Positions 1-64,000 of a stretch of DNA of 64,000 nucleotides are shown here, piece by piece. Made by a program: the position numbers and the translations under genes. The first letter of the stretch is position 1; every line of letters starts with the position of its first letter. The notes under the pieces are model-generated. The model did no database searches. It saw nothing but the letters and a program-made list of their open reading frames with translations, and had not been told where the DNA came from. This DNA is from a virus: positions 7,606 through 71,605 of the IMG/VR virus record IMGVR_UViG_3300027667_000003. One strand, given 5' to 3'.

Positions 1-2
1 GC

Positions 3-113
3 TATATGGGCTGCAATCGCAAGCTGGGGCGCATAGACAACATCCCTTGGCTCGAAGCCATCCTTGCCTATCTGCGGTCCTGGCCGGCGAAACAGATTGA
101 AATCAAAAGGTGA
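3..113 (+). CDS. 3' fragment of a gene entering from the left edge, possibly endonuclease VII-like
   Basis: Manual translation YMGCNRKLGRIDNIPWLEAILAYLRSWPAKQIEIKR*; CNxxLG resembles the EndoVII/HNH C-terminal motif; partial. Confidence 0.3.
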   Translation, partial: YMGCNRKLGRIDNIPWLEAILAYLRSWPAKQIEIKR

Positions 114-116
114 ATA

Positions 117-284
117 GTGATTAAAATAGACGAAGAATTCAAATGCGATAGATGCGGTAAACCTATTACTGGCGTATATGGGAGCATCGGTGGGAATATT
201 GTGCCTTTCATACTAGCCAAATGCTACCACATGACTTGCATCCCAACAGTGTCAGAATTGCTACATTCAACAGAAATCAAATAA
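117..284 (+). CDS. small Cys/His-rich hypothetical protein (55 aa)
   Basis: Manual translation from GTG: MIKIDEEFKCDRCGKPITG...KCYHMTC; CxxC plus C/H residues. Confidence 0.55.
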   Translation: MIKIDEEFKCDRCGKPITGVYGSIGGNIVPFILAKCYHMTCIPTVSELLHSTEIK

Positions 285-353
285 CTATTGATTCTTCTTC
301 AAGTAAGTATTGATTAGCATGCCCGTACTGGAACACCCTTTAGGAGAACTCTA

Positions 354-1163
354 TTGAGTAGCACACCTACCCCCAAACCCACAGAAACATTGGTTCAAGA
401 GATCGAACACGGTGTCGCCGCCGGTGCCAAACGGATTGGTCTTTGGCTTGATCCCGCACACATCATTTTAGTCATTATGCTAGCCTTCGCGCTGTTAGGA
501 GGTGTTTATTTTTTCGAATCCAAGCGAGCCGATGTGGCCGAGGCAAAAGCCGAAGTCGCCACCCAGGTTTTAAAGGTGGCCCAGGAGGCCGCAGCATCCA
601 GCGCAGTCCAGAATGCGGTACAGCAAGAGCAGTCTAAAGCTGTCGAAGCGGCTATGGCCGCAGCCAACCAGCAGCTTATTACGGCTAACTCCCAACTCCA
701 AAACGCGAACAAGCAATTAACCAATCAACTGCTCACGCAACAGAAAACAGATGCTACGCTTCCGCCGTCCGGGCAAGCGCAGCGCTGGCAGCAATTAGTA
801 CCTCAAGCAACTGTATCTGTTACACCCTCGGGATTCTCAGTGGATCCGGTGGGCGGCTTGGCAACAATTCAAGCTTTGGAAGAGATTCCCGTGGATCGTC
901 AGACAATCGCAAACCTAACAAGCGAGGTGTCGAATGACCAAAAAACCATTGCTAATGATGCAGTTTCGCTTACCGCAGAAAAAATCGCCCATGCGAGTGA
1001 CGTTGCGAATGATCAAAAACAATTAGTTGCATCACAGGATGAAACAAAAAAAGTTAAAGATGATTTTACTGTGTATAAACACAAGGCGAGAAAAAACATT
1101 ATCAAAGCTTTCTTCATCGGTGTAGTTGTGGGGGTGATAGGTGGGCACGCTGCGGGTATCTGA
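354..1163 (+). CDS. membrane-anchored Ala/Gln-rich coiled-coil protein
   Basis: AGGAG RBS before TTG; hydrophobic segments IILVIMLAFALLGGVYFF and IIKAFFIGVVVGVIGG flank a long heptad-like region. Confidence 0.75.
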   Translation: MSSTPTPKPTETLVQEIEHGVAAGAKRIGLWLDPAHIILVIMLAFALLGGVYFFESKRADVAEAKAEVATQVLKVAQEAAASSAVQNAVQQEQSKAVEAAMAAANQQLITANSQLQNANKQLTNQLLTQQKTDATLPPSGQAQRWQQLVPQATVSVTPSGFSVDPVGGLATIQALEEIPVDRQTIANLTSEVSNDQKTIANDAVSLTAEKIAHASDVANDQKQLVASQDETKKVKDDFTVYKHKARKNIIKAFFIGVVVGVIGGHAAGI

Positions 1164-1443
1164 AGTTCCACCGCCCGAGCAGCGACTTTGTAAAATACAT
1201 GGACGCCCAGTACAACCCTCAGCTTGGCGAAGTAGGCATCGCAACACCGGCTGTTCTAAATGCGGAAATACAAGACCCAGTTATTTAAAGATAAAGCATA
1301 GGTATGAAACAGGCGAACAAGCAAAAGCACTGGATAGACAACACAAATCTAAAAAAAGTTTTCAACACGATCCTTTAAAGTTTATCCGCAAACAGATGAT
1401 TGTGCCTTTAAAAAGAATTCGAGGAGTCCTGAATGGCATTTGA
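1141..1443 (+). CDS. hypothetical basic protein with CKIHG and CSKC Zn-binding motifs
   Basis: ORF overlaps both neighbours; CxxH and CxxC motifs. Confidence 0.55.
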   Translation: MGTLRVSEVPPPEQRLCKIHGRPVQPSAWRSRHRNTGCSKCGNTRPSYLKIKHRYETGEQAKALDRQHKSKKSFQHDPLKFIRKQMIVPLKRIRGVLNGI

Positions 1444-2275
1444 AACCGAGCTTCAGGTAGTTCAGAAAAGATTTAAGAAAATCATTGTAGATGTTGATCG
1501 GCCCGTTTCAGATTTTCCCGAACTCGATGTAATCGTGCCGGACAGTTGGAAACAGATTCAACTCGCTCCTCTTTATGATGTCCACTTCGGCAATGAAGAG
1601 CAGGATGAAAAACTTCTTGCCAAGCATCTAAAATGGATTGCTGAAACCCCTGACGTATTGACATGGAATGGCGGCGATATGATCGAGAATATCACGCCGG
1701 CCCAAGGTAAAATGGGCCATACAAAACTAGCTCCACAAGATCAGTTGGATTTAGCGATAACATCGTTGGCCCCAATTCGACATAAGATGCTATTCAGTCT
1801 GCCGGGTAATCATGAAGCTCGAACATATCAAACTGCGCAGGTTAGCGCCGGAAAGATCATAGCCGATAGTTTACAACTGCCTTATTTTAGAGATTATTGC
1901 TTCATGACAATTCGATGGAGAGAACAGGTATTTAGAATTCTCGCACATCACGGAGCCGGCGCTGCGCAAACACCCGGCGCTCAACTCAATTCGGCTCGTA
2001 AAGATTTGGCTTGGACAACAGCTGATATCATTTGGACGGGGCATTTACACCAGAACAGGTTGGATGTGGTTTATCGTGTAGACTATGATCAGAGAGACGG
2101 ACGGGCATTCGAAAGAGACACTCTTGTAATCATTTCTCCATCTTACCTCAATTATTTCGGCGGATACGCCGCAGCGGTACGTTTGGCTCCCGGTGTACGC
2201 GGACTGAGTGTGGCTACCTTAAATCCTGACGGGCGTATAGATGCGAACATTCACGCTCGCGGAAAGAGGCTCTAA
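1433..2275 (+). CDS. calcineurin-like metallophosphoesterase
   Basis: Motifs DVHFG, GDMIEN, GNHE, AHHG, GHLH in the canonical order. Confidence 0.85.
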   Translation: MAFETELQVVQKRFKKIIVDVDRPVSDFPELDVIVPDSWKQIQLAPLYDVHFGNEEQDEKLLAKHLKWIAETPDVLTWNGGDMIENITPAQGKMGHTKLAPQDQLDLAITSLAPIRHKMLFSLPGNHEARTYQTAQVSAGKIIADSLQLPYFRDYCFMTIRWREQVFRILAHHGAGAAQTPGAQLNSARKDLAWTTADIIWTGHLHQNRLDVVYRVDYDQRDGRAFERDTLVIISPSYLNYFGGYAAAVRLAPGVRGLSVATLNPDGRIDANIHARGKRL

Positions 2276-2451
2276 TGAAAGCAACAGCAAAATTATATTT
2301 TCGAAAAAGCAAAACGGCGGCTGAACGCATCAAAGTTAACGGAGCTATAAATGTTTCTGCCGCACTAAAAGATTTAGCAATTTTGATCGGTGATACGACA
2401 GCAACCCGAACAGAAATTGTTATTACAGTTCCGCGCCGACGATCGAGCTAA
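2275..2451 (+). CDS. small hypothetical protein (58 aa)
   Basis: Manual translation MKATAKLYFRKSKTAAERIKVNG...; TAATG overlaps with genes on both sides. Confidence 0.65.
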   Translation: MKATAKLYFRKSKTAAERIKVNGAINVSAALKDLAILIGDTTATRTEIVITVPRRRSS

Positions 2452-2813
2452 TGCTGAAGACGATCCTTCTTCTCATCTCGATAGCGATGACAGTGGGAAT
2501 CTATACTCCGCTTTGGCGACGTGTGCTGAAAAGAAAACACACGCGGGATTTTAGCAAGATGTCACAATGGTTTATTACGCTTTGTCAGATGAACGGATTT
2601 ATTCTGGCGACAGCTGAACATGCACATTTTCTTCAAGCATGGTATGTTTTGCAAACAGCTTTATGTTTTACACAGATGTATTTCATTTATCATTACTGGG
2701 ATACTCTCCCGCCAATCATGAGGACTAATGAGCCTACTTCTGGGATTCGGCAACAAAGCGCGGCACGGGAAGGACGGTGCGGCTGCGGCGATTCTTTCAC
2801 ACGTCCAAGATAA
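2451..2813 (+). CDS. PQ-loop / SemiSWEET-like small membrane protein
   Basis: Three hydrophobic segments in the first 85 aa; YTPLWRRVLKRKHTRDFS resembles the PQ-loop consensus P(Q)xxKxxKxKSTxDxS. Confidence 0.5.
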   Translation: MLKTILLLISIAMTVGIYTPLWRRVLKRKHTRDFSKMSQWFITLCQMNGFILATAEHAHFLQAWYVLQTALCFTQMYFIYHYWDTLPPIMRTNEPTSGIRQQSAAREGRCGCGDSFTRPR

Positions 2814-3309
2814 GAACGAACGTCTCGCACATTACTATAATCAACCGGCCCCGATTCGGGCTCAACAATTTCGATTTGCCGAAGCTTTGTATGAAGAATG
2901 CCGAACGCTTCACGGTATGACTGAGAAAGATGCACCTCTACTTCAAAAAGTGGGCGCGGATCGTCGCGCAGAGAATCAGAACTATTGGATTGATAAAGTA
3001 ATGATTCAAGTGGATGCATTTTTCAAGAAATTTCCCAAAGGAGTCGCCATTATAACGGATGTTCGCTATAAAAACGAGGCCGCCACTATTAAAAGTAAGA
3101 GCGGTTATTTGATTAATGTCACAAGGTTGAATGAAGACGGAACGCCTTTCGTCGCTCCGGACCGTCCGGCCGACCATCCTTCGGAGGTAGAACTTGATGA
3201 ATACAACTGGAACTATTACATCCGAACTAAAGATGGAGAGCAAGCGCTCGCGGCAGAATATGCCGTTACGCTCTATGAATTTTTGCGGGGACTCCATGAC
3301 GCCTATTAA
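2728..3309 (+). CDS. deoxynucleoside monophosphate kinase
   Basis: N-terminal P-loop variant GFGNKARHGKD, IITDVRYKNE, HPSE; typical phage dNMP kinase pattern. Confidence 0.85.
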   Translation: MSLLLGFGNKARHGKDGAAAAILSHVQDKNERLAHYYNQPAPIRAQQFRFAEALYEECRTLHGMTEKDAPLLQKVGADRRAENQNYWIDKVMIQVDAFFKKFPKGVAIITDVRYKNEAATIKSKSGYLINVTRLNEDGTPFVAPDRPADHPSEVELDEYNWNYYIRTKDGEQALAAEYAVTLYEFLRGLHDAY

Positions 3310-3862
3310 AGACGGACCGGATGTTAGCCGGGCTTGGATCCAAACGGTCAGCGGAGGCCAGTTTCATATATTGGATCCCCGGCAGGATGAGATTCACATA
3401 ACAGATATCGGCCACGCGTTGGCTCAGATGTGCCGTTTCACCGGCCATGTACGCAGGTTCTATTCGGTAGCCGAGCATTGTGTATTGGCTTCTCAGATTG
3501 TACCCGCTCAGGATGCATTGTGGGCTTTGCTCCATGATGCTTCAGAAGCTTATATTGCAGATCTCAATCGTCCGTTAAAGCATTTCACTGCGGTTGGACC
3601 TACATATTTGGAAACTGAAAAGAAGATTATGGATGCTATCTGTGTAAAGTTCCGTATTAGTCCTGATCAACCGGCCAGCGTTCATAAAGCGGACACCGCT
3701 ATGCTCTACGCGGAGAAAGATCAACTGATGCCTCCTATGATTTGGGAAACAAAGTGGGGTAACGATCAACAACCCGCAGACATTAAGGTTCGCTGTTGGT
3801 CGCCTGAGATTGCTAAGGTCGAATATCTTCACCGGTACTATGAACTTACAAAACAACTTTAA
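3296..3862 (+). CDS. HD-domain phosphohydrolase (YfbR/YfdR-like 5'-deoxynucleotidase)
   Basis: DIGHALAQMCRFTGH, YSVAEHCV, LLHDASEAYIAD; start moved to ATG 3296 overlapping the upstream gene end. Confidence 0.85.
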   Translation: MTPIKDGPDVSRAWIQTVSGGQFHILDPRQDEIHITDIGHALAQMCRFTGHVRRFYSVAEHCVLASQIVPAQDALWALLHDASEAYIADLNRPLKHFTAVGPTYLETEKKIMDAICVKFRISPDQPASVHKADTAMLYAEKDQLMPPMIWETKWGNDQQPADIKVRCWSPEIAKVEYLHRYYELTKQL

Positions 3863-3874
3863 AGGAGAATTAAA

Positions 3875-4240
3875 TTGAGTATATTAGACAGTCAGTTTAG
3901 AACCGTAACTTGTAATGCGCCCTCTTGCAAAAATACAGTAACCTTCCAGCAAGCTCAAGATCAGATCGCGGTTAAAGAAGCGATGGAAGCTAACGCTTGG
4001 CTTAAAACGACTCGCCTAGTTCAGCAAATTTATGGAGGTCGTAATTTCTGCTATTGCTCTGATGCTTGCGAGTTAGAAGGGGTTGCAGCTAACTATCATA
4101 ACCCAGACGAACCTAAGAAGATCATTGCCACGCCAGCCGGCGCAGGCCAGATTGCTCAGGCTGCCGAAGCCGCGAAGAGAGCGGAAGAGGCAACAAAGGC
4201 TTTGAAGGCAGGCGGTCCGGTTACAGTTCACGGAGCTTAA
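3875..4240 (+). CDS. hypothetical protein with two Cys clusters
   Basis: AAGGAG RBS, TTG start; CNAPSC and CYCSDAC. Confidence 0.7.
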   Translation: MSILDSQFRTVTCNAPSCKNTVTFQQAQDQIAVKEAMEANAWLKTTRLVQQIYGGRNFCYCSDACELEGVAANYHNPDEPKKIIATPAGAGQIAQAAEAAKRAEEATKALKAGGPVTVHGA

Positions 4241-4250
4241 AGGAGAAAAT

Positions 4251-4469
4251 ATGCATCGAGAATTTCAAACCTTTCGATTGAATTCGGAAGGCATTTCTAA
4301 AGCTGAAATGGTAGCTACAGTATTTGATGATCTTTTAACAGAACTTGAGACTATCGCCGGAGAATTGGCGACGAGTCGAGAGATGTCAATTGTGCGTACC
4401 AAGTTGGAAGAGGCGGCATTCTTTTCTAAAAAAGCAGTAGCAAGTAATCCGCGCAATCAATTAGTCTGA
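4251..4469 (+). CDS. Acb2/Tad1-like helical hairpin protein (candidate cyclic-nucleotide sponge)
   Basis: AAGGAG RBS; C-terminal REMSIVRTKLEEAAFFSKKAVA resembles the RExSxAxTKLEEAxMWxxxAI motif of Acb2/Tad1-related phage proteins. Confidence 0.6.
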   Translation: MHREFQTFRLNSEGISKAEMVATVFDDLLTELETIAGELATSREMSIVRTKLEEAAFFSKKAVASNPRNQLV

Positions 4470-4477
4470 GAGAGCCG

Positions 4478-4807
4478 ATGACAGATTATATGGTTCGTTT
4501 CAAAGCCCACATTATACCCGCTCTGAAGCCCGAGGATTGGCCCAACCCCATCCTCACGGATTCTTTTTTCTCTGTTGATAGTTTTAAAGTCTTAGCAGAT
4601 GCAGTAAACAACAATATGAAGTTTTTTATCCGACAGGGCGGGATAATATTTTTGAAAGAAGCTCACCATCATTTAGGTGAAAATATTGAAACAATGAATC
4701 TTCGGGTATATGTGCCTATGCATATGATCTCTCACATCGAACAAGAAACAACGAAAATGATGGGTATCATGCCTGATCCGGAAGGCGAGGAGACAGTGTT
4801 CCAATGA
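4478..4807 (+). CDS. hypothetical protein
   Basis: 109-aa ORF coupled to the next gene by an ATGA overlap. Confidence 0.7.
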   Translation: MTDYMVRFKAHIIPALKPEDWPNPILTDSFFSVDSFKVLADAVNNNMKFFIRQGGIIFLKEAHHHLGENIETMNLRVYVPMHMISHIEQETTKMMGIMPDPEGEETVFQ

Positions 4808-5529
4808 TCTTATTAGGCGCAGATTTTGAGACGACAGGTCTTTCTCCGGATGCAGATCGTATCATCGAAGTAGGTGCTCTTCTCTATTCAACCGGCCAAA
4901 AGAAGTGTTTGGAATCCTCCGGTTATTTGGTGAAGTCAGATGTTCTAGTTCCTGAACTCATAACCAAACTTACAGGAATCACACAAGCCGCGGTCGATAA
5001 GTTTGGCTACGGCTCACGAGACGCACTTGAGGCCCTTTTGGATCTTATGGTTCAGGCCGATGCTATTGTGGGGCAGAACATCATTCAGTTTGATAAACGT
5101 TTCTTGGAACGCTGGGCACAAAGAGAAGGATTGGCAATTCCTAATAAGCTTTGGATTGACACACGCACCGATCTTCCGGGAGTTGATTCAAAACATTTAG
5201 GATACATGGCTGCGGACGCGGGGTTTTTGAATATGTTTCCACACTCGGCATTAGCGGATGTACAGACAGTGATCAAGCTGGTTGGAATGCATGATATCAA
5301 TAAAGTTGTTGAACGAGCCCAGAGTCCTACAGTTGTTTTGTTGGCTCATCAAAGAATCGAAGATAATAGTTTAGCAAAGGCAAGAAAATTCCTTTGGAAT
5401 CCCGATTACAAAGTGTGGTGGCGCGTCACGAAGCAAATGGATATTGATGAACTTGTGAAGGAAGCGCCTTTCAACATTTCAATTGCACCTCCGGAAATCC
5501 TCATTACAAAACTCTGGTATGGCAATTAA
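4804..5529 (+). CDS. DnaQ-like DEDDh 3'-5' exonuclease
   Basis: ExoI ADFETTG, ExoII GQNIIQFDKRFL, ExoIII HSALADV. Confidence 0.9.
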   Translation: MILLGADFETTGLSPDADRIIEVGALLYSTGQKKCLESSGYLVKSDVLVPELITKLTGITQAAVDKFGYGSRDALEALLDLMVQADAIVGQNIIQFDKRFLERWAQREGLAIPNKLWIDTRTDLPGVDSKHLGYMAADAGFLNMFPHSALADVQTVIKLVGMHDINKVVERAQSPTVVLLAHQRIEDNSLAKARKFLWNPDYKVWWRVTKQMDIDELVKEAPFNISIAPPEILITKLWYGN

Positions 5530-5533
5530 AAAG

Positions 5534-5613
5534 CTTGTCTCGGTCTAACGCATAGATATCTGCGGTAGGAGACAAGAGGTGCGCGGGGTACCTCGGAGAG
5601 ATCCAAAACCCCG
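5534..5613 (+). ncRNA. candidate structured intergenic RNA (two hairpins) upstream of the SSB-like gene
   Basis: CTTGTCTC(5534-41)/GAGACAAG(5569-76) enclosing CTA/TAG and CGCA/TGCG; CGGGGT(5584-89)/ACCCCG(5608-13) enclosing GGA-GAGA-TCC (GNRA loop). Confidence 0.35.
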
Positions 5614-5645
5614 ATTAATCTGAATAAAACCAATAAAGGAGAAAT

Positions 5646-6296
5646 ATGATAGTTCAAGATAGTTCAAAAAACTTCGAGAATCCGGAAACTGGTCGATTCA
5701 ATGGAACAATCATCGATATAGTAGATCTCGGAATAAAGAAGAACCGATTCGGCGAAGAAAAAGTTCGCATGCGAATCATTTGGGTATTAGACAAGAACGA
5801 CTCTCAAGGAGCGCCTTTTCGTGTGATGCGTGAAGTTAATGCAACGATCGCCGACAAGCCTAAGAAGTCGAACTTGTATGAAATTGTTGAACAGGTCACA
5901 GGGCGTGCGCCTTCTGTCCCGTTTGACTCTGAAGTTTTGATCGGTCGCTCTAACGAGTTGACTATTGTGAGAGAAGCAGATGCAGCAACTGGAAAGGTGT
6001 ATGCCAATATCAAGGTCATCATGCCTCTTCCAGCCGGTGTTGTTCCGCCTCAGGCTCCGGCCGGCTTCGTCCGCGCCGAAGTCAAGAAAGCAATGCAAGC
6101 TGCACAAGCTGGAGCGCCCCGCGTAGCCGCGGCCAATACCACGGGTTCAACGCCGACGGCGCAACCTACGGTTCAGGGACAAGCGGTCGCCCCTGCACAG
6201 CCCGCAGTCGCAGCACAGCCCAACCAGGCTGCACAGCCGGCGACCCCGGCACAACCCGCGCCTGCAACTCAGCCCGCGGTTGACGCTGCGTTCTAA
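5646..6296 (+). CDS. single-stranded DNA-binding protein-like phage protein
   Basis: NFENPETGRFNGTIIDIVDLG beta-rich N-terminus, Pro/Ala/Gln-rich tail ending in Phe, position before primase and polymerase. Confidence 0.55.
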   Translation: MIVQDSSKNFENPETGRFNGTIIDIVDLGIKKNRFGEEKVRMRIIWVLDKNDSQGAPFRVMREVNATIADKPKKSNLYEIVEQVTGRAPSVPFDSEVLIGRSNELTIVREADAATGKVYANIKVIMPLPAGVVPPQAPAGFVRAEVKKAMQAAQAGAPRVAAANTTGSTPTAQPTVQGQAVAPAQPAVAAQPNQAAQPATPAQPAPATQPAVDAAF

Positions 6297-6324
6297 AGAG
6301 AAGGGAAAGCCGCTGGATCTAGGC

Positions 6325-6353
6325 TTGACAGGCGTGGAGAGACACGCAATCAT
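6325..6353 (+). promoter_or_regulatory. sigma70-like promoter upstream of the primase gene
   Basis: TTGACA, 17-nt spacer, AATCAT; the spacer folds as GCGTG-GAGAGA-CACGC. Confidence 0.4.
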
Positions 6354-6367
6354 TTTAGGAGAACAGC

Positions 6368-8428
6368 TTGGGTTTCTATAAAGAATTGGCAACCCCTTTA
6401 GCTGAACGTGGAATTCCCACGGTACCTCTCCGCCCAAAAACAAAAATCGCTTTCATGGATGGTTGGAATAATCTAGCCACCACTGATTTAGCACAGATCG
6501 AACTTTGGGATAGTCTGTACCCAGATGCAAATTGCGGTTCCGTTGCCAAAGCGGAATTCGGCGCTGTTTGGTTCTTCGAGTTCGATGGGCCGGATGTTGC
6601 GCAACGCGTATTCGCCGACACTAAGCAAAAACTTCCCGATACTTTTATGGTCCGATCCTCTCCGGGTCGCGGCCACATTTATTTCCGGCAGAACGCCGCC
6701 AGTCTTGCGATGGGTAATATTGCGCAAGGCTTTGTAAAGAATGGCGATTGGTCGGCCCGCGTCAGTAATCAATATGTTGTGTCACCCGGCAGTCTCCACC
6801 CCCGCACCGGCCTACCTTACGAAATACGATCCCTAGCTCCAATTGTTGAAGCACCTCAATGGTTTATCGATTGGTGTATCTCTCAAAAAGTTGAAAAGAA
6901 AAAATTAATACTGGCGGATAGTACTGAGCCCATCTCGGAGCATGCTCGCAATGATACCTTAACTTCTATCGGCGGGGGTTTGCGTCATAAAGGTTTGATT
7001 CACGGTGAAATATTAGCTGCTTTGTTGCGCATCAATGAAGAGCGCTGTTACCCACCCTTACCGGAATCTGAAGTTCAAACAATTGCAGCGTCAGTTAGTC
7101 GCTATGAAGTAGGCAAATCTAATGTGGTTCTTGTGGGTGGCAAAGTAGCCGGCTCAACTTCGGAATCCCCACCCCAACAAATGGCTTTGGCAACCGAGGA
7201 AGAAATTACCGAAATAACAGCCATTCCTTATCCTAAACCGATCGGCGGTTGGGATTGGATCATGCGTGGCACCTCTGTATATGAAGGTTTGGTCAAGCCT
7301 TTCTGTGATGTCAATTCACGCTATCCTGAGTTCATGTTTATGCCCGCCATCACTCTTATGCTGAATTATCTAGGAACTAAGATATATGTGAAAGACAAGA
7401 ATCTTATTCCTTCAATTTTCATGGTATCAATCGGCCGCGCCGGTCGTGTAATCAAATCATCCTGTGTTCAGGATGCTATAGCTTACTTCGAATATATGGG
7501 CTGCGTAGGACACGGCGAACAATCTGTGAATAACGCAAATGGGCGATCTCTTGTGTTCACACCCGCTTCACCGGAGGGTTTAGGCAAGGAATTAAATAGA
7601 ATGAACTGCAAAAATGGAGTTCTTTTCTACGATGAACTTTCGACACTCACCAATAAAGCTGGCATCGATGGGAGCACGCTCACATCTACTCTTCTTACAC
7701 TTTATGAGTCCGGCAAATTTCAAAATATGGTTAAGTCCGCTAAAGACAGTTATTCACTTTTACCAGGCACCTACGTCGCATCCTTGATTGCATGTTCAAC
7801 CGATAAAAATTTCGCAATGAATTGGAGCAAATTAGCCGGCAAATCTACCGGACTTAATGATAGATTTTTCTTTCTTTACCAACCTGAGATTTTGAAAGAC
7901 ATCACAGATTATATACATGTAAACACCCAAGAAGGTTCAGCAAAAACACGTCAACTTATTGATAAAGCTCTTGAGAAAAAAGTTTATGAAATTACAAACA
8001 AATCTCCTCTAAATGTTTTTAGAAAAGAAAATGAAAATGAAAATCGAGCAGCTATAAGGGCAGAAAAGCTAGCGTTGTATTTTGCAGTCGATTTAGGACT
8101 CGATGAGATAGATGATGAGTGCATCGAGAGAGCCTTGGCCCTTATAGATTATGAAATGAAAGTTAAGAAATACTTGAAAGTCTACGAAGCCGCCACCCGC
8201 GAAGGCAGCCTTCAAATGGAAGTTCTTTATCAGTTGCAAAAATCGGGTGGATCACTCCCTATGCGAGAACTATATCGACTACTCCATCCGGAGCGTTTTG
8301 GAACCAGTCTTTGGAATAGCGTATACATTGGGCTTTTAAAGGCCGGCTGGTGTCGTGAAGAGGGTAGTGGAACCAGAGGTGATCCGAAAAAATTAATATT
8401 ATTGAGAGCCCCCGAAGATGAAGATTAA
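6368..8428 (+). CDS. bifunctional primase-polymerase (Prim-Pol + PriCT) fused to a DUF3987-like C-terminal domain
   Basis: PTVPLRPKTKIAF, VRSSPGRGHIYF, QYVVSPGSLH, PriCT RNDTLTSIGGGLR...CYPPLPESEV, C-terminal SPEGL...LFYDELS. Confidence 0.85.
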   Translation: MGFYKELATPLAERGIPTVPLRPKTKIAFMDGWNNLATTDLAQIELWDSLYPDANCGSVAKAEFGAVWFFEFDGPDVAQRVFADTKQKLPDTFMVRSSPGRGHIYFRQNAASLAMGNIAQGFVKNGDWSARVSNQYVVSPGSLHPRTGLPYEIRSLAPIVEAPQWFIDWCISQKVEKKKLILADSTEPISEHARNDTLTSIGGGLRHKGLIHGEILAALLRINEERCYPPLPESEVQTIAASVSRYEVGKSNVVLVGGKVAGSTSESPPQQMALATEEEITEITAIPYPKPIGGWDWIMRGTSVYEGLVKPFCDVNSRYPEFMFMPAITLMLNYLGTKIYVKDKNLIPSIFMVSIGRAGRVIKSSCVQDAIAYFEYMGCVGHGEQSVNNANGRSLVFTPASPEGLGKELNRMNCKNGVLFYDELSTLTNKAGIDGSTLTSTLLTLYESGKFQNMVKSAKDSYSLLPGTYVASLIACSTDKNFAMNWSKLAGKSTGLNDRFFFLYQPEILKDITDYIHVNTQEGSAKTRQLIDKALEKKVYEITNKSPLNVFRKENENENRAAIRAEKLALYFAVDLGLDEIDDECIERALALIDYEMKVKKYLKVYEAATREGSLQMEVLYQLQKSGGSLPMRELYRLLHPERFGTSLWNSVYIGLLKAGWCREEGSGTRGDPKKLILLRAPEDED

Positions 8429-8930
8429 GTGTGTTGTGAGGGGTTGCCCAAATAGCTTTGTTAAAAAATCCAATAATCACAAACACTGTGATACCTGCCG
8501 AACAGAATTGAACAATACTCGTAGTTTGAATTGGAACAAAAATAATGTAGAAAAGTGTTTGGCAGCTACTCGCAGATGGAGAAAAAGAAATAGAGAACAC
8601 ACAAAAAAGGACAACATGAGGTTCCAAAAAGAAAATCCTAAATACAAACGTTCGCGTAGTAGAAAACTTAAAATAGAAGTTTTAAGTTACTATGGTAAGA
8701 ACGGTAAACTCATGTGTTGTTGGAGAAAATGTACTGTATCTGATTTAGATTGCCTTACTTTGGATCATATGAATAATAACGGGGCAGAAATGAGACGAGC
8801 AGGCGGCCCAATAGGTGGGGTGGATCTATATAGTAAACTTAAAAACAATGACTATCCTAAAAATCATCAAACACTTTGTGCAAACCATCAATTAAAGAAA
8901 GAACTTCTCCGTCGTAGGAGATCAGCCTAG
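8418..8930 (+). CDS. free-standing HNH-type endonuclease
   Basis: CCWRKC...CLTLDHMNNNG...QTLCANHQ; basic N-terminal DNA-binding region. Confidence 0.7.
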   Translation: MKIKCVVRGCPNSFVKKSNNHKHCDTCRTELNNTRSLNWNKNNVEKCLAATRRWRKRNREHTKKDNMRFQKENPKYKRSRSRKLKIEVLSYYGKNGKLMCCWRKCTVSDLDCLTLDHMNNNGAEMRRAGGPIGGVDLYSKLKNNDYPKNHQTLCANHQLKKELLRRRRSA

Positions 8931-11107
8931 TGTTACATGTTGATTTTGAAACACGGGCGATGGTTGAACTCCGCGGGCCGAAGTCCGTAGGCTTATATAA
9001 CTACATGCATCACCCCCAAACAGATGTCCTCTTATTAGGTTGGGCTTTCGATTCCGAACCCGTTGAAATTTGGAACGTCATCCAGGGCGATCCTATGCCC
9101 AATAAACTTCAAAAAGGTTTAGAAGATTCTAAACAGACTTTAGATGCTTTTAATTCAACTTTCGAACGCTACTGTTTCGACTTCAAATTAGGTATTCATT
9201 TACCTATTGAGCGTTTCCAAGATCCTCAAGCTTCAGCCCGCTATCTATCCCTTCCCGCCGATTTGGAAGATGTCGGCACCATCCTCGGACTTCCTTATGA
9301 TTACGCAAAAGATAAAGAAGGCAAACGTCTTATCGATCTGTTTTGCAAACCCCACAAGAAGAAAAAGAAAAGAGGCGAGGCCGAGGTTTGGTTTTTTAAC
9401 GACTGGAATTCCCATCCCGAAGATTGGCTTCAGTTTATTGAATATTGCCGACAGGACGTTGTAGCCGAACGGGAGATTTTGCGCCGTGAGAAAATGTTGG
9501 GTGTATGGCCTTTGCCACCCAAAGAGAGATCGATCTGGGAATTTGATCAACGCGTAAATGATCGCGGAATTCCCGTAGATCGAAACTTTGTTCAAAATGC
9601 TTTTCTTTTAGCTTCTCGCGAAAAGAAAGACATGATTCAAGTGAACAACGGGCTCACTGGTCTAGAGAATTCCAACTCCAATGATCAGATGAAAGAATGG
9701 GCAATCGGACAAGGCTACGCTGGTCTGGATCCTGAAGTGGAAGAAGACGATTTGGAGTATCCAAAATATTCTCTCAATAAAGATGTTGTGAAATCGGAGT
9801 TAAAAGATAATGTTAATCTTACACCCCTCTGTCGCCAAGTATTGGAGAATCGCGAAGCAACATCTTCTACGTCCTATCAAAAGATGTCTGCAATCTTGCG
9901 ACAATTGGCACCCGATGACCGATTACGAAATCAATTCATTTATATGGGAAGTCCCCGATGTGGCCGATGGTCCGGGAACGCAGTTCAACTCCATAATATG
10001 GCGCGTCCCACAGAATTTTTTGAAGATGAAGTTAACGTTGACCTCGCCCGTTTTCTTATTTATGCCGGGGATTATGAAGGAATAAAATCTAAGTTTGCAG
10101 ATCCCGAAACGGGCAAATCCGCCTCTGTTCTTCTCACGGTTAAATCAAATATTCGCACTGCTTTTGTTACCAAGAGTGGTCTTCGATTTAATGTCAGTGA
10201 CCTCAATGCAATTGAAACTCGTGTAGGCGCTTGGGTGGCTGGCTGCGAATCTCTTCTCGAAGGTTTTCGTAATATAAAAGATTTTGATCCTTATATGGAT
10301 TTTGCGATGAAGATGACGCAAATCCCATATGAAATTTTAATGCGGGACAAATCATCCAAAGATCCTAAGATTAAAGCGGCCGCTAAAAAACATCGACAAA
10401 TTGCTAAGCCGGGTGTTTTGGGTTGCATTTATAGAATGGGCGCGGCCACATTGCAAGCCTATGCTGAAGACATGGGTGTTATTTTAACTCTTGAACAATG
10501 CGAACAAATTGTTAAGGTGTTCAGAAACGCATATCGTGAAATCGTAGAAATGTGGTACACGATTGAAAACGCTATCGCAGATGTGTTAGCAGAAGGCGCT
10601 GTACGAGTAAAGCGTGAGATCGGACCCAACGGTTGCATCAAAATAGATAAATTTGTTTTTGATTGCGGCGGAAATGAGCGTACAATTCTTCGAGTTCAAC
10701 TTCCTTCGGGTCGCTATCTGCATTATATGGACGCCCGCATTGAAAGCACCCAAATGCCCTGGAAGGATCGAGAAGGCAATGCCGTTTTTAAACCCACTCT
10801 TTGGTACGCCGGTCAAGATCAGGAAACAAAGCAATGGGGGGTTGTTACTTCACACGGGGGTAAGGTTTTCGAGAATATAGTCCAAGGAATGGCCCGCGAC
10901 GTGCTGGCAGAAAAGTTGTTGGCCTTCGAAGCCGCAGGCCTCTTTGTAGTGGGACACGTGCATGACGAAGGAATTACGGAAACCGAAGACGATCCTTTCA
11001 CACCCGGATTGGTGGAGATGAATAACATTATGGCCGAATCTGTACTCTGGGCTCCCGGCTTACCTCTTTCTTCTGATGGATTTGAAGGAAATTATTACCA
11101 TAAATAG
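8930..11107 (+). CDS. polA: phage family A DNA polymerase with 3'-5' exonuclease domain
   Basis: ExoI VDFET, ExoIII YCRQDV, motif A SDLNAIETR, motif B RQIAKPGVLGCIY, motif C HVHDE. Confidence 0.95.
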   Translation: MLHVDFETRAMVELRGPKSVGLYNYMHHPQTDVLLLGWAFDSEPVEIWNVIQGDPMPNKLQKGLEDSKQTLDAFNSTFERYCFDFKLGIHLPIERFQDPQASARYLSLPADLEDVGTILGLPYDYAKDKEGKRLIDLFCKPHKKKKKRGEAEVWFFNDWNSHPEDWLQFIEYCRQDVVAEREILRREKMLGVWPLPPKERSIWEFDQRVNDRGIPVDRNFVQNAFLLASREKKDMIQVNNGLTGLENSNSNDQMKEWAIGQGYAGLDPEVEEDDLEYPKYSLNKDVVKSELKDNVNLTPLCRQVLENREATSSTSYQKMSAILRQLAPDDRLRNQFIYMGSPRCGRWSGNAVQLHNMARPTEFFEDEVNVDLARFLIYAGDYEGIKSKFADPETGKSASVLLTVKSNIRTAFVTKSGLRFNVSDLNAIETRVGAWVAGCESLLEGFRNIKDFDPYMDFAMKMTQIPYEILMRDKSSKDPKIKAAAKKHRQIAKPGVLGCIYRMGAATLQAYAEDMGVILTLEQCEQIVKVFRNAYREIVEMWYTIENAIADVLAEGAVRVKREIGPNGCIKIDKFVFDCGGNERTILRVQLPSGRYLHYMDARIESTQMPWKDREGNAVFKPTLWYAGQDQETKQWGVVTSHGGKVFENIVQGMARDVLAEKLLAFEAAGLFVVGHVHDEGITETEDDPFTPGLVEMNNIMAESVLWAPGLPLSSDGFEGNYYHK
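11100..11107 (+). repeat. 8-bp target site duplication, left copy (ATAAATAG)
   Basis: Identical to 14386-14393; contains the polymerase TAG stop codon. Confidence 0.9.
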
Positions 11108-11129
11108 GGGAATTATATACTTGACACCA
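11108..11129 (+). repeat. left terminal inverted repeat GGGAATTATATACTTGACACCA
   Basis: 20/22 match to the reverse complement of 14364-14385. Confidence 0.9.
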
Positions 11130-11149
11130 AACGCCCAACCTGATACACT
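11121..11149 (+). promoter_or_regulatory. transposase promoter (-35 lies inside the left inverted repeat)
   Basis: TTGACA, 17 nt, TACACT; GGAGG RBS before ATG 11182. Confidence 0.65.
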
Positions 11150-11181
11150 CTCTTACAGATAGAGAGCATCGGGAGGCGAAT

Positions 11182-12114
11182 ATGAGCCGAAGCACCATAA
11201 GCACCTTTCAGTTATTTGAGAAGTTTCCAGACGAAGAATCGGCTCGAATCTATCTTGAAAAGAGACTTTGGAAAGACGGTGCTCGTTGCCCGAAGTGCAA
11301 AGGAACCGAGTATGTCAGAGGGCGGAAAGGAAAACACGGCGTGTATTTTTGCAACAAGTGCCGATTGGACTTCACGGTGAGAACAGGAACTATATTCGGG
11401 CGGTCGCATGTACCACTACACAAGTGGCTCTACGCGATGTACCTGCTTGTGACGGCACGAAAGGGCATCTCGTCTCTTCAGTTGGGCAAAGAGATAGGAA
11501 TCACTCAGAAATCGGCGTGGTTTGTTTTGCAGCGGCTTCGTGAAGCGTGTGGGGCGCAAGTCGTGATGCTCAAGGGGATCATTGAAGCCGATGAAACGTA
11601 TTTCACAGGCAAGGAAAGCAGTCGCCACATGTGGGAGCGGTTGCATGAGCCACGGGAGCGAGCGGACAAGGCTCTTGTGATGGGAATGCGGCAACGTGGC
11701 GGCGATACGATTGCGAAAGTAATTCGCAGTACGGGCGGTCGGGAACTTCGCGCAGCCATTCAAAATAACGTGGCACAAGGTTCTCGCGTAATGACAGATG
11801 CTTTTGCGGGATACACATCGCTCGGTAAAGATGGATTCAAACACGAAATGGTGAACCACACTAAGGATGAATATGTTCGCGGAGACGTTCACACGAACAG
11901 TATTGAATCCGTCTGGGCTGTGATGAAACGCGGGATGCATGGCGTCTATCACCACGCCAGCAAGAAGCATCTCGGACGATATGTTGATGAGTTTACGTTT
12001 CGTTTGAACGCAGGGAAGGTACAGCGTCACACGTTTGACCGACTGGATAGTTTCATTGACGCAGTTGCGGGAAAGAGAATCACCTACAAAACTCTTACAA
12101 AGGAGACCGTATAA
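11182..12114 (+). CDS. IS1595-family DDE transposase with Zn ribbon
   Basis: CPKC...CNKC, FTVRTGTIF, IEADETYF, MTDAFAGY, TNSIESVWAVMKR, HLGRYVDEFTFR. Confidence 0.95.
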   Translation: MSRSTISTFQLFEKFPDEESARIYLEKRLWKDGARCPKCKGTEYVRGRKGKHGVYFCNKCRLDFTVRTGTIFGRSHVPLHKWLYAMYLLVTARKGISSLQLGKEIGITQKSAWFVLQRLREACGAQVVMLKGIIEADETYFTGKESSRHMWERLHEPRERADKALVMGMRQRGGDTIAKVIRSTGGRELRAAIQNNVAQGSRVMTDAFAGYTSLGKDGFKHEMVNHTKDEYVRGDVHTNSIESVWAVMKRGMHGVYHHASKKHLGRYVDEFTFRLNAGKVQRHTFDRLDSFIDAVAGKRITYKTLTKETV

Positions 12115-12671
12115 TGGCAGCATATCAAGTGTTCTACACATTTCGAGACAAGGTGTCCAGTCACTTCCTAGATGCGGACTCCGCTATTGAAGCGATGGAG
12201 AAACTACCTCGATTCTATCCGCAAATTAAAACCGCGTTCAAGGCACAGAGAGTCTACACATCCAAAGCCGTACAGGACGAGTTGAGTTTTACTTGGACAA
12301 AGGAAATCGTCGCTTTCATCTATGCGATGGTTGACGGTAAAGTGCGGATGTATGTTGAAGGGAACAGCGACGTTTCTAAAGAAATCGAGGATAAATATCA
12401 AGAGTTAACAGGTGAAGTTCTCGTTCCCAAAAAAGGAGTTTACAACATTGCGCCTGATGCGAAATGGGGAACTGAAGGAACTGTGTATTATGGTTCGATT
12501 CCTTTTCCAGAAGATTTCGGACTAGAGCCTGAAAAGTCAGGTCAGGTCAATTCTACAAAACTGTTTTGGGTTTTGATTCGTATGGGCTTCCGACTAGAAG
12601 GCGCACACCATACGCACGAAATTGAAAACTCCATTCCAGCGGAGTTACGACGAGTTGCGGGAGTCGCCTAA
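12114..12671 (+). CDS. transposon passenger protein of unknown function
   Basis: 185-aa ORF coupled by TAATG overlaps on both sides, inside the inverted repeats. Confidence 0.75.
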   Translation: MAAYQVFYTFRDKVSSHFLDADSAIEAMEKLPRFYPQIKTAFKAQRVYTSKAVQDELSFTWTKEIVAFIYAMVDGKVRMYVEGNSDVSKEIEDKYQELTGEVLVPKKGVYNIAPDAKWGTEGTVYYGSIPFPEDFGLEPEKSGQVNSTKLFWVLIRMGFRLEGAHHTHEIENSIPAELRRVAGVA

Positions 12672-13552
12672 TGAGGGCATCCATCTACCCGATGGAAGGT
12701 GCCGTTTCGACAACGAGCCTCCCGCTCCAATCTTGGTCGCCCGACCTATATCTTGAGTTCTGTTCGGCGGGCGACCCTAGATACGAAGCGATTCGTAAAG
12801 ACCATTATGTTGTTCACAAAGGATGCCACGGTCAACAGATTCATTTCTTGGTTTGGTATAAGAATCAAATCGCGGGAATAATAAGCGGGGGTAGCCCCGT
12901 GTTTGCAACTGCCGCCCGCGATTCTTTTTTCAAAATCACAAAAGAGAATCGCACTAAAGTTATCAACGGCATCGTGGACAACGTAGTATTTCGGTTGGTG
13001 AACCACGAGCGTAATTTAGGCAGTCGTGTTCTCTCGTTGTGGGAAAAAGCGGCCGTCGAAACATGGGAAACCTTATACGGCGTAAAGGTTTTTGGCTTCG
13101 AGACGTTTATCGTTCGTGAAGGTTTGATGCGCGAAGAAATCACGGACAAGAATGATAATCTAGGCAGACCGCTTCGGAGGGTTGTAATGGTTGCGGATGC
13201 GGAAGGAAACATTCGACGCGGGAGTATGTACAAAGCGGCAAACTGGACGCACGCGGGGGAAACAAGCGGCAGTACCAAAGGACATGACGGCGTTGGACTA
13301 ACAGGCGGCAGAGAAGGCGGCAAAGGCTCGTTTCTCCGCAAGACTACGCTAATCAAAGATGTGTATTGTAAATGGGTGTCTGGATTGGCCGCACCAATCG
13401 AATCGGTTTACAAATCTTCATGGAAGGCTGCAACGAAAGAAGGCACACCCGAAGAAAAAGAAACAGCAAAAGCCAAGAGCGCGGCTCGGAAAAATTTGAT
13501 GGGACGGCGCTTTTATATCAAAGCCGGGAGGCTCACGCATGAAAACTTCTAA
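12671..13552 (+). CDS. DUF4338 (Druantia DruA-like) protein
   Basis: HY, AARD, NLGSRVLSL, WETLYG...FETFI, GSMYKAANW...GETSG match the DUF4338 pattern NLASxxL...YG...ETFV...GtxYrAaNW..G.T.G. Confidence 0.7.
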   Translation: MRASIYPMEGAVSTTSLPLQSWSPDLYLEFCSAGDPRYEAIRKDHYVVHKGCHGQQIHFLVWYKNQIAGIISGGSPVFATAARDSFFKITKENRTKVINGIVDNVVFRLVNHERNLGSRVLSLWEKAAVETWETLYGVKVFGFETFIVREGLMREEITDKNDNLGRPLRRVVMVADAEGNIRRGSMYKAANWTHAGETSGSTKGHDGVGLTGGREGGKGSFLRKTTLIKDVYCKWVSGLAAPIESVYKSSWKAATKEGTPEEKETAKAKSAARKNLMGRRFYIKAGRLTHENF

Positions 13553-14363
13553 TCGCCAGATGCAAGGTGGCTCTAGCGGGATGCACCCCGAACGGCGTAC
13601 CGTTCTGGATTCAATTCGTGTGGATGTTTTACCCTCGCATCCATTGAGTGTGAAAATTTATGGTAAACCAAAACCCACCGAAGAATTGTTGAAGAGTATC
13701 GCTGATGTTGGATTGTTACAGCCGCTTGTTGTCAACGATTTTGGCGACGGTAGTTTTCAACTTCTTGTTGGCAATACACGAGCAGAAGCGTGGCGTATTC
13801 TTCTCAAGCAGAAGAAAATTTCTACGGTCTGGATTCCTTGTCGCTTCGTGAAACTCTCCCCGCTAGAAGCCGAACGACTTGTGATTGAGTCGAATCGGCA
13901 GCGGATTAAAACTCCCGAAATGAAGGCGCGAGAGTTCAAGGAATTGAAACGCATCGAAGAGGCTCTGGCAAAAGAGAGAATGCTAGCGGGCACCAAACCT
14001 GACCCTATGGCCAAAAGGCCACAGGGTCAATCAGCCGCTTTAGCGGCGGCAGCAATCGGGATGGGCACTAATACCGCCAAGAAGATAGAAGCCGTCGTGG
14101 ACGCCGCCGACAGCGGGGATAAGAAGGCTCAAACTGCCCTTAAAGCGGTCAACGCTGGTGACCTGAGCATCGCAGGAGCATACAAGGCGGTTGCCAAGCC
14201 TAAACACCCAGAAAAAATAAACGCGGGCGTCCTAGAGGCGCGGGAGTTGACGCGTTTGTTCAAGAACGGGGAAGTGACCCGAAGCAAGCGGGACGGTCTG
14301 TTTCACGTCACTGTCCGCGACGTGACGCCCGAACAAGTGCGAAAATTAGCGAAAGCGATTTAG
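13539..14363 (+). CDS. ParB/Srx N-terminal domain protein with helical C-terminus
   Basis: ELLKSIADVGLLQPLVV...LLVGNTRAEA; ends at the base before the right inverted repeat. Confidence 0.8.
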   Translation: MKTSNRQMQGGSSGMHPERRTVLDSIRVDVLPSHPLSVKIYGKPKPTEELLKSIADVGLLQPLVVNDFGDGSFQLLVGNTRAEAWRILLKQKKISTVWIPCRFVKLSPLEAERLVIESNRQRIKTPEMKAREFKELKRIEEALAKERMLAGTKPDPMAKRPQGQSAALAAAAIGMGTNTAKKIEAVVDAADSGDKKAQTALKAVNAGDLSIAGAYKAVAKPKHPEKINAGVLEARELTRLFKNGEVTRSKRDGLFHVTVRDVTPEQVRKLAKAI

Positions 14364-14385
14364 TGGGGTTAAGTATATAATTCCC
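14364..14385 (-). repeat. right terminal inverted repeat
   Basis: TGGGGTTAAGTATATAATTCCC on +; its reverse complement matches the left repeat. Confidence 0.9.
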
Positions 14386-14393
14386 ATAAATAG
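14386..14393 (+). repeat. 8-bp target site duplication, right copy (ATAAATAG)
   Basis: Identical to 11100-11107. Confidence 0.9.
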
Positions 14394-14425
14394 TGCTTGA
14401 CAAGGATGAGAATATCGGTGAAAAT
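14388..14425 (+). promoter_or_regulatory. phage promoter motif AAATAGTGCTTGACA with candidate -10 GAAAAT
   Basis: Same 15-mer at 49264-49278 and a 1-mismatch copy at 20661-20675; 17-nt spacer. Confidence 0.55.
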
Positions 14426-14449
14426 GTGACTAGAATAGCGAGGAGTCAA

Positions 14450-15589
14450 ATGGCGAAAAAGAAACCGTTTACACCCATCTTAACTGATTTGTCTCAATTG
14501 TCCAAAGAACAGCAAGATGAGTACGTATTGGCGGCTTGTGAATTTTTGGGCGTACCATCCGAGCTTGGGCTAGTCGGGCTTTCTCTTATGGATACAGGAG
14601 ACGGCGCTCGCAACATGGTGTTATATGTGAAGAAAGGCGCAACTGACATTATTCGAAACAACCGAAAAATCAATGTGGAAAAATTAGAACAGACCAACGG
14701 CGACGGTTATGTAGGTTGGATGGCGACCGGAAAAGATGCTACAGGACGCCAAGAGATTGCAGTTGGCACGGTATCGATTAAAGGGTTGACCGGGCGGGCT
14801 GTTGCTGACGCGGTAATGACTGCTCAAACAAAATCAATGCGACGTATGACCATCCAGTTTGCCGGTGGCGGATTTTTAGATGAGACAGAAATAACTGAAA
14901 AAACCAGCAATCTTTCGAATGCGGCTGAATCACTTTCACAACTCGCACAGCCTATTCAACCGGTAGTTGTACCCTCAATTGCGGCGGGTAAAGACATTAC
15001 GGATGCTTCCAAGGCAGTCGCGTCAACTCCGACGCCCGAGCCGCTGAATAGCGCTGTAGGAGCTATTGGTTCATCGGCGGCTCAGGCTGAGGAGCCTCGA
15101 AAGAAACGAAAACGTAAGACTGTCTCATTGGATAATCCCGAATCGATCTCTGTAGTGCAGCCCTCGGCCGCCCCGGTTCCCCCGGTTGCGGTCCAGGTAA
15201 CAGAGCAGGTACCGGTGGAGCCCCAAGTGGCTGCACCACTAGTGGCTGAGAAGCCGGTGCCTGTTACTCCTGAACCTAAATCTCAAACAGTTTATCAAGG
15301 TACACCTCCCACCCAAGAACAAAAAGACGAGTTCAAGAAAAAAGTTTCAGATTATATCAACAATATTCTGCCTAAGGCCGGCTTCCTTCAGTCCGAAAAA
15401 TTGGGTAGTCGTAATGATAAAATGAAACTGTTCGCAAAGGCGATGTTTCCCTCAGCGAGTATGAAGACACTAGCTGTCGAACAGCAAAATCATTTCTTGA
15501 ATTTCATGGAGACAAAAATAAAGGAAGTAGGTATTGAAGGGCTTGTCAAGATCATCAATACGCAAATCGGGGAGGAAACCAATGTATAA
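14450..15589 (+). CDS. single-strand annealing recombinase (Bet/RecT-like) with Pro/Ala-rich linker
   Basis: LYVKKGATDIIR and AQTKSMRRMTIQFAGGGFLDETE resemble phage annealase motifs; GAGGAG RBS before ATG 14450. Confidence 0.6.
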   Translation: MAKKKPFTPILTDLSQLSKEQQDEYVLAACEFLGVPSELGLVGLSLMDTGDGARNMVLYVKKGATDIIRNNRKINVEKLEQTNGDGYVGWMATGKDATGRQEIAVGTVSIKGLTGRAVADAVMTAQTKSMRRMTIQFAGGGFLDETEITEKTSNLSNAAESLSQLAQPIQPVVVPSIAAGKDITDASKAVASTPTPEPLNSAVGAIGSSAAQAEEPRKKRKRKTVSLDNPESISVVQPSAAPVPPVAVQVTEQVPVEPQVAAPLVAEKPVPVTPEPKSQTVYQGTPPTQEQKDEFKKKVSDYINNILPKAGFLQSEKLGSRNDKMKLFAKAMFPSASMKTLAVEQQNHFLNFMETKIKEVGIEGLVKIINTQIGEETNV

Positions 15590-15815
15590 TGCTCTAATTG
15601 TCGCCGTTCCGGCTTTCTTTTTATTTGCAGCGATCGGACTATCGCAACTAGAGCCGAGGCTGCCCACTTTTACACCCGATGAATTGAGAGAGACGGCCGG
15701 ATACCATAATCGCATGAATCGAACGGGCACGTTTACACACCCCAAGTTTGCATCTGCTTTAAGTTTCAAAGTTTGCGAAAAGCGAATACTCTATTTGCCA
15801 GGAAGAACAACCTAA
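15582..15815 (+). CDS. small membrane-anchored hypothetical protein
   Basis: GGAGG RBS; N-terminal hydrophobic ALIVAVPAFFLFAAIGL; TAATG overlap with the next gene. Confidence 0.55.
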   Translation: MYNALIVAVPAFFLFAAIGLSQLEPRLPTFTPDELRETAGYHNRMNRTGTFTHPKFASALSFKVCEKRILYLPGRTT

Positions 15816-16285
15816 TGGATATAAGATCCGGCTGCGGCTATCCGGGCGCAGCGCTGTCAAATTTTGCGGCTCATCCTTTCGTATTTGACGGCATTCAGGT
15901 CAATTCCATGGAAGGTCTTCTTCAGTCCTTCAAGTTTAAAGAAATTGAAATACAAAGAGAAATCTGTCTGTTAGTAGGCTATGCCGCTAAGAAGCGCGGT
16001 AAAAGCAAGAACTGGCGAATTCGACAGACTTTATATTGGAACGGCGAAGGCTATCTTCGGGCCGATGATGGGTATCAAAAACTTTTAGACCGCGCTTACT
16101 TAACCCTCTATCAACAAAATGAAGGATTCCGTAAGGCACTATTAGCCACAAAAGAGGCGGTTCTCACCCATTCAATCGGCCGGACAAATACCGCAGAAAC
16201 AATTTTAACGCAACATGAATTTTGTTCCCGCCTTATGTGGTTGAAACAATTAGCAAAAGAAGAGCAGGAGAAACAAAAAGTCTAA
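15815..16285 (+). CDS. NADAR-family protein (T4 gp30.3-like)
   Basis: DIRS...ALSNFAAHPFVFDG...SMEGLLQSFK...TLYWNG...QNEGFRKALLAT...LTHS...TILTQHEF follows T4 gp30.3 along its length. Confidence 0.85.
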   Translation: MDIRSGCGYPGAALSNFAAHPFVFDGIQVNSMEGLLQSFKFKEIEIQREICLLVGYAAKKRGKSKNWRIRQTLYWNGEGYLRADDGYQKLLDRAYLTLYQQNEGFRKALLATKEAVLTHSIGRTNTAETILTQHEFCSRLMWLKQLAKEEQEKQKV

Positions 16286-16294
16286 GGATCTCCT

Positions 16295-17914
16295 TTGAGC
16301 CGCAGTCTTTCCGTTGATTTAAATGAAGAACAAACTATAGCAGCCAACGCCATAGAGGGTGTTTGGGTTGTGCTCGCAGGTCCGGGAAGCGGCAAGACTA
16401 CTGTGCTTCTTCGGCGCGATTATAATATGATGATGAGGAATATATCGGCTAAAGATCGACTTAATTTAACCTTCACCAACTCCGCGGCGTTGGAAATGGC
16501 CTCACGATCGGGGATGTTGGATGCTAAGTCCGTCTTCCGTACCTTCCACAGTTTTGCATTGGAATTGATCAAGAACGAGCGTCACAAACTGCCCTTTACG
16601 ACGTGCGACACTGTAATACCCGTTGATCTCCAAGATTATGAGTTATTATTTGAATTGGTGAAAATCTATCCAGCGATTAACTGGCGTACCCTCCAAGAGC
16701 GCATCACATCTTGGAAGTGTTCAAACACATCGCCCGAGCAAGCCATCGATGAAGTAAGACAAAACGGAATTGAATATTTCTATGCGTTGGCCTACCACGA
16801 TTACGAAAAGAAGTGTCGTGAACAGGGCTGGCTGGACTTTGCATCTCTGATGGAAGAGACAGTCAAGCTTCTTGAGACGGATGAAGAGGTTCGAAATAAG
16901 TACAAAAGAAAATACATTGCAGTGGATGAAGCCCAGGATTGTGATGAGCTTCAATTTCGTCTTCTGCAACTGCTGTTCGATGGCAATATATTCGCGGTCG
17001 GCGATGAGAATCAACTGATCTACGAATGGCGCAATGCAAAGAGTGGGAATCTAACCAATTTTGCTCGTGTGTTTCCCGGCGCGACGATTCTTTATCTGGG
17101 TACCAATCATCGAAGCACTTCTAGTCTCGTGGATTTCTTTAAAGATATTCTACCGGTTGATAATGGATTAGCATCACACATGTCAACTTATAATGAGATA
17201 GGGATTCCTTTTACGATAACCAAATATGCCGACGAGCAAGAAGAAGCTGAACAGATTCTAAAGAAAATTACAGATCCAACCAACACAGTTATCATCGCCC
17301 GTACCAACCGCCAATTATTTATTTTCCAAAGGATTTGCGCTCTGCGCGGAATCAAATACAACTTTTTAGGTAAGAAGGATTTTTGGGAACAAAATGAAAT
17401 TAAGAAGCTGCTAAGTTTAGCCAAAAATTCCCGTGATGCTAGATCAGCCAACGTCGTTCTAACACATTTAATCCAGCAACACAATCTTGTAGCCCTCTAT
17501 TCTCAGGCTGGCAGTAATCCCATGGAGTCTAGTCCTGTCGAAAACCTAAATAGCATCGTGAAGATAGCCCACGGAAAAGGTAATATTAAAGAATTTTTAG
17601 ATTATTTGCGCCGCCTTACCCATGCTCGGAAGAAATCGGATGCGTTGACCCTCTCTACCGTACATCAAGCTAAAGGTCGAGAATGGCACACTGTTTTTAT
17701 TGTGGGGTGTAAGCAAGGCACCATGCCCCATAAGGACGGAGAGTTGCCCGAGGAAGCCCGCATTTTTTTCGTGGCTTGCTCCCGTGCCGCCCGTGAACTT
17801 CATATCAGTTTCTATAAATCACTCAGTATGTACCTCAACAATTACCAAGATCGAATTATAGAATATGAGCCGGAGGAAGAAGATGGCGTTTCTATACATC
17901 AACACGAAGGGTGA
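16295..17914 (+). CDS. UvrD/Rep-family SF1A helicase
   Basis: LAGPGSGKT, TFHS, VDEAQD, VGDENQLIYEWR, NHRS, ARTN, TVHQAKGREW, FVACSRA. Confidence 0.95.
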   Translation: MSRSLSVDLNEEQTIAANAIEGVWVVLAGPGSGKTTVLLRRDYNMMMRNISAKDRLNLTFTNSAALEMASRSGMLDAKSVFRTFHSFALELIKNERHKLPFTTCDTVIPVDLQDYELLFELVKIYPAINWRTLQERITSWKCSNTSPEQAIDEVRQNGIEYFYALAYHDYEKKCREQGWLDFASLMEETVKLLETDEEVRNKYKRKYIAVDEAQDCDELQFRLLQLLFDGNIFAVGDENQLIYEWRNAKSGNLTNFARVFPGATILYLGTNHRSTSSLVDFFKDILPVDNGLASHMSTYNEIGIPFTITKYADEQEEAEQILKKITDPTNTVIIARTNRQLFIFQRICALRGIKYNFLGKKDFWEQNEIKKLLSLAKNSRDARSANVVLTHLIQQHNLVALYSQAGSNPMESSPVENLNSIVKIAHGKGNIKEFLDYLRRLTHARKKSDALTLSTVHQAKGREWHTVFIVGCKQGTMPHKDGELPEEARIFFVACSRAARELHISFYKSLSMYLNNYQDRIIEYEPEEEDGVSIHQHEG

Positions 17915-19091
17915 GCCTTGGCGGAAACATAGTTATAGCGCCGGCGGGGATTATGAACAAAGCCCCAGTAAATACTATGCTCGCCGAGTTTTGGGTTGGA
18001 AAGAAAAAGAAGATATGGCTCGCTTTATGTTCGGTCGAGCATTGGAAAAAGCGATTGAATATTTCCATGATAACAATGGAATGGGCATCACCGAGAAGTT
18101 TCTGGAACTCTGGGCTCCGACCAAAGATATGAAGGACGTAATTTATACGAAGGTAGAAAAGAACTGGGAAACACTTAATCGCATGGGCATTGATATGACG
18201 AAACTCTATATCGTTCGCCATCTCTCTCTGCCTATACCACTCGGAGGCGGCAGCGTCTTTCAACGGGAATATGCTAAGGAAGTTTATCCCAACGACCCTA
18301 ACTACGGCGAGATTCAAGACGCTGGTAAACTGGACATCGTATGCTACGTGGATCCTGCACACCCAATGTTAACACCCGTACACTGGAAACCAGAGTATGG
18401 AATTTTGAGGCCACTAATTGTTGATATCAAGACATCGGGCCAAGACTACGATGCCCGGCCGGGTATGCCGGCGTTCGACAAACAGCTTCGTCGATATTCT
18501 TGGCAGTCCGGAATTCGAGACGTAGCCTTTTTAACTTTTGTCAAGAAGAGCTTGGGTTACAAAAAGAATTCTAAAGTTACATTGTTGGTGGATGTGGGGG
18601 TTTATAAAGCCGGAACTGAAATGATTGTTGCCGGTACGATTGAGGGCGGCGCGTGGCTCGTAGGCGGCCAGTTCGCCATGGAAGCGATGAATGTTGCACA
18701 AGGTAAGAAGACCGATGGTAAGTTGGATACAACCAAAGCGGCAACCGCCAAAAAAGATGCCTGGCTTGAAGATAATGCGTTGAAAGTGTCCGAGTCAAAT
18801 TTTACACGTCAACGATTGCAATTCAATTCGGGTTTTGTTACGCAGGAATCAGCCGCCGAGGCCGGATTGATCGCCGGTCGGCAGATCGTACAGATTGTAA
18901 ATTCTTGGAAGAACAAGCAATGGCCCAACACTTTCGGCATTCGTTATCCACAAGACGATCGCCGAGATCCTTATTTTAGAGCGTTTGTGGAGAAAGATGA
19001 AGTTTACAAGAATGAACATTTTAAACTGGTAAGTCCCGATGAAATAGATCTCTTCGATGATGAGCCAGAGCCGGAGGGCGAAGATGAATGA
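17883..19091 (+). CDS. PD-(D/E)XK (RecB/AddB-like) nuclease
   Basis: GRALEKAIE, GKLDIV, IVDIKTSG, QLRRY. Confidence 0.8.
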   Translation: MAFLYINTKGEPWRKHSYSAGGDYEQSPSKYYARRVLGWKEKEDMARFMFGRALEKAIEYFHDNNGMGITEKFLELWAPTKDMKDVIYTKVEKNWETLNRMGIDMTKLYIVRHLSLPIPLGGGSVFQREYAKEVYPNDPNYGEIQDAGKLDIVCYVDPAHPMLTPVHWKPEYGILRPLIVDIKTSGQDYDARPGMPAFDKQLRRYSWQSGIRDVAFLTFVKKSLGYKKNSKVTLLVDVGVYKAGTEMIVAGTIEGGAWLVGGQFAMEAMNVAQGKKTDGKLDTTKAATAKKDAWLEDNALKVSESNFTRQRLQFNSGFVTQESAAEAGLIAGRQIVQIVNSWKNKQWPNTFGIRYPQDDRRDPYFRAFVEKDEVYKNEHFKLVSPDEIDLFDDEPEPEGEDE

Positions 19092-19287
19092 GGTGAAGTG
19101 TGTTATAGAAGGGTGCAAAGAAGTTTTCAAAACAGAAGAAGCGGTATCACCCAAAGTACGGTTTGTTTGTAAAAACCATCCTCGCGCACACCAATTAGCC
19201 GCGGTTGGCCGTTCTTATAAATCAGATGCAGATACTCGTGATACTGATGTACATTTTCAAACCCATCAGTTCGATAAAAAACTTTAG
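19084..19287 (+). CDS. small Cys-containing hypothetical protein
   Basis: CVIEGC...VCKNH; overlaps the end of the upstream gene. Confidence 0.6.
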   Translation: MNEVKCVIEGCKEVFKTEEAVSPKVRFVCKNHPRAHQLAAVGRSYKSDADTRDTDVHFQTHQFDKKL

Positions 19288-19295
19288 GAGGAATC

Positions 19296-19508
19296 ATGAT
19301 TAAATGTATCGGGAACTGCGGCCGTGAAACTGATGCTCTTCCTATAACAACGCCGTCCGGTGCTCCCTGGAAAGCGGAATGGGGCTGGTTGTGTCCTACT
19401 TGCGCCAATGAGAGCAAACGTCGAACCATAGCTGGTGGGGAAACCGAATGGCGAGAAAGTATGGCCGAACAAACACATCGATCCAATGAATCTACTTATA
19501 GTGAATAA
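19296..19508 (+). CDS. small Zn-ribbon-like protein
   Basis: AGGAGG RBS; CIGNC...CPTC. Confidence 0.65.
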   Translation: MIKCIGNCGRETDALPITTPSGAPWKAEWGWLCPTCANESKRRTIAGGETEWRESMAEQTHRSNESTYSE

Positions 19509-19516
19509 GGAGCCGC

Positions 19517-19948
19517 ATGCTTTCAGATACATTCGAAGAGCTTCGAGGATTTTTAGATGGTCAAGATCCTTTCATGACTACAGGCCATCAAATTTTAAAA
19601 ATTCGTCGCCCAAAGAAAACAATACCATCCTGGGCTTATAGTCATAAAAAAATTCAAGAGTTTTTACTTCGAGTTTTTCCTAATTTGGAAAAAGATCAAA
19701 AGCAAAGAGAACGAGCCGGTCGTTGGGTAAGAATTCTCTATCTTTATTTTAACCAGAATTGGAGTCGAGGTCAGATCGCTTCGGAATTAAAACTGACGTA
19801 TTCCGCTGTAAATTCCACAATCCGAGCTATCAAAAGGGCTGCGGCGGGCCTTAGATCAGATACCGGTAAATCCTTTAAAAAACCGCGAGGGAGGCCTCGA
19901 AAAAACATGCCCGCGTTAAAACATCCTTTAGAGAGGGTTGTGAAGTAA
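19517..19948 (+). CDS. helix-turn-helix DNA-binding protein with AT-hook
   Basis: WSRGQIASELKLTYSAVNSTIR (HTH) and KKPRGRPRK (AT-hook). Confidence 0.7.
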   Translation: MLSDTFEELRGFLDGQDPFMTTGHQILKIRRPKKTIPSWAYSHKKIQEFLLRVFPNLEKDQKQRERAGRWVRILYLYFNQNWSRGQIASELKLTYSAVNSTIRAIKRAAAGLRSDTGKSFKKPRGRPRKNMPALKHPLERVVK

Positions 19949-19973
19949 TTCTTCGTTTCATAAGATCCTTAAA

Positions 19974-20666
19974 ATGAGAGAGATCCATCTACCAGTTCGG
20001 GTTCATAGTTGCCGTATCAAAATGAGGCACTACCCTCCGGAAAGCCTCATGCGTGAGGAGAGGTATATTGAGATCCGGAAAACCGAGAAAGTAAAGGACT
20101 TCGGAGTACCTCTCAAACTTGGACAAGATTTTCCACTAGAGGAGCGTGAAGTTGTTGTAAGTGTCACCTACCTGAAATTGCCCAATCGTTGCCGATGTCG
20201 TAAATTTATCACCTATTATCGAGCCGACGAGGCCGTTGCGAGTGGCAAGGCGATGCGCACGTTCAAGCTCCTAGCCCGAGGCATAGTTAAGGATGAAAAT
20301 CAAATCTGGATGCCCATAGTGCGCGAAAGAGTGCCTCGTGTAGATCTGATCAGCCGGGCCGACATCGAAAGAGCCTATATCGGTAGTGAAAAGAAATCAA
20401 AGCACTTTAAGTTCAATAGAATCACTAATAGGTACGAAGTTGTTCAAGCACCGGAAGGAATAACTGTCATGGAGTGGTCAATGCGAGCCGAGGAAGAAGT
20501 TCGATTTGAAAGAAAGATTCGTAAGCAATTCAAACAGTATATAGCCGATTGTCATGCAGTAACTATGAATGCCCGAGCAGCACTTATTGTGCCTTTTCGT
20601 GAAGATCCCTTTGAGGGTCGAACCATATTTGCATTCGGACCGGAGCAACAAACCTCGGGTAAATAA
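19974..20666 (+). CDS. hypothetical protein
   Basis: 230-aa ORF in the same orientation as neighbours; no recognised motif. Confidence 0.7.
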   Translation: MREIHLPVRVHSCRIKMRHYPPESLMREERYIEIRKTEKVKDFGVPLKLGQDFPLEEREVVVSVTYLKLPNRCRCRKFITYYRADEAVASGKAMRTFKLLARGIVKDENQIWMPIVRERVPRVDLISRADIERAYIGSEKKSKHFKFNRITNRYEVVQAPEGITVMEWSMRAEEEVRFERKIRKQFKQYIADCHAVTMNARAALIVPFREDPFEGRTIFAFGPEQQTSGK

Positions 20667-20698
20667 TGCTTGACATTTGGATTTGAGGGGCGTAGTCT
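20661..20698 (+). promoter_or_regulatory. sigma70-like promoter
   Basis: AAATAATGC, TTGACA(20670-75), 17 nt, TAGTCT(20693-98), then AGGAGG RBS. Confidence 0.7.
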
Positions 20699-20716
20699 CC
20701 GAATAGGAGGTATAGG

Positions 20717-21175
20717 ATGAAAGTTAATATTTCACTCGTCATTGCCGCCTTTGCTGGCGCTCTCCTCATGGTAAGCGGATTTTGCATTGCTCATGCCGGC
20801 CCAAAATACCGATTTAAAACAAGCCCTGCGGCTCTTTATCAGAGTGACAATGAGCTTTATTTTGATAATAAACTCCCCAAGAATGTTATTTTCGTAGAAG
20901 GTGAGTGTCCCGATAAACCTACTGACGGCGGGTTTAATGTAGCCTGCACGTCTCATGCGGTAGGAACCCGTTGGTATAAAGTATGGGTCAGCCCCACCTA
21001 CAATGAAACTTTAACAGATGAGCGAGAGGCCGTCCTTCACGAGTCGTGTCATATCCGAGTATACGAAAATTATGAAAACAAAAACGAAACTTACGGAGGC
21101 GACGAACATGGCCCGGAATGGCAGGATTGCATGTTGACTTTGGCGAAAAAGGGCGCATTTGAAACAATCTGGTAA
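20717..21175 (+). CDS. SprT-like zinc metallopeptidase with N-terminal signal or anchor
   Basis: YFDNKLP...LHESCH...HGPEWQ; hydrophobic N-terminus. Confidence 0.75.
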   Translation: MKVNISLVIAAFAGALLMVSGFCIAHAGPKYRFKTSPAALYQSDNELYFDNKLPKNVIFVEGECPDKPTDGGFNVACTSHAVGTRWYKVWVSPTYNETLTDEREAVLHESCHIRVYENYENKNETYGGDEHGPEWQDCMLTLAKKGAFETIW

Positions 21176-21183
21176 GGAGATCT

Positions 21184-21351
21184 ATGAAAAAATTTTTCAC
21201 GCATCGATCGGCATCTTTTGCTAAGAGTGGAATTCGACTAGCCGGTTACGGTCTAATCGTTATTTATACTGAAAGTGCTTTAGTCTTTTTGGCATTTGGA
21301 CTTTTGGCCGTGGCAGAAGCGATCGGCATCGTTGAGGAATTTTTAGTTTAA
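21184..21351 (+). CDS. small membrane protein (55 aa)
   Basis: AAGGAG RBS; manual translation MKKFFTHRSASFAKSGIRLAGYGLIVIYTESALVFLAFGLLAVAEAIGIVEEFLV. Confidence 0.6.
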   Translation: MKKFFTHRSASFAKSGIRLAGYGLIVIYTESALVFLAFGLLAVAEAIGIVEEFLV

Positions 21352-21357
21352 ATCTAA

Positions 21358-21432
21358 TGTGGGGTGGCTCAATGGTACAGCAGACGCCTGTTACGCGTCC
21401 AATTGCTGGTTCGAATCCAGCCCCCACAGCCA
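21358..21432 (+). tRNA. tRNA-Asn (GTT) with encoded CCA
   Basis: Acceptor TGTGGGG/CCCCACA, G73, anticodon stem GACGC/GCGTC with loop CTGTTAC, T arm GCTGG-TTCGAAT-CCAGC; one C:C mismatch in the D stem. Confidence 0.92.
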
Positions 21433-21447
21433 CTTAAGGAGGAACAG

Positions 21448-21729
21448 ATGGGTCATTCAGTTTCAGATGCAGCGGCAGCTTCAGTAAAGAAAAGTGAAAA
21501 GAAAATCAAGTCTGAACGCACTGAAGAACAAATTATTCGAGACATCGGCAATCATCTCGAAGCTCGCTTGTCGGTGCCACCGGATGATGTTCGATTACTT
21601 TATCGACTTTATACTGAGTTAAAAACCGAAGTCGATCAAGTCAAAGCGACGGGCGTTTACCGAACCGAACTCGAAGAAGATGATCATCGAGATCGGGAAC
21701 AAAGTGAACGAGGGGCAGGAATTATTTAA
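21448..21729 (+). CDS. hypothetical protein
   Basis: AAGGAGG RBS before ATG 21448, downstream of the tRNA. Confidence 0.7.
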   Translation: MGHSVSDAAAASVKKSEKKIKSERTEEQIIRDIGNHLEARLSVPPDDVRLLYRLYTELKTEVDQVKATGVYRTELEEDDHRDREQSERGAGII

Positions 21730-21914
21730 TGTCTGATCAAATCCGCACCGGCACTAAGAAGAGCCATAGAGAACGTAAGAACGGCGCAAGTCGCGAGGCC
21801 TGGGAGAAACAAAAGTTTGAAACCAATACGGCACGCGGCCCTCAAGAGATATTTCAACATTCGGTAGAAATCGGAAATAGCAAAACGGTTACAATACGTC
21901 GAGTAAGAGGGTGA
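21729..21914 (+). CDS. small basic hypothetical protein
   Basis: TAATG and GTGA overlaps with neighbours. Confidence 0.55.
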   Translation: MSDQIRTGTKKSHRERKNGASREAWEKQKFETNTARGPQEIFQHSVEIGNSKTVTIRRVRG

Positions 21915-22045
21915 AACGAGCGTTGATAGCGGGATTGATTTCCGCGTTTCTGTTTTTGGGGACAATCGAAATCATCGCAAAAGTTTGGGTATTGATTTAT
22001 CAGGTGCGACCTTCTCGATATAACGTAATGAGGATTATACCCTGA
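21911..22045 (+). CDS. small membrane peptide (44 aa)
   Basis: Manual translation MKRALIAGLISAFLFLGTIEIIAKVWVLIYQ...; overlaps both neighbours. Confidence 0.5.
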   Translation: MKRALIAGLISAFLFLGTIEIIAKVWVLIYQVRPSRYNVMRIIP

Positions 22046-22320
22046 TGGTTTGTCAATGGTGCGGCGTTAACCACAGCGAAGGCATTTTAAATCATATCTG
22101 TGCGGACGGCTCTACTTTTGAAGAACGAGTAAAGCACTACACTGCGGGAGATAAGCCGCCGGCCAATCTTATGCGACGAATATCGGATCAGCTTAAAAAT
22201 GGCACGGCCATTTCAAAATTTGGTTTCGATTCAAGTGTCAAACCGAAAGACAAGTATGATGTTTTGCCGTTGACTCCGGAAGATATTGACTGGTTGATCG
22301 GCCTCAAGATAGGCTGGTAA
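22045..22320 (+). CDS. hypothetical protein with CxxC/H/C motif
   Basis: CQWCGVNH...HIC. Confidence 0.65.
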   Translation: MVCQWCGVNHSEGILNHICADGSTFEERVKHYTAGDKPPANLMRRISDQLKNGTAISKFGFDSSVKPKDKYDVLPLTPEDIDWLIGLKIGW

Positions 22321-22328
22321 GGAGACAC

Positions 22329-22934
22329 ATGATTCGAATTAATCTGTTATCTAAGCTGGATAAAGATGTCGCCGCAGCCCGCGCAGCTATTCGAGCCCGC
22401 TCATTTAGTGGAAGAAACCCCGCATTAGGCAAAATGTTCAATTGTGAAATCTGCGGAAATCGTCATCGATCTATTAAGATATGTAAACCCATATATGCGA
22501 CCGGCCGCTATGATCTCGCGCCAGAAGGTGAAAAGAAAATTTTGATAGCATCACAAAAGACACTGAAGGGCGTGATAGGGGCGCGGGCAGTCGCCAAGAA
22601 GCGATTCCACCCCCATCCGAGCAAACGCAAGCTCCGACTGGTTCAGCGCACCCAGGAAATCTACCCCACAAACGCGCCGTATTTCAAGTATGCTGTTGAG
22701 TGCATGAAGTACTCTCGAACACTCGCCGGCCGACAATTACGATTTGAGACAGGTCGAACAAAGAAATTAGCTCGTGATCAGCAAAAACTATCTCGCCGCA
22801 TTAATCAACTGTCGGCTGTACCCGGCGCTCGACTGCCGAATCGCCAACTAACTGTGACGGCTATAGGTTTGCAGAGCCGCCGCGAGAAACTGGCGAAGAG
22901 GACCGAAGCCAACAAGGTGAAGAATGAATCTTAG
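22329..22934 (+). CDS. basic hypothetical protein with Zn-finger-like motif
   Basis: AAGGAG RBS; CEICGNRH...C; Arg/Lys-rich. Confidence 0.7.
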   Translation: MIRINLLSKLDKDVAAARAAIRARSFSGRNPALGKMFNCEICGNRHRSIKICKPIYATGRYDLAPEGEKKILIASQKTLKGVIGARAVAKKRFHPHPSKRKLRLVQRTQEIYPTNAPYFKYAVECMKYSRTLAGRQLRFETGRTKKLARDQQKLSRRINQLSAVPGARLPNRQLTVTAIGLQSRREKLAKRTEANKVKNES

Positions 22935-23718
22935 TCGAGTTAGCATAGGAATAAAAACGTTCCTTCGGGATGACAAGCTTTTCAACACTATCCAGGCCAT
23001 ACGGGATACCATGCCTGAAGTGCAAATGATCGTTGCTGATGACGGCGATGCGTCCGATGAAAAAGAGGGTGTCTATTCAGATTTACTTCGAGACGGACAT
23101 GAGGTTATTTGTATGCCGTTCGATTCGGGTTTCGGAGCGAAATCCAATATGATTGCTCGTGTAAACCAGCGACCTTACCTGTTGATCGGATCTGACGATT
23201 TTGATTTTCGACCGCCTTCAGTCCGACAAGGTATTGAAATTATGTTTTATGTTTTGGAGCACGATCCAAGTCTTAGTGTTGTCAGTGGGAGGGTCCGCGG
23301 ATCCTATGAGTTTAATATAGAGGATCAGGGAGATACAATAGTTGAACATAGGGTTTACTTTTCGATCATGCCTCCTGTGCCGCTATATTTTGAGTGCGAT
23401 CTAACGGTGAATTATTCTCTGATTCGACGGGAAATTTTTCAAAAAGTGAGTTGGGACGATGATGTGAAAATAGGTGGGGGCGAACACGGGGCCTTTTTCG
23501 TGGACATAAAACGCGCCGGATTTAAAGTTGCTGTTGCGCCCGGTGCTCAGATAAGTGAGCAACAAGGGGAGGATAGTGATAGATACAAACAATTTCGGAA
23601 AAGAGCTAGTTCTAGCGCTCGTCCGTGCTTTGATCGTCGTGGCATACGTAAATATGTTCTTGGCTCTGGTAAGATTGACTACGAAAAAATCGATTATAAA
23701 GAACCGCTAACTCGATGA
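22924..23718 (+). CDS. GT2-family glycosyltransferase
   Basis: IGIKTFLR, IVADDG, FDSGFGAKSN, LIGSDDFDF, GGEHGAFF. Confidence 0.8.
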   Translation: MNLSRVSIGIKTFLRDDKLFNTIQAIRDTMPEVQMIVADDGDASDEKEGVYSDLLRDGHEVICMPFDSGFGAKSNMIARVNQRPYLLIGSDDFDFRPPSVRQGIEIMFYVLEHDPSLSVVSGRVRGSYEFNIEDQGDTIVEHRVYFSIMPPVPLYFECDLTVNYSLIRREIFQKVSWDDDVKIGGGEHGAFFVDIKRAGFKVAVAPGAQISEQQGEDSDRYKQFRKRASSSARPCFDRRGIRKYVLGSGKIDYEKIDYKEPLTR

Positions 23719-24416
23719 AAACGTTGATTGCTGTTAAAAGCTGCCGGCAAGATCGTGACCGCGACTACCATGAAGTTATTCGCGGCACTTGGGGTCAAGA
23801 TGTTATCAATGCTGATCTTCATTTTTTCATGGGCAACGGCAATGGAATTTTGCTAGCGAATCAACGAGACGAAGTGAGTGTAAATTGTCCAGACGATTAT
23901 GCATCCTTACCTTTTAAAACTCGGGAAATCCTAAGGTGGTCAATTGAAAATAATTATGATTTTACTTTCCTCTGCGATACAGATAGTTTTATTATCCTGC
24001 AAAATCTGTTAAGAAGCGGATTCGAAAAATACGACTACTACGGTGTAATACGGAAGCCATTGGGTAAAACATTCGTTTATGAGTCAATAGACCGTGAAAA
24101 AAGACATACTTGGGTTGGTGAATGTTATCCTTGGGCATCAGGTGGATTAGGATATTTTCTCTCTCGAAAAGCCGCAGAGATTATCATTCAAAGAGAGCCG
24201 GATATTTGGGCTGAAGATTTGTGGATAGGTCAAATATTAGGACCGTTGTACGAAGCCGGAGAAATCAAAAGCGGAGATGCGAGCCAAATGATTAGAATCG
24301 GAGACGCCAAAAATTTAGAAGGGGTTGCCACTTGGCACTTTCCTTCCTATAAATACAAAAGCGGTTATGATTTGAAGTTCAAGTGGATGGAACGGATGTA
24401 CGCGGAGCACAGATGA
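23715..24416 (+). CDS. GT31 / galactosyltransferase-like glycosyltransferase
   Basis: DDYASLPFKT, FLCDTDSF (DxD), ASGGLGYFLSRKA, AEDLWIG. Confidence 0.75.
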   Translation: MKTLIAVKSCRQDRDRDYHEVIRGTWGQDVINADLHFFMGNGNGILLANQRDEVSVNCPDDYASLPFKTREILRWSIENNYDFTFLCDTDSFIILQNLLRSGFEKYDYYGVIRKPLGKTFVYESIDREKRHTWVGECYPWASGGLGYFLSRKAAEIIIQREPDIWAEDLWIGQILGPLYEAGEIKSGDASQMIRIGDAKNLEGVATWHFPSYKYKSGYDLKFKWMERMYAEHR

Positions 24417-25204
24417 TCACGATAAAACTCGTGGGAGGATTAGGAAATCAATTGTTCGGTTATGCGTTGGGCCGCTCTTTGGGCCTAACCCAAGAAGTTC
24501 AATTTGACATTTCGGGTTTCGCCCGCGACAACAAAAGAAAGTACAATTTGGATAAATTGGGATTACAACTCTCATTGGGTGTGGGAAAAGGCCACGGAAT
24601 TCACGAGTCAAGTTTAAAGTTTGATCCTGCTATTTTGAGAGTCGCAGAAGAAAAAGGTGATGCAATCCTTCATGGATATTGGCAGAATGAGAGGTATTTC
24701 AAACGTGCTCGTACTAGAATTCTATCCGAGGTGTTCGTTGGAATGGGTCGCAGCGAAGCAACCCGAGAATACGCAGATAGAATTCATTCAGATGGAAAGA
24801 ACACAGTTTTTATTCATATTAGAAGAACGGATTATTTGATCGAACCGCATAGATCATTTCATGGGATTTTATCGAACGATTATTATCTTGATGCGGTGTC
24901 CTCGTTACAAAGAAAAAATCCAGATTTGAAATTTTATGTTTTTTCGGACGATAAAGAATTTGCAAAATCTTTACTACTCGATTGTACTGTTGTAGAAAAT
25001 ACAAACGAATTCGAAGATCTATATCTTATGTCGCTATGCCAGAATGCTATTGTAGCGAATTCCAGTTATTCTTGGTGGGGCGCATATTTAGGACCAGATC
25101 AACGGGGTATTGTGATTGCTCCTGAATACTGGTTTAAAAATGAAGAGATGCGAGCACAAAGTGAAGATTTGGTACCGGTTAGGTGGGTGCGCCTTGCTAA
25201 CTAA
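24413..25204 (+). CDS. GT11 alpha-1,2-fucosyltransferase
   Basis: GGLGNQLFGYA, HGYWQNERYF, HIRRTDY, NSSYSWWGAYL. Confidence 0.93.
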   Translation: MITIKLVGGLGNQLFGYALGRSLGLTQEVQFDISGFARDNKRKYNLDKLGLQLSLGVGKGHGIHESSLKFDPAILRVAEEKGDAILHGYWQNERYFKRARTRILSEVFVGMGRSEATREYADRIHSDGKNTVFIHIRRTDYLIEPHRSFHGILSNDYYLDAVSSLQRKNPDLKFYVFSDDKEFAKSLLLDCTVVENTNEFEDLYLMSLCQNAIVANSSYSWWGAYLGPDQRGIVIAPEYWFKNEEMRAQSEDLVPVRWVRLAN

Positions 25205-26207
25205 ACACATCGTCATCACAGGTGGTTGCGGCTTTATTGGACATCATCTCATCGAAACTATCTTAGATCATACAAATTGGTGCATCAGTGTGTTTGATGC
25301 TCTATCCTATGCTTCCCGTGGCGTAGAGCGGCTACAAGATATTGGAGCATTAGACAGTGGAAGAGTTCGTGTATTTCCTGTGAATTTATCTCGCCCAATT
25401 CATGATGATGTGAAGAAAGAACTAGGGAGAGTAGATTATATTGTGCATATGGCAGCCGAAGTTCATGTAGATAAATCCATCGCTGATCCCGAAAAGTTCA
25501 TCCATTCAAATATTATGGGAACTTTTCAAATGCTACAATTGGCTCGGGAAATAAAGAGTGTATCCCATTTTCTATATTTCTCCACGGATGAAGTGTTCGG
25601 TCCGGCATTGGGGGGCGTGCCGCACAAGGAATGGGATAGATATAATTCTACAAATCCTTATTCCGCTACGAAAGCCGCGGGTGAAGAACTAGCCTTAGCT
25701 TGGGCCAACACTTACGGTGTGCCCTTAACCGTTACCCATTGCACTAATGTGTTTGGGGAAAGGCAGAATCCCGAAGCTTTTATCCCTAAAATGATAAGCA
25801 TGATTTCTAAAAGAGAGAAGGTTCGAATTCATACAAACGATAAAAACACACCCGGATCTCGATTTTATATCCATGCGGCTGACGTTGCGGATGCTTTGAT
25901 GTTTCTACTGACGATGAAACCATCAAGAGATAAATTTAATATTTCGGGATCTTTAGAGGTTTCGAACCTTGAAGTCGCTCGAAGCATCGCTGATTTTTTG
26001 AATGCATTTTTGAGGTATGATTTGGTAAGCACCGATCGACCCGGCTGCGATTTTCGCTACGCATTGGATGGGTCCAAGTTATCAAATATGGGGTGGCGAC
26101 CTCTTCGAAATTTTTCAGACAGCTTAAAGAACACTGTGCGATGGTATGAGAAAAACCCCAAGTGGTTAGAGAAAAGATCTTCCGCTGTATTTGGAGGATT
26201 GCGATGA
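25194..26207 (+). CDS. rmlB: dTDP-glucose 4,6-dehydratase
   Basis: TGGCGFIG, HMAAEVHVDKSI, STDEVFG, PYSATKA, DRPGCDFRYALD; start set at TTG 25194. Confidence 0.85.
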   Translation: MLTKHIVITGGCGFIGHHLIETILDHTNWCISVFDALSYASRGVERLQDIGALDSGRVRVFPVNLSRPIHDDVKKELGRVDYIVHMAAEVHVDKSIADPEKFIHSNIMGTFQMLQLAREIKSVSHFLYFSTDEVFGPALGGVPHKEWDRYNSTNPYSATKAAGEELALAWANTYGVPLTVTHCTNVFGERQNPEAFIPKMISMISKREKVRIHTNDKNTPGSRFYIHAADVADALMFLLTMKPSRDKFNISGSLEVSNLEVARSIADFLNAFLRYDLVSTDRPGCDFRYALDGSKLSNMGWRPLRNFSDSLKNTVRWYEKNPKWLEKRSSAVFGGLR

Positions 26208-26887
26208 GGACCGCTTTGGTTTTAATTGCTACCGGAGAGAAATATCGAAATTATGCAAAGGCATTTATAACCAATGCGAGAGAATATTTTGTGCCCCACG
26301 ATGTAGTTTTATTTACAGATAAACCTATGGAAAACACGGAGGCGAAGTATGCGGTCCCGTATACGTACCAAGGCTATCCTCAAGCCAGTTACCTTAGATA
26401 CCACGCATTTACAAGCATTCAAAAAATCTTATCTCGATATGATTTTATTTTCTATTCAGACGTTGACATGCGTTTCGTTGCTCCCGTAGGCGAAGAAATT
26501 TTTTCTGAGGGTATAACCGCCACTGAACATCCCGGTTACGTCGGATTAGCCGGAACACCTGAAACGAATGTCGCATCAACAGCGTACTGTCCTCAAGTGC
26601 GAACATATTTTTGCGGAGGATTTAACGGCGGATCCACTTCCGCATTTTTGGACATGTCTTTGGACATCGCTAGAGACATCGATATAGATCAATCCCGCGG
26701 AGTGCAAGCAATTTGGGTTGACGAGTCTCATCTTAACCGATATTTATTCGATCATCCACCTTCAAAAATTCTGAGTCCTTCTTATTGTTATCCTGAGAAA
26801 GACGATCATTACCGACAGATTTGGGCACGAGCGAATAGAGGGCCTTTTGAGCCCCGTCTTCTTGCCCTCGAAAAAGGTGGGCATTAA
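26204..26887 (+). CDS. GT6-family (ABO-type) glycosyltransferase
   Basis: IATGEKY, SDVDM (DxD), YFCGGFNGG, WVDESHLNRY. Confidence 0.88.
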   Translation: MRTALVLIATGEKYRNYAKAFITNAREYFVPHDVVLFTDKPMENTEAKYAVPYTYQGYPQASYLRYHAFTSIQKILSRYDFIFYSDVDMRFVAPVGEEIFSEGITATEHPGYVGLAGTPETNVASTAYCPQVRTYFCGGFNGGSTSAFLDMSLDIARDIDIDQSRGVQAIWVDESHLNRYLFDHPPSKILSPSYCYPEKDDHYRQIWARANRGPFEPRLLALEKGGH

Positions 26888-28320
26888 TGTTAGTGTCCAT
26901 TATCATTCCGGTCTATAACCAAGAAGAGTATCTAAGACAAGCGATAGAGTCGGCATTAACCCAAGATCTTTCTGATATTGTTGCTTTTCCGGATCTCGTT
27001 AATCTCGAAGTTATCATAGTAGATGACGGATCAACGGATGGTTCACTCAATGTGGCTCGCGAATGCAAAATACGAGAAATCGAACGTGAAGTACTTGAGT
27101 ACAGTCAAGAAACTAAACGATTAGCTGCCGAATACTTACAAAAGGTCGGTGATAAAATAAATATAGAATGGTACAAACATCGTGAGCAAGATTGCACGGA
27201 TCGTAAAGAAGGCCGCGAGGTAAGAACCACAAGAAAGACTCTTATAGCGCGAGAATTTGGATGTAGAATAAAAATCATTCAACAACCAAAAAATATGGGC
27301 TTATCTTCCGCCAGGAATGCGGGAATTAATGCAACGCATTCACGCAACGGGCACGATTTAATTTTACCTCTAGATGCGGACGATTGGATTGAGTCGAACT
27401 ATCTGAAAAAGACGATACCTCTAATGAAAGATAGAACCGGTGTTGTAGGAACGTGGGCATCCGTATTCGGCATAAAAGATTATATCTGGCATACACAGAC
27501 TCCAACAGTTGAAAAACTCATGGAGGATAATTGTGTTCCTGTTTGTTCTTTGATACGACGTGGAACATTAGAAGAAACCGGAAATTTCTATAATATACAA
27601 TTGAAGCATGGTTATGAAGATTGGAACTTATGGATTGATATTCTTAAAAGAGGTTGGAGAATTGAAATTCTTCCTGAACCTCTATTTCATTATCGAGAAA
27701 AACCGAATTCCATGTTGAAAGATGCTACAAAAATCCGACCTGAATTAGTTACAAAAATTCACTCTTTACATCCCGATCTTTGGCCTCCGGACGGTAATAG
27801 AAGTATGTTGGATAAGTGGGCAGGTCATCGAGACGCAACCGGTGCCAACGTTGCCGGCTTTTACGGCATAGAAGAGACTTATAAGAAGACTGCTGTCTTT
27901 CTTGATGATGGACCTGTAGAGGATTGGGGTTGCGGTAAGGCCTATGCTCGCAAATTCTTTACGCAGCCCTATGTAGGGGTAGATGGTACTCCGGACGGCT
28001 GCGACACCGTGGTTGATCTTACAAAATACACATCCAACACTCATGGAATTCTTTTAAGGCACGTATTGGAGCATAATTTTGAATGGGAGAGAGTGTTAAA
28101 GAACGCCTTGACATCCTGTGAGAAATTAGCTATTGTTGTATGCACGGCGTTCGGTGACACGACTCGACTATTGTATATTGATGAGTGGGGTATTCCTATC
28201 TTCTCATTTCATGAAGAAGATTTGACAAAGCATTTCCCTTCTTACACAAAAGAGGTTATCAGTGGAGAAGGGCAAGGTCAACAGTGTTCGGAGACAATTT
28301 TCTACGTGAGGGTAAAGTGA
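26887..28320 (+). CDS. GT2 glycosyltransferase with an internal insertion, fused to a C-terminal SAM-methyltransferase-like domain
   Basis: VSIIIPVYN, IVDDGSTD, NMGLSSARNAG, LDADD, EDWNLW; C-terminal EDWGCG and RHVLEH. Confidence 0.85.
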   Translation: MLVSIIIPVYNQEEYLRQAIESALTQDLSDIVAFPDLVNLEVIIVDDGSTDGSLNVARECKIREIEREVLEYSQETKRLAAEYLQKVGDKINIEWYKHREQDCTDRKEGREVRTTRKTLIAREFGCRIKIIQQPKNMGLSSARNAGINATHSRNGHDLILPLDADDWIESNYLKKTIPLMKDRTGVVGTWASVFGIKDYIWHTQTPTVEKLMEDNCVPVCSLIRRGTLEETGNFYNIQLKHGYEDWNLWIDILKRGWRIEILPEPLFHYREKPNSMLKDATKIRPELVTKIHSLHPDLWPPDGNRSMLDKWAGHRDATGANVAGFYGIEETYKKTAVFLDDGPVEDWGCGKAYARKFFTQPYVGVDGTPDGCDTVVDLTKYTSNTHGILLRHVLEHNFEWERVLKNALTSCEKLAIVVCTAFGDTTRLLYIDEWGIPIFSFHEEDLTKHFPSYTKEVISGEGQGQQCSETIFYVRVK

Positions 28321-29246
28321 GTTTTAACATTGACACCTGCCAATGGGTAATGTGGAGCGATCGAGATGATCGCAATACTTTTAATCACATTCATCGAGCA
28401 TTTCTCCGTGCTCTAAAGTATATGGGAAAAGAAGCTTATTACCTATCCAACGGGGATGATCTGTCTAAGTACGACTTCTCAAATACTATGTTCCTCAGTA
28501 TGAATTGCGTCCTTGAAGGGCTACCCCAAAGAGATGATTGCTTCTATTTCATCCACAATATTTCCAACGATCCTCATGAATCTTATTTTGACGGTCTGAA
28601 CATGATGGGATATGGTGTACACGTTCTATCAAATAAATATTCTTCGGCTGTTCAAGAGATAGGACCGGACGTTTACTTCGATGCTTCTTCTCGAACGATG
28701 ATGATGTATTGGGGAACTGACTTACTTCCCCATGAAATTGAGGCCAACAAACCCCTCCGAGTTTTCAACCAAGAGAGTCGCATATGTAATTATATCGGAT
28801 CCGTAGACGGGAATAAAAATAAAGCGATTAAAGACTTCTCCCGTGCCTGTCAAGAGAACGGCATTCAATATCAAGGATATGGAGGGTACAACAACGGCCG
28901 CGTTGTTTCGATCGACGAGCACATTCAACTCATTAAGGATTCGTACATGGCTCCGGCATTTCAAGGACTGGATCAAGTTGCGCAGGGATACATGTCCTGT
29001 CGCATTTTCAAAAATTTATCGTATGGTCAAATGCCACTTACTCACTCAGCTTATGCCAACGAGTTGTTTGGGGGAAAACTGATTTTCAATACAGATACGT
29101 ATCGGTTGTTTTTTGATGCGAAAGAACGCCTTCAGAGTATGTCGTTGAAAGAACTACACAATCTTATGGACGAGGTAGCCAAAAAGCATACCTATCTTCC
29201 AAAGATTGAAGCAATAATTAAAGCCGTTAAGATTTTGGAGGGCTAA
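28317..29246 (+). CDS. glycosyltransferase (GT-B, CgeB/YkvP-like)
   Basis: YWGTDLLP, NYIGS, YMSCRIFKNLSYGQMPLT, KHTY; cluster context. Confidence 0.6.
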   Translation: MSFNIDTCQWVMWSDRDDRNTFNHIHRAFLRALKYMGKEAYYLSNGDDLSKYDFSNTMFLSMNCVLEGLPQRDDCFYFIHNISNDPHESYFDGLNMMGYGVHVLSNKYSSAVQEIGPDVYFDASSRTMMMYWGTDLLPHEIEANKPLRVFNQESRICNYIGSVDGNKNKAIKDFSRACQENGIQYQGYGGYNNGRVVSIDEHIQLIKDSYMAPAFQGLDQVAQGYMSCRIFKNLSYGQMPLTHSAYANELFGGKLIFNTDTYRLFFDAKERLQSMSLKELHNLMDEVAKKHTYLPKIEAIIKAVKILEG

Positions 29247-30046
29247 TGATAAAAATTTTTACTTTCACATTCAATAAAATTGATTTTATCGAGTTACAGT
29301 ACCGAGCCCTTCAAAAGAATCTCAAGGACGAATTCGTGTTCACGGTTTTCAATAACTCTACCTTCGGTCAGGAGCGAGCAAGCGGTAACTACGAGAAAAT
29401 AAACGCAGAGTGCCACAGATTGGGCATTCCTGTTATTGATATCCAGATGGACAAGAAAATGGCCGAAGATTGCCAAATCATGGAAACAGCGGTTACTATT
29501 TTCAACCGTGGGGGCTCCTATACTTGCGCCAATGTGGCTCACGCTTACGCTTTCTATTGGGCCTGGAAGAGTGTTATCTCCAAAGAAAAAGATCCGATTC
29601 TAATACTGGATTTTGATATGTTCCTGGTAGCGCCCATCAAATTAACTGATTATCTGCAAAATTATCAGATGTGTTTTGTGCCTCAAGGAATAGGATTGAC
29701 CGTGGATTATATCCATCCCGGCTTCGTACTCTTTGACATGTCTAAGTTGCCAGATCCAGAATCTATGAATTGGTGGTGCGGCCGGGTCGAAGGCGTTCCC
29801 GTAGATGTTGGCGGCCATACAAGTTTATACTTAGCGGCGCATCCTGAACTTAAAACATTGAAATTGGCTTTTCAGCACGTACAGGACGATCCCGAAACAG
29901 ATTTTCATCCTTCAGATTATGCATTTCTTTTGATTGAAGGACAGCCTGTTTTCCTACACTATTACAGGGGCTCTAACTGGAATCAACAACCCTCTGATTA
30001 CCATATAAAGAAAACGGAATGGTTGAAGAAACGGTTGGAAGAATAA
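29246..30046 (+). CDS. putative GT-A fold glycosyltransferase
   Basis: VFNNS, LILDFDMF (DxD), FLHYYRGSNW; cluster context. Confidence 0.55.
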   Translation: MIKIFTFTFNKIDFIELQYRALQKNLKDEFVFTVFNNSTFGQERASGNYEKINAECHRLGIPVIDIQMDKKMAEDCQIMETAVTIFNRGGSYTCANVAHAYAFYWAWKSVISKEKDPILILDFDMFLVAPIKLTDYLQNYQMCFVPQGIGLTVDYIHPGFVLFDMSKLPDPESMNWWCGRVEGVPVDVGGHTSLYLAAHPELKTLKLAFQHVQDDPETDFHPSDYAFLLIEGQPVFLHYYRGSNWNQQPSDYHIKKTEWLKKRLEE

Positions 30047-30048
30047 GA

Positions 30049-30672
30049 ATGAAAAAATCATTCACCAATTATCCTAACTGTCACAGCAGTTCTCGACTGG
30101 ATGAATTTTGTGCCCGTCTGTTTAATTTCAAAAAAGACGGCACGTACGTTGACATCGGTTCAGCGCACTCAATGTATCATAATAACTCATATTTTTTAGA
30201 TTCACAATTGGGTTGGAGGGGGCTATGCGTTGAGCTTGACGGTCAATACAACAGTAGTTATGTAGATAGGAAAGGTTGCACTTATATCAATGGTGATGCC
30301 ACAAAAATAGATTACGCCGCTGCGTTTGCGAAATTGAATCCGTCCTCTTCTATAGATTATTTATCTCTGGATGTAGATGTGCTTGATCTGAAAGTTATTA
30401 AAATTTTACCGCACGATAAGTATCGGTTCAAGATCATAGGTATTGAGCATGACGCCTACCAATACGGCGATAAATACCGCGTTCCTCAAAGAGAGTTTCT
30501 TTTAAGCAAAGGATACGTTCTGACTTGCGCGGATATTTTTGTTCGACACCCAGATTTCGAAAATTGTCCTTTTGAAGACTGGTATCTTGATCCGCAATAT
30601 TTCAATAAAGAAGAAATAGAAAAAGTGAAGAGCGAATCGTGTTATCCAGAAGATGTAATCAGCAAACTATAG
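30049..30672 (+). CDS. FkbM-like SAM methyltransferase
   Basis: YVDIGS, NNSYFL...GWRGLCVE, IDYLSLDVD, FEDWY. Confidence 0.75.
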   Translation: MKKSFTNYPNCHSSSRLDEFCARLFNFKKDGTYVDIGSAHSMYHNNSYFLDSQLGWRGLCVELDGQYNSSYVDRKGCTYINGDATKIDYAAAFAKLNPSSSIDYLSLDVDVLDLKVIKILPHDKYRFKIIGIEHDAYQYGDKYRVPQREFLLSKGYVLTCADIFVRHPDFENCPFEDWYLDPQYFNKEEIEKVKSESCYPEDVISKL

Positions 30673-30694
30673 TAGATTTAAAAAGGAGAAACAA

Positions 30695-30985
30695 ATGGCA
30701 AATCTACAAAGAGCGATTGTATGCGGTGTAGAAGTTCAAGGAGACGGTGTAAACAACACTTTCATTCTTGATCTACTTCACGATCCGTATGTTATTTTAT
30801 TCGGTTCAGGAGTTTTAGGAACAGCTCAAAATTGGTTCGCTCAAAATCCAGGAGCTACACAACCAATCGGTGTGGGTGGTATTTCACCAAGTACCGCCAC
30901 TCTTGTTGATAACGTAATCACCTTCACTCTTAGTTCGGCTCCGCCAGTGGGGCAGAATGTCATCGAATTCACTCTATTTTTCTAG
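30695..30985 (+). CDS. beta-rich hypothetical protein
   Basis: AAGGAG RBS; rich in Gly/Thr/Ser/Val with few charged residues. Confidence 0.7.
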   Translation: MANLQRAIVCGVEVQGDGVNNTFILDLLHDPYVILFGSGVLGTAQNWFAQNPGATQPIGVGGISPSTATLVDNVITFTLSSAPPVGQNVIEFTLFF

Positions 30986-31000
30986 AATGAGTTAACAAAC

Positions 31001-31041
31001 TTGACACAGCCTATTTAGAATTCTATTTTAGGCTGTGTCAA
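31001..31041. promoter_or_regulatory. 41-bp near-perfect palindrome with TTGACA on both strands
   Basis: TTGACACAGCCTA / TAGGCTGTGTCAA arms around a central TAGAATTCTA. Confidence 0.5.
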
Positions 31042-31058
31042 ATTTCTTCGGAGGATTT

Positions 31059-31709
31059 ATGATAGAAACACAAAAACAAATTCTTGAATATTTTACCAAA
31101 TATAATTACGATTTCCTTCCCGGTAAAGATCCTTATACCTTCAAACCATTTCCCGGTGCCCTTGTACTTGATATCGGTGCTAATCTCGGAATGGTTACAG
31201 CATTCTGGGCGATGAATGGGGCGAAAGTTACATCCTACGAAGCGGATCCCGAAACCTATAAGATCATGACTGATATGTTCTCACGAACCGGTATCAATGC
31301 CGACGCGATAAATACTGCTATTTGGACCCACGAAGGCGAAGTTAATTTTAGGGGCGTTGGGCATATGGACGGAGATCGTCCTTGCCGTAACGGAAAAATA
31401 GAACAAAGTTCTAAAGCGACTCCCGTGCCTTGCATTACTTTTGCTTCTGCGTTGGGTGATACAGTTTGGGATTGTGTAAAAATGGATATTGAGGGTGCTG
31501 AGTTTGAAGTTTTAATGGGCACAGATTTGAATTCTATGAAGAATATTAAATACATGAATTTGGAGCTTCACGAAGAGAAAAATGATCCCGGATGGATGAC
31601 AGTGACTCCGGATCAAGTAAAACAGTTGCGAGAAAAAATGAGCCTGATTTTTGATATCAAAGATAGCGTTTTTTCAGACGGTTTTTGGCACCTGATTAAA
31701 AAAGGATAA
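31059..31709 (+). CDS. FkbM-family methyltransferase
   Basis: VLDIGANLG, SYEADP, CVKMDIEGAEFEVL; GGAGG RBS before ATG 31059. Confidence 0.88.
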   Translation: MIETQKQILEYFTKYNYDFLPGKDPYTFKPFPGALVLDIGANLGMVTAFWAMNGAKVTSYEADPETYKIMTDMFSRTGINADAINTAIWTHEGEVNFRGVGHMDGDRPCRNGKIEQSSKATPVPCITFASALGDTVWDCVKMDIEGAEFEVLMGTDLNSMKNIKYMNLELHEEKNDPGWMTVTPDQVKQLREKMSLIFDIKDSVFSDGFWHLIKKG

Positions 31710-31710
31710 T

Positions 31711-32652
31711 ATGAAAGACAAAATTGGGATTTTTCTTCCGGGTGCAAACGGCGACATCATGCAAGCCACATCCGTGTTGAAATACAAAGATGTTTTATGG
31801 CCCGACAAAGACATCGTTTGGTTTTGCAGTGCGCCGAATAATGAAATTCTGAAGTATAATGATGCTATATTGGAAATCAGGCATTGGCCGCATGGTTGGG
31901 GTTTACCAGAACGGTGTTTACTAGAGAATCCCAGTGCAATAGCCGATGGAAAACCACTGTGGGCAGATTTTAGTACACTCAAGGATTCAAACAATCACTT
32001 GGATCAAGGGCACAAGCACCTGTTTGAATCCACAAAGGATTTAGAGCGGGGGTATTTTCCCGCTCCTTGGATGATGTCAGTGGAGCAGCGGCACGGAATT
32101 GATTATCCTAATGTATCCAGAAAGGTGTTTGGGGCTGATCCGTCATGGGAGTGGCATCCTTATTTGGGTTTTTTAGACGGGGAAGAAAAGGCAGTAGCGG
32201 ATTTTTGTTACGGACTTCCTTATAAAAAGACTGTAATGCTGGAAACCTCTTTTTACTCCGGCAAATCGCCGTGGGACGATGACTTAATACGAGAAACTAT
32301 AGCCCTGTGCCGGCAAAAACTGGGCTCGTGCAATTTCATTTTCGCATGTTTAGAAGATAACTCTAGATTTTTTGATGTGGGTGTAGTATCTTGTTCTCAA
32401 TTTACAGTGAGGCAAACGGCATTAGTTAATAACTACTGCGATCTATTTATCGGGGTATCCAGCGGGATCTCTCAAGCAGTAAACTGTTGGGGAAATAAGC
32501 CGACCCCTAAAATACAGTATTGTGGATCTTTTACTATGAGTTCCATTTCAATAGCAAACGGCCCTTTCGAGCTTGTGACAACAGATCCGCCGAGTTTAAA
32601 TCATCGAGAACAATTCAAAACTAAGTTGTCTGATACATTGGATAAAATATGA
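31711..32652 (+). CDS. GT9 (heptosyltransferase-like) glycosyltransferase
   Basis: PGANGDIMQATSVL, ILKYND, CDLFIGVSSG. Confidence 0.7.
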   Translation: MKDKIGIFLPGANGDIMQATSVLKYKDVLWPDKDIVWFCSAPNNEILKYNDAILEIRHWPHGWGLPERCLLENPSAIADGKPLWADFSTLKDSNNHLDQGHKHLFESTKDLERGYFPAPWMMSVEQRHGIDYPNVSRKVFGADPSWEWHPYLGFLDGEEKAVADFCYGLPYKKTVMLETSFYSGKSPWDDDLIRETIALCRQKLGSCNFIFACLEDNSRFFDVGVVSCSQFTVRQTALVNNYCDLFIGVSSGISQAVNCWGNKPTPKIQYCGSFTMSSISIANGPFELVTTDPPSLNHREQFKTKLSDTLDKI

Positions 32653-32906
32653 AAATTAGTCTAGGCAATTTAATCGATCAATTAGCTATTGCCAATTTGC
32701 GCATTTGGGCGGCCGAAGACTTGAAGAGAGATCCAAAGGCCACCGACAAGCAGATAGCTGATGCCACCCGCATAACTAATGTTGCTAATCAACAGAGGAA
32801 CGATTTAATCCAGGCGATCGATGAGGGTTTGAACGAAATCGCGAAGGGTGAATTACAGAAACTATATAAACAGGGAACCACCAAGAAATACGGCAAGGGA
32901 GAATAA
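32649..32906 (+). CDS. small helical protein (DUF4254-like)
   Basis: SLGNLIDQLAIANLRIW...NQQRNDLIQAIDE. Confidence 0.55.
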   Translation: MKISLGNLIDQLAIANLRIWAAEDLKRDPKATDKQIADATRITNVANQQRNDLIQAIDEGLNEIAKGELQKLYKQGTTKKYGKGE

Positions 32907-32907
32907 G

Positions 32908-33426
32908 ATGAGCGACCCCACAAATTTACTCAATAGATTAGGAAAAGAATTCAATCTCCGGGATTTTGTAGAAACAGGAACCTGGAAGGGTGATAGATTT
33001 CGAGCCGTTCGGGGACAATTTGATCGCGCCTTTACGATCGATGTAGTCACAGATGCCCCCTTTGATTATGTTGAACCCGAGAATTATTTCTTTTTCAAAG
33101 GCTCCAGCGGGGAGCGGTTGGGTGAAATACTCCAAACATACGGAATTACGCGGGCTCTGTTTTGGCTGGATGCGCACGGCAACGAGACGTATTATGTAGA
33201 TGACGGCAAGGATCAAGTTCCAAAAGAATTAGAAGTGATCACACAATACGCTCCTGATTCTCTAGTAGTGATTGATGACATTACTTTTGCAAAAGGTAAG
33301 TATTGGGTTAATACATCATACGAATTTGTAGTTCCCCAAGGATGGCAAGTAAGATATTGGCCCTCAATATTAGGCCGACAAGCCATTTTGCATCGAGGCG
33401 GATATACCCTACCGGAAAACTTATGA
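32908..33426 (+). CDS. SAM-methyltransferase-like protein
   Basis: FVETGTWKGD, LFWLDAH, VVIDDI. Confidence 0.65.
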   Translation: MSDPTNLLNRLGKEFNLRDFVETGTWKGDRFRAVRGQFDRAFTIDVVTDAPFDYVEPENYFFFKGSSGERLGEILQTYGITRALFWLDAHGNETYYVDDGKDQVPKELEVITQYAPDSLVVIDDITFAKGKYWVNTSYEFVVPQGWQVRYWPSILGRQAILHRGGYTLPENL

Positions 33427-34652
33427 TAACTCGAACCACATGCCGAGTCTGTGAAGGACAATTCGAATCTGTTCTTTCTTTGGGAGAACAATATGTTTCA
33501 AACTTTTTACTGCCCAGCGAATCGGACGGAATTAAAGCACCTCTGGAGCTAGTACTTTGCAAGCAGTGTTCCCTGCTACAGCTACGCCATACCGTGCCGT
33601 GCAACGCGATGTATCAGAATTATTGGTATCGTTCGGGCACCAATCAGACCATGCGAAATGCTTTAGCGGATATTGCTAACACAGCCGAACAGTTGGTAGG
33701 TCTTCGCCCCGGAGAAGCCGTCCTGGATATTGGATGCAATGACGGCACTTTACTTGCATCTTATAAAACAAAGAATATTTATAGAATTGGTTTCGATCCC
33801 GCAGAGAATTTAGCACACCTATCCAGAGATGTAGCCCATGAGGTAATAATTGATTTTTTCACAGCAGAAAAATTTCAACAGCATTTTCCCTTACCGGATC
33901 TTCAACCTATGATCGTGACTTCTATCGCAATGTTTTATGATTTAGAGGATCCCAATAAGTTTGTTGCAGATGTCAAGAAAGTCATGCATCCTGACGGCGT
34001 GTGGGTTTTGCAAATGAGTTACTTGCCCATGATGCTAAAGCAGCATGATTTCGGAAATATCTGCCACGAACATCTTGAATATTATTCTCTGAAATCTCTT
34101 GAGTATCTATTAGATTTGCACGATCTCACAATCTGTGATGTGCAGTTTAATGATGTCAACGGAGGTAGCATTCGAGTTTTTATCATGAATGACGACGAAG
34201 CCAAGTGTGATGTATGTGCAATTAAAAGAATCGAAGCGATACTAGCTCAAGAAGATGAAATGAAACTAGATGAAATTAGTACTTATCGAGAATTCGCTAC
34301 TTGGATAGAGCGAATCCGAGATGATATATTTCAATTTGTAGATGAACGGGTATGCCAAGGAAAAAGAGTGGCTATATATGGCGCTTCAACTAAAGGGAAT
34401 ACTATGTTGCAGTATTTTGATTTAGACTGGAGATGTCTTGTTGCTTCAGAACGTAATCCCGATAAGTGGGGAAAAGTAACAGTGGGTACTCGCATTCCGA
34501 TTGTCTCGGAAGAAGAAGCGCGAGCCCTCAAGCCGGATTATTTCCTTGTGTTGCCCTGGCACTTCATCGAGGAGTTTGTTACTCGTGAGAAAGATTATTT
34601 ATTGGGCGGAGGAAGATTCATTGTTCCACTTCCACATTTCACTTTAATTTAG
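33423..34652 (+). CDS. NDP-hexose C-methyltransferase (Zn-binding N-terminus)
   Basis: CRVC...CKQC, VLDIGCNDGTLL, HEHLEYYS, YGASTKGNTML, PDYFLVLPWHF. Confidence 0.9.
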   Translation: MITRTTCRVCEGQFESVLSLGEQYVSNFLLPSESDGIKAPLELVLCKQCSLLQLRHTVPCNAMYQNYWYRSGTNQTMRNALADIANTAEQLVGLRPGEAVLDIGCNDGTLLASYKTKNIYRIGFDPAENLAHLSRDVAHEVIIDFFTAEKFQQHFPLPDLQPMIVTSIAMFYDLEDPNKFVADVKKVMHPDGVWVLQMSYLPMMLKQHDFGNICHEHLEYYSLKSLEYLLDLHDLTICDVQFNDVNGGSIRVFIMNDDEAKCDVCAIKRIEAILAQEDEMKLDEISTYREFATWIERIRDDIFQFVDERVCQGKRVAIYGASTKGNTMLQYFDLDWRCLVASERNPDKWGKVTVGTRIPIVSEEEARALKPDYFLVLPWHFIEEFVTREKDYLLGGGRFIVPLPHFTLI

Positions 34653-34664
34653 GAGAATATAGAC

Positions 34665-35618
34665 ATGAAGAAGAAAGCGCTCATTACTGGAATTACTGGT
34701 CAAGACGGATCTTATCTGGCCGAGTTCCTCTTAAAAAAGGGGTACGAAGTACATGGAATTATCCGGCGCACAAGCAGCAACAATACGGAGCGCATTAATT
34801 CTATCATTGATGATCTCCATCTCCATTCCGGCGATATGACGGACGCCGAATCTTTGAGTAGAGTCGTTCGAATTGTGAAGCCCAACGAAGTTTATAACTT
34901 ATCGGCGATGAGTCACGTACGCACCAGTTTCGAAGTGCCGGAGTATACCTCAGAAGTAGACGGGTTGGGTGCTCTGCGCTTACTCGATGCAATTAAGGAT
35001 GTTGATTATGTGAAGTTTTACCAAGCCAGCACCAGTGAACTCTTCGGTTTGGCCGGCCCCCCGCAAAGTGAATCAACGCCCTTTTATCCTTGCTCTCCTT
35101 ACGGGATAGCGAAGATGTTCGCTTACTGGACTACAATTAACTATCGTCAAAATTATGGGATGTTTGCCTGCAACGGCATCTTGTTTAATCATGAGAGTCC
35201 TCGACGAACTGAAACTTTTGTCAGCAGGAAAATAGCGAAAGGATTGGTTCGCATCAGTTTGGGAAAGCAAGACAAACTCTTTTTAGGAAATCTGGATGCC
35301 AAGCGAGATTGGGGTTATGCGCCCGAGTTTGTTGAAGCAATGTGGCTTATGTTACAGCAAAACAAACCGGACGATTTTGTTATCGCGACGGGTGAAAGCC
35401 ATACCGTTCGAGAGTTTTTGGATGTCGCCGCAGAGCGATTAGGTTTGGACTGGACTAAACACGTCGAAATAGATCCGCAATATTATCGCCCCATGGAGGT
35501 AGATTATCTCTTGGGAGACGCTTCTAAAGCTCGTCGAATTCTGGGGTGGGAACCTAAAGTAAAATTCCGGGAACTTGTGGAAATTATGGTCAAAGCGGAG
35601 TTGAAAAACAATGATTGA
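34665..35618 (+). CDS. gmd: GDP-mannose 4,6-dehydratase
   Basis: [57 protein letters not shown]. Confidence 0.97.
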
Positions 35619-36546
35619 TTTATACAAGAAACGGGTATGTGTTACTGGTGGAGCCGGATTTTTCGGCCGTCGCATTGTTGAAGAATTATTTAAGGGAGGA
35701 TGTAAGCATGTATTTGTACCCCGCTCCTCTTTTTACGATCTTAGAACAGAGAAGGATATTAGGAGTATGCTGTGCTATCATCCCTCGGATATTATAATCC
35801 ATGCGGCGGCCCAAGCCGGTGGAATAGGACTCAATCAGAATAAACCCGCAGAGTTGTTTTATAACAACGCCGTTATGGGGGCTCTGTTGATGAATCAAGC
35901 CTACAAATGGGGGGTGGAAAAATTTATTCAAATCGGGACCGTTTGCGAATATCCCAAATTAACAGAAACTCCTTTTCGGGAAGAGGATTTGTGGAAAGGA
36001 TATCCCGAAGAAACGAACGCACCTTACGGTGTAGCTAAGAAGTCGTTGTTAGTGATGGGTCAGGCTTACCGCCAACAATATGGCTTCAATGTGATTCATC
36101 TTTTGCCTGTAAACCTGTATGGACCGGGTGATAATTTCAAGATTGAAAGCTCTCATGTCATACCCGCTTTAATCCGAAAGTTCGTGGAAGCAAAGAAAAC
36201 AGATGAGTCAACCGTGAAATTGTGGGGTACAGGCAACGCCAGTCGAGAATTTCTTTACGTTGAAGATGCAGCTAAAGCCGTTGTGAAAGCAACTCAACTG
36301 TATGATAAAGCGGATCCTATAAACATCGGATCGGGCAAGGAGATCAAAATATCTTCTCTTGCTTTAATGATCGGGAGTATGGTAGGATATGAGGGTGAGA
36401 TAACATTTGATCCATCGAAACCCGATGGGCAGCCTCGTCGCCTTTTAGATACTCGGAAAGCGCTGGAAGAATTTGGTTTTGTGGCTACAACAGATTTAAA
36501 AGACGGCCTTCGAAAGACGATCGATTGGTACACGAAAGGAGGGTAG
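35611..36546 (+). CDS. fcl: GDP-L-fucose synthase (epimerase/reductase)
   Basis: [65 protein letters not shown]. Confidence 0.93.
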
Positions 36547-36548
36547 TG

Positions 36549-36713
36549 ATGGACATTCATATCTACAAAAAAGGTAAGTATATTCGAACCGATCGGAACG
36601 TCGAATCAGGGGTCATTGATATAGACTCCTTAAAAGGTAGTATATCAGATTACACAATTGAACAAGATGTTGTGTTGCCGCCCACACGATGGCCGGAAGG
36701 TGCTGAACTGTGA
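36549..36713 (+). CDS. small hypothetical protein
   Basis: GGAGG RBS; GTGA overlap with the next gene. Confidence 0.55.
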   Translation: MDIHIYKKGKYIRTDRNVESGVIDIDSLKGSISDYTIEQDVVLPPTRWPEGAEL

Positions 36714-37042
36714 AAAACTATGTCAGTTTGAAACAATTGAAAATCTTTTATGACGAACTCAATGAGAGATTTTTTAATAACGATCTCCCAAAGAGAGCCA
36801 CTGTAAAATTCTCTGATATGGAAGAGGACGGCCTCTGTACATGCTCCGAGAAGCTGATTGAAATTCACAAAGATCTTCAACGACACCCCGATTTGATGAT
36901 TGTTGTCTTGTTACACGAAATGGGCCACTTAAAATTAAGTGACGATTATGTAGGTATGCCCACTACTGCGAGTCACGGAATGCGGTTTCAAGCCGAGCTT
37001 GTGAGATTGTTCAAAGCCGGCGCTTACGATAACGTTTTATGA
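36710..37042 (+). CDS. SprT-like zinc metallopeptidase
   Basis: LNERFFNNDLP, LLHEMGH, HGMRF. Confidence 0.8.
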   Translation: MKNYVSLKQLKIFYDELNERFFNNDLPKRATVKFSDMEEDGLCTCSEKLIEIHKDLQRHPDLMIVVLLHEMGHLKLSDDYVGMPTTASHGMRFQAELVRLFKAGAYDNVL

Positions 37043-37161
37043 AGAAAAGAATCGTCATTAAGACATCATTTTTCCCTACGGCAGAAGAAATTGGGCGTAT
37101 TTTAGGTGTTTCAAAACGTAGAATTAAACAGTTGAAAAAATTGGTTATGGGTGATAAATGA
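37039..37161 (+). CDS. 40-aa helix-turn-helix-like peptide
   Basis: Manual translation ...TAEEIGRILGVSKRRIKQL...; ATGA overlaps on both sides. Confidence 0.55.
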   Translation: MKKRIVIKTSFFPTAEEIGRILGVSKRRIKQLKKLVMGDK

Positions 37162-37721
37162 GAACACTTGTGATCGCGGATACACATTTCAATCACGAGG
37201 AGATCAAGACGTACTGCGATCGGCCCGACAATTTCACTGACCTTCTAATCAAGAATTGGAATGAACGTGTCGAGGACGGCGATTTGGTGATTCACGCCGG
37301 TGACGTCGGTATAGGATCGAAGAAGCACATTCGAGATATTCTGCACAGCCTCAAGGGCCGTAAGACACTAATCCGCGGTAATCACGATCGGGATAAGTCT
37401 TGCCTGTGGTGGATGCAAAACGGCTTTGACCTGGCTGTAGATGCACTGATGTTTCGAAATTGGTGGATCACGCATGAGCCGGCCAAACATCTGCCCTGGG
37501 AGTTAGGGCCGCACTGTCAAGGTAACATCCACGGCCATCTACACAACATCTTTCATGGGTTTCATGTCAAGGAAGGGGCGCAAACCCCTACAAAACTTCA
37601 CAACCCTTGGCAACGGCTATTTGCGGTCGAATATACAAATTACTGTCCGATCGAATTCATGGAGTTCGTGGATCACCCGGACAAATACAACGCGAGAGGT
37701 ATAGAACATGGCAAGTTTTGA
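37158..37721 (+). CDS. calcineurin-like phosphoesterase
   Basis: ADTHFNH, HAGDV, RGNHD, THEP, HGHLH. Confidence 0.88.
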   Translation: MRTLVIADTHFNHEEIKTYCDRPDNFTDLLIKNWNERVEDGDLVIHAGDVGIGSKKHIRDILHSLKGRKTLIRGNHDRDKSCLWWMQNGFDLAVDALMFRNWWITHEPAKHLPWELGPHCQGNIHGHLHNIFHGFHVKEGAQTPTKLHNPWQRLFAVEYTNYCPIEFMEFVDHPDKYNARGIEHGKF

Positions 37722-38241
37722 TATCGCAGTTGCAATCACACTGGACCCCCAACACGAAGGCGGCTTCCAGAAGAATCCTAACGATAAAGGCAACTGGACC
37801 AGCGGCCAGGTCGGCGTAGGAGAATTGAAGGGCACTAATTTCGGTATCTCCGCGGCGCAGTTTCCAACTGTAGATATAGAAAATCTTACAGTCGCTCAAG
37901 CCAAACAGATTTACTTCACCGCATCACAACGGTACTGGAACCCTTTATATGCACAGATCAAAGATCAGTTCATCACGAACAAGCTCTTTGATTTAGGGGT
38001 GCCATTCGGACCGGGCACCGCGGTCAAGATACTTCAAGGCGTTCTTCAACCGCAGTTTCCATCCGTAACACCTGACGCGGCTTTTGGACCTGCAACACTA
38101 GCGGCCGTAAATGAGTCCGATCCTCACTCTCTTTTGATTGCCTATAAGACGGCTTTTGTGGCGCATGCGATAGCAGTGGGTGCGGCTAATCCTCTGGAGC
38201 GGGCATTCGTAGGAGATTGGATAAGGAGAATAAATTCCTAA
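37708..38241 (+). CDS. glycoside hydrolase family 108 endolysin with peptidoglycan-binding region
   Basis: HEGGFQKNPNDKGNWT, TNFGISA, DAAFGPATLAAVN, WIRRI. Confidence 0.9.
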   Translation: MASFDIAVAITLDPQHEGGFQKNPNDKGNWTSGQVGVGELKGTNFGISAAQFPTVDIENLTVAQAKQIYFTASQRYWNPLYAQIKDQFITNKLFDLGVPFGPGTAVKILQGVLQPQFPSVTPDAAFGPATLAAVNESDPHSLLIAYKTAFVAHAIAVGAANPLERAFVGDWIRRINS

Positions 38242-38699
38242 TGGCTTACTTCAACGCACCCCACCGAAGTTTCATCTCGGGTAAAAAGAAATATGTTGAT
38301 TTGCTTAAAGTGACAAGAAATTTCCTCATCTTGTTTGGAAAAGATTTATGGGAAAGAGTTTACGATTTTTTCAATAAACCCCAGCCTTATGTATCTCAAT
38401 ACAGTTTGAGGACAGAGGCCGAGCATGCCTTAATTCGGGCTCGTCTAAAGAGAGATCCCAGAAATTGTACACATGAAAAAGGTGGTCCGCAATTGTGGCG
38501 TCGTCCCTGGAAAGATTACAACGTCTCTCAGCATACTTTCACAAATAATGTGACTAGAGTTCGCTGCAACTCCTGCGGAAAAAGGTGGTATGCGGGTAGA
38601 CCTGGATGGGATGAAGCGCTTAGTATGGTTGACCAATCAACAAACCATCCATCGGCTTCGGAACGAAGAATAAAGGTGTATAATGGGCGAAGCACATAG
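38241..38699 (+). CDS. hypothetical protein with Cys/His motifs
   Basis: TAATG overlap; CTH and CNSC. Confidence 0.65.
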   Translation: MAYFNAPHRSFISGKKKYVDLLKVTRNFLILFGKDLWERVYDFFNKPQPYVSQYSLRTEAEHALIRARLKRDPRNCTHEKGGPQLWRRPWKDYNVSQHTFTNNVTRVRCNSCGKRWYAGRPGWDEALSMVDQSTNHPSASERRIKVYNGRST

Positions 38700-38832
38700 A
38701 GCTTGGCTGAAGAAAAGATTAGCACTTTATGAGAAGCAACGGGCGTTGGATAAAGAGCGCCAAGAAAGACAAGCGGCCATAAACAAAGAACATGAAGAGT
38801 TGATTAAGACGGAGCCGCCCAAGGAGTCTTAA
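38683..38832 (+). CDS. small charged coiled-coil peptide (49 aa)
   Basis: Manual translation MGEAHRAWLKKRLALYEKQRALDKERQ...; TAATG overlap with the next gene. Confidence 0.55.
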   Translation: MGEAHRAWLKKRLALYEKQRALDKERQERQAAINKEHEELIKTEPPKES

Positions 38833-39023
38833 TGCCCCGAGAGGAGATAGCCCTGTGGATCATCGTCCTTCAAGGATTTGCTATTATGTATTTCGAATGG
38901 GGTGTTTGGTGGATGAAGTATTTGGATTGGAAAGATAAAAAGAAATGGCGTGAGGATAAGAGAAAGGCCGTGATCAAAAAATTGGAAAGTCAATCTAAGT
39001 CGGAGGAGCAAAATGGCGGATAA
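38832..39023 (+). CDS. single-TM protein with basic tail (holin-like topology, unproven)
   Basis: IALWIIVLQGFAIMYFEWGVWW then a Lys/Arg-rich tail; about 0.6 kb after the endolysin. Confidence 0.55.
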   Translation: MPREEIALWIIVLQGFAIMYFEWGVWWMKYLDWKDKKKWREDKRKAVIKKLESQSKSEEQNGG

Positions 39024-39225
39024 TAATTCAGTAATGTTTTCAATAGGACACCTAGAAGGTTGGATCGGACAAGCCGGCCAAATGGGTGCGAACAATGCTG
39101 AAACTGCGTTGGCGCATCTCAAGATTGTTGAAGAGGCCTACAAAGAACAGATCATAACTCTTCGGACATTCCGCAAAGTTGCTCAAGAAATCAAGGGGAG
39201 GGCGGATGCTGCCGCGAATCTTTAA
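39013..39225 (+). CDS. hypothetical protein
   Basis: GGAGG RBS; overlaps neighbours. Confidence 0.65.
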   Translation: MADNNSVMFSIGHLEGWIGQAGQMGANNAETALAHLKIVEEAYKEQIITLRTFRKVAQEIKGRADAAANL

Positions 39226-40444
39226 AGAGACAATAGACCTAATCGTTCACAACCCCAACCAATTTTTGGGTGGCGGCCTCATGTTAGGAATGATTGGGGG
39301 TGTCGTTGCCTATTTTAAAGATATTCCCCGCAAGATCTATGAATGGGTGCTACATTTATTTTCAATGACATTAACTATGACGGATGATTCCGAAGCTCTC
39401 GTATGGTTCAAGTGGTGGTTTGACCAACATGAGAGATCCAAGAAAATTCGCCATGTGGATGTCTTTACGCCCTATTTGTATGATACGTATAAAACTATTT
39501 TGAGTCCTGCGCCGGGTGCTCATTGGTTTATATACATGGGCCGTCCTTTCCGACTAGAATTTACCCGTGAAAAAGAAAAACCGAAATATGCAGAAGCTCG
39601 CCCTGAAACTATCACTCTTCGTGTAATAGGCAGAGATCAGCCTTTCTTAAAAAAGTTCGTTGAAAATATCCAACAGAAATATGATGAGACACACAAATCA
39701 CGAAATTATTTTCATTATTGGGCAAATTCAGGGTGGAACTCTTCAGGAGATTTTTCACCTCGTTCTTGGGAATCAGTTATTCTACCCTCCCAAATGAAAA
39801 AAGATATCGTTGAAGACATACAAGATTTCAAAAATAATCGAGAGTGGTACGATTCGGTGGGCATGCCTTATCATAGATCTTATCTATTGTATGGGCCGCC
39901 CGGAACGGGGAAAACATCTTCTCTATTAGGATTATCCTCTCATTTTAAAATGGATTTATATCTCCTCAAAATAAGTAGTATGACGGATGACTTATTGGTA
40001 GCTGCTTTGAGAGAAATTCACAGCAATTCTATGGTAGTATTAGAAGATGTAGATTGCCTCAATAATAAACGAGAGGGTGTGTTAAAGGAAAAGAAAAAAG
40101 GCGACAATAAAAAAGAAGGCAATGCTTCACTCTTTGGTCTAACATTGTCAGGTCTGTTGAATGCATTAGACGGTATCGAGACACCCACGGGAAGTATGTT
40201 CTTTTTAACAACCAATCTAATTGATAAATTAGACCCGGCTCTTTTACGGCCTGGTCGCGTAGACAAGAAATACTTTTTGGGGCCGGCTACCGACGAGCAA
40301 AAACTCGAAATGTTCCATCGGTTCTTTCCTCGTGAGAGCGAGAAATATGAGAATGACCCCGAAATTTTTGTAATGAATCATCCCGAACTGAAAACAATGG
40401 CTGAGTTCCAAGAGGCGCTTAAGCAGAAAAGGAGTGAAGCGTGA
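39206..40444 (+). CDS. BCS1-like AAA+ ATPase with N-terminal TM segment
   Basis: NQFLGGGLMLGMIG, RSWESVIL, GMPYHRSYLLYGPPGTGKTS, LEDVD, LTLSGLLNALDG, TTN...LDPALLRPGRVD. Confidence 0.88.
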   Translation: MLPRIFKETIDLIVHNPNQFLGGGLMLGMIGGVVAYFKDIPRKIYEWVLHLFSMTLTMTDDSEALVWFKWWFDQHERSKKIRHVDVFTPYLYDTYKTILSPAPGAHWFIYMGRPFRLEFTREKEKPKYAEARPETITLRVIGRDQPFLKKFVENIQQKYDETHKSRNYFHYWANSGWNSSGDFSPRSWESVILPSQMKKDIVEDIQDFKNNREWYDSVGMPYHRSYLLYGPPGTGKTSSLLGLSSHFKMDLYLLKISSMTDDLLVAALREIHSNSMVVLEDVDCLNNKREGVLKEKKKGDNKKEGNASLFGLTLSGLLNALDGIETPTGSMFFLTTNLIDKLDPALLRPGRVDKKYFLGPATDEQKLEMFHRFFPRESEKYENDPEIFVMNHPELKTMAEFQEALKQKRSEA

Positions 40445-40719
40445 TGGCTTATCCCAAGAAAGACAATTTGAAATGGTTTGTACATCGAGCTAACCCCAGT
40501 ATAGAAGTTACATATGAAATTAATTCCGGTTGTTACCTGCTCTCTTCCTTTTCAGTTATGATAAGTGAGGCGATTGAAGACTGGTTAATTGTTTTAGATG
40601 TTGATGAAGAGTTCCAGAATACCATGCAAAAATCTTTGGAAATTTCCCGTGAGTTTATAGAAAGACACTCATCTGAAAAGACTTTCCAAGATAAAATTTG
40701 GGATTCGGTCGCTGAATGA
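40441..40719 (+). CDS. hypothetical protein
   Basis: Overlapping start/stop codons with both neighbours. Confidence 0.6.
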   Translation: MMAYPKKDNLKWFVHRANPSIEVTYEINSGCYLLSSFSVMISEAIEDWLIVLDVDEEFQNTMQKSLEISREFIERHSSEKTFQDKIWDSVAE

Positions 40720-42134
40720 TTAGAAGGCACAAGGACGAATCCCGCGCCCAGAGTTCGCACATCTCCGTCCCGGTGCCACAGGGTTTAACTTACCTGCCTT
40801 TTCAATTGGCCGGCATAGAGTATGCTTCCAAACGCGATCGAACGTTGATCGCCGATGAAATGGGATTGGGCAAAACCATCCAAGCCATCGGCCTTGTAAA
40901 CGTAATACAGCCTCAACGAATCCTCGTAATATGCCCCGCCTCTTTAAAGATCAATTGGACTCTCGAATTTGAGAAGTGGGGCGTGCAGGATCTGCGCTCG
41001 ACTTATATTCGGGGTCGCAAAGATGGCTTAGTGGGCGATGTTTGTGTCATAAACTATGAGCTTTTGAGTGCCTACGGGGATCAACTTAGGGCTACTCCTT
41101 GGGATCTGTTGATCATAGATGAGGCCCATTACCTGAAGAGCGCCAAAGCCGATCGTACGGCCCAGGTATTCGGCCGTAGACGCGCTAAAGGCGCGAAACC
41201 GAAGATTAGTCCTATCCCTTGGGCCAGATTGCTCATATTGACCGGCACGCCCATCCTGAACAAACCTAAGGAGCTATGGCCGCTCCTCCAGGTGCTGGAT
41301 CCCGAGGGCTTGGGCTCCGACTGGTTCTACTTCGCTAAACGGTACTGTAAACTGTTCGAAATCGAGCAATTTGACGCCTCTAAAGGGCGAAAGGTTCATG
41401 TGGGTTGGAAATGGGACGGAGCCGATAACTTAGACGAGCTACAAGCCATTATGCGGGAACGCTTTATGCTTCGTAGGCTGAAGAAAGACGTGCTGAGGGA
41501 ACTGCCGCCTAAGACGCGCCAAGTCATAGTGCTGGACGCGAAAAAGGGCTTGACAAAGCTTTTGGAACGTGAGAGGATGGATTATGACTCCTACGTGAAA
41601 GTACACGGAGCCGTTGTCCTTGAATCTCCGGCTTTCATTGAGATCGCCAAGATCCGAAAAGAAGTAGCATTAGCAAAAGTTCCATATGTGATAGAATATT
41701 TGAAAGAGGTGATGGATGAGAATTCAAAAATTGTCGTTTTCACGTACCACCACGAAGTCTTCGATTCTATCGCGGCTGCTTTTGGATCTATTGCAACAGG
41801 GTTTGACGGACGAACAAGTATTGCAAAGCGTCAAAACTCGATTGAACTTTTTCAGTCTGATGCGCCCACAAGGTTATTCATCGGCGGAATACAAGCCGCT
41901 GGCGTTGGCATCACTCTTACAGCCGCCTCAATTGCCGTTTTTGCTGAACTTGACTGGGTGCCCGCAAACGTCACGCAAGCTGAGGATCGACTTCATCGAA
42001 TCGGGCAAAAAGAAAACGTATTGGTTAGACACATCGTCCTTAACAACAGTCTCGACCAAAGAATCGCGCAAGCCATTATCCAAAAACAAGAAATCGCGGA
42101 CAAGGCTCTAGATAATGAAAAAAGCAATCCGTAG
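40716..42134 (+). CDS. SNF2-family (SMARCAL1/HARP-like) helicase
   Basis: IADEMGLGKT, IIDEAH, LTGTP, RRLK, GVGITL, QAEDRLHRIGQ. Confidence 0.93.
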   Translation: MIRRHKDESRAQSSHISVPVPQGLTYLPFQLAGIEYASKRDRTLIADEMGLGKTIQAIGLVNVIQPQRILVICPASLKINWTLEFEKWGVQDLRSTYIRGRKDGLVGDVCVINYELLSAYGDQLRATPWDLLIIDEAHYLKSAKADRTAQVFGRRRAKGAKPKISPIPWARLLILTGTPILNKPKELWPLLQVLDPEGLGSDWFYFAKRYCKLFEIEQFDASKGRKVHVGWKWDGADNLDELQAIMRERFMLRRLKKDVLRELPPKTRQVIVLDAKKGLTKLLERERMDYDSYVKVHGAVVLESPAFIEIAKIRKEVALAKVPYVIEYLKEVMDENSKIVVFTYHHEVFDSIAAAFGSIATGFDGRTSIAKRQNSIELFQSDAPTRLFIGGIQAAGVGITLTAASIAVFAELDWVPANVTQAEDRLHRIGQKENVLVRHIVLNNSLDQRIAQAIIQKQEIADKALDNEKSNP

Positions 42135-42306
42135 GTTACGGCTTCGGAAAGGTGACATACTAGTAGTGAACGATCCTTATTTACCTGACAGGATCATGCA
42201 AATTCAAGCGGGATTGGATTTTCCCGTTCCGATAGTATTTGCACCCGACGGCATTAGACGATTTAATAGAGAGTATCTACTCAAACTTTTGGAGGAAAAC
42301 AAATGA
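42115..42306 (+). CDS. small hypothetical protein
   Basis: Part of an overlapping gene string. Confidence 0.55.
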   Translation: MKKAIRRLRLRKGDILVVNDPYLPDRIMQIQAGLDFPVPIVFAPDGIRRFNREYLLKLLEENK

Positions 42307-42635
42307 AGACAAAAAAGAAGTCGTTTAAAACCATTCTTGAATATAGCGGAAGAATCGTTCGATTGACGAAGACTCAAATGCTGTTTTCCTACTTGGATCC
42401 AACCGATTTTTCAGGTGGTCCTCGTTACAAAGTTCAACGATCTGATATTCGGAGGGCTCTTAAGCTTTTGAAGGAAAACAAAAAGGATGTACATATAACT
42501 TATAGAGATGGAATGGATGATTTTAAGATGGCTCGAACTGCGAATGTTCTAAACAGTCGCTTTATTGAAATCGGTTGTCAATCTTTCGATGAAAAGAATT
42601 CCCGACTTCTTCGTGAGTGGGCCGGCGTTAAGTGA
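42303..42635 (+). CDS. hypothetical protein
   Basis: GGAGG RBS; ATGA overlap. Confidence 0.65.
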   Translation: MKTKKKSFKTILEYSGRIVRLTKTQMLFSYLDPTDFSGGPRYKVQRSDIRRALKLLKENKKDVHITYRDGMDDFKMARTANVLNSRFIEIGCQSFDEKNSRLLREWAGVK

Positions 42636-42742
42636 GTGGAAGGAAGATTGAGGAGCTACAAGACTTTGTGAACAAATTACTAGAGCGGATGATCAAAATT
42701 GAACGTCGCGTAACCGCTTTAGAGAAAGGAGAAAAGAAGTGA
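42632..42742 (+). CDS. 36-aa coiled-coil peptide
   Basis: Manual translation MSGRKIEELQDFVNKLLERMIKIERRVTALEKGEKK; GTGA overlaps on both sides. Confidence 0.55.
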   Translation: MSGRKIEELQDFVNKLLERMIKIERRVTALEKGEKK

Positions 42743-42981
42743 GCGAATATCTAAATATCATCGAACAACCCACAGAGCGGAAGACGAAGGTTTTTTACGT
42801 GTACTCAAAGACTGAGAGCGGCGGCCGGCCCCTCTGTGAAATCTCATTTTATCCCCAATGGCGAAAGTACGTCATGAAAGTGGGCGGCATAGTTTTTGAT
42901 GTGTCCTGTTTGGAAGATATCATATCTCATTTGAAAATTGAAACCGGAATTTGGAAAAACAGCTTAGGAGGAAAACAATGA
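42739..42981 (+). CDS. hypothetical protein
   Basis: AAGGAG RBS; overlapping gene string. Confidence 0.65.
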   Translation: MSEYLNIIEQPTERKTKVFYVYSKTESGGRPLCEISFYPQWRKYVMKVGGIVFDVSCLEDIISHLKIETGIWKNSLGGKQ

Positions 42982-43211
42982 ACTTCCCTAATATAAAAGT
43001 TACTCCACCCCCGACCCGAGAATATCCGGATTACGAAGTCAAAGGGCGAGGCGAAGAACGATTGACGGTGGGGAAATTAAAATATATTGTCGGCAATAAC
43101 GGCCATATATCCGGTTATTTTTTCATATCAGAAGGTTATCAGCCTATTTCAGAAGGCACCTTCCTTCAGATTTATCAACAATTGTACGATCTCAACAGAA
43201 GGATATCCTAA
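42978..43211 (+). CDS. hypothetical protein
   Basis: AGGAGG RBS before ATG 42978. Confidence 0.6.
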   Translation: MNFPNIKVTPPPTREYPDYEVKGRGEERLTVGKLKYIVGNNGHISGYFFISEGYQPISEGTFLQIYQQLYDLNRRIS

Positions 43212-43969
43212 TGCGAACCACACTCTCACAAAACACTCAACAAGGTCGCCGGCCGTATCAGGAAGATAGGCTTGTTTATAAGATCTCCGAAGACGGTGTA
43301 TTGGCGGCGATCTTTGACGGACACGGAGGAGACTACACATCCAACTTTTGCGCAGAGATGTTATTCGCGGCCTTCGATACTGTGGGAGCAGATGCTGAAT
43401 TACCCACTGTCATTGATAAGATGCGTCGTCTATTCGGCATTCTGAATTTCGCAACTGAACATATGGAAGAGGGAACAACCGCTTCGATCGTCTACATTAC
43501 ACCTCAACTGGATAAGGCCGTGGTGGGTATATTAGGCGACAGTCCGGTGATCATCAAAAACAAGGGGGCCGAATACTGGCATGCGCCCGAGCACAACGTG
43601 CGATCCAATCCCAATGAAGTTAAGAGAATCACTAAAGTGGGCGGATATGTACACGGAGGTTATGCTTTCTCCGGAAGAGGTAGTTTGGACGCCGGAGGAC
43701 TTCAATTAACCCGAACCTTGGGTGACAAAGCATTTTCCGACATCTTGTCTCGTGATCCGGAAATCTTTGAACACGAATTAGGAGTAGGAAGTTTCGTGAT
43801 GGTGGGAAGCGACGGTCTTTTTGATCCCTCGCATCAATCATCTAGTCCGGCCCGCGAAATTGTTGAGTTGGTGGAACGAGGGCGGGAAGCCGGCGATTTG
43901 GTGAAGCATGCGATTGATAAACCAACCCATGATAACGCATCGGCTATCTTAGTGAGGATACTCGCGTGA
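43211..43969 (+). CDS. PP2C/PPM-family Ser/Thr protein phosphatase
   Basis: RPYQEDR, IFDGHGG, LGDS, TRTLGD, GSDGLFD, HDNAS. Confidence 0.92.
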   Translation: MRTTLSQNTQQGRRPYQEDRLVYKISEDGVLAAIFDGHGGDYTSNFCAEMLFAAFDTVGADAELPTVIDKMRRLFGILNFATEHMEEGTTASIVYITPQLDKAVVGILGDSPVIIKNKGAEYWHAPEHNVRSNPNEVKRITKVGGYVHGGYAFSGRGSLDAGGLQLTRTLGDKAFSDILSRDPEIFEHELGVGSFVMVGSDGLFDPSHQSSSPAREIVELVERGREAGDLVKHAIDKPTHDNASAILVRILA

Positions 43970-44730
43970 GCGATGTGCAAATATTCGAAGAGTTCGGCTT
44001 TCCTTGGCCCAATAACTTAATCATGTCCTATGTGGGTGGATCCACTGCGCATGGGGCTAAGCTCGTCGAAAAGGCCGACACCGATTATTACGGAGTCTTC
44101 ATCGAGCCCGCTTATAAAATACTGGGCATCGACGCCTTTGAGCATTTCGTGCATACGACGGGTACGGGACATAACACCGTTCATGATGTAGATATCTGTC
44201 TTTATAGTCTGCGCAAGTGGGCCGGGCTAGCCGCTAAAGGCAACCCCTCATCCCTCCACTTTCTATTTGCTCCTCGATCCTTTACACATCCTCTTTGGGA
44301 CTACATTCAATACCACCGAGATAGTTTTTTGTCCAGAAATCACATTCGTCCTTTCATGGGATTTGCCGACGATCAAATGAAACGACTGTTCGGAGAGAAG
44401 GGTCAAAAGAATTGCAATCGAGCCCAGGACGAATTGGAATTCGGCTACGACACGAAGTATGCCATGCATGTCATCCGCCTCTACAGCGAAGCTAAAGAAT
44501 TGATGGAGACTGGAATTATCACACTGCCCCGCCCGGACAAAGATTTACTCATTGACATTCGAAGGGGTAAGTACAAGCTCTTTGAAATTAGGGAAATGGG
44601 CACACAGTTGGAAAGAGAAGCCATGCAGGCCGCGGATAAGTCACCCTTACCACCCGCAATCAACAGAGAGAAAGTTTCTAAAATGGTGGCCGAGGTATAC
44701 CAAGCGTTCTGGGGAGGATACGATCTATGA
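43966..44730 (+). CDS. RlaP-like Pol-beta superfamily nucleotidyltransferase
   Basis: GGSTAHG...ADTDYYGVF, LAAKGNP, GYDTKYAMHVIRL, LIDIRRG. Confidence 0.85.
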   Translation: MSDVQIFEEFGFPWPNNLIMSYVGGSTAHGAKLVEKADTDYYGVFIEPAYKILGIDAFEHFVHTTGTGHNTVHDVDICLYSLRKWAGLAAKGNPSSLHFLFAPRSFTHPLWDYIQYHRDSFLSRNHIRPFMGFADDQMKRLFGEKGQKNCNRAQDELEFGYDTKYAMHVIRLYSEAKELMETGIITLPRPDKDLLIDIRRGKYKLFEIREMGTQLEREAMQAADKSPLPPAINREKVSKMVAEVYQAFWGGYDL

Positions 44731-45050
44731 AATGGAAAACTAGTGATACAACACCGCCAAAATTAGGCGACACTTATCGAAGGGATATCTTCTCTCTCCT
44801 ACCCCGCGATTGTTCTGACGGCTACACGCGCTGGCTAGAGCGCGTGACTATAGCCATGAAATTTGTCGAACAAGAAATCTCAGATGGCGAACTTATGGGT
44901 ATACCCACGACTCACACCATTCAATGTTATGTGGAAATTTCGGCTCACCCCTTAGCCGGCTCTCTCGATCATACGATAGAACTCGCACGAAAGAGATCCC
45001 GAGAGAGATTTGAAAAATTACAAGCGGAACGAGAGCGTATCAAGCCATGA
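44727..45050 (+). CDS. hypothetical protein
   Basis: ATGA overlaps. Confidence 0.6.
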   Translation: MKWKTSDTTPPKLGDTYRRDIFSLLPRDCSDGYTRWLERVTIAMKFVEQEISDGELMGIPTTHTIQCYVEISAHPLAGSLDHTIELARKRSRERFEKLQAERERIKP

Positions 45051-45310
45051 GCGATCCCATTCAAGACCGCATGCTTTGGGAATTTGATTGTGCAAAGTGG
45101 AGGGGGAAAGTGCTGAACGGGCCGGACGCTCATTATTGTTTCGATTGGGACGAGCTACCTGTAGATGCGACGACACCCGAATATGATTGTTGCACTTGTT
45201 TTCCCCATACTTTGAAAGGCCGAATCATCAATCGATTGTACATGATAGTTTTTAATTTCAAGGCTCATCGAGTACAAAAAGCAGCTGAGAGAGGAAAAGG
45301 TACCTTCTAA
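45047..45310 (+). CDS. hypothetical protein
   Basis: Overlapping gene string; Cys-rich. Confidence 0.6.
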   Translation: MSDPIQDRMLWEFDCAKWRGKVLNGPDAHYCFDWDELPVDATTPEYDCCTCFPHTLKGRIINRLYMIVFNFKAHRVQKAAERGKGTF

Positions 45311-45573
45311 TGAAAATCGTCTACAAGGATTTTGATGTAGATGCGCATCGAGAGAAGAGTATGGGCGGAGATACATTACTCTACTACTCGATCTTTAGAA
45401 AATCAGACGGTTACGAAGTCACTTCGGGCTTCAGTTACGGGACAGATAAGATTGTGGACTTTGTGGGCTATCTCAAGGATTGGGTGGACGATTTTATTGC
45501 AGATCCCCAGGCCTGGATGACCGACGAACGTATAACAATTGAAACTGAAGAGGAGGAAATACGTGAACTCTAA
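45310..45573 (+). CDS. hypothetical acidic protein
   Basis: TAATG overlap. Confidence 0.6.
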   Translation: MKIVYKDFDVDAHREKSMGGDTLLYYSIFRKSDGYEVTSGFSYGTDKIVDFVGYLKDWVDDFIADPQAWMTDERITIETEEEEIREL

Positions 45574-46315
45574 AGATTCACTGGGTGACAGGATGAAAAG
45601 TCAGTATGAAGATCGTTATCGTATTATGCTTCCTCGACGGACATATACAATAATTAGATTAGACGGCAAAAACTTTCATACCTTCACTCGCAATGCTGTA
45701 CGACCCTTCGACTTTGAATTTACAAAAGCCATGGACCGAACAGCCGAATATTTGGCTTCTGAGGCTCAGGGCTGTCAATTCGTCTACACCCAATCCGATG
45801 AGATCTCACTTTTGTTAACAGATTTTGAAACACCTCAAACAGCCGCTTGGTTTGACGGCAATCTTCAAAAAATAGTATCCGTAATTGCCGGCCTGTCGTC
45901 TGCAAAATTCGGGGAGATAGCGCGAAAATTTAGTTGGTTTCCAGATAGCGCTCCGTCTTTTGACGCCCGTGCCTTCATTATTCCTGATCCCGTAGAAGTA
46001 GAAAACTATTTTATTTGGCGACAAAAGGACGCTTCTCGAAATAGCATCAATCAAGTAGCGCAGCATTTCTTTCCTCATTCCGAATTACAGAACAAAAACA
46101 TTTCCAAAGTTCAAGAAATGCTTATACTTAAAAAAGGCTACAATTGGGATACGGATACACCCACAGGCCTTAGGAACGGAAGAGCAATCACATACTGGGG
46201 CCGATTAGGGGAATCTTGCCGTTGGCACGCCGATCCGGAAACACCCGAGTTCACCAAGAATCGAAGTTATCTTATATCTAAAATCCCCATACAGTGGGGT
46301 GGAGATCCTTTATGA
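45563..46315 (+). CDS. thg1: tRNA(His) guanylyltransferase / 3'-5' RNA polymerase (Thg1-like)
   Basis: GDRMK.YE, IRLDGKNFHTFT, YTQSDEISLL, FDGNLQK, FDAR, WRQKDASRNS; GAGGAGG RBS before GTG 45563. Confidence 0.93.
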   Translation: MNSKDSLGDRMKSQYEDRYRIMLPRRTYTIIRLDGKNFHTFTRNAVRPFDFEFTKAMDRTAEYLASEAQGCQFVYTQSDEISLLLTDFETPQTAAWFDGNLQKIVSVIAGLSSAKFGEIARKFSWFPDSAPSFDARAFIIPDPVEVENYFIWRQKDASRNSINQVAQHFFPHSELQNKNISKVQEMLILKKGYNWDTDTPTGLRNGRAITYWGRLGESCRWHADPETPEFTKNRSYLISKIPIQWGGDPL

Positions 46316-46530
46316 CAATAGATGAAATCAAGAAGTCGCAGGCTGACGTACGAGAAACATATCTCAGTCAAAACAATGTGGGACAGGAAGCTCGCGCTTC
46401 TTGCATCATAGCCGAGGCCGTTTACGAAGTGGCTTTGCAACTCGCTCTATTTAGAAAGAAGCAGAGACACAACAACGGCCTAAGTGATAACGCTAATGAA
46501 TTCATTGACAGTATACTTGGTGATGATTAG
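46312..46530 (+). CDS. hypothetical protein
   Basis: ATGA overlap with thg1. Confidence 0.6.
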   Translation: MTIDEIKKSQADVRETYLSQNNVGQEARASCIIAEAVYEVALQLALFRKKQRHNNGLSDNANEFIDSILGDD

Positions 46531-46742
46531 TGGATAACACACTCTCACTTACATCCGAGGCCTACGAAGAATTGAAAGCCAAGATTATAGCCGTAGGTTA
46601 TGGAAATTCTAGAATCAAGATGGAAGGCGACCGGGAATACCTGGACCTGGACAGCATAGGTTTAATACGCGGAGACGATAAAGATCTGAAATGTTATCTC
46701 GTGTATAAGGGCGGGATCGTGAAAACCGGGAGAACAGACTAA
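46530..46742 (+). CDS. hypothetical protein
   Basis: TAGTG and TAATG overlaps. Confidence 0.6.
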   Translation: MDNTLSLTSEAYEELKAKIIAVGYGNSRIKMEGDREYLDLDSIGLIRGDDKDLKCYLVYKGGIVKTGRTD

Positions 46743-46930
46743 TGGGTAAATGTGAAATTTGCCATACGGAAGAACAGGCAGAATTAACAACCTGCACTTA
46801 CTGCGGTCTAGAATTGTGCTATGACTGTTGCAACGATCACGAACCGGATTGCGACGATAGAGACGATAGAGACGATAGAGACGATAGAGACGATAGAGAC
46901 GATAGAGACGATAGGGACTCAGATGACTAA
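46742..46930 (+). CDS. small Cys-rich protein with a (Asp-Asp-Arg)7 tail
   Basis: CEIC, CTYC, CYDCC.H then DDR repeats. Confidence 0.7.
   Translation: MGKCEICHTEEQAELTTCTYCGLELCYDCCNDHEPDCDDRDDRDDRDDRDDRDDRDDRDSDD
46853..46915 (+). repeat. 9-bp tandem repeat GACGATAGA x7 (last unit GACGATAGG)
   Basis: Counted directly; in frame within the 46742 ORF. Confidence 0.95.
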
Positions 46931-47168
46931 AATAAGCGGACCGACCTGGATAACTTATTTCATTATGCAAAATATAACTAACAAGGATCGCCGGCTTGCC
47001 CACCCCACTTCTACCGATGAACGGCCTCCTTCCCGTAAATTCCGAGATCTCGAAGAAAGAATGCGATTGAAAAAGCTTCTGGCCCATGTGGAAAACCGAA
47101 TATCATTAGCTGAGTTCTCTAATACAACGACGGATAAAATAATACTTCGAAGGATTTTTGGTGAATAG
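46923..47168 (+). CDS. hypothetical protein
   Basis: ORF fills the gap between neighbours; start uncertain. Confidence 0.5.
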   Translation: MTKISGPTWITYFIMQNITNKDRRLAHPTSTDERPPSRKFRDLEERMRLKKLLAHVENRISLAEFSNTTTDKIILRRIFGE

Positions 47169-47544
47169 CGCCCGCAACCGCAGACCCGCAATTAGAGAAC
47201 GCGCCCGTTATGCTCGTATCCGCCGACTGAGCTTGGAACTTGAAAAGAATGGAATGCCCGAACCCAAGATCAAAAAGACTGGGCCGGCCACAATTGAAGG
47301 TCGTGTCTATCTCAACTATGACGATACTGAGGAGCGACATGTTTATACCAGTCTGTGGATTGAACTGCCTCTAAGCAATCTTACAGAAACGGTTCAGTCC
47401 ATGTACAAGAATGGATTCTGGGCTCCCCGGCCGCACAAGAATGAATTGATCTTTATACCACCCTACAAGATTTCTCAGATTGTTTTATCAACCGATATTC
47501 GAACGACAGAATTAGTTAATCCCGATTATTCAGTAGGAGGATAG
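47158..47544 (+). CDS. hypothetical protein
   Basis: 128-aa ORF in the gene string. Confidence 0.6.
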   Translation: MVNSARNRRPAIRERARYARIRRLSLELEKNGMPEPKIKKTGPATIEGRVYLNYDDTEERHVYTSLWIELPLSNLTETVQSMYKNGFWAPRPHKNELIFIPPYKISQIVLSTDIRTTELVNPDYSVGG

Positions 47545-47757
47545 ATGACAGATTGTGAAATTCGATATGGAATGCTTATAGCTCTTCGAACAAATAACAT
47601 TGAAGAAGCCCGGCGCTTACAAGGGTTGAGACACGACTTAATTGAAAATGAGGCTTTAGAACAACACAAACTCATTGAGTCTTCTTTCGAAAGATTATGG
47701 GAAGAAAAATCTAATACTTGGCTACCTCCATACCATAGTCCGAAGGCGGTCGAATGA
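47545..47757 (+). CDS. hypothetical protein
   Basis: AGGAGG RBS. Confidence 0.6.
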   Translation: MTDCEIRYGMLIALRTNNIEEARRLQGLRHDLIENEALEQHKLIESSFERLWEEKSNTWLPPYHSPKAVE

Positions 47758-48119
47758 GCTACATGCAATTTCAACAGAGATGCGAAGACTGTAAAAAGGA
47801 ATGGAACGCGGCTTTCGGAATTGTGGGCACAACCATTCTTGCTTCACCACCTGTTAAGTGTCCTCACTGTAAATCCGAAAAAATCTCTCGAATAGCCGAA
47901 GGTTGGAAAATTACTAAAGAAAATGAAAAAGAATTTGCAATCCGATTAGCAAACAAGATACTCGACCGTCCAAGCGGTGATCCCGATGATGATCTAGCCA
48001 CTCTGTCACGACAGTTTTTACGAGCACTTGAACTACGCACACCCAAATGCCCTAAATGTGGTAGCAAAAAATTACGCTGCGAAAACGGCTGTACCTGGGA
48101 GATTGAAAATGTTTCATAG
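47754..48119 (+). CDS. multi Zn-ribbon protein
   Basis: CEDC, CPHC, CPKC, CENGC. Confidence 0.7.
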   Translation: MSYMQFQQRCEDCKKEWNAAFGIVGTTILASPPVKCPHCKSEKISRIAEGWKITKENEKEFAIRLANKILDRPSGDPDDDLATLSRQFLRALELRTPKCPKCGSKKLRCENGCTWEIENVS

Positions 48120-48234
48120 TCGATGCCGCGGTCATCTGACTTGGAAAGAAGAACTTGGATGTGTAGTTGCCGCTCTCATGTTAACCGGAATCATTGTGGC
48201 TACGGCACATTGGCTAGCATACTTGGGATATTAA
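48109..48234 (+). CDS. small membrane peptide
   Basis: GGAG RBS; hydrophobic CVVAALMLTGIIVATAHWLAYLGY. Confidence 0.5.
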   Translation: MFHSRCRGHLTWKEELGCVVAALMLTGIIVATAHWLAYLGY

Positions 48235-48237
48235 GTA

Positions 48238-48267
48238 TTGACAAACGATCGGAATTAATGGTATGTT
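48238..48267 (+). promoter_or_regulatory. sigma70-like promoter directly ahead of tRNA-His
   Basis: TTGACA(48238-43), 18 nt, extended -10 TG-G-TATGTT(48262-67). Confidence 0.65.
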
Positions 48268-48273
48268 GATTCC

Positions 48274-48348
48274 GTGGCGGTGGCTCAACGGCTAGAGCAC
48301 GCGACTGTGGCTCGCGGTATGTGGGTTCGATTCCCACCCGTCACCCCA
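48274..48348 (+). tRNA. tRNA-His (GTG), C73, encoded CCA, C (not G) at position -1
   Basis: Acceptor GTGGCGG/CCGTCAC, D stem GCTC/GAGC, anticodon stem CGCGA/TCGCG with loop CTGTGGC, T arm GTGGG-TTCGATT-CCCAC; upstream bases are TTCC. Confidence 0.95.
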
Positions 48349-48362
48349 ACAAAGGAGATATC

Positions 48363-49269
48363 ATGAAAATTAAATACAAAGACTTTCGATTATCAACCGG
48401 CAGCCTCTCCCTCGTGGAACAATGTAACGAGATAATCGAAGACTACACCAGCCAGGGATTCATGCTGACTTTGCGGCAACTTTACTACCAACTGGTTTCC
48501 CGAGATATAATTCCCAACACCGAACGATCTTATAAACGTGTAGGCTCAATTATCAATGACGCTCGATTAGCCGGCCTCATAGATTGGAACGCCATAGAAG
48601 ACCGCACTCGTAATGTCCGTAGTCTTTCTCACTGGGATAGTCCGGCCGATATTGTGGAAACTGTCGCAAAGCAATTTCGAGTAGATATGTGGGTTGGTCA
48701 GACATACCGGCCTGAAGTTTGGATAGAAAAAGACGCTCTCGTGGGCGTAATTGAAGGCATCTGTCACCAATACGATGTGCCCTATTTCTCGTGCCGAGGA
48801 TACACATCCCAATCAGAAATGTGGGGCGCAAGTCAACGTATGATCGAACACGCCGAAGGGGGGGCAGGTTCCCTATATCCTGCATTTCGGGGATCACGAT
48901 CCCTCGGGTAAAGATATGTCTCGCGATATTACCGATCGATTGAATATGTTTATGGGCGACGGTGGACTGGAATTCAAACGAATGGCCCTCAACATGGATC
49001 AGATTAAGAAATATAATCCGCCACCCAATCCTGCAAAATTAACCGACGCTCGTTGTGCGGGATACATCCGAGAATTCGGAGACAGTTCTTGGGAATTAGA
49101 CGCTCTCGAACCTCGTGTAATTTCAAATTTAATTTCTAATGCTTTAGACAATTTAATTGATCAAGAAGTTTGGGATGAGCGAGCAGACGAGATTAAGAAG
49201 GGCCGGAAGACTCTTCAAACCATATCCGACAATTACGTTAAGGTAGAGAAGTTTTTAGCCAAAAAATAG
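48363..49269 (+). pseudogene. Topoisomerase VI subunit A-like (winged helix + Toprim) gene split by a +1 frameshift in a G7 run
   Basis: LTLRQLYYQLV and EVWIEKDAL in the first frame; the Toprim motif ILHFGDHDPSGKDM is in the +1 frame right after GGGGGGG at 48858-48864. Confidence 0.75.
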
Positions 49270-49301
49270 TGCTTGACATCCTTTCGAAATCATGAGACTA
49301 T
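49264..49301 (+). promoter_or_regulatory. phage promoter motif AAATAGTGCTTGACA upstream of the integrase
   Basis: Exact copy of 14388-14402; -10 element poorly defined; GGAGG RBS follows. Confidence 0.5.
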
Positions 49302-49318
49302 TGATTTCGGAGGTCATA

Positions 49319-50251
49319 ATGGAAATGGACGTAGCAACACAAGCCGACATCTATCTCATGAGTCTTCAGACTCGCAAGCGTGGCACCGCGAAGGCATCCA
49401 CATTGGCGGCTTATCAATCCTATCTGAAAAATTGGATCGTGCCCAACATCGGCAATCTGGATTTAGGTGAGGTCAAGAATGGCACCCTCAAAAAGCTCGT
49501 GACAACCATGGCCGACGCCGGCCTCAGCCCGGCAACGATCGCTGGGGTGACAAATTGTGTCAAGGGTATAATCAATTCGGCCGTAAGTGAAGAAGGGGAT
49601 TACCTTTATCCCGTCAAATGGAACCACGAATTCATCGATTCGCCGCCAGTTAACGCCCGCGATCAAGAGAGTCCCATGATTGGGCCTTTAGAGGTCCGTA
49701 CAGCCATTTTGGCGGTTTCGGGCCAGTACCGCCCACTTCTGGCTCTGCTGGCCGGGACTGGCTGCCGTATTAGCGAGGCTCTAGCAATAAAGAAAGGGCC
49801 TTGCCCCGATTCTTCCTATTGGGATCCCGCTCGGGCCATTGTGTCCATTAGCACACAGATTTACCGCGGCCAAGAACAGTCGCCCAAGACGGCCGCGGGT
49901 TTTCGCGAGATTGATCTGGCACCCTCTCTAAACGATTTTCTTACCTGCAACTTTAACCTTAAACCTGCAAGTGAACTTCTCTTCTGCGACGAAAACAAGG
50001 AACCCCTCACGCTATCCGCGGTGTACCGCGCAACCGCATCGGCCAATATTCCGGGCTTCCATTCCTTCCGTCGGTTCCGCACCACGCATCTGCGCTCCAT
50101 GCGCGTGCCTGAAGACATCATCCAATTTTGGATCGGCCACTCGGGGAAGAGCATCACCGATCGTTATAGCAAAATGGCTCAAAATATCGAGGAACGAAAA
50201 AAGTATGCAGTCGAAGCGGGGTTGGGTTTCGAGCTACCGGAGGCACAATGA
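49319..50251 (+). CDS. int: tyrosine recombinase / integrase
   Basis: GCRISEAL (R), FHSFRR (HxxR), IGH, DRY (catalytic Tyr); N-terminal SAM-like region. Confidence 0.88.
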   Translation: MEMDVATQADIYLMSLQTRKRGTAKASTLAAYQSYLKNWIVPNIGNLDLGEVKNGTLKKLVTTMADAGLSPATIAGVTNCVKGIINSAVSEEGDYLYPVKWNHEFIDSPPVNARDQESPMIGPLEVRTAILAVSGQYRPLLALLAGTGCRISEALAIKKGPCPDSSYWDPARAIVSISTQIYRGQEQSPKTAAGFREIDLAPSLNDFLTCNFNLKPASELLFCDENKEPLTLSAVYRATASANIPGFHSFRRFRTTHLRSMRVPEDIIQFWIGHSGKSITDRYSKMAQNIEERKKYAVEAGLGFELPEAQ

Positions 50252-50427
50252 CAAACGAAAAGTTACGAAGAATTCACAACATGTTAGTTGAGTACCGAGA
50301 ACAACTGGAAACTCGTCATAGAACAGAACCGCTAAAATCGCCCCCACTGTTTTTGTTAAATCAAGCTATTGAAGCGCTTCTACCGGCATTCGTATTTTCT
50401 AAAAAGAAAAAGAGGAGGATTAAATGA
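50248..50427 (+). CDS. small hypothetical protein (59 aa)
   Basis: Manual translation [21 protein letters not shown]...; ATGA overlaps on both sides. Confidence 0.55.
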
Positions 50428-51047
50428 AGATAGATATTAAATCGAGGTGGAATTCAACAGTTTTATTTACAGCCGAAGCGGCGAGCGTATTGCTAGCTCT
50501 TCAAGCCGCAATTAAAAGCGGGGCGAATCTGCGCGGGGCGGATCTGCGCGGGGCGGATCTGCGCGGGGCGAATCTGCGCGGGGCGGATCTGCGCGGGGCG
50601 GATCTGTACGGGGCGAATCTGCGCGGGGCGAATCTGCGCGGGGCGGATCTGTACGGGGCGGATCTGTACGGGGCGAATCTGTACGGGGCGAATCTGCGCG
50701 GGGCGAAAAACAGCGAATTGGCTATCGCCCAAACAATTATTGCTCCCGAAGGACACATTGTAGGTTGGAAGAAATGTCAAAACAACGTAATTGTAAAACT
50801 ACTTATCCCCCAGGATGCGAAACGATCGAATGCCTCGGGCCGGAAGTGCCGAGCAAGTTACGCCAAAGTACTAAGAGTTTTCGGCGCGGAAGAAGGGATT
50901 TCAGTGTTCTCAGATACAAACACGCCGCCTCTTACTTACCGAAAAGGCGAGATTGTGAAGCCTTCTTCTTGGAATGAAGACCGTTGGGTAGAATGCAGCA
51001 GTGGAATCCATTTCTATCTTACTCGCGTTGAAGCGGAGAATAATTAG
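50424..51047 (+). CDS. pentapeptide-repeat protein with DUF5758-like C-terminal domain
   Basis: 12 x A(D/N)L(R/Y)G then IVGWKK...IVKLLIP...KCRAS...CSSGIHFY. Confidence 0.9.
50520..50705 (+). repeat. 15-bp coding tandem repeat (pentapeptide repeats)
   Basis: GGGGCG(G/A)ATCTG(CG/TA)C units, no unique spacers. Confidence 0.95.
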
Positions 51048-51068
51048 AAATCAATAATGTGTTGATTT
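51048..51068. promoter_or_regulatory. inverted repeat AAATCAA-N7-TTGATTT (candidate operator or IHF-like site)
   Basis: Intergenic; near-identical geometry at 274-294. Confidence 0.3.
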
Positions 51069-51147
51069 TAGGAGGATTTATGTTACAAAAAATCTGGGTT
51101 TGGATAATGCCGCTCTTATGTTTTTGGCGGGATAGGATAAAAGAATA

Positions 51148-51354
51148 ATGACTCTCTCCAAAGAACAAGGGGAAGAAAAAGTCAAGTATGTAAGATGGCT
51201 TTGGATTTGGGGGCGAGATCTCCTAGAGCTTGCTCACAGACACCAGGCCTGGTATATCAAAGCTCTTGAGTTAGGATTTTCGATGGAAAAGATTTGGACG
51301 CAGTGGCCACATACCGATGAGGGCCGGCACATCGCCTACCGGAGAATCGGATAG
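51148..51354 (+). CDS. hypothetical protein
   Basis: 68-aa ORF in the gene string. Confidence 0.5.
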   Translation: MTLSKEQGEEKVKYVRWLWIWGRDLLELAHRHQAWYIKALELGFSMEKIWTQWPHTDEGRHIAYRRIG

Positions 51355-51424
51355 TACTTTCGTACCATTGACCCCCAGATGTTTTTATGAGAGGATTACA
51401 AAGATAAGCAATAAAGGAGGAATA

Positions 51425-51643
51425 ATGGATCCAATTAAAATTCGATCAATGGCAACCATGTTACGTAAGAAATTTGAAGGTCATACAGAAACCGTTCGAG
51501 AAATCGTCCGAGAAATGACCGATACCGAAATCGCGTCCCGCTATCTTTCACACGAGGCTGATAAACTCCACTACGCTCGTCTAGATGCGGCCGAACGCGT
51601 TCAACAAAACCTCTATGCCCGAGCGGTTGAAGCTCATAGTTAA
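51425..51643 (+). CDS. hypothetical protein, last gene of the + strand arm
   Basis: AAGGAGG RBS before ATG 51425; stop overlaps the stop of the converging gene. Confidence 0.65.
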   Translation: MDPIKIRSMATMLRKKFEGHTETVREIVREMTDTEIASRYLSHEADKLHYARLDAAERVQQNLYARAVEAHS

Positions 51644-52038
51644 ACACCCCAATCGGGACAACCAAATCGATGGGAATATCGACCACCGCAATGTATGCAA
51701 GGATCGGGGCAAGCAGAAACGCCCCCGTTTCCTTCCCCTTTTTCCTCAAAACCGAAATCCATGGGTTTTCCGTTTAGAAAAGCGTCGGCATATTTAGTAG
51801 CTCGAAGATGAGCCGTCGGTCCATAAAAAGCGACTCGCACACCCTCATCCGTTCTCACAAACCAAACGCCCTTCATATTATCAGATTCAGAAACCCAAAC
51901 TTTTTGATTAGCTTTAGGTTCGAGAGGTCGTTTCGGTTTGAATTCAGGACGTTTCAAAATGTGATCCGCACACTTTTTCTCGATCTCTTCCTTCCATTTC
52001 CGAAACTCTTCTGCGGACTTCTCAGATTGAACACTCAT
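51640..52038 (-). CDS. hypothetical protein with C-terminal Cys/His motif
   Basis: GGAGG RBS before ATG 52038; CPDPCIHC...HRFGC. Confidence 0.65.
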   Translation of the reverse strand: MSVQSEKSAEEFRKWKEEIEKKCADHILKRPEFKPKRPLEPKANQKVWVSESDNMKGVWFVRTDEGVRVAFYGPTAHLRATKYADAFLNGKPMDFGFEEKGEGNGGVSACPDPCIHCGGRYSHRFGCPDWGV

Positions 52039-52048
52039 TGGCCCTCCT

Positions 52049-52834
52049 TCAGAGTGGTTCGAAATCGTGCGTATATCTACTACCCGGATCCACATGAGAT
52101 AATATTTCTCGAAGTATTTGAATCCGCTCTTGAATTGTCTCACCCTTATTCATATGCGGTTCCAACCGGTTGTAGTATCTAAATCCTTGATGAACCGCCA
52201 CAGACGGCTCTGCACATAAGACACGACCTTTTATCGACCGTTGAACCTTTCGAATCAATCCGTCATCCAAAAATCCGTCCATTCCTATCATGGTCGGAAA
52301 ATGTTTATCCAAATAGCCTTGATTATTTGCAAAATATTCTGAATTGATATGAGACACAATCTGTTTGAGGGAAGATCGACGATAGCAGGTACCGGGATTG
52401 GAATAAAAATCCGAAGGCATCCGACCGTGACGGCGACCGCATGTAACAAAGTAAGGAGCAGATTCATGTGTCTCCCAATTCCAAGAAAAAAAGGACGGTC
52501 GGATCATCACATCCTCTTCGATCATAAAAATAAACTCGGCCCCGGTGTCGTAGCCGGCTTTAAGTGCATTAAGGATGTTCCAGCAACCCGAAAGAACAGT
52601 AATGTGCTCATTCGCGTGAAAGAGATCGGCCGTGGGCAAATAAGTATCCCGCACATACGCGATCTCTTCCACACGTTTATCATCGGTTCGATCGATGTAC
52701 AACCGAACATCTAATCTATTGGCTTGAGGAGTTTGACTAATTTTTTCTAAAGCTAGGGCTAGAAACTCCGGCCTCTTCAGACAGGGCATCACTACGACGC
52801 TCTTCTGCACGACGCTGTTCTCGTTCTTGATCAA
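52049..52834 (-). CDS. GT-A fold glycosyltransferase
   Basis: VVVMPCLKRPEFL, RLYID, FMIEEDVMI; GGAGG RBS 9 nt before TTG. Confidence 0.7.
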   Translation of the reverse strand: MIKNENSVVQKSVVVMPCLKRPEFLALALEKISQTPQANRLDVRLYIDRTDDKRVEEIAYVRDTYLPTADLFHANEHITVLSGCWNILNALKAGYDTGAEFIFMIEEDVMIRPSFFSWNWETHESAPYFVTCGRRHGRMPSDFYSNPGTCYRRSSLKQIVSHINSEYFANNQGYLDKHFPTMIGMDGFLDDGLIRKVQRSIKGRVLCAEPSVAVHQGFRYYNRLEPHMNKGETIQERIQILREILSHVDPGSRYTHDFEPL

Positions 52835-53045
52835 GATGTTCCGCCTCCGCGGCCTCTTTAGCCAACCGCTGAGCTTTTTGAGCGCGAGCTTCTTCTTCCT
52901 GAGCCGCTGCTCGTTCTAAAAATCCCTTAGAATCGAAATCCTTTACTGCATCTTGAAACTTCTCTTCTGTGATTCCCGGTTCCGAAGCTGGAAAAGCAGC
53001 TTTTGCGCCGCCTCGCGCCATTCTATCGCCGAATCCCTTACCCAT
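52737..53045 (-). CDS. charged coiled-coil hypothetical protein
   Basis: GGGAGG RBS; Ala/Glu/Arg-rich; overlaps the next gene by 98 nt. Confidence 0.6.
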   Translation of the reverse strand: MGKGFGDRMARGGAKAAFPASEPGITEEKFQDAVKDFDSKGFLERAAAQEEEARAQKAQRLAKEAAEAEHLDQEREQRRAEERRSDALSEEAGVSSPSFRKN

Positions 53046-53066
53046 TGTTGTGACCTCCCATTGATT

Positions 53067-54152
53067 TTACTTCCTCTCCCATTCTACCAGCTTCTGCCAG
53101 ATTGTCAAGTGTTTTCTTTGAAGATACTGAAGCCAATGCTTTACACCCTCATCGTTCTGCCTTTCAATGCATCGGAAGCCTTCCAAAGCCGCACAGGATT
53201 GGGACAAAAGATTCACACCCACCCTTGCTATGTCCATCGCATCGTCAGAATCTGCTTTCCAATCCTCGGGCACCCAAGTGATAGCACTACTTACTACACT
53301 GGGTACACCACAATAGATCCCGTCGGCCGTGACCATGTTAAACGATTCAGTATAAGAAGGCTGCAATAGCAGATCCATCTTACCTACGATTTCTACAAAC
53401 TCTTCCCAAGGTCGCCAGGGATGCTTAACCAATGTAATGCCTTGAATTCCACTACACATAGCTACGATTGCCCGACCGACATCTCCGCCGTCACCTTCTC
53501 CACCGAAACTCATGTGTATTTCAACTGGAACATCCAATATCGCTTGAATAGCTGCTGCGCCGGCGGCCGCTGTCATAAAATTCTTGAGGGGTCGAATTGC
53601 TCCAAATATCCCGATCTTAACGGTACTAACACCGTCCCAGGTTTTTTCAACTACACCTGATAGGGGATAAAGATTAGGAAGATAAACGATTTTTGTCTTA
53701 TAAACTTTTTCCATCCAACGTACAAATCGAAGAGAATTACCGCCCACTCGAATGTTATCATGTGTCTTAGCTAATTCTAAAGCGTCCAGCAAATGTCGCA
53801 TACCCAAAGGATCGGCCTGAAGAAAACCCACATTGGAATGAGATTCTATCACAAATTGAATGCGAGGAAAACCTTCAATAAGGCTCTCCATATCCATCTC
53901 ACTCAACCAAGGTGCTGAAATGATCACATGGGTAAAAGAATGCTGATGTTCTCTTTCGTAATCCTTTATTTCATCTACCAAATCAATATTATGCTTTACC
54001 GGAAGAACAGATGTTTTAATACCATGTCTTCGAAGTACACGGGCGTTTGTTAAAGCTGCTACGTTCAGGCCTATATGTGAAAGACCCGTCCAACTCGCGA
54101 AGTTTTTAAACGCAATGCCGACTCTTAATTCATCTTTCGGTATCTCTCTCAT
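53067..54152 (-). CDS. GT4-like (GT-B) glycosyltransferase
   Basis: IGIFGAIRPLKN, MDLLLQPSYTESFNMVTADGIYCGVPSV. Confidence 0.8.
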   Translation of the reverse strand: MREIPKDELRVGIAFKNFASWTGLSHIGLNVAALTNARVLRRHGIKTSVLPVKHNIDLVDEIKDYEREHQHSFTHVIISAPWLSEMDMESLIEGFPRIQFVIESHSNVGFLQADPLGMRHLLDALELAKTHDNIRVGGNSLRFVRWMEKVYKTKIVYLPNLYPLSGVVEKTWDGVSTVKIGIFGAIRPLKNFMTAAAGAAAIQAILDVPVEIHMSFGGEGDGGDVGRAIVAMCSGIQGITLVKHPWRPWEEFVEIVGKMDLLLQPSYTESFNMVTADGIYCGVPSVVSSAITWVPEDWKADSDDAMDIARVGVNLLSQSCAALEGFRCIERQNDEGVKHWLQYLQRKHLTIWQKLVEWERK

Positions 54153-54175
54153 GGCCCGCGCCCCAGTCTAAATTT

Positions 54176-57100
54176 TTATTTACCTTTCAAAATTGCTCGA
54201 ACATAATTTTTTGTTTCTTCGGGTGTATGATCTAACCAATTATCACCCCATTTATCAACTGCATTTTGAACTCTATCTGGACTCCAATTGTATGCTGCTA
54301 AAGCTCGATCCCAGCGACCGAACTGATTGTGAAGTTGTGCCATGAGTTTCGCGCCGCCTGCTATATTCTGAACGGGATCGAAAGAATCTTGAACACCCAA
54401 AGCTTTCGCGGTTGGGTCCATGAGTTGCATCACCCCTTTGGCCCCTTTTTTACTGATTGCTCGGGGGTTTAAACCCGATTCTTGACGAGCCTGAGCGCGG
54501 AAGATATCCTGCGGGATACCATTGTCAGTTGCAGCCCGATCAATCAAACTAGGAATGTCTGTCTCTCTTCCCTCAGATTTAAAAGCGGTTTTTGTGGGTT
54601 GGAGTTCTTGTGTTTTAACTGCGGGTTTCTCTTCTTTCTTAGTCAAACCGGCTAACGCGCCTAATCCTCCGGCCGCAACTAATGCGCCCGCTAGAGGGTA
54701 GTTTGGTTTTTCTGTCTTTTTATTTAACTGGGTAGGGCTTTGTCCAACTCGGCTCTCGCGGCCGCTTTCTGTTCTGGCGACAGCCCTTTCACTACGTTCT
54801 TCAGTGCCCCCACCAACTCGCGGGGCGTTCCCTTGGCCGGAATTTTTGGATTGCTCATCTTTAATCTCCTTGGCGATCTGCGCGACTCGCTCCTTACTCA
54901 TGTGATGAGTTGTGGGCAGATCTTCTTCGCGCTGGCCGGAATACTTTTTAACTATATCAGCGAATCCGGGCTGTGTCAATACCTCGCGGGCTCGATTCTT
55001 CGCGGCCTCGATCTTGGCTACGGCATCGTCGTAAGTATACCCCAAAGCGCTTAAAAGACTGTGCGCCTCATGAATATCGCCTTTCATGCCCGCATTACTT
55101 TCCATGGGTGTGCCACTGAAAGCTTCTTCTCCCGCGCCGCCACCCATCAATAAAGTCAGAAAATCGTGAATGTGCGGAACAACCTTATCGTAGTCAATTC
55201 CATGTTTCGTTGCGCCCCAAGGATCTAAGTCTATGCTAACGGACGCGGCCGTGTTATCTACACGATTGTCCGGATGACGATCACTACGAATGCCGTCGTC
55301 TGTCCCCAAGCCCATAGAATCACCTACAAGCGCATGACCTAGCTCGTGGTGAATGTCATCCATAACTTCGCCCGGATAGTGCACAGTTTCAGGCAACCTC
55401 TCTAAAAGAGTTTTCTGAAGTTTAAACGAAGTGGGGTTGGGTTGAGATAGATCTAAACGATAAATCCCGTTCTCAACATCTACGGGATAACCTTTTTTCT
55501 GAAGAGCTTTCCACGCACTCGCGGCCGATGGGCTGGTTTCGCCCTTGGCATCTGAAGTAAAAAACTTAGCGCCTTGAGTCTGAGCTTTGTTCGCGGCCTC
55601 CAAAATCAGCTTTTGACCGTAGCCTTTTCCGCGTTCGCCTTCATCTAACCAACTGGAATTGACGGACGCATTTTCGCCTTTATGGGTGAAGTACAACGCA
55701 CCCATGTCTTCGTCGCCGATACGTAATTTGGCTTCGTTGATACCTTCTTTACTGCCCCCGTGTACTATCTCGGGAGCGGGCGTTGTGGCTGCCGCCCCCT
55801 TATTAGGGTTTTCAACTTCTCCGAAACCCTCGGGCTGCACCGTACGGCCCATTCTTACACCACCCGGTTTAGTGGGGATTGCAGCTTCTTTCGATGGGCC
55901 GGCCTTCTGCATGCGCTCCAATGCCTTACGCGTAAGTACATTGGGGTTCTCTTGTTGATCTCTCCACCAATCTGCGCCCAAAGAAGACAACTCCCCTATG
56001 ATAGCGCCCGGTGCTCCGCCTAATACCGCACCGGCGATCGCAGGCATCGCACCCCAACCTTTACGTCCGGTCAACCCTTTCCAGACGCTCCACTTTCCTG
56101 CGTCCTCTGATCTCTTGGCTGCATCGCGCAGTGCATCTCGAACATCAATGAGGCCTGCTTCTTGTCTCCGCCACTCTTGAACACCTTCGACACCCAAATC
56201 TTCAAACTTCTGATCAATCGCCTCTCGAAGAGCCCTATTGGCAACTGCTTTAGCATAAACTTCGGCAGAAGGAACTTTGCCCGCTTCGCCAAATGCAGGA
56301 GTAGAATCTTCTTTAAATCTTTGACGAATGTTTTCCGCACCGTAAAGATCAGGAGTCGGAGCAACGCGATTGACAGTTGGAGTCATCTCACCGGTGTTAG
56401 GATCTTTCGCCATCTTAGTTTCCAATCCTAACATCTTCATAACCGATGAAGAAGCTTTTTCGATTTCGTCCGGACTATATTTACGTTCAGCTTTATTCCA
56501 ACCTTCGTTCAAAGCATTTTGAATTTCAGTTTCAACGCCCTCCATACGGGCTTGCGGTAAACCGCGCATGTCCGCGGCTTTAGCCTTCAACTGAGACTCA
56601 ATACCGTTACGGTGGTTTTCGATCGCCTCGGCCATATCCACCGGAGTTTCAACGTTCGGATTTTTGTTGGCTATCACCGATAACTGTGGCATAGCATCTT
56701 TCAACGTAGTACGAAAATCATCGGCGACTAAACCTTTACCGGGTTTGATAGCTTTATACAAATTATCTGCGGCTGCTTCTAAATGCTCTGCCGGAGTTGC
56801 TTCTGGAGTTTTATCTGGAATCAAAGCTGCGGCCATCTTCGGAATAGCAGAAGAAACTTTACTAGCTGCTCGGCCCAAAGCTGCGTCGGCTGCGGCACCG
56901 GCTTTCGTCCAAGGCTGGGCGGCCGCCTCTCCTGGTGCTGTTTTAGTAGTGGCATGTTGAGTAGCCAGAGTAGACATGGCCCCGCTTAAAACGGCATGAG
57001 TGAGTTGATATTCTGCTTCTGGGGCATCGCCTGCATCGTAGGCTTCTTTAAAAGCTTTCATATGCTTATAGGCATTAGCGATTGTATCGCCGGCGAACCC

Positions 57101-57790
57101 CGCGCTGACCAAGCGGCTAGCCATACCCAAAGCTTGGGGCGACTCAACCATGCCCATTCCGCCCGTAGCAACCATCGTCGCCAACATCTGAGGACTGACA
57201 AAACTCTGGGCCGCCTCAGCGATCGCTTTCCCCATAGGGTGTTTCTTTTTATCCACAAACTGTGCAGCGTCTACCGGAGGTTTTGCCAAAGAACTTTTAA
57301 TTTCCTCATGAGCACCCTCACCTTTAAAATCTGGGTTGACTTTTTGAATAAATTTCTCAAGAGGACTACCCGGAATAACATGCGGACGCTCAGAGTCCCA
57401 AATCTTTCCTAATCCTTGTCGTACATTTCCATGAAGAATGTCTGACGCACCGGAAATCTCAGTAGATGCTTCTTTCGTTGGAGCTTCATTCGCAGATCCT
57501 AATACCGTATTAGGTCCGGTAAATAGTTTCCCTATTGTAGATTGAGGAGGTGCAGCCGTCGCAGTGGGTGCAATCGTTCCGCCGAACTGTTTAACCAAAT
57601 CGTTATAGTTGGCATGTGAAGCAACGTCGGCCGAAGCACCGGCTGGAGCCTTTGAAACCGGAGCATCGGTAGGTGCAACAGTCTGGGTAGAGGATGCAGC
57701 CGGAGCAGGGGTCGCAGCTACCGTTCCACCAAACTGCTTTGCTAACGCGGCATAATCCGGAGTTTCTTGTCCGTTCTGATCGTCAGGCAT
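54176..57790 (-). CDS. large virion ejection protein with GNAT-like, M41-like metallopeptidase and lytic transglycosylase domains
   Basis: RGKGYGQKL (about 55443-55742), HHELGH...MGGGAGEE (about 54950-55370), QESG...GAKGVMQLM...ALAAYN...ETKNYV (about 54179-54560). Confidence 0.8.
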   Translation of the reverse strand: MPDDQNGQETPDYAALAKQFGGTVAATPAPAASSTQTVAPTDAPVSKAPAGASADVASHANYNDLVKQFGGTIAPTATAAPPQSTIGKLFTGPNTVLGSANEAPTKEASTEISGASDILHGNVRQGLGKIWDSERPHVIPGSPLEKFIQKVNPDFKGEGAHEEIKSSLAKPPVDAAQFVDKKKHPMGKAIAEAAQSFVSPQMLATMVATGGMGMVESPQALGMASRLVSAGFAGDTIANAYKHMKAFKEAYDAGDAPEAEYQLTHAVLSGAMSTLATQHATTKTAPGEAAAQPWTKAGAAADAALGRAASKVSSAIPKMAAALIPDKTPEATPAEHLEAAADNLYKAIKPGKGLVADDFRTTLKDAMPQLSVIANKNPNVETPVDMAEAIENHRNGIESQLKAKAADMRGLPQARMEGVETEIQNALNEGWNKAERKYSPDEIEKASSSVMKMLGLETKMAKDPNTGEMTPTVNRVAPTPDLYGAENIRQRFKEDSTPAFGEAGKVPSAEVYAKAVANRALREAIDQKFEDLGVEGVQEWRRQEAGLIDVRDALRDAAKRSEDAGKWSVWKGLTGRKGWGAMPAIAGAVLGGAPGAIIGELSSLGADWWRDQQENPNVLTRKALERMQKAGPSKEAAIPTKPGGVRMGRTVQPEGFGEVENPNKGAAATTPAPEIVHGGSKEGINEAKLRIGDEDMGALYFTHKGENASVNSSWLDEGERGKGYGQKLILEAANKAQTQGAKFFTSDAKGETSPSAASAWKALQKKGYPVDVENGIYRLDLSQPNPTSFKLQKTLLERLPETVHYPGEVMDDIHHELGHALVGDSMGLGTDDGIRSDRHPDNRVDNTAASVSIDLDPWGATKHGIDYDKVVPHIHDFLTLLMGGGAGEEAFSGTPMESNAGMKGDIHEAHSLLSALGYTYDDAVAKIEAAKNRAREVLTQPGFADIVKKYSGQREEDLPTTHHMSKERVAQIAKEIKDEQSKNSGQGNAPRVGGGTEERSERAVARTESGRESRVGQSPTQLNKKTEKPNYPLAGALVAAGGLGALAGLTKKEEKPAVKTQELQPTKTAFKSEGRETDIPSLIDRAATDNGIPQDIFRAQARQESGLNPRAISKKGAKGVMQLMDPTAKALGVQDSFDPVQNIAGGAKLMAQLHNQFGRWDRALAAYNWSPDRVQNAVDKWGDNWLDHTPEETKNYVRAILKGK

Positions 57791-59889
57791 TATTGTTTGA
57801 CTCCTGATTGAGCGGCCAAAGCCGCCTTAAACTGATCCGCTTGTTCCTGTGTATTGAAATGAGCGGAGTGGCCGTCCGGAAGGGGTACCTCAATTGTAGC
57901 CTGAGCCGCTTGTCCTTTATTTCGAATATACTGCGCAGCTTCGATCTGCTGAGGACTAACACCCGGCATCGGTTTGTTCCAACGAGAAGAAGGCATCGCA
58001 TCTTTCCATTCATTTTGATATTGGGAAACTTTTTCCATAATGCGATCATTCTGTTCTTCGACTGCGGCTTGCTTAGAGCCTTGAGGATCCAGTGTTCTGA
58101 AGACCGAAGGATCCAAAGAATTCTTAGCTCCCTCGATGTCTTGATTACTAGGGGCATTACCGCCAGCAAGAAATCGAGCTAACTCCATAGAAGCGTCATT
58201 CAAATCAGCCTGGCGTTTTGCATAATTCACTCCGCCGATGAGAGCACCCGGAAGTTTATTATCATCATACAATGCTTTCAAGTGAACTAAAGAAGTACCG
58301 GCAGAGTTCAACTGATTGGCAACTTGTCCGCTCGTGAATTTTTTAGTGGCCTCAACATATCCACCGATCTTACTAACATCAAGTTGAGGATCAGAGAGTG
58401 CCGCTTCTGCAAGGAACTGCTGACCGTCTTTACTCGATAGCATACGCTGTAGCTGGCCGGGAGGCAATTGACCGTTGATAAAAGCCTGCATCACAGGTTG
58501 ACGAGACGGAGGCAAAGATTTAAGATAAGGCTGACCGGTTAAATTAGGATCGCCTTCAACTTCCAACGGCTTGTTCTTAGCCGCAGTAGCGTTGGCCTTA
58601 ATATTCTCCAAAGATGATTTTTCCCATTGATCAATACTCTTGTCAATGATCTTTTGACCCATGCCATTCTTAACGGAGTCCAACTGCTTCTGAACAGCTT
58701 GAGCATGATCGGTCGGCTGACCGGTCTTAGAATCAATTTCCTTAGCGGCATCCTGCATATTCTTCATTGCCAGTCCGGGATCACCTTTAGCATCATTGAG
58801 CCAAGGCAAAAACGTGTGGCCGGCTTCTCGAAACTCTGCTTTATCCTGAAGCTCCGCCAACTTCTCTTTCGTGGTACCACCTTCAAGTGCAGCTTGAGAG
58901 GCTGCATTTTCTTCCACAACTTTAAGCCCGATTTGAGCACGCAATGCACCCGCATCTCGGGGCTGAAGAACATCGCCTTCTTTAAAATCTTTACCCAAAT
59001 ATTTCTTGGCCTGAGATGCAATACTTGCATTAATGGTTAATGGATCACCCCAAGTCAAAGCAGAATAGGTTGCTTGACGTTGCGGTGCCCCCGTAGGCTT
59101 CCCGTTGCGATCAGTGCCTTGAATAATATCGCCGTTAGGGTCAGTCACATTGCGCCAACCGTCTTGATGAAGATTCTGATCAGACAACCACTTCATTCCT
59201 TGGGGATCCGAATCTGATTTGTGCTGAGCAGCCAATTGCTTCAATTCCATATCCGTCATGTTAGCCTGAATCACTGTTTGACCGGCATCTTTCTGTGCAG
59301 TTTCCCAAGGCTTGTAGATCTTATTATACATTTCATCTTGCGCTTCTGAAGTACTATGACGCAAAGCATCCTGAGTCTTGACACCCCGAATAAGAGTGTC
59401 AGCATCCTGAGCATCTTGCTTCATCTTGAGTTCTTTAGTCTTATAGTCGTTTTCAAACTCTTGCTGCTTAGCTTGAGAAGCCTGCTTCTTCTGTTCATTC
59501 TGCTGAGCTTGGCGTGCTTCCATCACTTTACCTACACCGTAAAGAGCGCCACCGCCCGCGGGAACTTTCCCGATATTTCCGACTCCCGCCAATGCTGATT
59601 GCAAGCCGCCTACAAGAGCTTTAGCCCAGGCTCCAGGTGCCGACGGATCGCTGGCAGTTTTAATAAGTTTATCGGCATTGCGAGCAAACTGGGTGCGCAG
59701 ATCTTCCGATACGCCACCTTTAGGCGGAGGAGGTGGAAGGCCACCCAATGAAGATGCTCCACCCGTTGATGTGGTATCCATTGGAAGAGCACCCGTAGTA
59801 TCCGGTGCTCCCGTCGAAGGAGCCGCAGTCGATGCCGCAGGATCGGTTTGTCCACCTAAAAGTTGTTCTGGTGATAATTCCAATGCCAT
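57790..59889 (-). CDS. internal virion / DNA ejection protein
   Basis: Ala/Gln/Gly-rich helical 699-aa protein between the pilot-like gene and the transglycosylase gene; podovirus-like order. Confidence 0.6.
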   Translation of the reverse strand: MALELSPEQLLGGQTDPAASTAAPSTGAPDTTGALPMDTTSTGGASSLGGLPPPPPKGGVSEDLRTQFARNADKLIKTASDPSAPGAWAKALVGGLQSALAGVGNIGKVPAGGGALYGVGKVMEARQAQQNEQKKQASQAKQQEFENDYKTKELKMKQDAQDADTLIRGVKTQDALRHSTSEAQDEMYNKIYKPWETAQKDAGQTVIQANMTDMELKQLAAQHKSDSDPQGMKWLSDQNLHQDGWRNVTDPNGDIIQGTDRNGKPTGAPQRQATYSALTWGDPLTINASIASQAKKYLGKDFKEGDVLQPRDAGALRAQIGLKVVEENAASQAALEGGTTKEKLAELQDKAEFREAGHTFLPWLNDAKGDPGLAMKNMQDAAKEIDSKTGQPTDHAQAVQKQLDSVKNGMGQKIIDKSIDQWEKSSLENIKANATAAKNKPLEVEGDPNLTGQPYLKSLPPSRQPVMQAFINGQLPPGQLQRMLSSKDGQQFLAEAALSDPQLDVSKIGGYVEATKKFTSGQVANQLNSAGTSLVHLKALYDDNKLPGALIGGVNYAKRQADLNDASMELARFLAGGNAPSNQDIEGAKNSLDPSVFRTLDPQGSKQAAVEEQNDRIMEKVSQYQNEWKDAMPSSRWNKPMPGVSPQQIEAAQYIRNKGQAAQATIEVPLPDGHSAHFNTQEQADQFKAALAAQSGVKQ

Positions 59890-59905
59890 TGTAAAACTCC
59901 TTTAA

Positions 59906-60556
59906 TTATCCAGCTAATGACTTTAAACCACCCTGAAGTCCACCACCGCCCATCGCACCTGCGCCGAATGTTGCAGCATCCATACCCAAACCTACAATTC
60001 CTCCGGCAATATCCGCTTCCATTTGACCTTGCTGTTGAGAAATTGCACTAGCTGATCCGAAAGCCTGACCTTGCGCCGTAGTAGTTGCGCCGGCGAAACC
60101 CAAGGGATTCTGAATACCTGCCAATGTCTGATATCCGCCAATAGCTGTCTCAGTGTTCCGCTCAGCCTGAGCTTGATTGGCTAATTGAATCTGAGCCTGT
60201 TCTGTCGATAACTGTCCTGCGCCTTGACTTGCAATACCGGCTTTAATCTGAGCATCTACACCCGATTCTAATCCACTGTCTCCACCGCGGCCAGCTAATT
60301 GATTATTTGTAGCTCGGGCAGCCTTTGCATAGTTAGCGCCCGTAGTATCAATTGCAGAAGTGTTAAGCGCAGCCAAAGTATTTGCGTCAAATCCAGGAAG
60401 CAATTTACCTTGAGATACTCCTGAGAGAATATTCCCTAAGGAACTCAATGTCATGGTCTGCCCAGCAAATCTTGATGAAAAATCTTGCGACAGAAGATTT
60501 GAAAAACTGGCCTGTTGGCCTGCGATCTGCTTCTCTTGTCCTGACGGTCCGCACAC
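59906..60556 (-). CDS. small internal virion (DNA pilot-like) protein
   Basis: Gly/Ala/Gln/Ser-rich with C-terminal Gly zipper GGIVGLGMDAATFGAGAMGGGG. Confidence 0.6.
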   Translation of the reverse strand: MCGPSGQEKQIAGQQASFSNLLSQDFSSRFAGQTMTLSSLGNILSGVSQGKLLPGFDANTLAALNTSAIDTTGANYAKAARATNNQLAGRGGDSGLESGVDAQIKAGIASQGAGQLSTEQAQIQLANQAQAERNTETAIGGYQTLAGIQNPLGFAGATTTAQGQAFGSASAISQQQGQMEADIAGGIVGLGMDAATFGAGAMGGGGLQGGLKSLAG

Positions 60557-60569
60557 AGTGCTACCTCTC

Positions 60570-60986
60570 TTAAAACATAAAAATATAATCGTTGGTATTT
60601 TCTACTGACTTAAAACCCATTCTATCCATAAAACGAATCAACAAAGGTGATACAGATTCAAACACAAATCCTTTAGCCCCTTCTTGCTTTGCCTTAAAAG
60701 CTAAAGCTGGAATAGCTCGCGATATCACCCGTATCACTCTAGTTTTTGTGACTTCATTTTCCGGTGCAAACTGAGTGTGCAATCGAACTAATTCCCCTTC
60801 TAAATCGAAACGAAAGTACATCGTTGGCCCACCTGCATCTTCTATACAACCGGACAAAACTCCTTGACCGGTCAGCCACCATCCAGGCCCATCGATCGAT
60901 GCTTTCGCACAATGATATGGATCGGCTAGTGCCCAACGAAGAATCTGCGGTTGATCATCCGGAAGTGTGGAAGTGAATTTAATCAT
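60570..60986 (-). CDS. GNAT-like protein in the virion module
   Basis: RLHTQF...FESVSPLLIRFMDRMGFK; position before the pilot gene as in podoviruses; TAATG overlap at 60986. Confidence 0.5.
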   Translation of the reverse strand: MIKFTSTLPDDQPQILRWALADPYHCAKASIDGPGWWLTGQGVLSGCIEDAGGPTMYFRFDLEGELVRLHTQFAPENEVTKTRVIRVISRAIPALAFKAKQEGAKGFVFESVSPLLIRFMDRMGFKSVENTNDYIFMF

Positions 60987-62389
60987 TAGGCTGGATTCCA
61001 AATAAAATCAAAAAAATCTATGGCAATTTGTTTGTTCTGAGTAGGGGATGCACTCGTATCGTTTCCAAACAAAAATGCTGGAACAACTGCTGGAAAACCC
61101 GTAGCAACTTGCGACGTATTCACAACAGTAGAAATAGTTGCTGTGGGCACTGACCAAGATAAATGATCCTTGTCTCCAACGTATTGGAGGGGAAACGTCC
61201 CATTTAAAGTTGCCAAAGTCCCGGTAAATCCTGTGAAAGTAACTAAAGAACCCGTACTAAATGGCCCGTCGTTTCCTGCAAAAGAAGCGGTAGCTACGTG
61301 ATTATTTACTATAGCCGAGCCCGATCCGCCGGAATTAAGAGCGAATGTCGGCACCGCCAATGTTGCCGTAGCTGAGGATCCGTCAGTTCCTGACAAAGAA
61401 AAATTAACAGATCCTGACCCGTTGCTTGACATCGTAAGCGTATACCAAGTAAACTCAGTGGGAACAATTGTGGTGTTAAAGGTGTTGCCTTGAACATTGC
61501 TAACTGAACCAGATGTAACATCATTTGCAACGCATTCAAACCAAAAGGTTGAATCACCAATAGAAGGGGATGTCGTATCCGTATCGAACCTCAACCAGGC
61601 TCCTGCTGCTGGCCTTCTAAAAACATTTTCTGAAGCGTTAGAAGGGCTTATATAACCCACATATAAACTAGTTTGAACTAAAGGAAATGCTGATGCTGTT
61701 GCTGATCCGGCGGGATCTGGATACCGTTTTACTTGAAAAATCATTGTGGAGGTCCAAACAGGGTAATCAAATAAAGGCCACAATGCGTTTTCAGATCCCG
61801 CTTGGCCGGCTTGACTAATAGAAGGAAAAGTCAACTCTGTCGTACTCGTGCCACTAGAAGGAGATGAACTATTTGGAAAATTAAATGTTCCTAAATGTGG
61901 AAAGCCCCCCGAAGATGTATAAGCCAAAGTAAATGTAGATCCTGCACAATTCCATTTTAATTCCCCACCAGGAATCGCATTTGCAACAGCATTATCCGTA
62001 CCGAAAGCAAAGTGATCTATAAACTGAATAGCATTGGGTACAAAAGTTGAAGTTACAGGAACTTGTTTCGGCAAACCTGCAATCGCCTGATTGACAATTG
62101 TCGTGGCAACGCCTATCGCCTTGGCGTTATCACCCGCACCGCCTTGAACCGGCATGAGTCTTACTGTTCCTAAACCAGGAGCGGTATCTGTTTTAGCCAA
62201 ATCCGTAGCTAACCCGAAATTAGGAGGCAGAGGACCAGAATTAAATGGATCGCGGCCTGTTGGAGTTGGAGGACCACCTACGGGAAGATTGGGATTAATG
62301 GGCGGAGCATCCACTGGCTGCCAATTTTCCGGCATACCATAATTATTTTCCGGTCCGTCTTCTTGAGGGGGCTTCTTTTTGTCTGGCAT
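60986..62389 (-). CDS. Ser/Thr-rich beta-structured virion protein (fibre/lectin-like) with Pro-rich N-terminus
   Basis: Composition and position in the structural arm; start set at MPDKKK. Confidence 0.55.
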   Translation of the reverse strand: MPDKKKPPQEDGPENNYGMPENWQPVDAPPINPNLPVGGPPTPTGRDPFNSGPLPPNFGLATDLAKTDTAPGLGTVRLMPVQGGAGDNAKAIGVATTIVNQAIAGLPKQVPVTSTFVPNAIQFIDHFAFGTDNAVANAIPGGELKWNCAGSTFTLAYTSSGGFPHLGTFNFPNSSSPSSGTSTTELTFPSISQAGQAGSENALWPLFDYPVWTSTMIFQVKRYPDPAGSATASAFPLVQTSLYVGYISPSNASENVFRRPAAGAWLRFDTDTTSPSIGDSTFWFECVANDVTSGSVSNVQGNTFNTTIVPTEFTWYTLTMSSNGSGSVNFSLSGTDGSSATATLAVPTFALNSGGSGSAIVNNHVATASFAGNDGPFSTGSLVTFTGFTGTLATLNGTFPLQYVGDKDHLSWSVPTATISTVVNTSQVATGFPAVVPAFLFGNDTSASPTQNKQIAIDFFDFIWNPA

Positions 62390-62390
62390 T

Positions 62391-63998
62391 TTAAAGTTCA
62401 ATCATCAAACGGCCAAATATGGTTAAATCAAAAATCTCATCGCCCGTATCTGTTGTACCGTAATCCACTCGCAATTGCAGATGACGACACCGAGCCAACG
62501 ACCCTGTTTGTGCAAAATAATACCGCAGGGGCTGATAACTTGATGGAGTGATCGTTCGACCATAAAGAGATGGGGGATCAAAAACAGGGCTCGGTATATT
62601 TGTAAATGGGCCTGAAATCTCATTTAAGAGATAACTCACTGTGGGTGTGAATCCCGCAGAGAAATCCCCCTCCACAAACTTCAAAAGTGCCAAAGATCCC
62701 GGATGCGCAAGGACTATACTCCCCATGACAAAGAACGCGTCGTACGAAATTCCGTTATCCGTGAATACATTCAAATTCCTTTCCAGAATCTGAAAACACC
62801 CGTTTTGATTTGCAGTGTTGCCCCCACCTCCGCTAGAAGACGCAGGGGGCACTGTAATAGAATTACTGAGTAAAGTTACCGCACCGTTTTGAGCCAACAG
62901 TCGGCCGCTAGTGGAAGCATTTGTGCCTACACTGATCGATGTCAAAGCTAAAATTGTACCCCCAAAAATAGATGAGGTTCCTAATGTGGCAGAAGATCCG
63001 ACTTGCCAGAATACATTAAATGCCGTCGCTCCATTTGTTAAAAGTACACTGGAGCCTACACCCGTAATAAGAGTTGTAGCCATCTGGAACACATAATTTC
63101 CTGCTCCATTTAGAGTAACGGTTTGTCCCGCTCCCAACGAGAATGTTCCACTCAAACTTGAATAGATACCAGGAGAAAGTGTCTGACCGTCCAATGCCGT
63201 TGGAATAGTTACGGCTCCTAACAGACCCGCAGCTTGGTTATAAGCGGTAGTCAAATCTAATTTAGCCTGAACCGCCGCTGGATTGTCTATGTTCGTAGCA
63301 CCTGTTACTGTGGGTGATCCAGTTACCGCGCTGCCCGGACTAAGCCCTAAATCCCCAAAGATAAAAGTGGGTCCGGAATTCGTAATAGTTGATCCGGCTA
63401 AAACACCATAGGTGGAAGCCGACAAAAGATTTACAGAAGGAGGAACTCCAACAATCCCTCCACCTCCGCCTGCACCCAGTGTAGATTTTGTACCCACAAG
63501 TAATTTCTTGATTCCCGGTGCAACTTCAACCGATTGAACCATGCGAGCGCCATTTGTAATTGTAGCGAAGGGGCTCCAAATTGCCTCAGGCCCATTTGAA
63601 CCACCCGGTACTTGATGCGGATTACAGCGCCACCAACCGGTTGAACCGTCCGCAACATAAAAAGCGTTATCCACACCAGCTTGTTGAATAGCCAAATAAC
63701 CCGCGGAAGGATCCAAAAGAGTTAATTGATCCCCAATTGGGAAGCCCGCATTTGATAACTGCAAAGAAGGATTAATGATCTTAAGTTGAGAGTCCGAAGA
63801 AAAGAAATATATTTCTCCCGCATAGATATCCAAGAAATTGTAGCTCAGCATTCCAATACCAGGTGCTAATGTCACTTGATAGAATGAATTTGTCTGCGGA
63901 CCACCACCAATAAATTCAACGCTGTCCGTAAGAAATGTGACTAATCCCTGTGAGTTTTTAACCACTCGGGTTACAGGAGCCAAGAATGGAAAATTATC
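62391..63998 (-). CDS. virion structural protein (tail/DNA-stabilisation-like), 5' partial, containing a DUF3494 ice-binding-type domain
   Basis: Frame is open to the window edge (DNFPFLAPVTR...); aa 184-378 of the listed ORF match the DUF3494 pattern. Confidence 0.8.
   Translation of the reverse strand, partial: DNFPFLAPVTRVVKNSQGLVTFLTDSVEFIGGGPQTNSFYQVTLAPGIGMLSYNFLDIYAGEIYFFSSDSQLKIINPSLQLSNAGFPIGDQLTLLDPSAGYLAIQQAGVDNAFYVADGSTGWWRCNPHQVPGGSNGPEAIWSPFATITNGARMVQSVEVAPGIKKLLVGTKSTLGAGGGGGIVGVPPSVNLLSASTYGVLAGSTITNSGPTFIFGDLGLSPGSAVTGSPTVTGATNIDNPAAVQAKLDLTTAYNQAAGLLGAVTIPTALDGQTLSPGIYSSLSGTFSLGAGQTVTLNGAGNYVFQMATTLITGVGSSVLLTNGATAFNVFWQVGSSATLGTSSIFGGTILALTSISVGTNASTSGRLLAQNGAVTLLSNSITVPPASSSGGGGNTANQNGCFQILERNLNVFTDNGISYDAFFVMGSIVLAHPGSLALLKFVEGDFSAGFTPTVSYLLNEISGPFTNIPSPVFDPPSLYGRTITPSSYQPLRYYFAQTGSLARCRHLQLRVDYGTTDTGDEIFDLTIFGRLMIEL
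62850..63434 (-). other. DUF3494 / IBP-1 ice-binding-type beta-solenoid domain inserted between Gly-rich linkers
   Basis: YGVLAGSTITNSG, GDLGLSPG, QAKLDLTTAYNQAA, LDGQTLSPGIY, VFQMATTL, VLLTNGATAFNVFWQVGSSATLGT, GTILALTSI, GRLLAQNGAVTL. Confidence 0.9.
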
Positions 63999-64000
63999 TG

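Follow-up and report, generated by a model that had tools for sequence, protein, structure and literature searches.

A soluble glycan assembly island in an uncultured soil phage, with virion proteins as its tentatively preferred acceptor

Record IMGVR_UViG_3300027667_000003 (an IMG/VR virus record) is a 110.9-kb uncultured soil phage that carries a 13.6-kb island of 17 co-oriented genes, positions 22924-36546 on the (+) strand of the window (the whole 64,000-nt stretch analysed here). We tentatively read this island, with somewhat less than even confidence, as a self-contained, operon-like glycan assembly line whose preferred acceptor would be the phage's own virion proteins. The observed basis of this reading is a set of soluble enzymes of recognised families, encoded by tightly coupled genes, with the conservation of the island at one locus in the lineage and the lack of export genes. 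Judging from the genomes compared, what is new here is a reshuffled island at a single locus in related phages, together with a cassette of it in an unrelated jumbo phage.

Layout and gene content of the island

The phage context is backed by genes for DNA polymerase, primase, helicases and portal among the genome ORFs. Counting an 18th ORF directly upstream, about one-eighth of the genome is taken up by 18 tightly packed genes (Table 1). Their functions are the making, linking and methylating of sugars, and all enzymes are predicted to be soluble. Families were assigned with Pfam and NCBIfam profiles, and ORFs lacking a Pfam match through structure, homologues and PDB profile searches. The first-pass annotation had the coordinates and gene order right, almost gene for gene, and the genes that it named were borne out; it omitted the 96-aa ORF and the DUF4254 ORF. 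It had also counted about eight glycosyltransferases, four to five methyltransferase domains and the island's own nucleotide-sugar enzymes. We found eight glycosyltransferases (GT2, GT31-like, GT11, GT6, a GT2 fusion, a CgeB-like GT-B, a new GT-A family and a GT9-like enzyme), four supported methyltransferases plus one weak domain at the C-terminus of a 477-aa protein, and an RmlB-like dehydratase, Gmd and Fcl.

Table 1. Genes of the island and the ORF directly upstream, with the other phages in which homologues were found
Position	Strand	Assignment	Basis	Homologues in other phages
22329..22934	+	201-aa ORF	No Pfam/PHROG match; overlaps first glycosyltransferase by 11 nt	G001 (island-less), G002, L016, L017, L050, L052, L053
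22924..23718	+	GT2-like GT-A glycosyltransferase	PF00535 24.0 bits vs cut-off 23.3, marginal	G002, L016, L050, L052, L053 (32-49% identity)
23715..24416	+	GT31-like (Galactosyl_T/Fringe-like) glycosyltransferase	PF01762 34.8 bits	G002, L015, L016, L017, L032, L033, L050-L053, G154
24413..25204 (ORF from 24383)	+	GT11 alpha-1,2-fucosyltransferase-like	PF01531 77.7 bits	
25194..26207 (ORF from 25116)	+	NDP-glucose 4,6-dehydratase (RmlB-like)	TIGR01181 262 bits, below equivalog cut-off 365	
26204..26887 (ORF from 26162)	+	GT6 retaining alpha-1,3-Gal/GalNAc-transferase-like	PF03414 91 bits	
26887..28320	+	Two-domain protein, 477 aa: GT2 (aa 1-299) and C-terminal domain (aa 306-477)	PF00535 99.9 bits (GT2)	L016 (C-terminal domain as standalone 179-aa ORF, 49% identity); L032 (both domains fused, 68% over full length)
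28317..29246 (ORF from 28284)	+	GT-B fold glycosyltransferase, Glyco_trans_1_2 (CgeB-like) kind	Structural neighbours; no Pfam match	L015, L016, L017, L050-L053, G154 (33-55% identity)
29246..30046	+	GT-A fold glycosyltransferase, family unannotated in Pfam	AF2 pLDDT 95.2 and Foldseek	
30049..30672 (ORF from 30019)	+	Divergent FkbM-family methyltransferase	Own Pfam match only E 0.044	L016, L050, L052, L053 (71-72% identity)
30695..30985	+	96-aa ORF	No Pfam or PHROG match	None found in relatives examined
31059..31709 (ORF from 31035)	+	FkbM-family methyltransferase, sugar O-methyltransferase type	PF05050 44.2 bits; phrog_8156 methyltransferase 68.6 bits	
31711..32652	+	GT9-like (heptosyltransferase-like) GT-B glycosyltransferase	Structural neighbours; no Pfam match	L016, L050, L052, L053 (65-67% identity)
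32649..32906	+	Short DUF4254 protein	PF14063 38.7 bits, N-terminal 60/144 profile positions	L016, L032, L033; fragmentary in L015
32908..33426	+	Class I SAM-dependent methyltransferase (Methyltransf_24/YrrM-like)	Homologues and PDB profile	L032 (with PF13578)
33423..34652 (ORF from 33342)	+	NDP-hexose C-methyltransferase	PF08421 46.4, PF13489 50.9, PF08484 153.2 bits	
34665..35618	+	GDP-mannose 4,6-dehydratase (Gmd)	TIGR01472 482 bits, above equivalog cut-off 415; PF16363 439.6 bits	
35611..36546	+	GDP-L-fucose synthase-like epimerase/reductase (Fcl)	NF047922 301 bits, best match, below cut-off 500	L015, L017, G154 (55-65% identity)

The near-continuous, mostly overlapping or abutting arrangement described earlier is also seen with refined starts, 12 of the 17 junctions overlapping by 1-11 nt and the widest gap being 73 nt. 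The same-strand neighbours are replication genes on one side and a GH108 endolysin on the other, and no enrichment of promoters or terminators was seen in the island. Taken together, the translational coupling, this lack of enrichment and the neighbouring genes make co-expression with the lytic genes, and not in the manner of a lysogenic moron, the most likely mode predicted from the sequence. The island belongs to the replication arm, and the closest virion gene is about 24 kb away; the virion module has a T7-like portal-scaffold-capsid order. The endolysin combines GH108 with PG_binding_3, which fits a Gram-negative host, and the host is probably a Gram-negative soil bacterium.

Glycosyltransferases, methyltransferases and nucleotide-sugar enzymes

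The first glycosyltransferase has an ADDG motif near its N-terminus. It is followed by the GT31-like enzyme, a candidate beta-1,3-Gal/HexNAc transferase and the most widely retained island gene. The GT11 motifs GGLGNQLF, HIRRTDY and SSYSWWGAYL are intact, and its likely start is ATG 24413, giving a 4-nt overlap. For GT6, matches were obtained to BoGT6a (6.4e-30) and to human GTA/GTB (about 1e-23); the protein has a DVD (DXD) motif and retains the catalytic Glu, in WVDES, and its donor-site segment is YFCGGFNGG. The CgeB-like GT-B enzyme (Atlas model pTM 0.86) belongs to mostly viral clusters, and its structural neighbours (TM 0.83-0.87) are phage clusters, some with PF13524. The new GT-A family has 87 metagenomic homologues, none with a Pfam domain, and invariant D124, D187 and H238. 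Foldseek matched it with probability 1.0, at a TM of only 0.35-0.48, to retaining GT-A enzymes (XXYLT1, GT6, LgtC, LARGE1), and also to phage and giant-virus glycosyltransferases; in relatives it stands after a dehydratase/reductase pair. The Atlas structural neighbours of the GT9-like enzyme are Bacteroidota GT9 proteins (TM 0.72-0.76). The DUF4254 ORF is always directly 3′ of the GT9-like gene, and a bacterial DUF4254 adjoins a GT9 (heptosyltransferase) gene in one of six Acidobacteriota loci examined. Three of the island glycosyltransferase families are held by predominantly viral clusters.

The divergent FkbM protein has 4333 homologues, and PF05050 was the sole family matched, by 7 of 30 aligned (best 3e-6). 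For the Methyltransf_24/YrrM-like enzyme, 84 homologues were found, one named O-methyltransferase YrrM and one with PF13578; all PDB matches of its family profile are methyltransferases (best E 7e-4), and the ETGT..G motif is invariant. The C-methyltransferase has a zinc-binding N domain, a class I methyltransferase domain and a C-terminal domain (Methyltransf_13/23/14). For the C-terminal domain of the 477-aa protein, a possible class I methyltransferase identity is weakly suggested by a Methyltransf_23 match (E 0.12) and by VEDWGCG, VGVDG and LRHVLEH motifs recognised by eye; a PDB profile search with this domain gave no match and its AF2 model (pLDDT 45) was unusable.

The RmlB-like dehydratase likely starts at TTG 25194, and its best PDB matches are dTDP-glucose 4,6-dehydratases (2hun, 1e-59). 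An orthology with the dehydratases of the relatives was rejected, the identity to their SDRs being only 21-27%. The 201-aa upstream ORF has only 10 metagenomic homologues, all unannotated; it is a conserved left-hand neighbour, present in the island-less relative too, and probably not an island enzyme.

Relatives and spread of the island

At least seven related phages (78-112 kb) carry a reshuffled 5-16 kb version of the island at the same genome position, and that of L032 is larger than the 13.6-kb island. The relative G001 has no island at the syntenic position, so assembly does not depend on it. Divergence within the lineage is about alike for island genes (33-82%) and core genes (55-59%), which suggests that the island has long been resident in these phages. 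An unrelated 265-kb jumbo phage of the same metagenome has essentially only this island in common with the 111-kb phage, and no virion proteins common to the two were detectable. Lysogeny is possible, given a tyrosine recombinase about 1 kb from tRNA-His in the phage genome and the virion module of one relative, which borders on DNA of bacterial type in a Bryobacterales MAG contig.

The acceptor of the glycan

Wzx, Wzy, PGT or Gtr-like membrane proteins were found neither in the 110.9-kb genome nor in the islands of five relatives. No membrane protein of any kind was detected in this set, which comprises about 100 island genes in all; hydrophobic 19-mers numbered at most two per ORF across the whole genome and zero in the island ORFs. 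The absence of a flippase, polymerase and priming transferase, noted at first for the window, therefore extends to the whole genome and to these islands, and the search proposed at that time for wzx/wzy or base hydroxymethylases in the rest of the genome returned none.

In the preferred reading, that virion proteins are glycosylated, the linkages between the sugars and the time of expression are inferred, and so, most of all, is the acceptor. The island would be expressed during lytic development, with Gmd and Fcl producing GDP-L-fucose and the RmlB-like dehydratase and C-methyltransferase a 6-deoxy or branched-chain hexose. The eight soluble glycosyltransferases would assemble a heteroglycan stepwise in the cytoplasm, probably with a Gal-beta-1,3-HexNAc core, alpha-1,2-fucose and alpha-1,3-Gal/GalNAc, a blood-group-like motif, which three to five methyltransferases would then decorate or cap. 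The glycan would be attached to virion proteins as the particle assembles or earlier, on the model of chloroviruses, mimiviruses and mycobacteriophages, and the strain-variable coat may shield the particle or tune its surface.

Counted in favour of virion glycosylation were the intact enzyme content and catalytic motifs, the lack of membrane proteins in the genome and the five relatives' islands, the translational coupling and lytic-gene neighbourhood, the three families in mostly viral clusters with the suggested long residence, the established glycosylation of capsids and tail tubes in mycobacteriophages, and PBCV-1, the closest experimentally solved analogue, which has the same ingredients. 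Counted against it were the replication-arm position far from the virion genes, the lack of a conspicuous Ser/Thr-rich acceptor tail in any virion protein, the island-less G001, and the bacterial counterparts of the GT9-like/DUF4254 pair, which point to LPS core. The cassette in the jumbo phage, with no common virion proteins, was also counted against it and is easier explained by an acceptor of a shared host. We know of no phage of a Gram-negative host in which virion glycosylation has been shown.

The first-pass annotation had inferred that the glycan is built stepwise on a cytoplasmic acceptor such as virion proteins and not as an exported O-antigen. Its premises hold and have become stronger, but the conclusion is not unique, because a glycan made by phage enzymes could leave the cytoplasm through host MsbA, Wzx or ABC transporters with no need of a phage flippase, and because of the GT9/DUF4254 counterparts, the replication-arm position and the jumbo phage cassette. 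Remodelling of the host envelope is possible, if in our estimate rather more doubtful than likely: on the cytoplasmic side of the inner membrane, the soluble phage enzymes would modify a lipid-linked acceptor of the host. This would be lipid A-core, as when LOS is made, or a host-primed Und-PP-linked O-unit or EPS unit, and the host transporters would carry the altered glycan out. Receptors would then change in infection or lysogeny, so that competing phages are excluded or infected cells and debris do not trap the progeny. In bacteria, O-unit and LPS-core glycosyltransferases are likewise soluble or peripheral. To our knowledge, every bacterial GT11, GT6 and O-unit GT2 enzyme characterised so far (e.g., of the E. 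coli O86 pathway) is of this kind and acts on lipid-linked acceptors, so the missing phage transmembrane proteins are no argument against envelope remodelling. It is further favoured by the heptosyltransferase-like fold of the GT9-like enzyme, the DUF4254-GT9 adjacency in an Acidobacteriota genome, the cassette of the jumbo phage, possible lysogeny, the endolysin type and the usual reading of cyanophage 'LPS' clusters. However, Kdo/lipid A genes and genes for a priming transferase, flippase, polymerase or ligase are missing from the islands of eight phages, whereas bacterial clusters almost always hold such genes together. The island is also embedded in a lytic replication operon and not moron-like beside int/att, and the membrane proteins of the lysogenic-conversion systems known, GtrABC and Oac, are absent here. 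We know of no lytic phage for which LPS rebuilding with such a cluster has been shown experimentally.

Another cytoplasmic target, namely non-virion phage or host proteins (for host takeover or anti-defence), a soluble oligosaccharide or a small-molecule glycoside, is unlikely. The enzymes are soluble and the C-methyltransferase is of the type used for antibiotic deoxysugars, but eight glycosyltransferases, several methyltransferases and strain-level reshuffling resemble a surface glycan under diversifying selection, and no aglycone-biosynthesis genes are present. Decoration of hydroxymethylated bases of the phage DNA to block restriction is very improbable: glucosylation of DNA is a classic role of phage glycosyltransferases and multi-sugar DNA glycans have been described (Pyle et al. 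2024, through a citing paper), but the genome holds no thymidylate-synthase/hydroxymethylase family gene (control valid) and no Tet/JBP match (though the control was silent), and neither sugar methyltransferases nor enzymes of the GT11, GT6 and GT31-like families are known to modify DNA.

Comparison with known systems

PBCV-1 has eight glycosyltransferases, mostly soluble and early-expressed. Its A064R is a GT-GT-methyltransferase fusion and its A061L a sugar methyltransferase that stands alone, and it also encodes a GMD. The machineries for its Vp54 and for Megavirinae fibrils resemble the island in their soluble glycosyltransferases, glycosyltransferase-methyltransferase fusion, sugar O-methyltransferases and GMD/6-deoxyhexose pathways, and work independently of membrane export; giant-virus glycosyltransferases are among the Foldseek neighbours of the new GT-A. 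In contrast to our phage, these viruses infect eukaryotes, and no sequence-level orthology was seen (Foldseek TM only 0.4-0.6); their glycan and acceptor are chemically known, while those proposed here are predicted from genes.

That virion glycosylation is established in mycobacteriophages, as had been stated, agrees with the summary in PMC12619734 of work by Freeman et al. 2023, in which capsid and tail-tube subunits of Che8, Corndog and Myrna are O-glycosylated by the phages' own glycosyltransferases, encoded, as here, away from the capsid genes. Those phages infect actinobacteria, have a few glycosyltransferases and carry the glycosylation sites of their acceptors at the C-terminus, unlike the eight glycosyltransferases, sugar-nucleotide genes and likely Gram-negative host here; an acceptor motif was not found in the virion proteins of our phage.

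The same combination of GT11, GT6, beta-1,3-GalT and gmd/fcl occurs in E. coli O86, Helicobacter mustelae and Bacteroides ovatus, and BoGT6a is the closest match of the phage GT6 (6e-30). Unlike the island, these bacterial clusters contain wzx and wzy and provide for priming. The phage GT6 keeps a DXD motif in place of the NXN of BoGT6a, and the product here is a predicted one. The GtrABC/Oac modules are a phage-encoded means of surface-glycan change, and the GT2 N-terminus weakly matches a GtrB-like PHROG (35 bits); however, GtrA, GtrB and GtrC are membrane proteins beside int/att, of which there are none here.

The first-pass description of the gene set as unusually large was overstated. Glycan islands of large size had already been described in cyanomyoviruses, S-SCSM2R having 13 glycosyltransferases and 22 cell-wall synthesis/modification genes, and the island of L032 also exceeds this one. 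P-SSM2, S-SCSM1 and S-SCSM2R likewise have many soluble glycosyltransferases (GT2, GT11, GT6 and others), Gmd, Fcl and nucleotide-sugar epimerases, and the glycan target of their 'LPS' clusters is putative, as here. The carrier here differs, being a 111-kb soil phage with T7-like virion gene order and probably a Gram-negative soil host. The GT6 enzyme is only 34% identical to that of P-SSM2. Kdo, PgaA or TagD-type genes are lacking here. All 13.6 kb of the island form one block with translational coupling, whose extras are the C-methyltransferase, the FkbM methyltransferases and the GT9-like/DUF4254 pair.

Gene content of the glycosylation island

Profile searches and indirect assignments recovered every gene that the first-pass annotation had listed for the island (window 22924-36546), in the order given; one 96-aa ORF and one short DUF4254 ORF were missing from that list. 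The 13.6 kb hold eight glycosyltransferases (GTs), for which a count of about eight had been given, together with Gmd, Fcl and a 4,6-dehydratase, the three nucleotide-sugar enzymes that the phage had been said to bring of its own, besides a C-methyltransferase. The four to five methyltransferase domains claimed came out as four supported and one doubtful.

Direct profile matches were obtained for GT2 (marginal, 24.0 bits against a cut-off of 23.3), a Galactosyl_T/GT31-like protein, GT11, an RmlB-like dehydratase, GT6, a 477-aa GT2 fusion, one FkbM protein, the C-methyltransferase, Gmd and an Fcl-like enzyme. Gmd passes its equivalog cut-off (482 bits versus 415), while the Fcl-like enzyme is a best match that stays below its own (301 bits versus 500). 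The NDP-hexose C-methyltransferase shows three domains by profile match, and the RmlB-like dehydratase aligns with dTDP-glucose 4,6-dehydratase structures in the PDB at 1e-59. The GT11 call is upheld by the family profile (PF01531, 77.7 bits) and by the motifs HxRRxD (HIRRTDY) and SxxSWW (SSYSWWGAYL), with GGLGNQLF also present. Similarly, the GT6 protein matches PF03414 at 91 bits and aligns most closely with Bacteroides ovatus BoGT6a (6e-30), and also with human GTA/GTB; its metal-binding DXD motif reads DVD, against NXN in BoGT6a, and the catalytic Glu (WVDES) is kept.

Five ORFs lack a Pfam match, and sequence searches of the PDB gave nothing usable for them. Assignments made from structural neighbours, homologues and profiles are listed in the table. 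For the GT-A protein, the model was found by Foldseek to resemble XXYLT1, GT6, LgtC and LARGE1 with probability 1.0 and TM scores of only 0.35-0.48, so that the fold class is supported and the family is not. The two FkbM-like ORFs showed no similarity to each other in a pairwise comparison. The last 170 residues of the 477-aa protein are a domain of their own, stand-alone in one relative's contig (L016) and fused in another (L032). Its identity as a methyltransferase, read from a Pfam match of E = 0.12 and motifs picked out by eye, is doubtful; a PDB profile search returned chance-level matches only, and an AF2 model from a three-sequence alignment (pLDDT 45) was discarded.

Island ORFs assigned from structural neighbours, homologues or profile matches
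Assignment	Window position	Strand	Basis
GT-B, CgeB-like	28284-29246	+	structural neighbours are phage clusters, some with PF13524
GT-A fold	29246-30046	+	unannotated family of at least 87 metagenomic proteins; model from their alignment, pLDDT 95
FkbM-like methyltransferase	30019-30672	+	4333 homologues; 7 of 30 sampled match FkbM, the sole family match
GT9 heptosyltransferase-family-like	31711-32652	+	TM 0.72-0.76
Class I methyltransferase	32908-33426	+	profile matches only class I methyltransferases in the PDB; homologue in L032 with Methyltransf_24

Genome layout and island architecture

The source record, an IMG/VR virus of 110,892 bp, is rated complete (CheckV 100%). It is a bona fide phage genome with DNA polymerase, primase, helicases, portal, scaffold and capsid-like genes, and, as in phage glycan-biosynthesis ('LPS-like') islands, several of its GTs are clustered with nucleotide-sugar enzymes. 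The plus-strand arm (genome 0-59 kb) encodes a primase-helicase, a family A DNA polymerase, two helicases and a GH108/PG_binding_3 endolysin; the minus-strand arm (59-104 kb) encodes the portal, a scaffold-like protein rich in Ala, Glu and Lys, a capsid-like protein of 327 aa, and ejection-type proteins of very large size bearing a lytic transglycosylase domain. Identity of the DNA polymerase to those of cultured phages is 35% or lower, and a cultured relative is therefore absent; a megablast search of the island against 50,697 deposited phage records gave no match, and none of these phages is a near relative. The phage is uncultured; the only public runs containing its sequence were two soil metagenomes, both of DNA, and no RNA run contained it.

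The island, which takes up 12% of the genome, had been described as a near-continuous run of overlapping or abutting genes. Indeed, with the most plausible start codons, genes overlap by 1-11 nt at 12 of the 17 junctions, and the widest gap measures 73 nt. Scans for promoter-like and terminator-like sites showed no enrichment, and the same was true of AGTGCTTGACA, a motif resembling phage promoters; the closest good copy 5' of the island lies at 20665. From this arrangement the island reads as a single translationally coupled unit.

Two small ORFs with SprT-like metalloprotease domains flank the island region (window 20717-21175 and 36710-37042), scoring 23.8 bits, below the cut-off, and 29.7 bits. 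The replication arm also carries a BCS1_N plus AAA ATPase (window 39179-40444; 65 and 59 bits, and 279 bits to phrog_7485), a domain arrangement familiar chiefly from BCS1 translocases of mitochondria.

Export machinery and DNA modification

The window had been reported to lack a flippase, polymerase or priming transferase, and this was borne out genome-wide by the wzx/wzy search that the first-pass annotation had proposed. Among ORFs of at least 70 aa in the whole genome, the number of hydrophobic 19-mers never exceeds two, and it is zero in the island ORFs; thus no Wzx, Wzy, WecA/WbaP, WaaL, ABC-2 or GtrA/B/C-type protein is encoded. Likewise, no polytopic membrane ORF was found in the islands of five relatives. 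Neither the genome nor the relatives' islands contain the parts of a Wzx/Wzy- or ABC-dependent O-antigen or capsule cluster (initiating phosphoglycosyl transferase, flippase or ABC transporter, polymerase), functions that the host could supply. The phage therefore encodes soluble GTs and no membrane export components, as in the virion glycosylation of chloroviruses and mycobacteriophages.

Lysogenic conversion of the GtrABC/Oac kind was rejected, the membrane proteins (GtrA flippase, GtrB, GtrC) being absent; resemblance to GtrB is limited to the soluble GT2 N-terminus, and the integrase lies 13 kb from the island. A search for base hydroxymethylases, also proposed earlier, found no member of the thymidylate-synthase/hydroxymethylase family (PF00303) in the genome, with the control positive in 10 of 14 genomes. 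A Tet/JBP search of the genome gave no match, but its control was silent too.

Relatives and exchange of the cassette

Two IMG/VR fragments of relatives, G001 and G002, have core genes in common with the window phage at 46-62% identity. In G002, the same place is occupied by a 5-kb mini-island (GT31-like, GT11, a Methyltransf_24-like gene and GT2) with the window phage's flanks, a 201-aa ORF on the left and a Metallophos gene on the right. The 58 kb of G001 include the left neighbour and no island genes. Further relatives (L015, L016, L017, L032 and L033) were found by tracing the new GT-A family to contigs in ENA, Logan, NCBI and JGI. Four IMG/VR records (L050-L053) also carry this family, two of them being the same phages. 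Pattern scans of IMG/VR with single CgeB-like or GT-A proteins gave no match; an alignment of closer homologues was needed.

The related contigs measure 78-112 kb, and all the further ones but one (L051) have the flanking nuclease and endolysin or Metallophos genes. Their islands, 10-16 kb long, draw on one gene pool, with order and content varying by phage: GT31-like, GT6 (two copies in L032), GT11, GT2, CgeB-like GT-B, GT-A, FkbM-like, GT9-like plus DUF4254, C-methyltransferase, Gmd and usually Fcl. In most relatives, GT-A is immediately preceded by an RmlD-like reductase and a different 4,6-dehydratase, in place of which the window phage has its non-orthologous RmlB-like gene elsewhere in the island. 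The core helicase and nuclease, at 55-59% identity, fall within the range of the island proteins (33-82%). In L015 the C-methyltransferase is apparently split into Methyltransf_13 (91 aa) and Methyltransf_14 (94 aa) ORFs (L015:6976-8207) and the GT9-like gene is fragmentary, which suggests that part of that cassette has decayed.

The phages invariably carry DUF4254 as a short ORF directly 3' of the GT9-like gene (window 31711-32906). The bacterial DUF4254 is a protein of 200-230 aa, present in 9 of 151 Acidobacteriota genomes sampled; of six inspected loci, one (L034, an Acidobacteriota genome) has it beside a GT9 heptosyltransferase gene. DUF4254 may be a partner or accessory domain of GT9.

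The exception L051 is part of a 265-kb jumbo-phage record, IMGVR_UViG_3300050821_009835 (G154), with a uniform GC of 46%. No homologue of the window phage's portal or other virion proteins was detectable in it, and the common ground is essentially the glycan cassette: 11 island genes in one block (L054:11000-20000 and L055:1-13000) at 26-70% identity, Gmd being the 70% match, with further SDRs, one GT2 and no export genes. Judged by IMG identifiers, G154, G001 and L050 come from the same source metagenome. Since these 11 genes recur without common virion proteins in the metagenome that also yielded relatives, the island is, on the sequence evidence, a portable cassette exchanged between unrelated phages of a common habitat.

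Proposed enzymology and acceptor of the glycan

The enzymology of the island is reasonably clear. Gmd and Fcl would supply GDP-L-fucose as the donor for GT11. The GT31-like, GT11 and GT6 families together build H- and A/B-like epitopes in E. coli O86, H. mustelae and B. ovatus. The dehydratase and C-methyltransferase would yield a sugar of the 6-deoxy or branched type, a plausible substrate of the GT-A enzyme, which lies 3' of the dehydratase in the relatives, and the FkbM-type and Methyltransf_24-type enzymes would O-methylate sugars.

The first-pass annotation had proposed that the glycan is built stepwise on a cytoplasmic acceptor such as virion proteins. The premise, that export and priming genes are missing, stood; it does not single out this acceptor, soluble GTs being equally normal for host LPS-core or lipid-linked pathways. 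We tentatively favour the phage's own virion proteins, at somewhat short of an even chance. The only viruses with such gene sets to have been solved experimentally glycosylate their own particles, and three of the GT families fall in predominantly viral clusters. Moreover, genes for export or priming are missing among the about 100 island genes of eight phages, and the island is embedded in a lytic operon rather than arranged like a moron. Inspection of the virion proteins for an acceptor region, such as a Ser/Thr-rich extension at the C-terminus, gave a mixed picture: some contain S/T-rich stretches of 30 residues (up to 47%), and the capsid-like protein contains none.

The last two genomic points also count against remodelling of the host envelope, in which host LPS-core or lipid-linked glycans would be altered and then exported by host machinery. 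This is nevertheless a serious possibility, if a less than probable one: the GT9-like/DUF4254 pair has its bacterial counterpart beside a heptosyltransferase gene, the island lies far from the virion genes, one relative does without it, G154 carries the cassette with different virion proteins, and lysogeny is possible. Glycosylation of other cytoplasmic targets is improbable. DNA as the acceptor was rejected as very improbable, the hydroxymethylase family being absent from the genome under a working control.

If virion proteins are the acceptor, the cassette of this lineage of ~100-kb soil phages (probably of Gram-negative hosts) and of an unrelated jumbo phage would work as in chloroviruses: virion proteins would be coated, while still in the cytoplasm, with a glycan that differs between strains, is fucosylated and O- and C-methylated, and carries a blood-group-A/B-like motif. 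This would be the first autonomous virion glycosylation in phages outside Actinobacteria, using at least one previously unannotated GT-A family; we regard the whole picture as possible rather than probable.

Comparison with known systems

To our knowledge, large glycan islands of phages have been on record for twenty years and their target has never been shown experimentally. Large GT-rich islands are already published for cyanomyoviruses, and the kind is functionally unsolved: S-SCSM2R has 13 GTs and 22 cell-wall genes, S-SCSM1 encodes Gmd, Fcl and an alpha-1,2-fucosyltransferase, and the GT6 of P-SSM2 is 34% identical to that of the island. The chlorovirus PBCV-1 has a similar gene set, with eight GTs that are mostly soluble and expressed early, a fusion of two GTs with a methyltransferase, another methyltransferase and a viral GMD; PBCV-1 glycosylates its own particle. 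In mycobacteriophages, capsid and tail-tube subunits are described as glycosylated (PMC12619734).

The present case is of value for its compact layout with full coupling, for about nine islands of 5-16 kb that can be compared at one fixed locus of a lineage, for the cross-lineage transfer with one horizontally shared copy, and for a well-modelled GT-A family outside current Pfam coverage. The set is suited to asking whether cassette content follows host or virion. If the glycan is on the particle, soil phage surfaces would be chemically far more diverse than assumed, which bears on adsorption, decay and recognition, and the soluble GT11, GT6 and GT-A enzymes and sugar methyltransferases would be new tools for glycoengineering. 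If it is on the host, a new flippase-free route to phage-driven LPS remodelling would be at hand.

Host and lifestyle

The endolysin type (GH108/PG_binding_3) fits a Gram-negative host. About 1 kb 3' of a tRNA-His of the phage, ORF 49292-50251 encodes a tyrosine recombinase (PF00589, 34.9 bits; region 48274-50251 of the window), with a homologue in G002 at 38.5% identity. The recombinase is a hint that the phage is temperate or that it recombines DNA at specific sites.

A 209-kb contig of a Bryobacterales (Acidobacteriota) MAG, CAVXJY010000090.1, encodes a portal 72% and a capsid-like protein 91.5% identical to those of the window phage. Its phage part is the first 40 kb (GC 0.48), ending at about 40 kb with tRNA-His and tRNA-Asn. 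The remaining 170 kb have a GC of 0.56-0.64 and bacterial-type genes (AbiEi, LRR protein, Mutator transposase, RtcB, MoxR), with 30 tRNA genes at 47-50.5 kb; within the inspected bases 1-60000, the DNA adjoining the virion module has a GC of 0.58-0.63. The replication arm and island of this relative were absent from the MAG. Either the contig end truncates a prophage or the assembly is chimeric, and a temperate phage of an acidobacterial host is a weak lead.

Finally, a GIY-YIG-type homing endonuclease gene (phrog_314, 129 bits) lies directly 3' of the window phage's 327-aa capsid-like gene (L013:11999-14024, equal to genome 82999-85024). The capsid-like ORF of the MAG relative stops about 55 residues before that of the window phage; an endonuclease or intron may thus be active at the 3' end of the gene, or the relative may have a frameshift there.

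Follow-up and report, generated by a model that had tools for sequence, protein, structure and literature searches.

Thg1-like proteins and tRNA-His maturation

The Thg1-like protein (TLP) of Bacillus thuringiensis, BtTLP (PDB 4KGK/4KGM), shares its metal-binding carboxylates and the residues of its nucleotide site with the phage enzyme described here (PMC3701042, PMC3061083). BtTLP catalyzes templated addition of G-1 opposite C73 and repairs 5'-truncated tRNAs (PMC3701042, PMC3061083). It adds G-1 to C73 tRNA-His with a kcat/KM of 5500 M-1 s-1, equal to that of yeast Thg1 on its own substrate, as measured with 5'-triphosphorylated transcripts (PMC3061083); such ppp-tRNAs mimic the activated intermediate (PMC3245924). 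TLPs favor 5'-truncated tRNAs whatever their identity (PMC3061083, PMC3701042). Bacteria encode G-1 and so seem not to need a TLP (PMC3245924, PMC3061083), and the in vivo role of bacterial-type TLPs has been open since 2010. BtTLP is a cellular enzyme, whereas the phage TLP is viral. Because the bacterium that carries BtTLP encodes G-1, BtTLP has no known natural substrate that lacks this nucleotide.

Eukaryotic Thg1, exemplified by the yeast and human enzymes (PDB 3OTB, 3WBZ), belongs to the same fold family, has the catalytic carboxylates, and adds G-1 after 5' processing. However, it adds G-1 untemplated opposite A73 and reads the anticodon, and its sequence match to the phage TLP is much weaker (1.6e-14 to 7.9e-11, in the N-terminal half). 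Some archaea, like the phage, combine a G-1-less C73 tRNA-His with a templated 3'-5' enzyme, which in them supplies the missing nucleotide (PMC3061083, PMC3245924), but their Thg1/TLP is a cell housekeeping gene. Nanoarchaeum equitans makes leaderless 5'-triphosphate tRNAs that start at the first mature nucleotide and need no RNase P step (PMC10100707). Its tRNA-His starts at G-1 (PMC10100707), whereas the phage tRNA-His is predicted to start at G+1, so G-1 would have to be added afterwards. Alphaproteobacterial tRNA-His, which is served by a divergent HisRS, is a bacterial-type tRNA that lacks an encoded G-1, as in the phage (PMC3064791). This class has A73, G1:U72, and a 9-nt D loop, in contrast to C73, G1:C72, and an 8-nt D loop in the phage. 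G-1 is not needed in several alphaproteobacterial lineages, Caulobacter among them (PMC3064791, PMC3061083), while the HisRS of yeast and of E. coli charge tRNA-His more than 100-fold less well once it is lost (PMC3064791).

Phage members of the family are grouped in phrog_4717 and include Bacillus phage Bc431v3 gp143 (PMC3601020) and genes from a jumbo-phage survey (PMC7824862). A tRNA-His guanylyltransferase is annotated in 164 cultured-phage records. These enzymes have been proposed to restore tRNA 5' ends (PMC3601020, PMC7824862), and phage Thg1 and RlaP are taken as RNA-repair enzymes in PMC7824862. No link between a phage tRNA-His guanylyltransferase and a G-1-less phage tRNA-His is made in any of the papers retrieved. 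The window analyzed here, a stretch of 64,000 nucleotides, places both parts on a bacterial virus from soil, in a pairing that is not kept among relatives.

The phage TLP

The phage TLP is a templated 3'-5' nucleotidyltransferase encoded on the plus strand at 45563..46315, as identified by PF04446, phrog_4717, and BtTLP (4kgk). The Pfam Thg1 profile PF04446 matches it at 2.3e-27 and 95.9 bits (cut-off 29.2) over profile positions 3-130 of 130, and the PHROG family phrog_4717, "tRNA-His guanylyltransferase", at 4e-78. A genome-wide search, in which PF04446 scores 97.7 bits on this gene, returns no second match to Thg1 in the virus record, which is 110,892 bp long and 100% complete according to CheckV. 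The best choice of start is GTG 45563, which is probable and lies behind a Shine-Dalgarno sequence (GAGGAGG at 45550-45556) with a 6-nt gap; the alternative is ATG 45593. No relatives above 57% identity were found in viral, genome, or metagenome contigs.

The RLDG and SDE motifs of the phage TLP align to the metal ligands of BtTLP. Its D24, D69, and E70 (numbered from ATG 45593) correspond to BtTLP D30, D75, and E76, the three carboxylates that are D29, D76, and E77 in the human enzyme and whose residue roles are described in PMC3701042. With these carboxylates and a PF04446 score above the cut-off, the protein belongs to the Thg1/TLP superfamily. BtTLP residues R16, R28, S74, K99, and R131 are also kept, while K43, which is specific to ATP activation, is replaced by Arg and M158 by Gln. 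The closest solved relative is BtTLP 4kgk (E 8.8e-58, residues 9-235 of 245), whereas eukaryotic Thg1 structures from Candida, human, and others match at 1.6e-14 to 1.8e-7 and in the N-terminal half only. The protein is thus of the bacterial/archaeal type, nearer to TLPs than to eukaryotic Thg1 over its full length. By analogy with BtTLP and MaTLP (PMC3061083), it would act in a templated manner and repair 5'-truncated tRNAs of any identity.

The first-pass annotation had placed a Thg1-family gene with DG and SDE motifs about 2 kb upstream of the tRNA-His gene on the same strand, and the profile match, the motifs, and the distance of 1,958 nt between gene end and tRNA all agree with it. Its term "phage Thg1" holds insofar as the gene encodes a templated 3'-5' polymerase that is intact and of the kind able to add G-1 across from C73; the enzyme is a TLP and not a eukaryotic-type Thg1.

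The tRNA-His(GUG) gene

The tRNA-His(GUG) gene lies on the plus strand at 48274..48348 and has G1:C72, C73, and an encoded CCA but no encoded G-1. ARAGORN and Rfam RF00005 (60.8 bits; model 1-71 = 48274-48345) concur on this placement, and a register check agrees. Sequence reading and anchor-based re-registration give an acceptor stem of GUGGCGG/CCGUCAC with 7/7 positions paired and one G.U, followed by U8 and a 4-bp D stem with an 8-nt D loop. The anticodon stem is 5-bp with the loop CUGUGGC, the variable loop is 4-nt, and the T stem is 5-bp; C73 is 48345 and CCA occupies 48346-48348. Position -1 (48273..48273, plus strand) is C and not G, by sequence reading, re-registration, and an independent assembly. 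Position -2 is also C, and no alternative register yields a G-1:C73 pair.

By the class definitions of PMC3064791, the GUG anticodon, G1:C72, C73, and 8-nt D loop place this tRNA in the canonical bacterial G-1-dependent class, yet it does not encode the G-1 that in this class pairs with C73 and is kept by RNase P. It also lacks the features of the alphaproteobacterial G-1-free class, namely A73, G1:U72, and a 9-nt D loop with U20a. The phage has three tRNAs according to ARAGORN (Asn GUU, His GUG, and Lys UUU), and its genome contains no HisRS gene of its own.

The initial description of a tRNA-His(GTG) at these coordinates with C73, CCA, and C at 48273 was confirmed in full by ARAGORN, Rfam RF00005, and re-registration. 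The C at -1 is almost certainly genuine: positions 47900-48700 are identical, with zero differences, in Logan contigs of two soil-metagenome runs at a depth of about 14, with no variant. Logan provides an independent assembler's contigs; the two runs, whose contigs were identical to each other, are probably the source sample, so an assembler slip is excluded but the sample is not independent. None of the public sequencing runs that contain this DNA is an RNA run.

Predicted promoter of the tRNA-His gene

A sigma-70-type promoter precedes the tRNA-His gene at 48238..48267 on the plus strand and consists of TTGACA, an 18-nt spacer, and an extended -10 element (TGg-TATGTT; promoter scan 10/12 with TG). 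Its flaws are the imperfect -10 hexamer (TATGTT) and the spacer of 18 nt. Counting both strands, the 110.9-kb genome has only five sites with this score, this one among them, and TTGACA promoters with an extended -10 recur elsewhere in the genome. The promoter ends exactly 6 nt 5' of tRNA position 1, and by chance such a promoter would end 5-9 nt ahead of any given base with a probability of about 1e-4. G48274 is the sole purine in 48270-48275, that is, 3-8 nt past the -10 hexamer, and it is the predicted transcription start, identical to tRNA position 1.

Promoter match and geometry, with host promoter usage assumed, would fit a leaderless tRNA. Because the promoter ends 6 nt before position 1, tRNA-His is probably made without a leader and with a 5'-triphosphate, as a ready TLP substrate. 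No terminator-like site was found within 47700-48700.

The six-gene operon and RlaP

The TLP gene is the last of six overlapping or abutting genes on the plus strand. The chain opens with a PP2C-family phosphatase gene (43211..43969; Pfam PP2C PF00481, 1.5e-18), which shares 4 nt with the gene that follows. That gene encodes a nucleotidyltransferase of the Pol-beta fold from the RlaP family, which is associated with RNA repair (43966..44730; Pfam RlaP PF10127, 3.4e-17; phrog_388, 1.1e-51). Three small ORFs from the ORF list (44727-45050, 45047-45310, and 45310-45573) join RlaP to TLP with successive overlaps of 4, 4, and 1 nt, and the last extends 11 nt into the TLP gene. No Pfam family matches these three ORFs (44727..45573), and ORF 45310-45573 weakly matches phrog_20613, whose function is unassigned.

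RlaP and TLP thus share one operon in this phage, and RlaP lies within about 1.5 kb of TLP here and in four other loci. RlaP is present in 13/53 TLP phage records versus 0/44 TLP-less, tRNA-His-bearing records (p = 2e-4), and among records at least 90% complete in 8/14 versus 0/9 (p = 0.007); common descent of large phages may account for part of this association. Neither RtcB nor a CCA-adding enzyme was found in the phage genome, and its RNA_ligase match is sub-threshold at 18 bits, so a "repair module" would be incomplete on its own. Repair modules of the RlaP type link RlaP to an RNA ligase such as RtcB, whereas here RlaP is present without RtcB.

Distribution of TLP and encoded G-1 across phages

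Among TLP carriers with a C73-type tRNA-His, G-1 is encoded by one or more tRNA-His genes in 16 other phages or contigs, including one (G058) where only one of two such genes has it. Two carriers, this phage and G044, have a C73 tRNA-His wholly without encoded G-1. The background of C73-type tRNA-His comprises about 28 that encode G-1 versus 10 that do not (Fisher p = 0.48, a value that covers the first 14 TLP cases, four further G-1-encoding cases having been found afterwards). Scores from a tRNA-His covariance model failed to tell tRNA-His apart from other tRNAs, so tRNAs were typed by running ARAGORN on the sequence stretches concerned. The first-pass annotation had proposed to test whether G-1-less tRNA-His and thg1 co-occur across phages, and this census answers in the negative: both parts of a post-transcriptional G-1 pathway are found in one genome but do not co-occur across genomes.

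An unbiased pattern scan shows that about one quarter of C73-type phage tRNA-His genes have no encoded G-1, a share that the textbook rule does not predict. Most of these genes lie in tight tRNA arrays on contigs where no TLP was found, and two occur in complete TLP-less phages of 41 kb (G046) and 201 kb (G052). Since such tRNAs are kept in these two phages, they may function in some other way. Conversely, among TLP carriers, neither Aeromonas phage 2L372D nor the complete record G065 has any tRNA match, the only tRNA of the TLP-bearing Mycobacterium phage Kalah2 is a tRNA-Gly, and some further TLP carriers have a non-C73 tRNA(GUG) or no tRNA-His. At least 23 of the 164 TLP phage records have alphaproteobacterial hosts. 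In G044, no tRNA-His occurs within 10 kb on either side of TLP; the gene belongs to a tRNA array, in which a spacer of 1 nt supplies its -1 base. No conserved neighborhood was found around TLP in 80 loci from viruses and 80 from metagenomes, where only RlaP recurs.

Proposed function and rival explanations

TLP and G-1-less tRNA-His do not travel together, and the preferred reading of TLP is therefore a general enzyme for the repair of tRNA 5' ends, most likely one that gives G-1 to the phage tRNA-His as well, and not half of a dedicated co-evolved pair; this reading has roughly an even chance of being correct. It draws on the observed tRNA anatomy, enzyme family and active site, promoter geometry, operon, and statistics, from which the transcription start, in vivo G-1 addition, and the repair role are inferred. 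The general job of TLP in phages would be to restore tRNA 5' ends that are damaged or incomplete, TLP and the RlaP nucleotidyltransferase would form a small RNA-end module, and the phage tRNA-His would be one extra, built-in client. Transcription from its own promoter at G+1 would yield a leaderless 5'-triphosphate tRNA-His without the G-1 identity nucleotide. TLP could use the triphosphate end directly, pair the incoming GTP with C73, and add G-1, completing the 8-bp acceptor stem required by a canonical host HisRS, the type assumed here. Since C-1 and C73 do not form a pair, RNase P would process read-through transcripts from upstream at +1, and the 5' end would then be activated by ATP or GTP and extended.

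The strongest form of this mechanism, a complete RNase P-independent tRNA-His pathway in a bacterial virus with a leaderless G+1 start and G-1 addition by TLP without ATP activation, is a tentative and somewhat doubtful proposal. If true, it would be the first case of a bacterial-type TLP with a natural in vivo substrate for G-1 addition and would counter the rule that bacterial-type tRNA-His always gains G-1 by transcription. The phage offers a small natural test system with one tRNA, one promoter, and one enzyme. The tracking of RlaP by phage TLPs supports a role for these enzymes as counter-measures to tRNA damage.

The first-pass annotation had regarded the locus as self-contained, with a TLP that would mainly make the phage tRNA-His chargeable and a private His-tRNA supply that could be controlled or gated, for example under attack by defense nucleases. 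Both genes do lie on one strand within one 3-kb stretch, a tRNA start from its own promoter would exclude an encoded G-1, and G044 also combines TLP with a G-1-less C73 tRNA-His. Asn GUU, His GUG, and Lys UUU tRNAs, the three that the phage carries, belong to sets hit by known anticodon nucleases. Such a dedicated pair is nevertheless distinctly unlikely: TLP carriers mostly encode G-1, the two genes are far apart in G044, their neighborhood is not kept in the viral and metagenome TLP loci, and the operon partners of TLP suggest general RNA-end chemistry. Complete phages with G-1-less tRNA-His and no TLP, and TLP phages with no tRNA-His, weigh against it as well. The two features might instead be unrelated, with a tRNA-His that works, perhaps poorly, without G-1 or with host-supplied G-1 and a TLP that acts only on other, mostly host, tRNAs. 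The G-1-less quarter of phage genes, mostly where no TLP was found, and the TLP preference for 5'-truncated tRNAs of any identity (PMC3061083, PMC3701042) are in keeping with this separation. However, BtTLP efficiently extends just such a substrate in vitro, namely a C73 tRNA-His with a 5'-tri- or monophosphate and no G-1. Non-interaction with a co-expressed substrate that fits this activity would need explaining, which leaves independence of the two rather improbable.

The tRNA-His could also be mainly an integration-site element, with attP in a tRNA-His copy whose 5' flank is free of selection for tRNA function. A tyrosine integrase gene, identified by profile matches, lies about 1 kb downstream at 49292-50251, and phage attP sites often overlap tRNA genes. 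This is very improbable, since none of 185,579 species-representative genomes contains an exact copy of the 26-mer comprising the T-arm and acceptor 3' strand, the tRNA is complete (60.8 bits) with its own strong promoter, and a separate promoter, of the type found elsewhere in the phage, serves the integrase. A sequencing or assembly error that turned a true G at -1 into C is hardly credible: nothing but the rarity of the arrangement speaks for it, the independent assembly is identical, and -2 is also C, whereas 21/27 G-1-encoding phage tRNA-His genes have A-3 U-2 G-1.

Genes downstream of tRNA-His

Two adjacent phrog_6247 ORFs follow the tRNA-His gene on the plus strand at 48363..49269 (48363-48911 and 48916-49269; 6e-66 and 8e-39). 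The first begins 14 nt past the tRNA-His CCA, behind an AAGGAG site, and both are probably co-transcribed with tRNA-His. This two-ORF layout is kept in 35 viral loci, of which only L324 has a tRNA-His less than 10 kb away. The one other case of a tRNA-His directly upstream of phrog_6247 was in G045; phrog_6247 synteny was accordingly rejected as a lineage marker. A related phage contig carries an IS1595 transposase, with 79% identity, at the same site after polA.

The phage and its tRNA-His gene

The virus record, recovered from a soil metagenome, comprises 110,892 bp (completeness 100%, CheckV), of which bases 7606-71605 form the window. It contains three tRNA genes, Asn(GUU), His(GUG), and Lys(UUU), and a single Thg1-family gene; no HisRS gene was found in the 110,892-bp record.

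tRNA-His(GUG) occupies 48274-48348 of the plus strand (ARAGORN; Rfam 60.8 bits). Direct reading gives an acceptor stem of GUGGCGG/CCGUCAC, U8, a D arm with a 4-bp stem and an 8-nt loop, the anticodon loop CUGUGGC, a 4-nt variable loop, a standard T arm, and C73 followed by an encoded CCA. Position -1, the site of the extra 5′ G (G-1) that pairs with C73, is C48273, and position -2 is likewise C. Re-registration anchored on the T loop agrees with this reading, as do contigs from an independent assembler of the same sample (depth ~14), which bears out the first-pass description of a tRNA-His with C73 and CCA and without encoded G-1. The G-1-dependent class of tRNA-His is defined by G1:C72, C73, and an 8-nt D loop, all present in the phage tRNA, and the alphaproteobacterial G-1-free class by A73, G1:U72, and a 9-nt D loop (PMC3064791). 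The same three features of the phage tRNA rule out the latter class. Judged by its sequence, the phage tRNA-His is of the canonical bacterial type except for the missing encoded G-1.

A sigma-70-type promoter match (TTGACA, 18 nt, TGg-TATGTT) lies at 48238-48267 (+). With 6 nt between its -10 hexamer and tRNA position 1, the canonical start is G48274, the only purine within 48270-48275. Sites scoring at least 10/12 with a TG extension number five in the whole genome on both strands, and the chance probability of one ending 5-9 nt upstream of any particular base is ~1e-4. TTGACA promoters with extended -10 elements occur elsewhere in the phage; upstream of its tRNA-Asn and tRNA-Lys genes there is no comparable promoter. 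The geometry is confirmed; the transcription start at G48274 is itself a prediction. No terminator-like site was found between the upstream genes and tRNA-His, so read-through precursors are also possible. It is the G-1:C73 pair that causes RNase P to cleave one base earlier (PMC3245924), and with C at -1, read-through precursors would be unable to form this pair.

The Thg1-like protein and its operon

The Thg1-family gene at 45563-46315 (+) scores 95.9 bits against Pfam Thg1; its match to phrog_4717, 'tRNA-His guanylyltransferase', stands at 4e-78. A GAGGAGG site lies 6 nt upstream of GTG 45563, and the first-pass gene coordinates are therefore sound. The family assignment also stands, although not as a eukaryotic-type Thg1. 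Among solved structures, the best match by far is the Thg1-like protein (TLP) of Bacillus thuringiensis, BtTLP (8.8e-58 over residues 9-235 of 245), whereas eukaryotic Thg1 structures match the N-terminal half only, at 1.6e-14 to 1.8e-7, and the eukaryotic type is rejected. On these alignments, the phage protein is a bacterial-type TLP. BtTLP residues R16, R28, D30, S74, D75, E76, K99, and R131 are conserved in the structure-match alignment, while K43 is replaced by Arg and M158 by Gln. In BtTLP, K43 is used only for ATP-dependent activation of 5′-monophosphate ends (PMC3701042). Its conservative change to Arg would be of interest if the natural substrate is a 5′-triphosphate tRNA.

The TLP gene belongs to a six-gene operon at 43211-46315 (+) in which a PP2C phosphatase gene comes first, followed by one for an RlaP-family nucleotidyltransferase, three small ORFs of unknown function, and the TLP gene itself, with successive genes overlapping by 1-11 nt. 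RlaP, a Pol-beta family, has a predicted role in RNA repair, the restoration of lost nucleotides (PMC7824862). RlaP (PF10127) scores above cut-off in 13/53 TLP records versus 0/44 TLP-less records bearing tRNA-His (p = 2e-4), and in 8/14 versus 0/9 among records at least 90% complete (p = 0.007); both p values ignore kinship, and the lineages are not independent. TLP and RlaP genes lie within ~1.5 kb of each other in this phage, in the virus records G004 and G095, and in loci L396 and L401. Neither RtcB nor a CCA-adding enzyme was found in the phage genome, and its RNA-ligase match reaches 18 bits only.

Dedicated pair or general repair enzyme

BtTLP adds G-1 to C73 tRNA-His with a kcat/KM of 5500 M-1 s-1, equal to that of yeast Thg1 on its natural substrate, as measured on 5′-triphosphorylated transcripts (PMC3061083). 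It is strictly templated, and 5′-truncated tRNAs of other identities are repaired at least as well (PMC3061083, PMC3701042). Bacterial TLPs are described as having no known in vivo role (PMC3061083, PMC3245924). Phage Thg1 genes are annotated or discussed as repair enzymes, with no link drawn in those papers to a phage tRNA-His lacking G-1 (PMC3601020, PMC7824862, PMC2904730, PMC3245924). Taken together, BtTLP biochemistry, tRNA anatomy, and promoter geometry make it somewhat more likely than not that the phage TLP adds G-1 to the phage tRNA-His wherever the two are co-expressed.

A dedicated, co-evolved pair would go further, and the first-pass annotation proposed to test whether tRNA-His genes without encoded G-1 co-occur with thg1 across phages. 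No such co-occurrence emerged. The TLP-based survey covered 80 viral loci with whole-record follow-up of the tRNA-rich ones, 80 metagenome loci, and 12 cultured phages. C73-type tRNA-His genes with encoded G-1 occur in the TLP carriers G001, G054, G057, G075, G076, G079, G084, G085, G068, G019, G035, L404, L416, Bacillus phage G, and Vibrio phage D69, and G058 has one such gene and a second without G-1. The latter, this phage, and G044 are the only C73-type cases without encoded G-1 among the surveyed carriers. Pectobacterium phage CBB has an encoded G-1 facing A73, and Caulobacter phages have non-C73 forms without encoded G-1, that of CcrBL9 with G1:U72 as in the alphaproteobacterial class. 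Aeromonas phage 2L372D gave no tRNA match, the sole tRNA of Mycobacterium phage Kalah2 is tRNA-Gly, and the best-scoring tRNA matches typed in Shewanella phage 1/4 (tRNA-Arg, tRNA-Gly) and Sinorhizobium phage phiM12 include no tRNA-His. Of the 164 TLP phage records, at least 23 are from phages of Caulobacter, Brevundimonas, Sinorhizobium, or Agrobacterium; in Caulobacter, at least, tRNA-His needs no G-1 (PMC3064791).

The converse survey scanned viral contigs for tRNA(GUG) with a pattern that used the anticodon and T loop as anchors and ignored the 5′ end. Structural filtering left 27 G-1/C73 genes and ~10 clean non-G/C73 genes. A Thg1 search of 76 scanned records was positive in 2/32 with G-1/C73, 1/~10 with non-G/C73 (G044), and 1/29 others (G102, a 156,176-bp record). 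Clean C73 tRNA-His genes with CCA and without encoded G-1 are also present in two complete, TLP-less genomes, G046 (41 kb) and G052 (201 kb). In the comparative test, C73 cases without and with encoded G-1 numbered 2 and 12 among TLP carriers, versus 10 and 28 in the background (Fisher p = 0.48), and the cases added later were G-1-encoding TLP phages only. Most other G-1-less genes are packed into tRNA arrays, with 0-2 nt separating them from the tRNA before, whereas the tRNA-His of this phage is free-standing with its own predicted promoter. Overall, the comparative evidence speaks against the TLP and tRNA-His as a dedicated or co-evolved pair. It suggests a general role of the TLP in tRNA 5′-end repair, in which the phage tRNA-His would be a client by opportunity or by secondary dependence.

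Unusual tRNA(GUG) genes in other phages

Among the bacterial-type (C73) tRNA-His genes of viral contigs, about one in four has no encoded G-1. These loci are L207 (G046), L176 (G052), L112, L127, L123/L125/L138/L141, L185, L180, and L281; phage TLP was not found in most of the contigs, and two of the genes are in complete genomes. Such genes run counter to the stated rule of an invariably encoded G-1 in bacterial-type tRNA-His. In the literature, all bacteria encode G-1, some alphaproteobacteria excepted (PMC3061083, PMC3245924).

Where G-1 is encoded opposite C73, A-3 U-2 G-1 ('ATG') precedes position 1 in 21 of 27 phage genes (L109-L217 and other viral loci). Phage G, Vibrio phage D69, CBB, G084, G058, and G068 have this triplet too; in this phage, 48271-48273 is TCC. 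RNase P favours U immediately before its cut site, which U-2 would fit.

Two TLP carriers have tRNA(GUG) genes with a mismatched first acceptor pair: G002 (L086:1498-1574, minus strand; U1.C72, G73) and Caulobacter phage CcrPW (L352:1501-1575; U1.U72, A73). Mitochondrial TLPs correct mismatches of this kind by 5′ editing, and both tRNAs could therefore be editing substrates. A further recurring class, with C1:G72, A73, and no G-1, matches neither the bacterial nor the alphaproteobacterial design. It is found in the TLP carriers Bacillus phage Bc431v3 (L342), G102 (L134), and Rhodococcus phage Weasels2 (L358), and at L107, L114, L118, L133, L194, and L220.

Other features of the phage genome

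The three phage tRNAs (window 21358-21432 and 48274-48348, genome 101548-101621 (-)) all end in an encoded CCA. A Shine-Dalgarno site and an ATG come 14-15 nt beyond it in each case, as though each tRNA also served as a processed mRNA 5′ end. The homologue of phrog_6247, 'DNA topoisomerase', is divided between two neighbouring ORFs, 48363-48911 and 48916-49269. The split is present in all 35 viral loci found (L293-L327), which indicates a conserved two-gene layout and rejects a frameshift error as its cause. Within the listed start of the integrase ORF (window 49262-49325) sits a copy of the promoter motif typical of the phage itself (AAATAGTGCTTGACA, then TGA-GACTAT), and the integrase probably starts at the ATG near 49319 instead of 49292. 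An IS1595 transposase at window 11182-12114 has a 79% identical copy in a related phage (L370; JGI contig Ga0669126_0000278, 104,470 bp), at the same site directly after the DNA polymerase A gene. The passenger genes differ (one N6/N4 methyltransferase), and the insertion or hotspot seems common to both phages.

Follow-up and report, generated by a model that had tools for sequence, protein, structure and literature searches.

An FtsH-fold peptidase domain without an AAA+ motor in a putative polyvalent ejection protein of a podophage

A late gene of 1204 codons in a podophage appears to join an acetyltransferase, a metallopeptidase and a lytic transglycosylase in one polypeptide. The question raised by this locus is whether such a protein travels into the host with the phage DNA and, if so, whether its peptidase is directed at the phage protein itself or at the host. 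The gene lies in a window of 64,000 nucleotides, i.e., the whole stretch of DNA that was analysed, and belongs to a 111-kb relative of Tunturi 3, a phage of the Acidobacteriota. It is a single unbroken ORF that sits among the late virion genes, and is the last and largest gene of an operon with a T7-like ejection order (143-aa GNAT, 216 aa, 699 aa, 1204 aa):

54176 to 57790, minus strand: ORF of the 1204-aa polyvalent protein in the gp16 position; the slot is identical in all relatives examined
57790 to 59889, minus strand: 699-aa ejection protein in the gp15 position; the slot is conserved, Tunturi 3 gp24 included
59906 to 60556, minus strand: 216-aa ejection protein in the gp14 position, rich in Gly, Ala and Gln; homologue of Tunturi 3 gp23
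60570 to 61001, minus strand: 143-aa stand-alone GNAT-fold protein in the gp13 position; homologue of the Tunturi 3 gp22 'acetyltransferase'

The 699-aa gene shares one base with the beginning of the 1204-aa gene. Judged by language-model features, the named cluster closest to its product is that of the phage DNA ejection protein PF16928 (score 0.92), which serves as a lead only. The 216-aa protein is kept in 16 of 18 relatives selected by their capsid, and nearly every relative has a stand-alone GNAT within the ejection operon; the 143-aa protein here resembles GNATs with TM values of 0.75–0.80 (Atlas structure). Portal of the SU10 type, capsid and terminase are encoded upstream. Because of these SU10-type upstream genes, the small/medium/large order known from T7 (PMC8954989) and the homologous operon in the podovirus Tunturi 3, the 1204-aa product is very probably an ejection protein, as had been proposed in a preliminary description of this DNA; synteny and homology both support this identity. 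Its gene is the third and largest ejection gene of a podovirus, as is that of T7 gp16, and the synteny suggests that the protein is packaged and transferred with the DNA. The host is probably a soil member of the Acidobacteriota. This assignment is based on a distant cultured relative (34.5% identity in the capsid) and on a contig binned into a Bryobacterales MAG; this contig, which opens with a 4.2-kb palindrome, is probably viral and was placed in the MAG by binning. As 401 sampled genomes of the phylum of this MAG gave no M41 match and no further match to core B (see below), no prophage confirms the host.

The domains of the 1204-aa protein were delimited as follows:

56936 to 57295, minus strand: core A, residues 166–285, helical, with a mildly hydrophobic stretch at its end
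55904 to 56779, minus strand: core B, residues 338–629, conserved and mostly helical
55439 to 55732, minus strand: minimal GNAT acetyltransferase, residues 687–784, by GNAT profile match
54851 to 55381, minus strand: zinc metallopeptidase of the M41/FtsH fold without AAA+, residues 804–980
54638 to 54700, minus strand: hydrophobic segment of Gly, Ala and Leu, residues 1031–1051
54179 to 54565, minus strand: SLT lytic transglycosylase, residues 1076–1204, Pfam PF01464

The preliminary description had noted a C-terminal SLT and had derived a GNAT and an FtsH-like peptidase from short motifs, all of which were located: RGKGYG at residues 720–725, HHELGH at 814–819, LMGGGAGEE at 881–889 and GDI at 904–906. 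Single motifs are weak evidence, since HExxH occurs in 3.8% of shuffled sequences and an RGxGxG-type motif in 3.5%. On family evidence, the GNAT and M41 domains are nevertheless real, and the identities of the three enzyme domains leave very little room for doubt. Of the central segments, the peptidase models as an FtsH fold and the GNAT matches GNAT profiles. All three calls were upheld with refined boundaries, slightly longer than described in the case of the peptidase, and the label polyvalent is apt for three unrelated enzyme domains in one large polypeptide from a late virion-gene context.

The peptidase domain was compared with known structures by profile and by fold. Its motifs (HHELGH at 55334–55351, LMGGGAGEE at 55124–55150, GDI at 55073–55081) contain the key residues H815, E816, H819, G884 and D905. 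The best PDB matches of the profile were YME1 and E. coli FtsH (E 6e-4), and D905 aligns with an Asp of both enzymes that follows the GG-x-x-x-E helix. We take this Asp to be the third zinc ligand of FtsH. The AlphaFold2 model (pLDDT 95), in which the HExxH helix comes first (H10–26 of the model), found FtsH or Ycf2 in all of its top eight structural matches, with Z scores of 9.2–12.6, rmsd values of 3.0–4.8 Å and 138–162 aligned residues, while the next best match reached 6.5; for 7tdo, the values were 12.5, 3.4 Å and 155 residues. Among 149 aligned domains, H815, H819 and D905 are invariant, and the catalytic set is H-E-H-D in 130 and H-D-H-D in 19 (13%). Residues S836/H839/P840, N899, R954-E955 and H963 are conserved specifically in this family. 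The 1204-aa protein missed the gathering score of PF01434 (13.2 bits vs 29.9), and only 16 of the 149 domains matched this family at E values of up to 0.05, the best being 2e-5; by these profile comparisons, the phage domains are a divergent subfamily. A scan of the 1204-aa protein and of about 50 homologues at full length gave no AAA match. Judged by fold and residues, the domain is predicted to be a catalytically complete, ATP-independent zinc peptidase.

The GNAT carries its acetyl-CoA motif A at R720-G-K-G-Y-G725 (55616–55633) and scores 21.4 bits against a PF00583 cut-off of 20.7; 28 of the 29 homologous domains match this family (best E 2e-13). It appears to lack the usual N-terminal β1-α1-α2, like YjdJ. 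Since the fused GNAT is present in 29 of 150 homologues and in none of the 13 capsid-selected relatives with the operon (11 of them M41-bearing), it is best described as optional cargo. Its position varies (17 N-terminal and 12 C-terminal to M41), and in relatives its slot is also taken by ADP-ribosyltransferases. The SLT, found in only seven of the 150 M41-bearing homologues, matches PF01464 at residues 1082–1180 with an E value of 7e-25 (87 bits vs a cut-off of 21.3) and has the catalytic E1104 (the Glu in ES) together with the GxMQ and AYN motifs; its PDB matches include the SLT of T7 gp16.

Core A occurs in 49 and core B in 75 of the 150 homologues. Core B (AlphaFold2 pLDDT 89) ends in a Gly-rich hydrophobic hairpin at residues 579–606 (55973–56056, by hydropathy) and may be a channel or membrane part. 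Its fold matches proteins of uncultured Caudovirales, some labelled large-polyvalent-domain or LT_GEWL. Neither sequence nor fold gave an informative PDB match, the structural matches being generic helical ones with a best Z of about 8, and no Pfam or PHROGs family was matched, PHROGs similarities being weak. The segment at residues 1031–1051 follows a disordered linker rich in Gly, Glu and Arg. A comparable segment was found in five of six homologues with a C-terminal SLT vs three of 124 without; one of these three terminates right behind it, and the SLT-bearing homologue P0006 has none. Its hydropathy is modest (peak 1.2–1.7), and on this basis it is a candidate for a helix that crosses the membrane and separates the cargo from the SLT.

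The M41 domain was found in about 190 metagenomic clusters, mostly in proteins of 1000–3000 aa with shuffled cargo such as GNAT, ART-PolyVal and DUF7178 (the latter with no PDB sequence match); radical SAM, KTSC and FtsK-gamma also occur. The M41/core family has no significant PHROGs or Pfam match and gave no hit among 50,697 annotated phage genomes. Searching for homologues of the M41 alignment by words proved insensitive, and a search for related loci with P0001 or the 216-aa protein found none, so that relatives were reached through the capsid. The set of 150 proteins was chosen by the M41 domain and cannot show its absence, which was judged from the 18 capsid-selected records. Of the 13 with the operon, 11 have M41 and two, both near-complete, have a compact version of 703–755 aa without M41 and without other cargo. 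This suggests that M41 is not needed for ejection as such. M41 accompanies core B in all 11 assessable capsid-selected phages, while the other cargo varies widely; the recurring feature of the family, as seen in these alignments, is the helical core with M41 rather than the three-enzyme set. Between P0001 and P0002, core B is 70%, GNAT 71% and SLT 58% identical vs only 33% for M41, and other pairs with at least 50% core identity share 22–29% in M41. Two or three M41 copies, mostly of different clades, are present in 16 of the 150 proteins, with the additional copies located between cargo blocks. Three stand-alone copies lie outside virion modules, two near resolvase, RepB-primase or toxin-antitoxin-like genes and one near HEPN_AbiV. 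The M41 tree is a quick version with no bootstrap and no outgroup, and the origin from FtsH is neither dated nor rooted.

We infer that the newly infected cell is where the GNAT and the protease work, and M41 could well have an accessory, host-directed role there. The exchange of M41 between close relatives, its multiple and stand-alone copies, the Glu-to-Asp clade and the compact versions without M41 make us lean towards an accessory effector over self-processing, and anti-defence ejection proteins have a precedent (10.1101/2025.07.23.666291). A gp16-equivalent internal virion protein would then double as a polyvalent delivery vehicle. Upon adsorption, it would be ejected with the 216-aa and 699-aa proteins, and the helical core and Gly-rich hairpin might help to form a trans-envelope channel. 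The C-terminal SLT, with its catalytic residues present, would open peptidoglycan as is the function of its family. The hydrophobic segment may span the inner membrane, so that the SLT would lie in the periplasm and the other two enzymes in the cytoplasm, where acetyl-CoA is available. Without an unfoldase, M41 should cut only exposed or unstructured segments; most likely it would clip an early-acting host protein, e.g., a defence or membrane factor, while the GNAT would be swappable cargo that acetylates a host protein. A tentative overall picture is that the AAA-less FtsH-fold zinc protease may be the hub of an undescribed polyvalent ejection family, widespread in uncultured soil podophages: an injected, ATP-independent counter-defence protease that diversifies and is exchanged as arms-race effectors are, that mobile islands have borrowed, and that a segment crossing the membrane keeps apart from the periplasmic SLT.

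A possible if rather doubtful alternative is that M41 is a self-processing hub which, in the course of assembly or once ejected, cuts the disordered linkers next to it in cis and thereby frees SLT and cargo from the channel core, as in the proposal for DdrB of phage P1. The near-constant pairing of M41 with core B amid varying cargo is what a processing hub would lead one to expect; a disordered linker rich in Gly, Ala and Glu directly follows M41, extra copies lie between cargo blocks, and Iyer 2017 (PMC5512222) favoured autoprocessing for the peptidases of polyvalent proteins. The compact versions lose M41 and other cargo together, which is compatible with the effector and processing readings alike. 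However, no conserved cleavage motif was found in anchor-aligned M41 flanks, M41 is retained in members with little other cargo (1045–1054 aa), and the Glu-to-Asp form is the sole detected copy in several long proteins; swapping among close relatives and stand-alone copies on mobile islands also speak against it.

It is improbable that the GNAT and M41 work in the producer cell, maturing or modifying virion proteins during assembly, and are mere passengers at infection. The stand-alone GNAT in nearly every operon does indicate that the virion module makes use of this fold, the supply of acetyl-CoA is ample while virions are assembled, and no prohead protease was recognised among the head genes scanned. 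Yet the fused GNAT is sporadic and variable in position, its slot is also used by ADP-ribosyltransferases, a typical kind of injected effector, and an essential assembly enzyme should not be absent in close relatives. Still less probable is an envelope-breaching M41 that cuts peptidoglycan cross-links or envelope proteins in the periplasm: it adjoins the SLT here, and such a role has been suggested for the metallopeptidase gp47 of phi24B (10.64898/2026.04.10.717836), but the SLT is rare among M41-bearing proteins and the hydrophobic segment lies between the two domains; moreover, the M41 fold is not known to act on peptidoglycan. A mainly non-catalytic function of M41, as a zinc-bound module for binding or as a decoy that interferes, e.g., with host FtsH or its substrates, is very unlikely. 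The 13% of copies with Asp for the catalytic Glu retain all zinc ligands, and R954, E955, H963 and H839 are conserved beyond the core motif, but the general base is kept in 87% of copies, including the present protein.

The surprise is limited by the fact that multi-enzyme injected proteins are an established concept. What is added is an FtsH fold without its motor among the peptidase types that ejection proteins can carry, in a family that current libraries miss. With its small size (180 aa), a confident model, and both Glu-to-Asp variants and stand-alone copies occurring in nature, the domain offers a practical way to address a question raised by Iyer 2017, namely whether the targets of polyvalent metallopeptidases are these proteins themselves or those of the host. 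It may also reveal how an M41 domain works without ATP-driven unfolding.

Compared with T7 gp14/gp15/gp16 (PMC8954989) and ejection proteins of the SU10/P22 type, the operon order is the same (216, 699 and 1204 aa vs about 200, 747 and 1318), the largest protein carries the SLT, and hydrophobic segments and a podovirus-type portal are shared. The SLT is N-terminal in T7 gp16 and C-terminal here, where enzymatic cargo occupies the middle, and apart from the SLT neither sequence nor fold revealed any similarity to gp16. The cultured Tunturiibacter phage Tunturi 3 (gp22–gp25; PP885686, PMC11924767) has homologous portal, capsid, nozzle and gp13/14/15-position genes in equal order. Its gp25 (1070 aa) lacks M41, GNAT and SLT, has an unrelated putative HExxH motif of its own and shows at most a trace of core B (E 0.002–0.01; hhalign negative). 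A move of the SLT to Tunturi 3 gp24 was considered and rejected, as gp24 has no Pfam SLT match. The minimal GNAT of E. coli, YjdJ (PDB 5i0c; PF14542), is likewise short, starts at β2 and keeps motif A, whereas the phage domain is fused cargo with phage-specific S-D, W and G motifs.

The M41 domains of FtsH, YME1 and AFG3L2 (PDB 7tdo, 2di4, 4ww0, 6az0) share the fold (Z about 12), HExxH, the GG-x-x-x-E helix and the Asp ligand. The phage domain differs in lacking the AAA+ ATPase and N-terminal membrane anchors, in its low identity (14–19%, below the Pfam cut-off), in extra conserved His/Pro, Asn and Arg-Glu motifs, and in forming part of a protein of the virion operon. There are known examples of M41 proteins that stand alone without AAA, such as an Atlas cluster of 165 aa, and plant VIR3 has been cited as a putative protease of this family. 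In the mainly open-access literature searched, no paper ties M41 or FtsH-like domains to virion or polyvalent proteins, and we found no earlier description of this protease type in injected multi-enzyme proteins, common as it is among a large group of uncultured phages. The polyvalent proteins of Iyer 2017 (PMC5512222) are alike in that a large late-gene protein joins unrelated enzymes (zincin peptidase, GNAT, lysozyme-fold SLT, and ART-PolyVal in relatives), in having one to three peptidase copies scattered among shuffled domains, and in the GNAT adjoining ART. Their peptidases, described as unrelated to previously defined clades and with no mention of FtsH or M41, place a sheet ahead of the HExxH helix and use Glu for the third ligand; the present domain, with an N-terminal HExxH, an invariant Asp and the M41 fold, is set apart from them by that description.

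The 1204-aa protein is encoded by a single reading frame and carries three enzyme domains beyond two helical segments. Its layout and the neighbouring features of the window are as follows.

54176–57790, minus strand: the 1204-aa protein (core A, residues 166–285; core B, 338–629; GNAT, 687–784; M41, 804–980; SLT, 1076–1204)
52049–54152, directly after the ejection gene and in the same direction: two genes set apart from the main glycosylation island, one for a GT4-like glycosyltransferase of 361 aa and one for a possible glycosyltransferase of 261 aa
62391–64000: a 1476-aa nozzle-like protein with ice-binding domain PF11999, whose gene runs to genome position 74426
48321–49269: adjacent 196-aa and 117-aa ORFs that look like one split Toprim-type protein, possibly due to a frameshift
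49292–50251: a tyrosine integrase, downstream of the split pair

The preliminary description proposed that a GNAT, an FtsH-like M41 peptidase and a lytic transglycosylase are joined in one ejection protein, and every motif that it quoted was found in its place in the ORF. In a shuffle control, HExxH arose by chance in 3.8% of shuffles. A Pfam scan of the whole protein gave a strong SLT match (E 7e-25), a weak GNAT match and no M41 call. Since single motifs are weak and Pfam was strong only for SLT, a family was built for each segment.

A phmmer search with residues 795–985 against 1.84 billion representatives returned 189 clusters, most with members of 1000–3000 aa. H815, H819, G884 and D905 are invariant over 168 copies of the domain, and E816 is conserved in 89% of them, the remainder having Asp; a 149-row alignment holds H-E-H-D 130 times and H-D-H-D 19 times. 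In the PDB, the profile matched YME1 and E. coli FtsH best; D905 aligns to the Asp of both. When the AF2 model of the domain (pLDDT 95, pTM 0.91) was submitted to Foldseek, E-values were modest (best 2.7e-3) and FtsH-family chains accounted for almost every one of the top 50 rows. An exhaustive structure comparison placed FtsH or Ycf2 at ranks 1–8 (Z 9.2–12.6; next entry 6.5), and the closest Atlas cluster was a stand-alone 165-aa M41 family (TM 0.69). No AAA+ domain was present in the 1204-aa protein or in about 50 scanned full-length homologues. Judged from profile and model, the domain is an M41-fold, motor-less zinc peptidase with a complete catalytic residue set and predicted activity; M41 proteins without AAA are already known. 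Related loci include an HExxxH variant with the Asp retained (L115:3781–9354) and an HDxxH copy beside a second, unrelated His-rich HExxH-like domain (L117:3397–9939). Three stand-alone copies of 209–252 aa (P0037, P0053 of locus L028 and P0065 of L029), all of which have HDxxH and branch within the phage clade, neighbour resolvase, RepB primase, HEPN_AbiV or toxin–antitoxin-like genes, and were possibly captured by mobile islands.

PF00583 is matched by 28 of the 29 homologous GNAT domains (best E 2e-13), and their profile retrieves GNAT structures, the minimal YjdJ among them; on these matches, residues 687–784 are a GNAT acetyltransferase. Because the alignment begins at the β2 strand, the usual acceptor-shaping helices appear to be missing. 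The SLT domain has E1104 and the usual motifs, with T7 gp16 among its matches.

The genome is one viral contig of 110.9 kb. Terminase, SU10-type portal and major head protein genes lie upstream, and genes for 143, 216, 699 and 1204 aa follow the nozzle region. The first of these, at 143 aa, is a GNAT-fold protein, and we take it to be comparable to a GNAT-fold gp13; the nearest named cluster of the 699-aa protein is a DNA ejection protein, which is a lead only. The order resembles podovirus gp14-gp15-gp16 (PMC8954989). A capsid search among annotated phages matched solely Tunturi 3, a podovirus infecting Tunturiibacter (PMC11924767), whose portal, nozzle and gp13-, gp14- and gp15-position genes are homologous and in the same order. 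Given operon order and this synteny, identification as an ejection protein is well supported; an Acidobacteriota host is plausible. The analysis shows which domains the protein has, that their catalytic residues are intact, where its gene sits in the operon and that the family's modules are shuffled; packaging and ejection of the protein and the targets of its enzymes we infer. Tunturi 3 gp25 (L022:26674–29886), in the same slot, lacks M41, has no Pfam match and carries another HExxH near residue 790, where another metallopeptidase may have replaced M41. In a Bryobacterales MAG, G001 contig 90 opens with a 4.2-kb palindrome (L023:1–4185) that cuts the ejection gene of the contig and probably reflects a chimeric assembly.

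Among 150 proteins chosen by their M41 domain, core B occurs in 75, core A in 49, the present GNAT in 29 and SLT in seven. The core B model is confident and resembles uncultured phage proteins labelled large-polyvalent-domain or lysozyme-bearing. At the C-terminus, the cargo seen most often in this family is DUF7178 (PF23802; 26 of 51 scanned homologues; for example P0152, P0010, P0035 and L027:4613–11602); its motifs look like a helix-hairpin-helix DNA glycosylase-type module, and by sequence it matched nothing in the PDB. The homologue P0002 carries two strongly matching copies of ART-PolyVal and a third that matches weakly, and other cargo comprises KTSC, FtsK-gamma and radical SAM (the last in the 3045-aa P0103, residues 1728–1887). 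As a sample independent of M41, 18 viral records were chosen by capsid alone. Core B is present in 13, and M41 lies in the same ORF in 11 of these, the other two genes being cut at the contig end; the present GNAT is absent from all 11 M41 carriers. Two near-complete relatives have compact proteins of 703 and 755 aa in the slot, both without M41, one being a divergent core alone and the other having SLT. M41 is therefore the usual partner of the core (11/11 assessable) and is not needed for ejection, and GNAT and SLT are optional.

A hydrophobic segment precedes SLT in five of six proteins with a C-terminal SLT, against 3/124 others. It suggests that SLT would be periplasmic, and GNAT and M41 cytoplasmic; as the signal is modest and the proteins are related, this topology is only a lead.

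What M41 does can be read in two ways. Self-processing, raised in the preliminary description, would have M41 cut its own protein. Its near-constant pairing with the core and its position before a disordered linker speak for this, which is also the view of Iyer 2017 (PMC5512222); no cleavage motif was found around the domain, and we consider self-processing the somewhat less likely reading. We tentatively favour an effector role, because M41 is only 33% identical in the closest relative, where the core is 70% identical, because single proteins hold copies from different clades, because stand-alone copies occur outside virion modules, and because the Glu-to-Asp clade is sometimes the sole copy detected in a protein.

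An M41 domain in a virion protein was found neither in the literature searched, of which coverage is incomplete, nor in PHROGs or annotated phages. The polyvalent peptidases in PMC5512222 differ in being Glu-ligated, and FtsH and M41 are unmentioned there. By the testable criteria of that study, the 1204-aa protein is a polyvalent protein; zincin peptidases, GNATs, ARTs and lysozymes are listed in it, so the concept of a multi-enzyme protein of this kind was already known.
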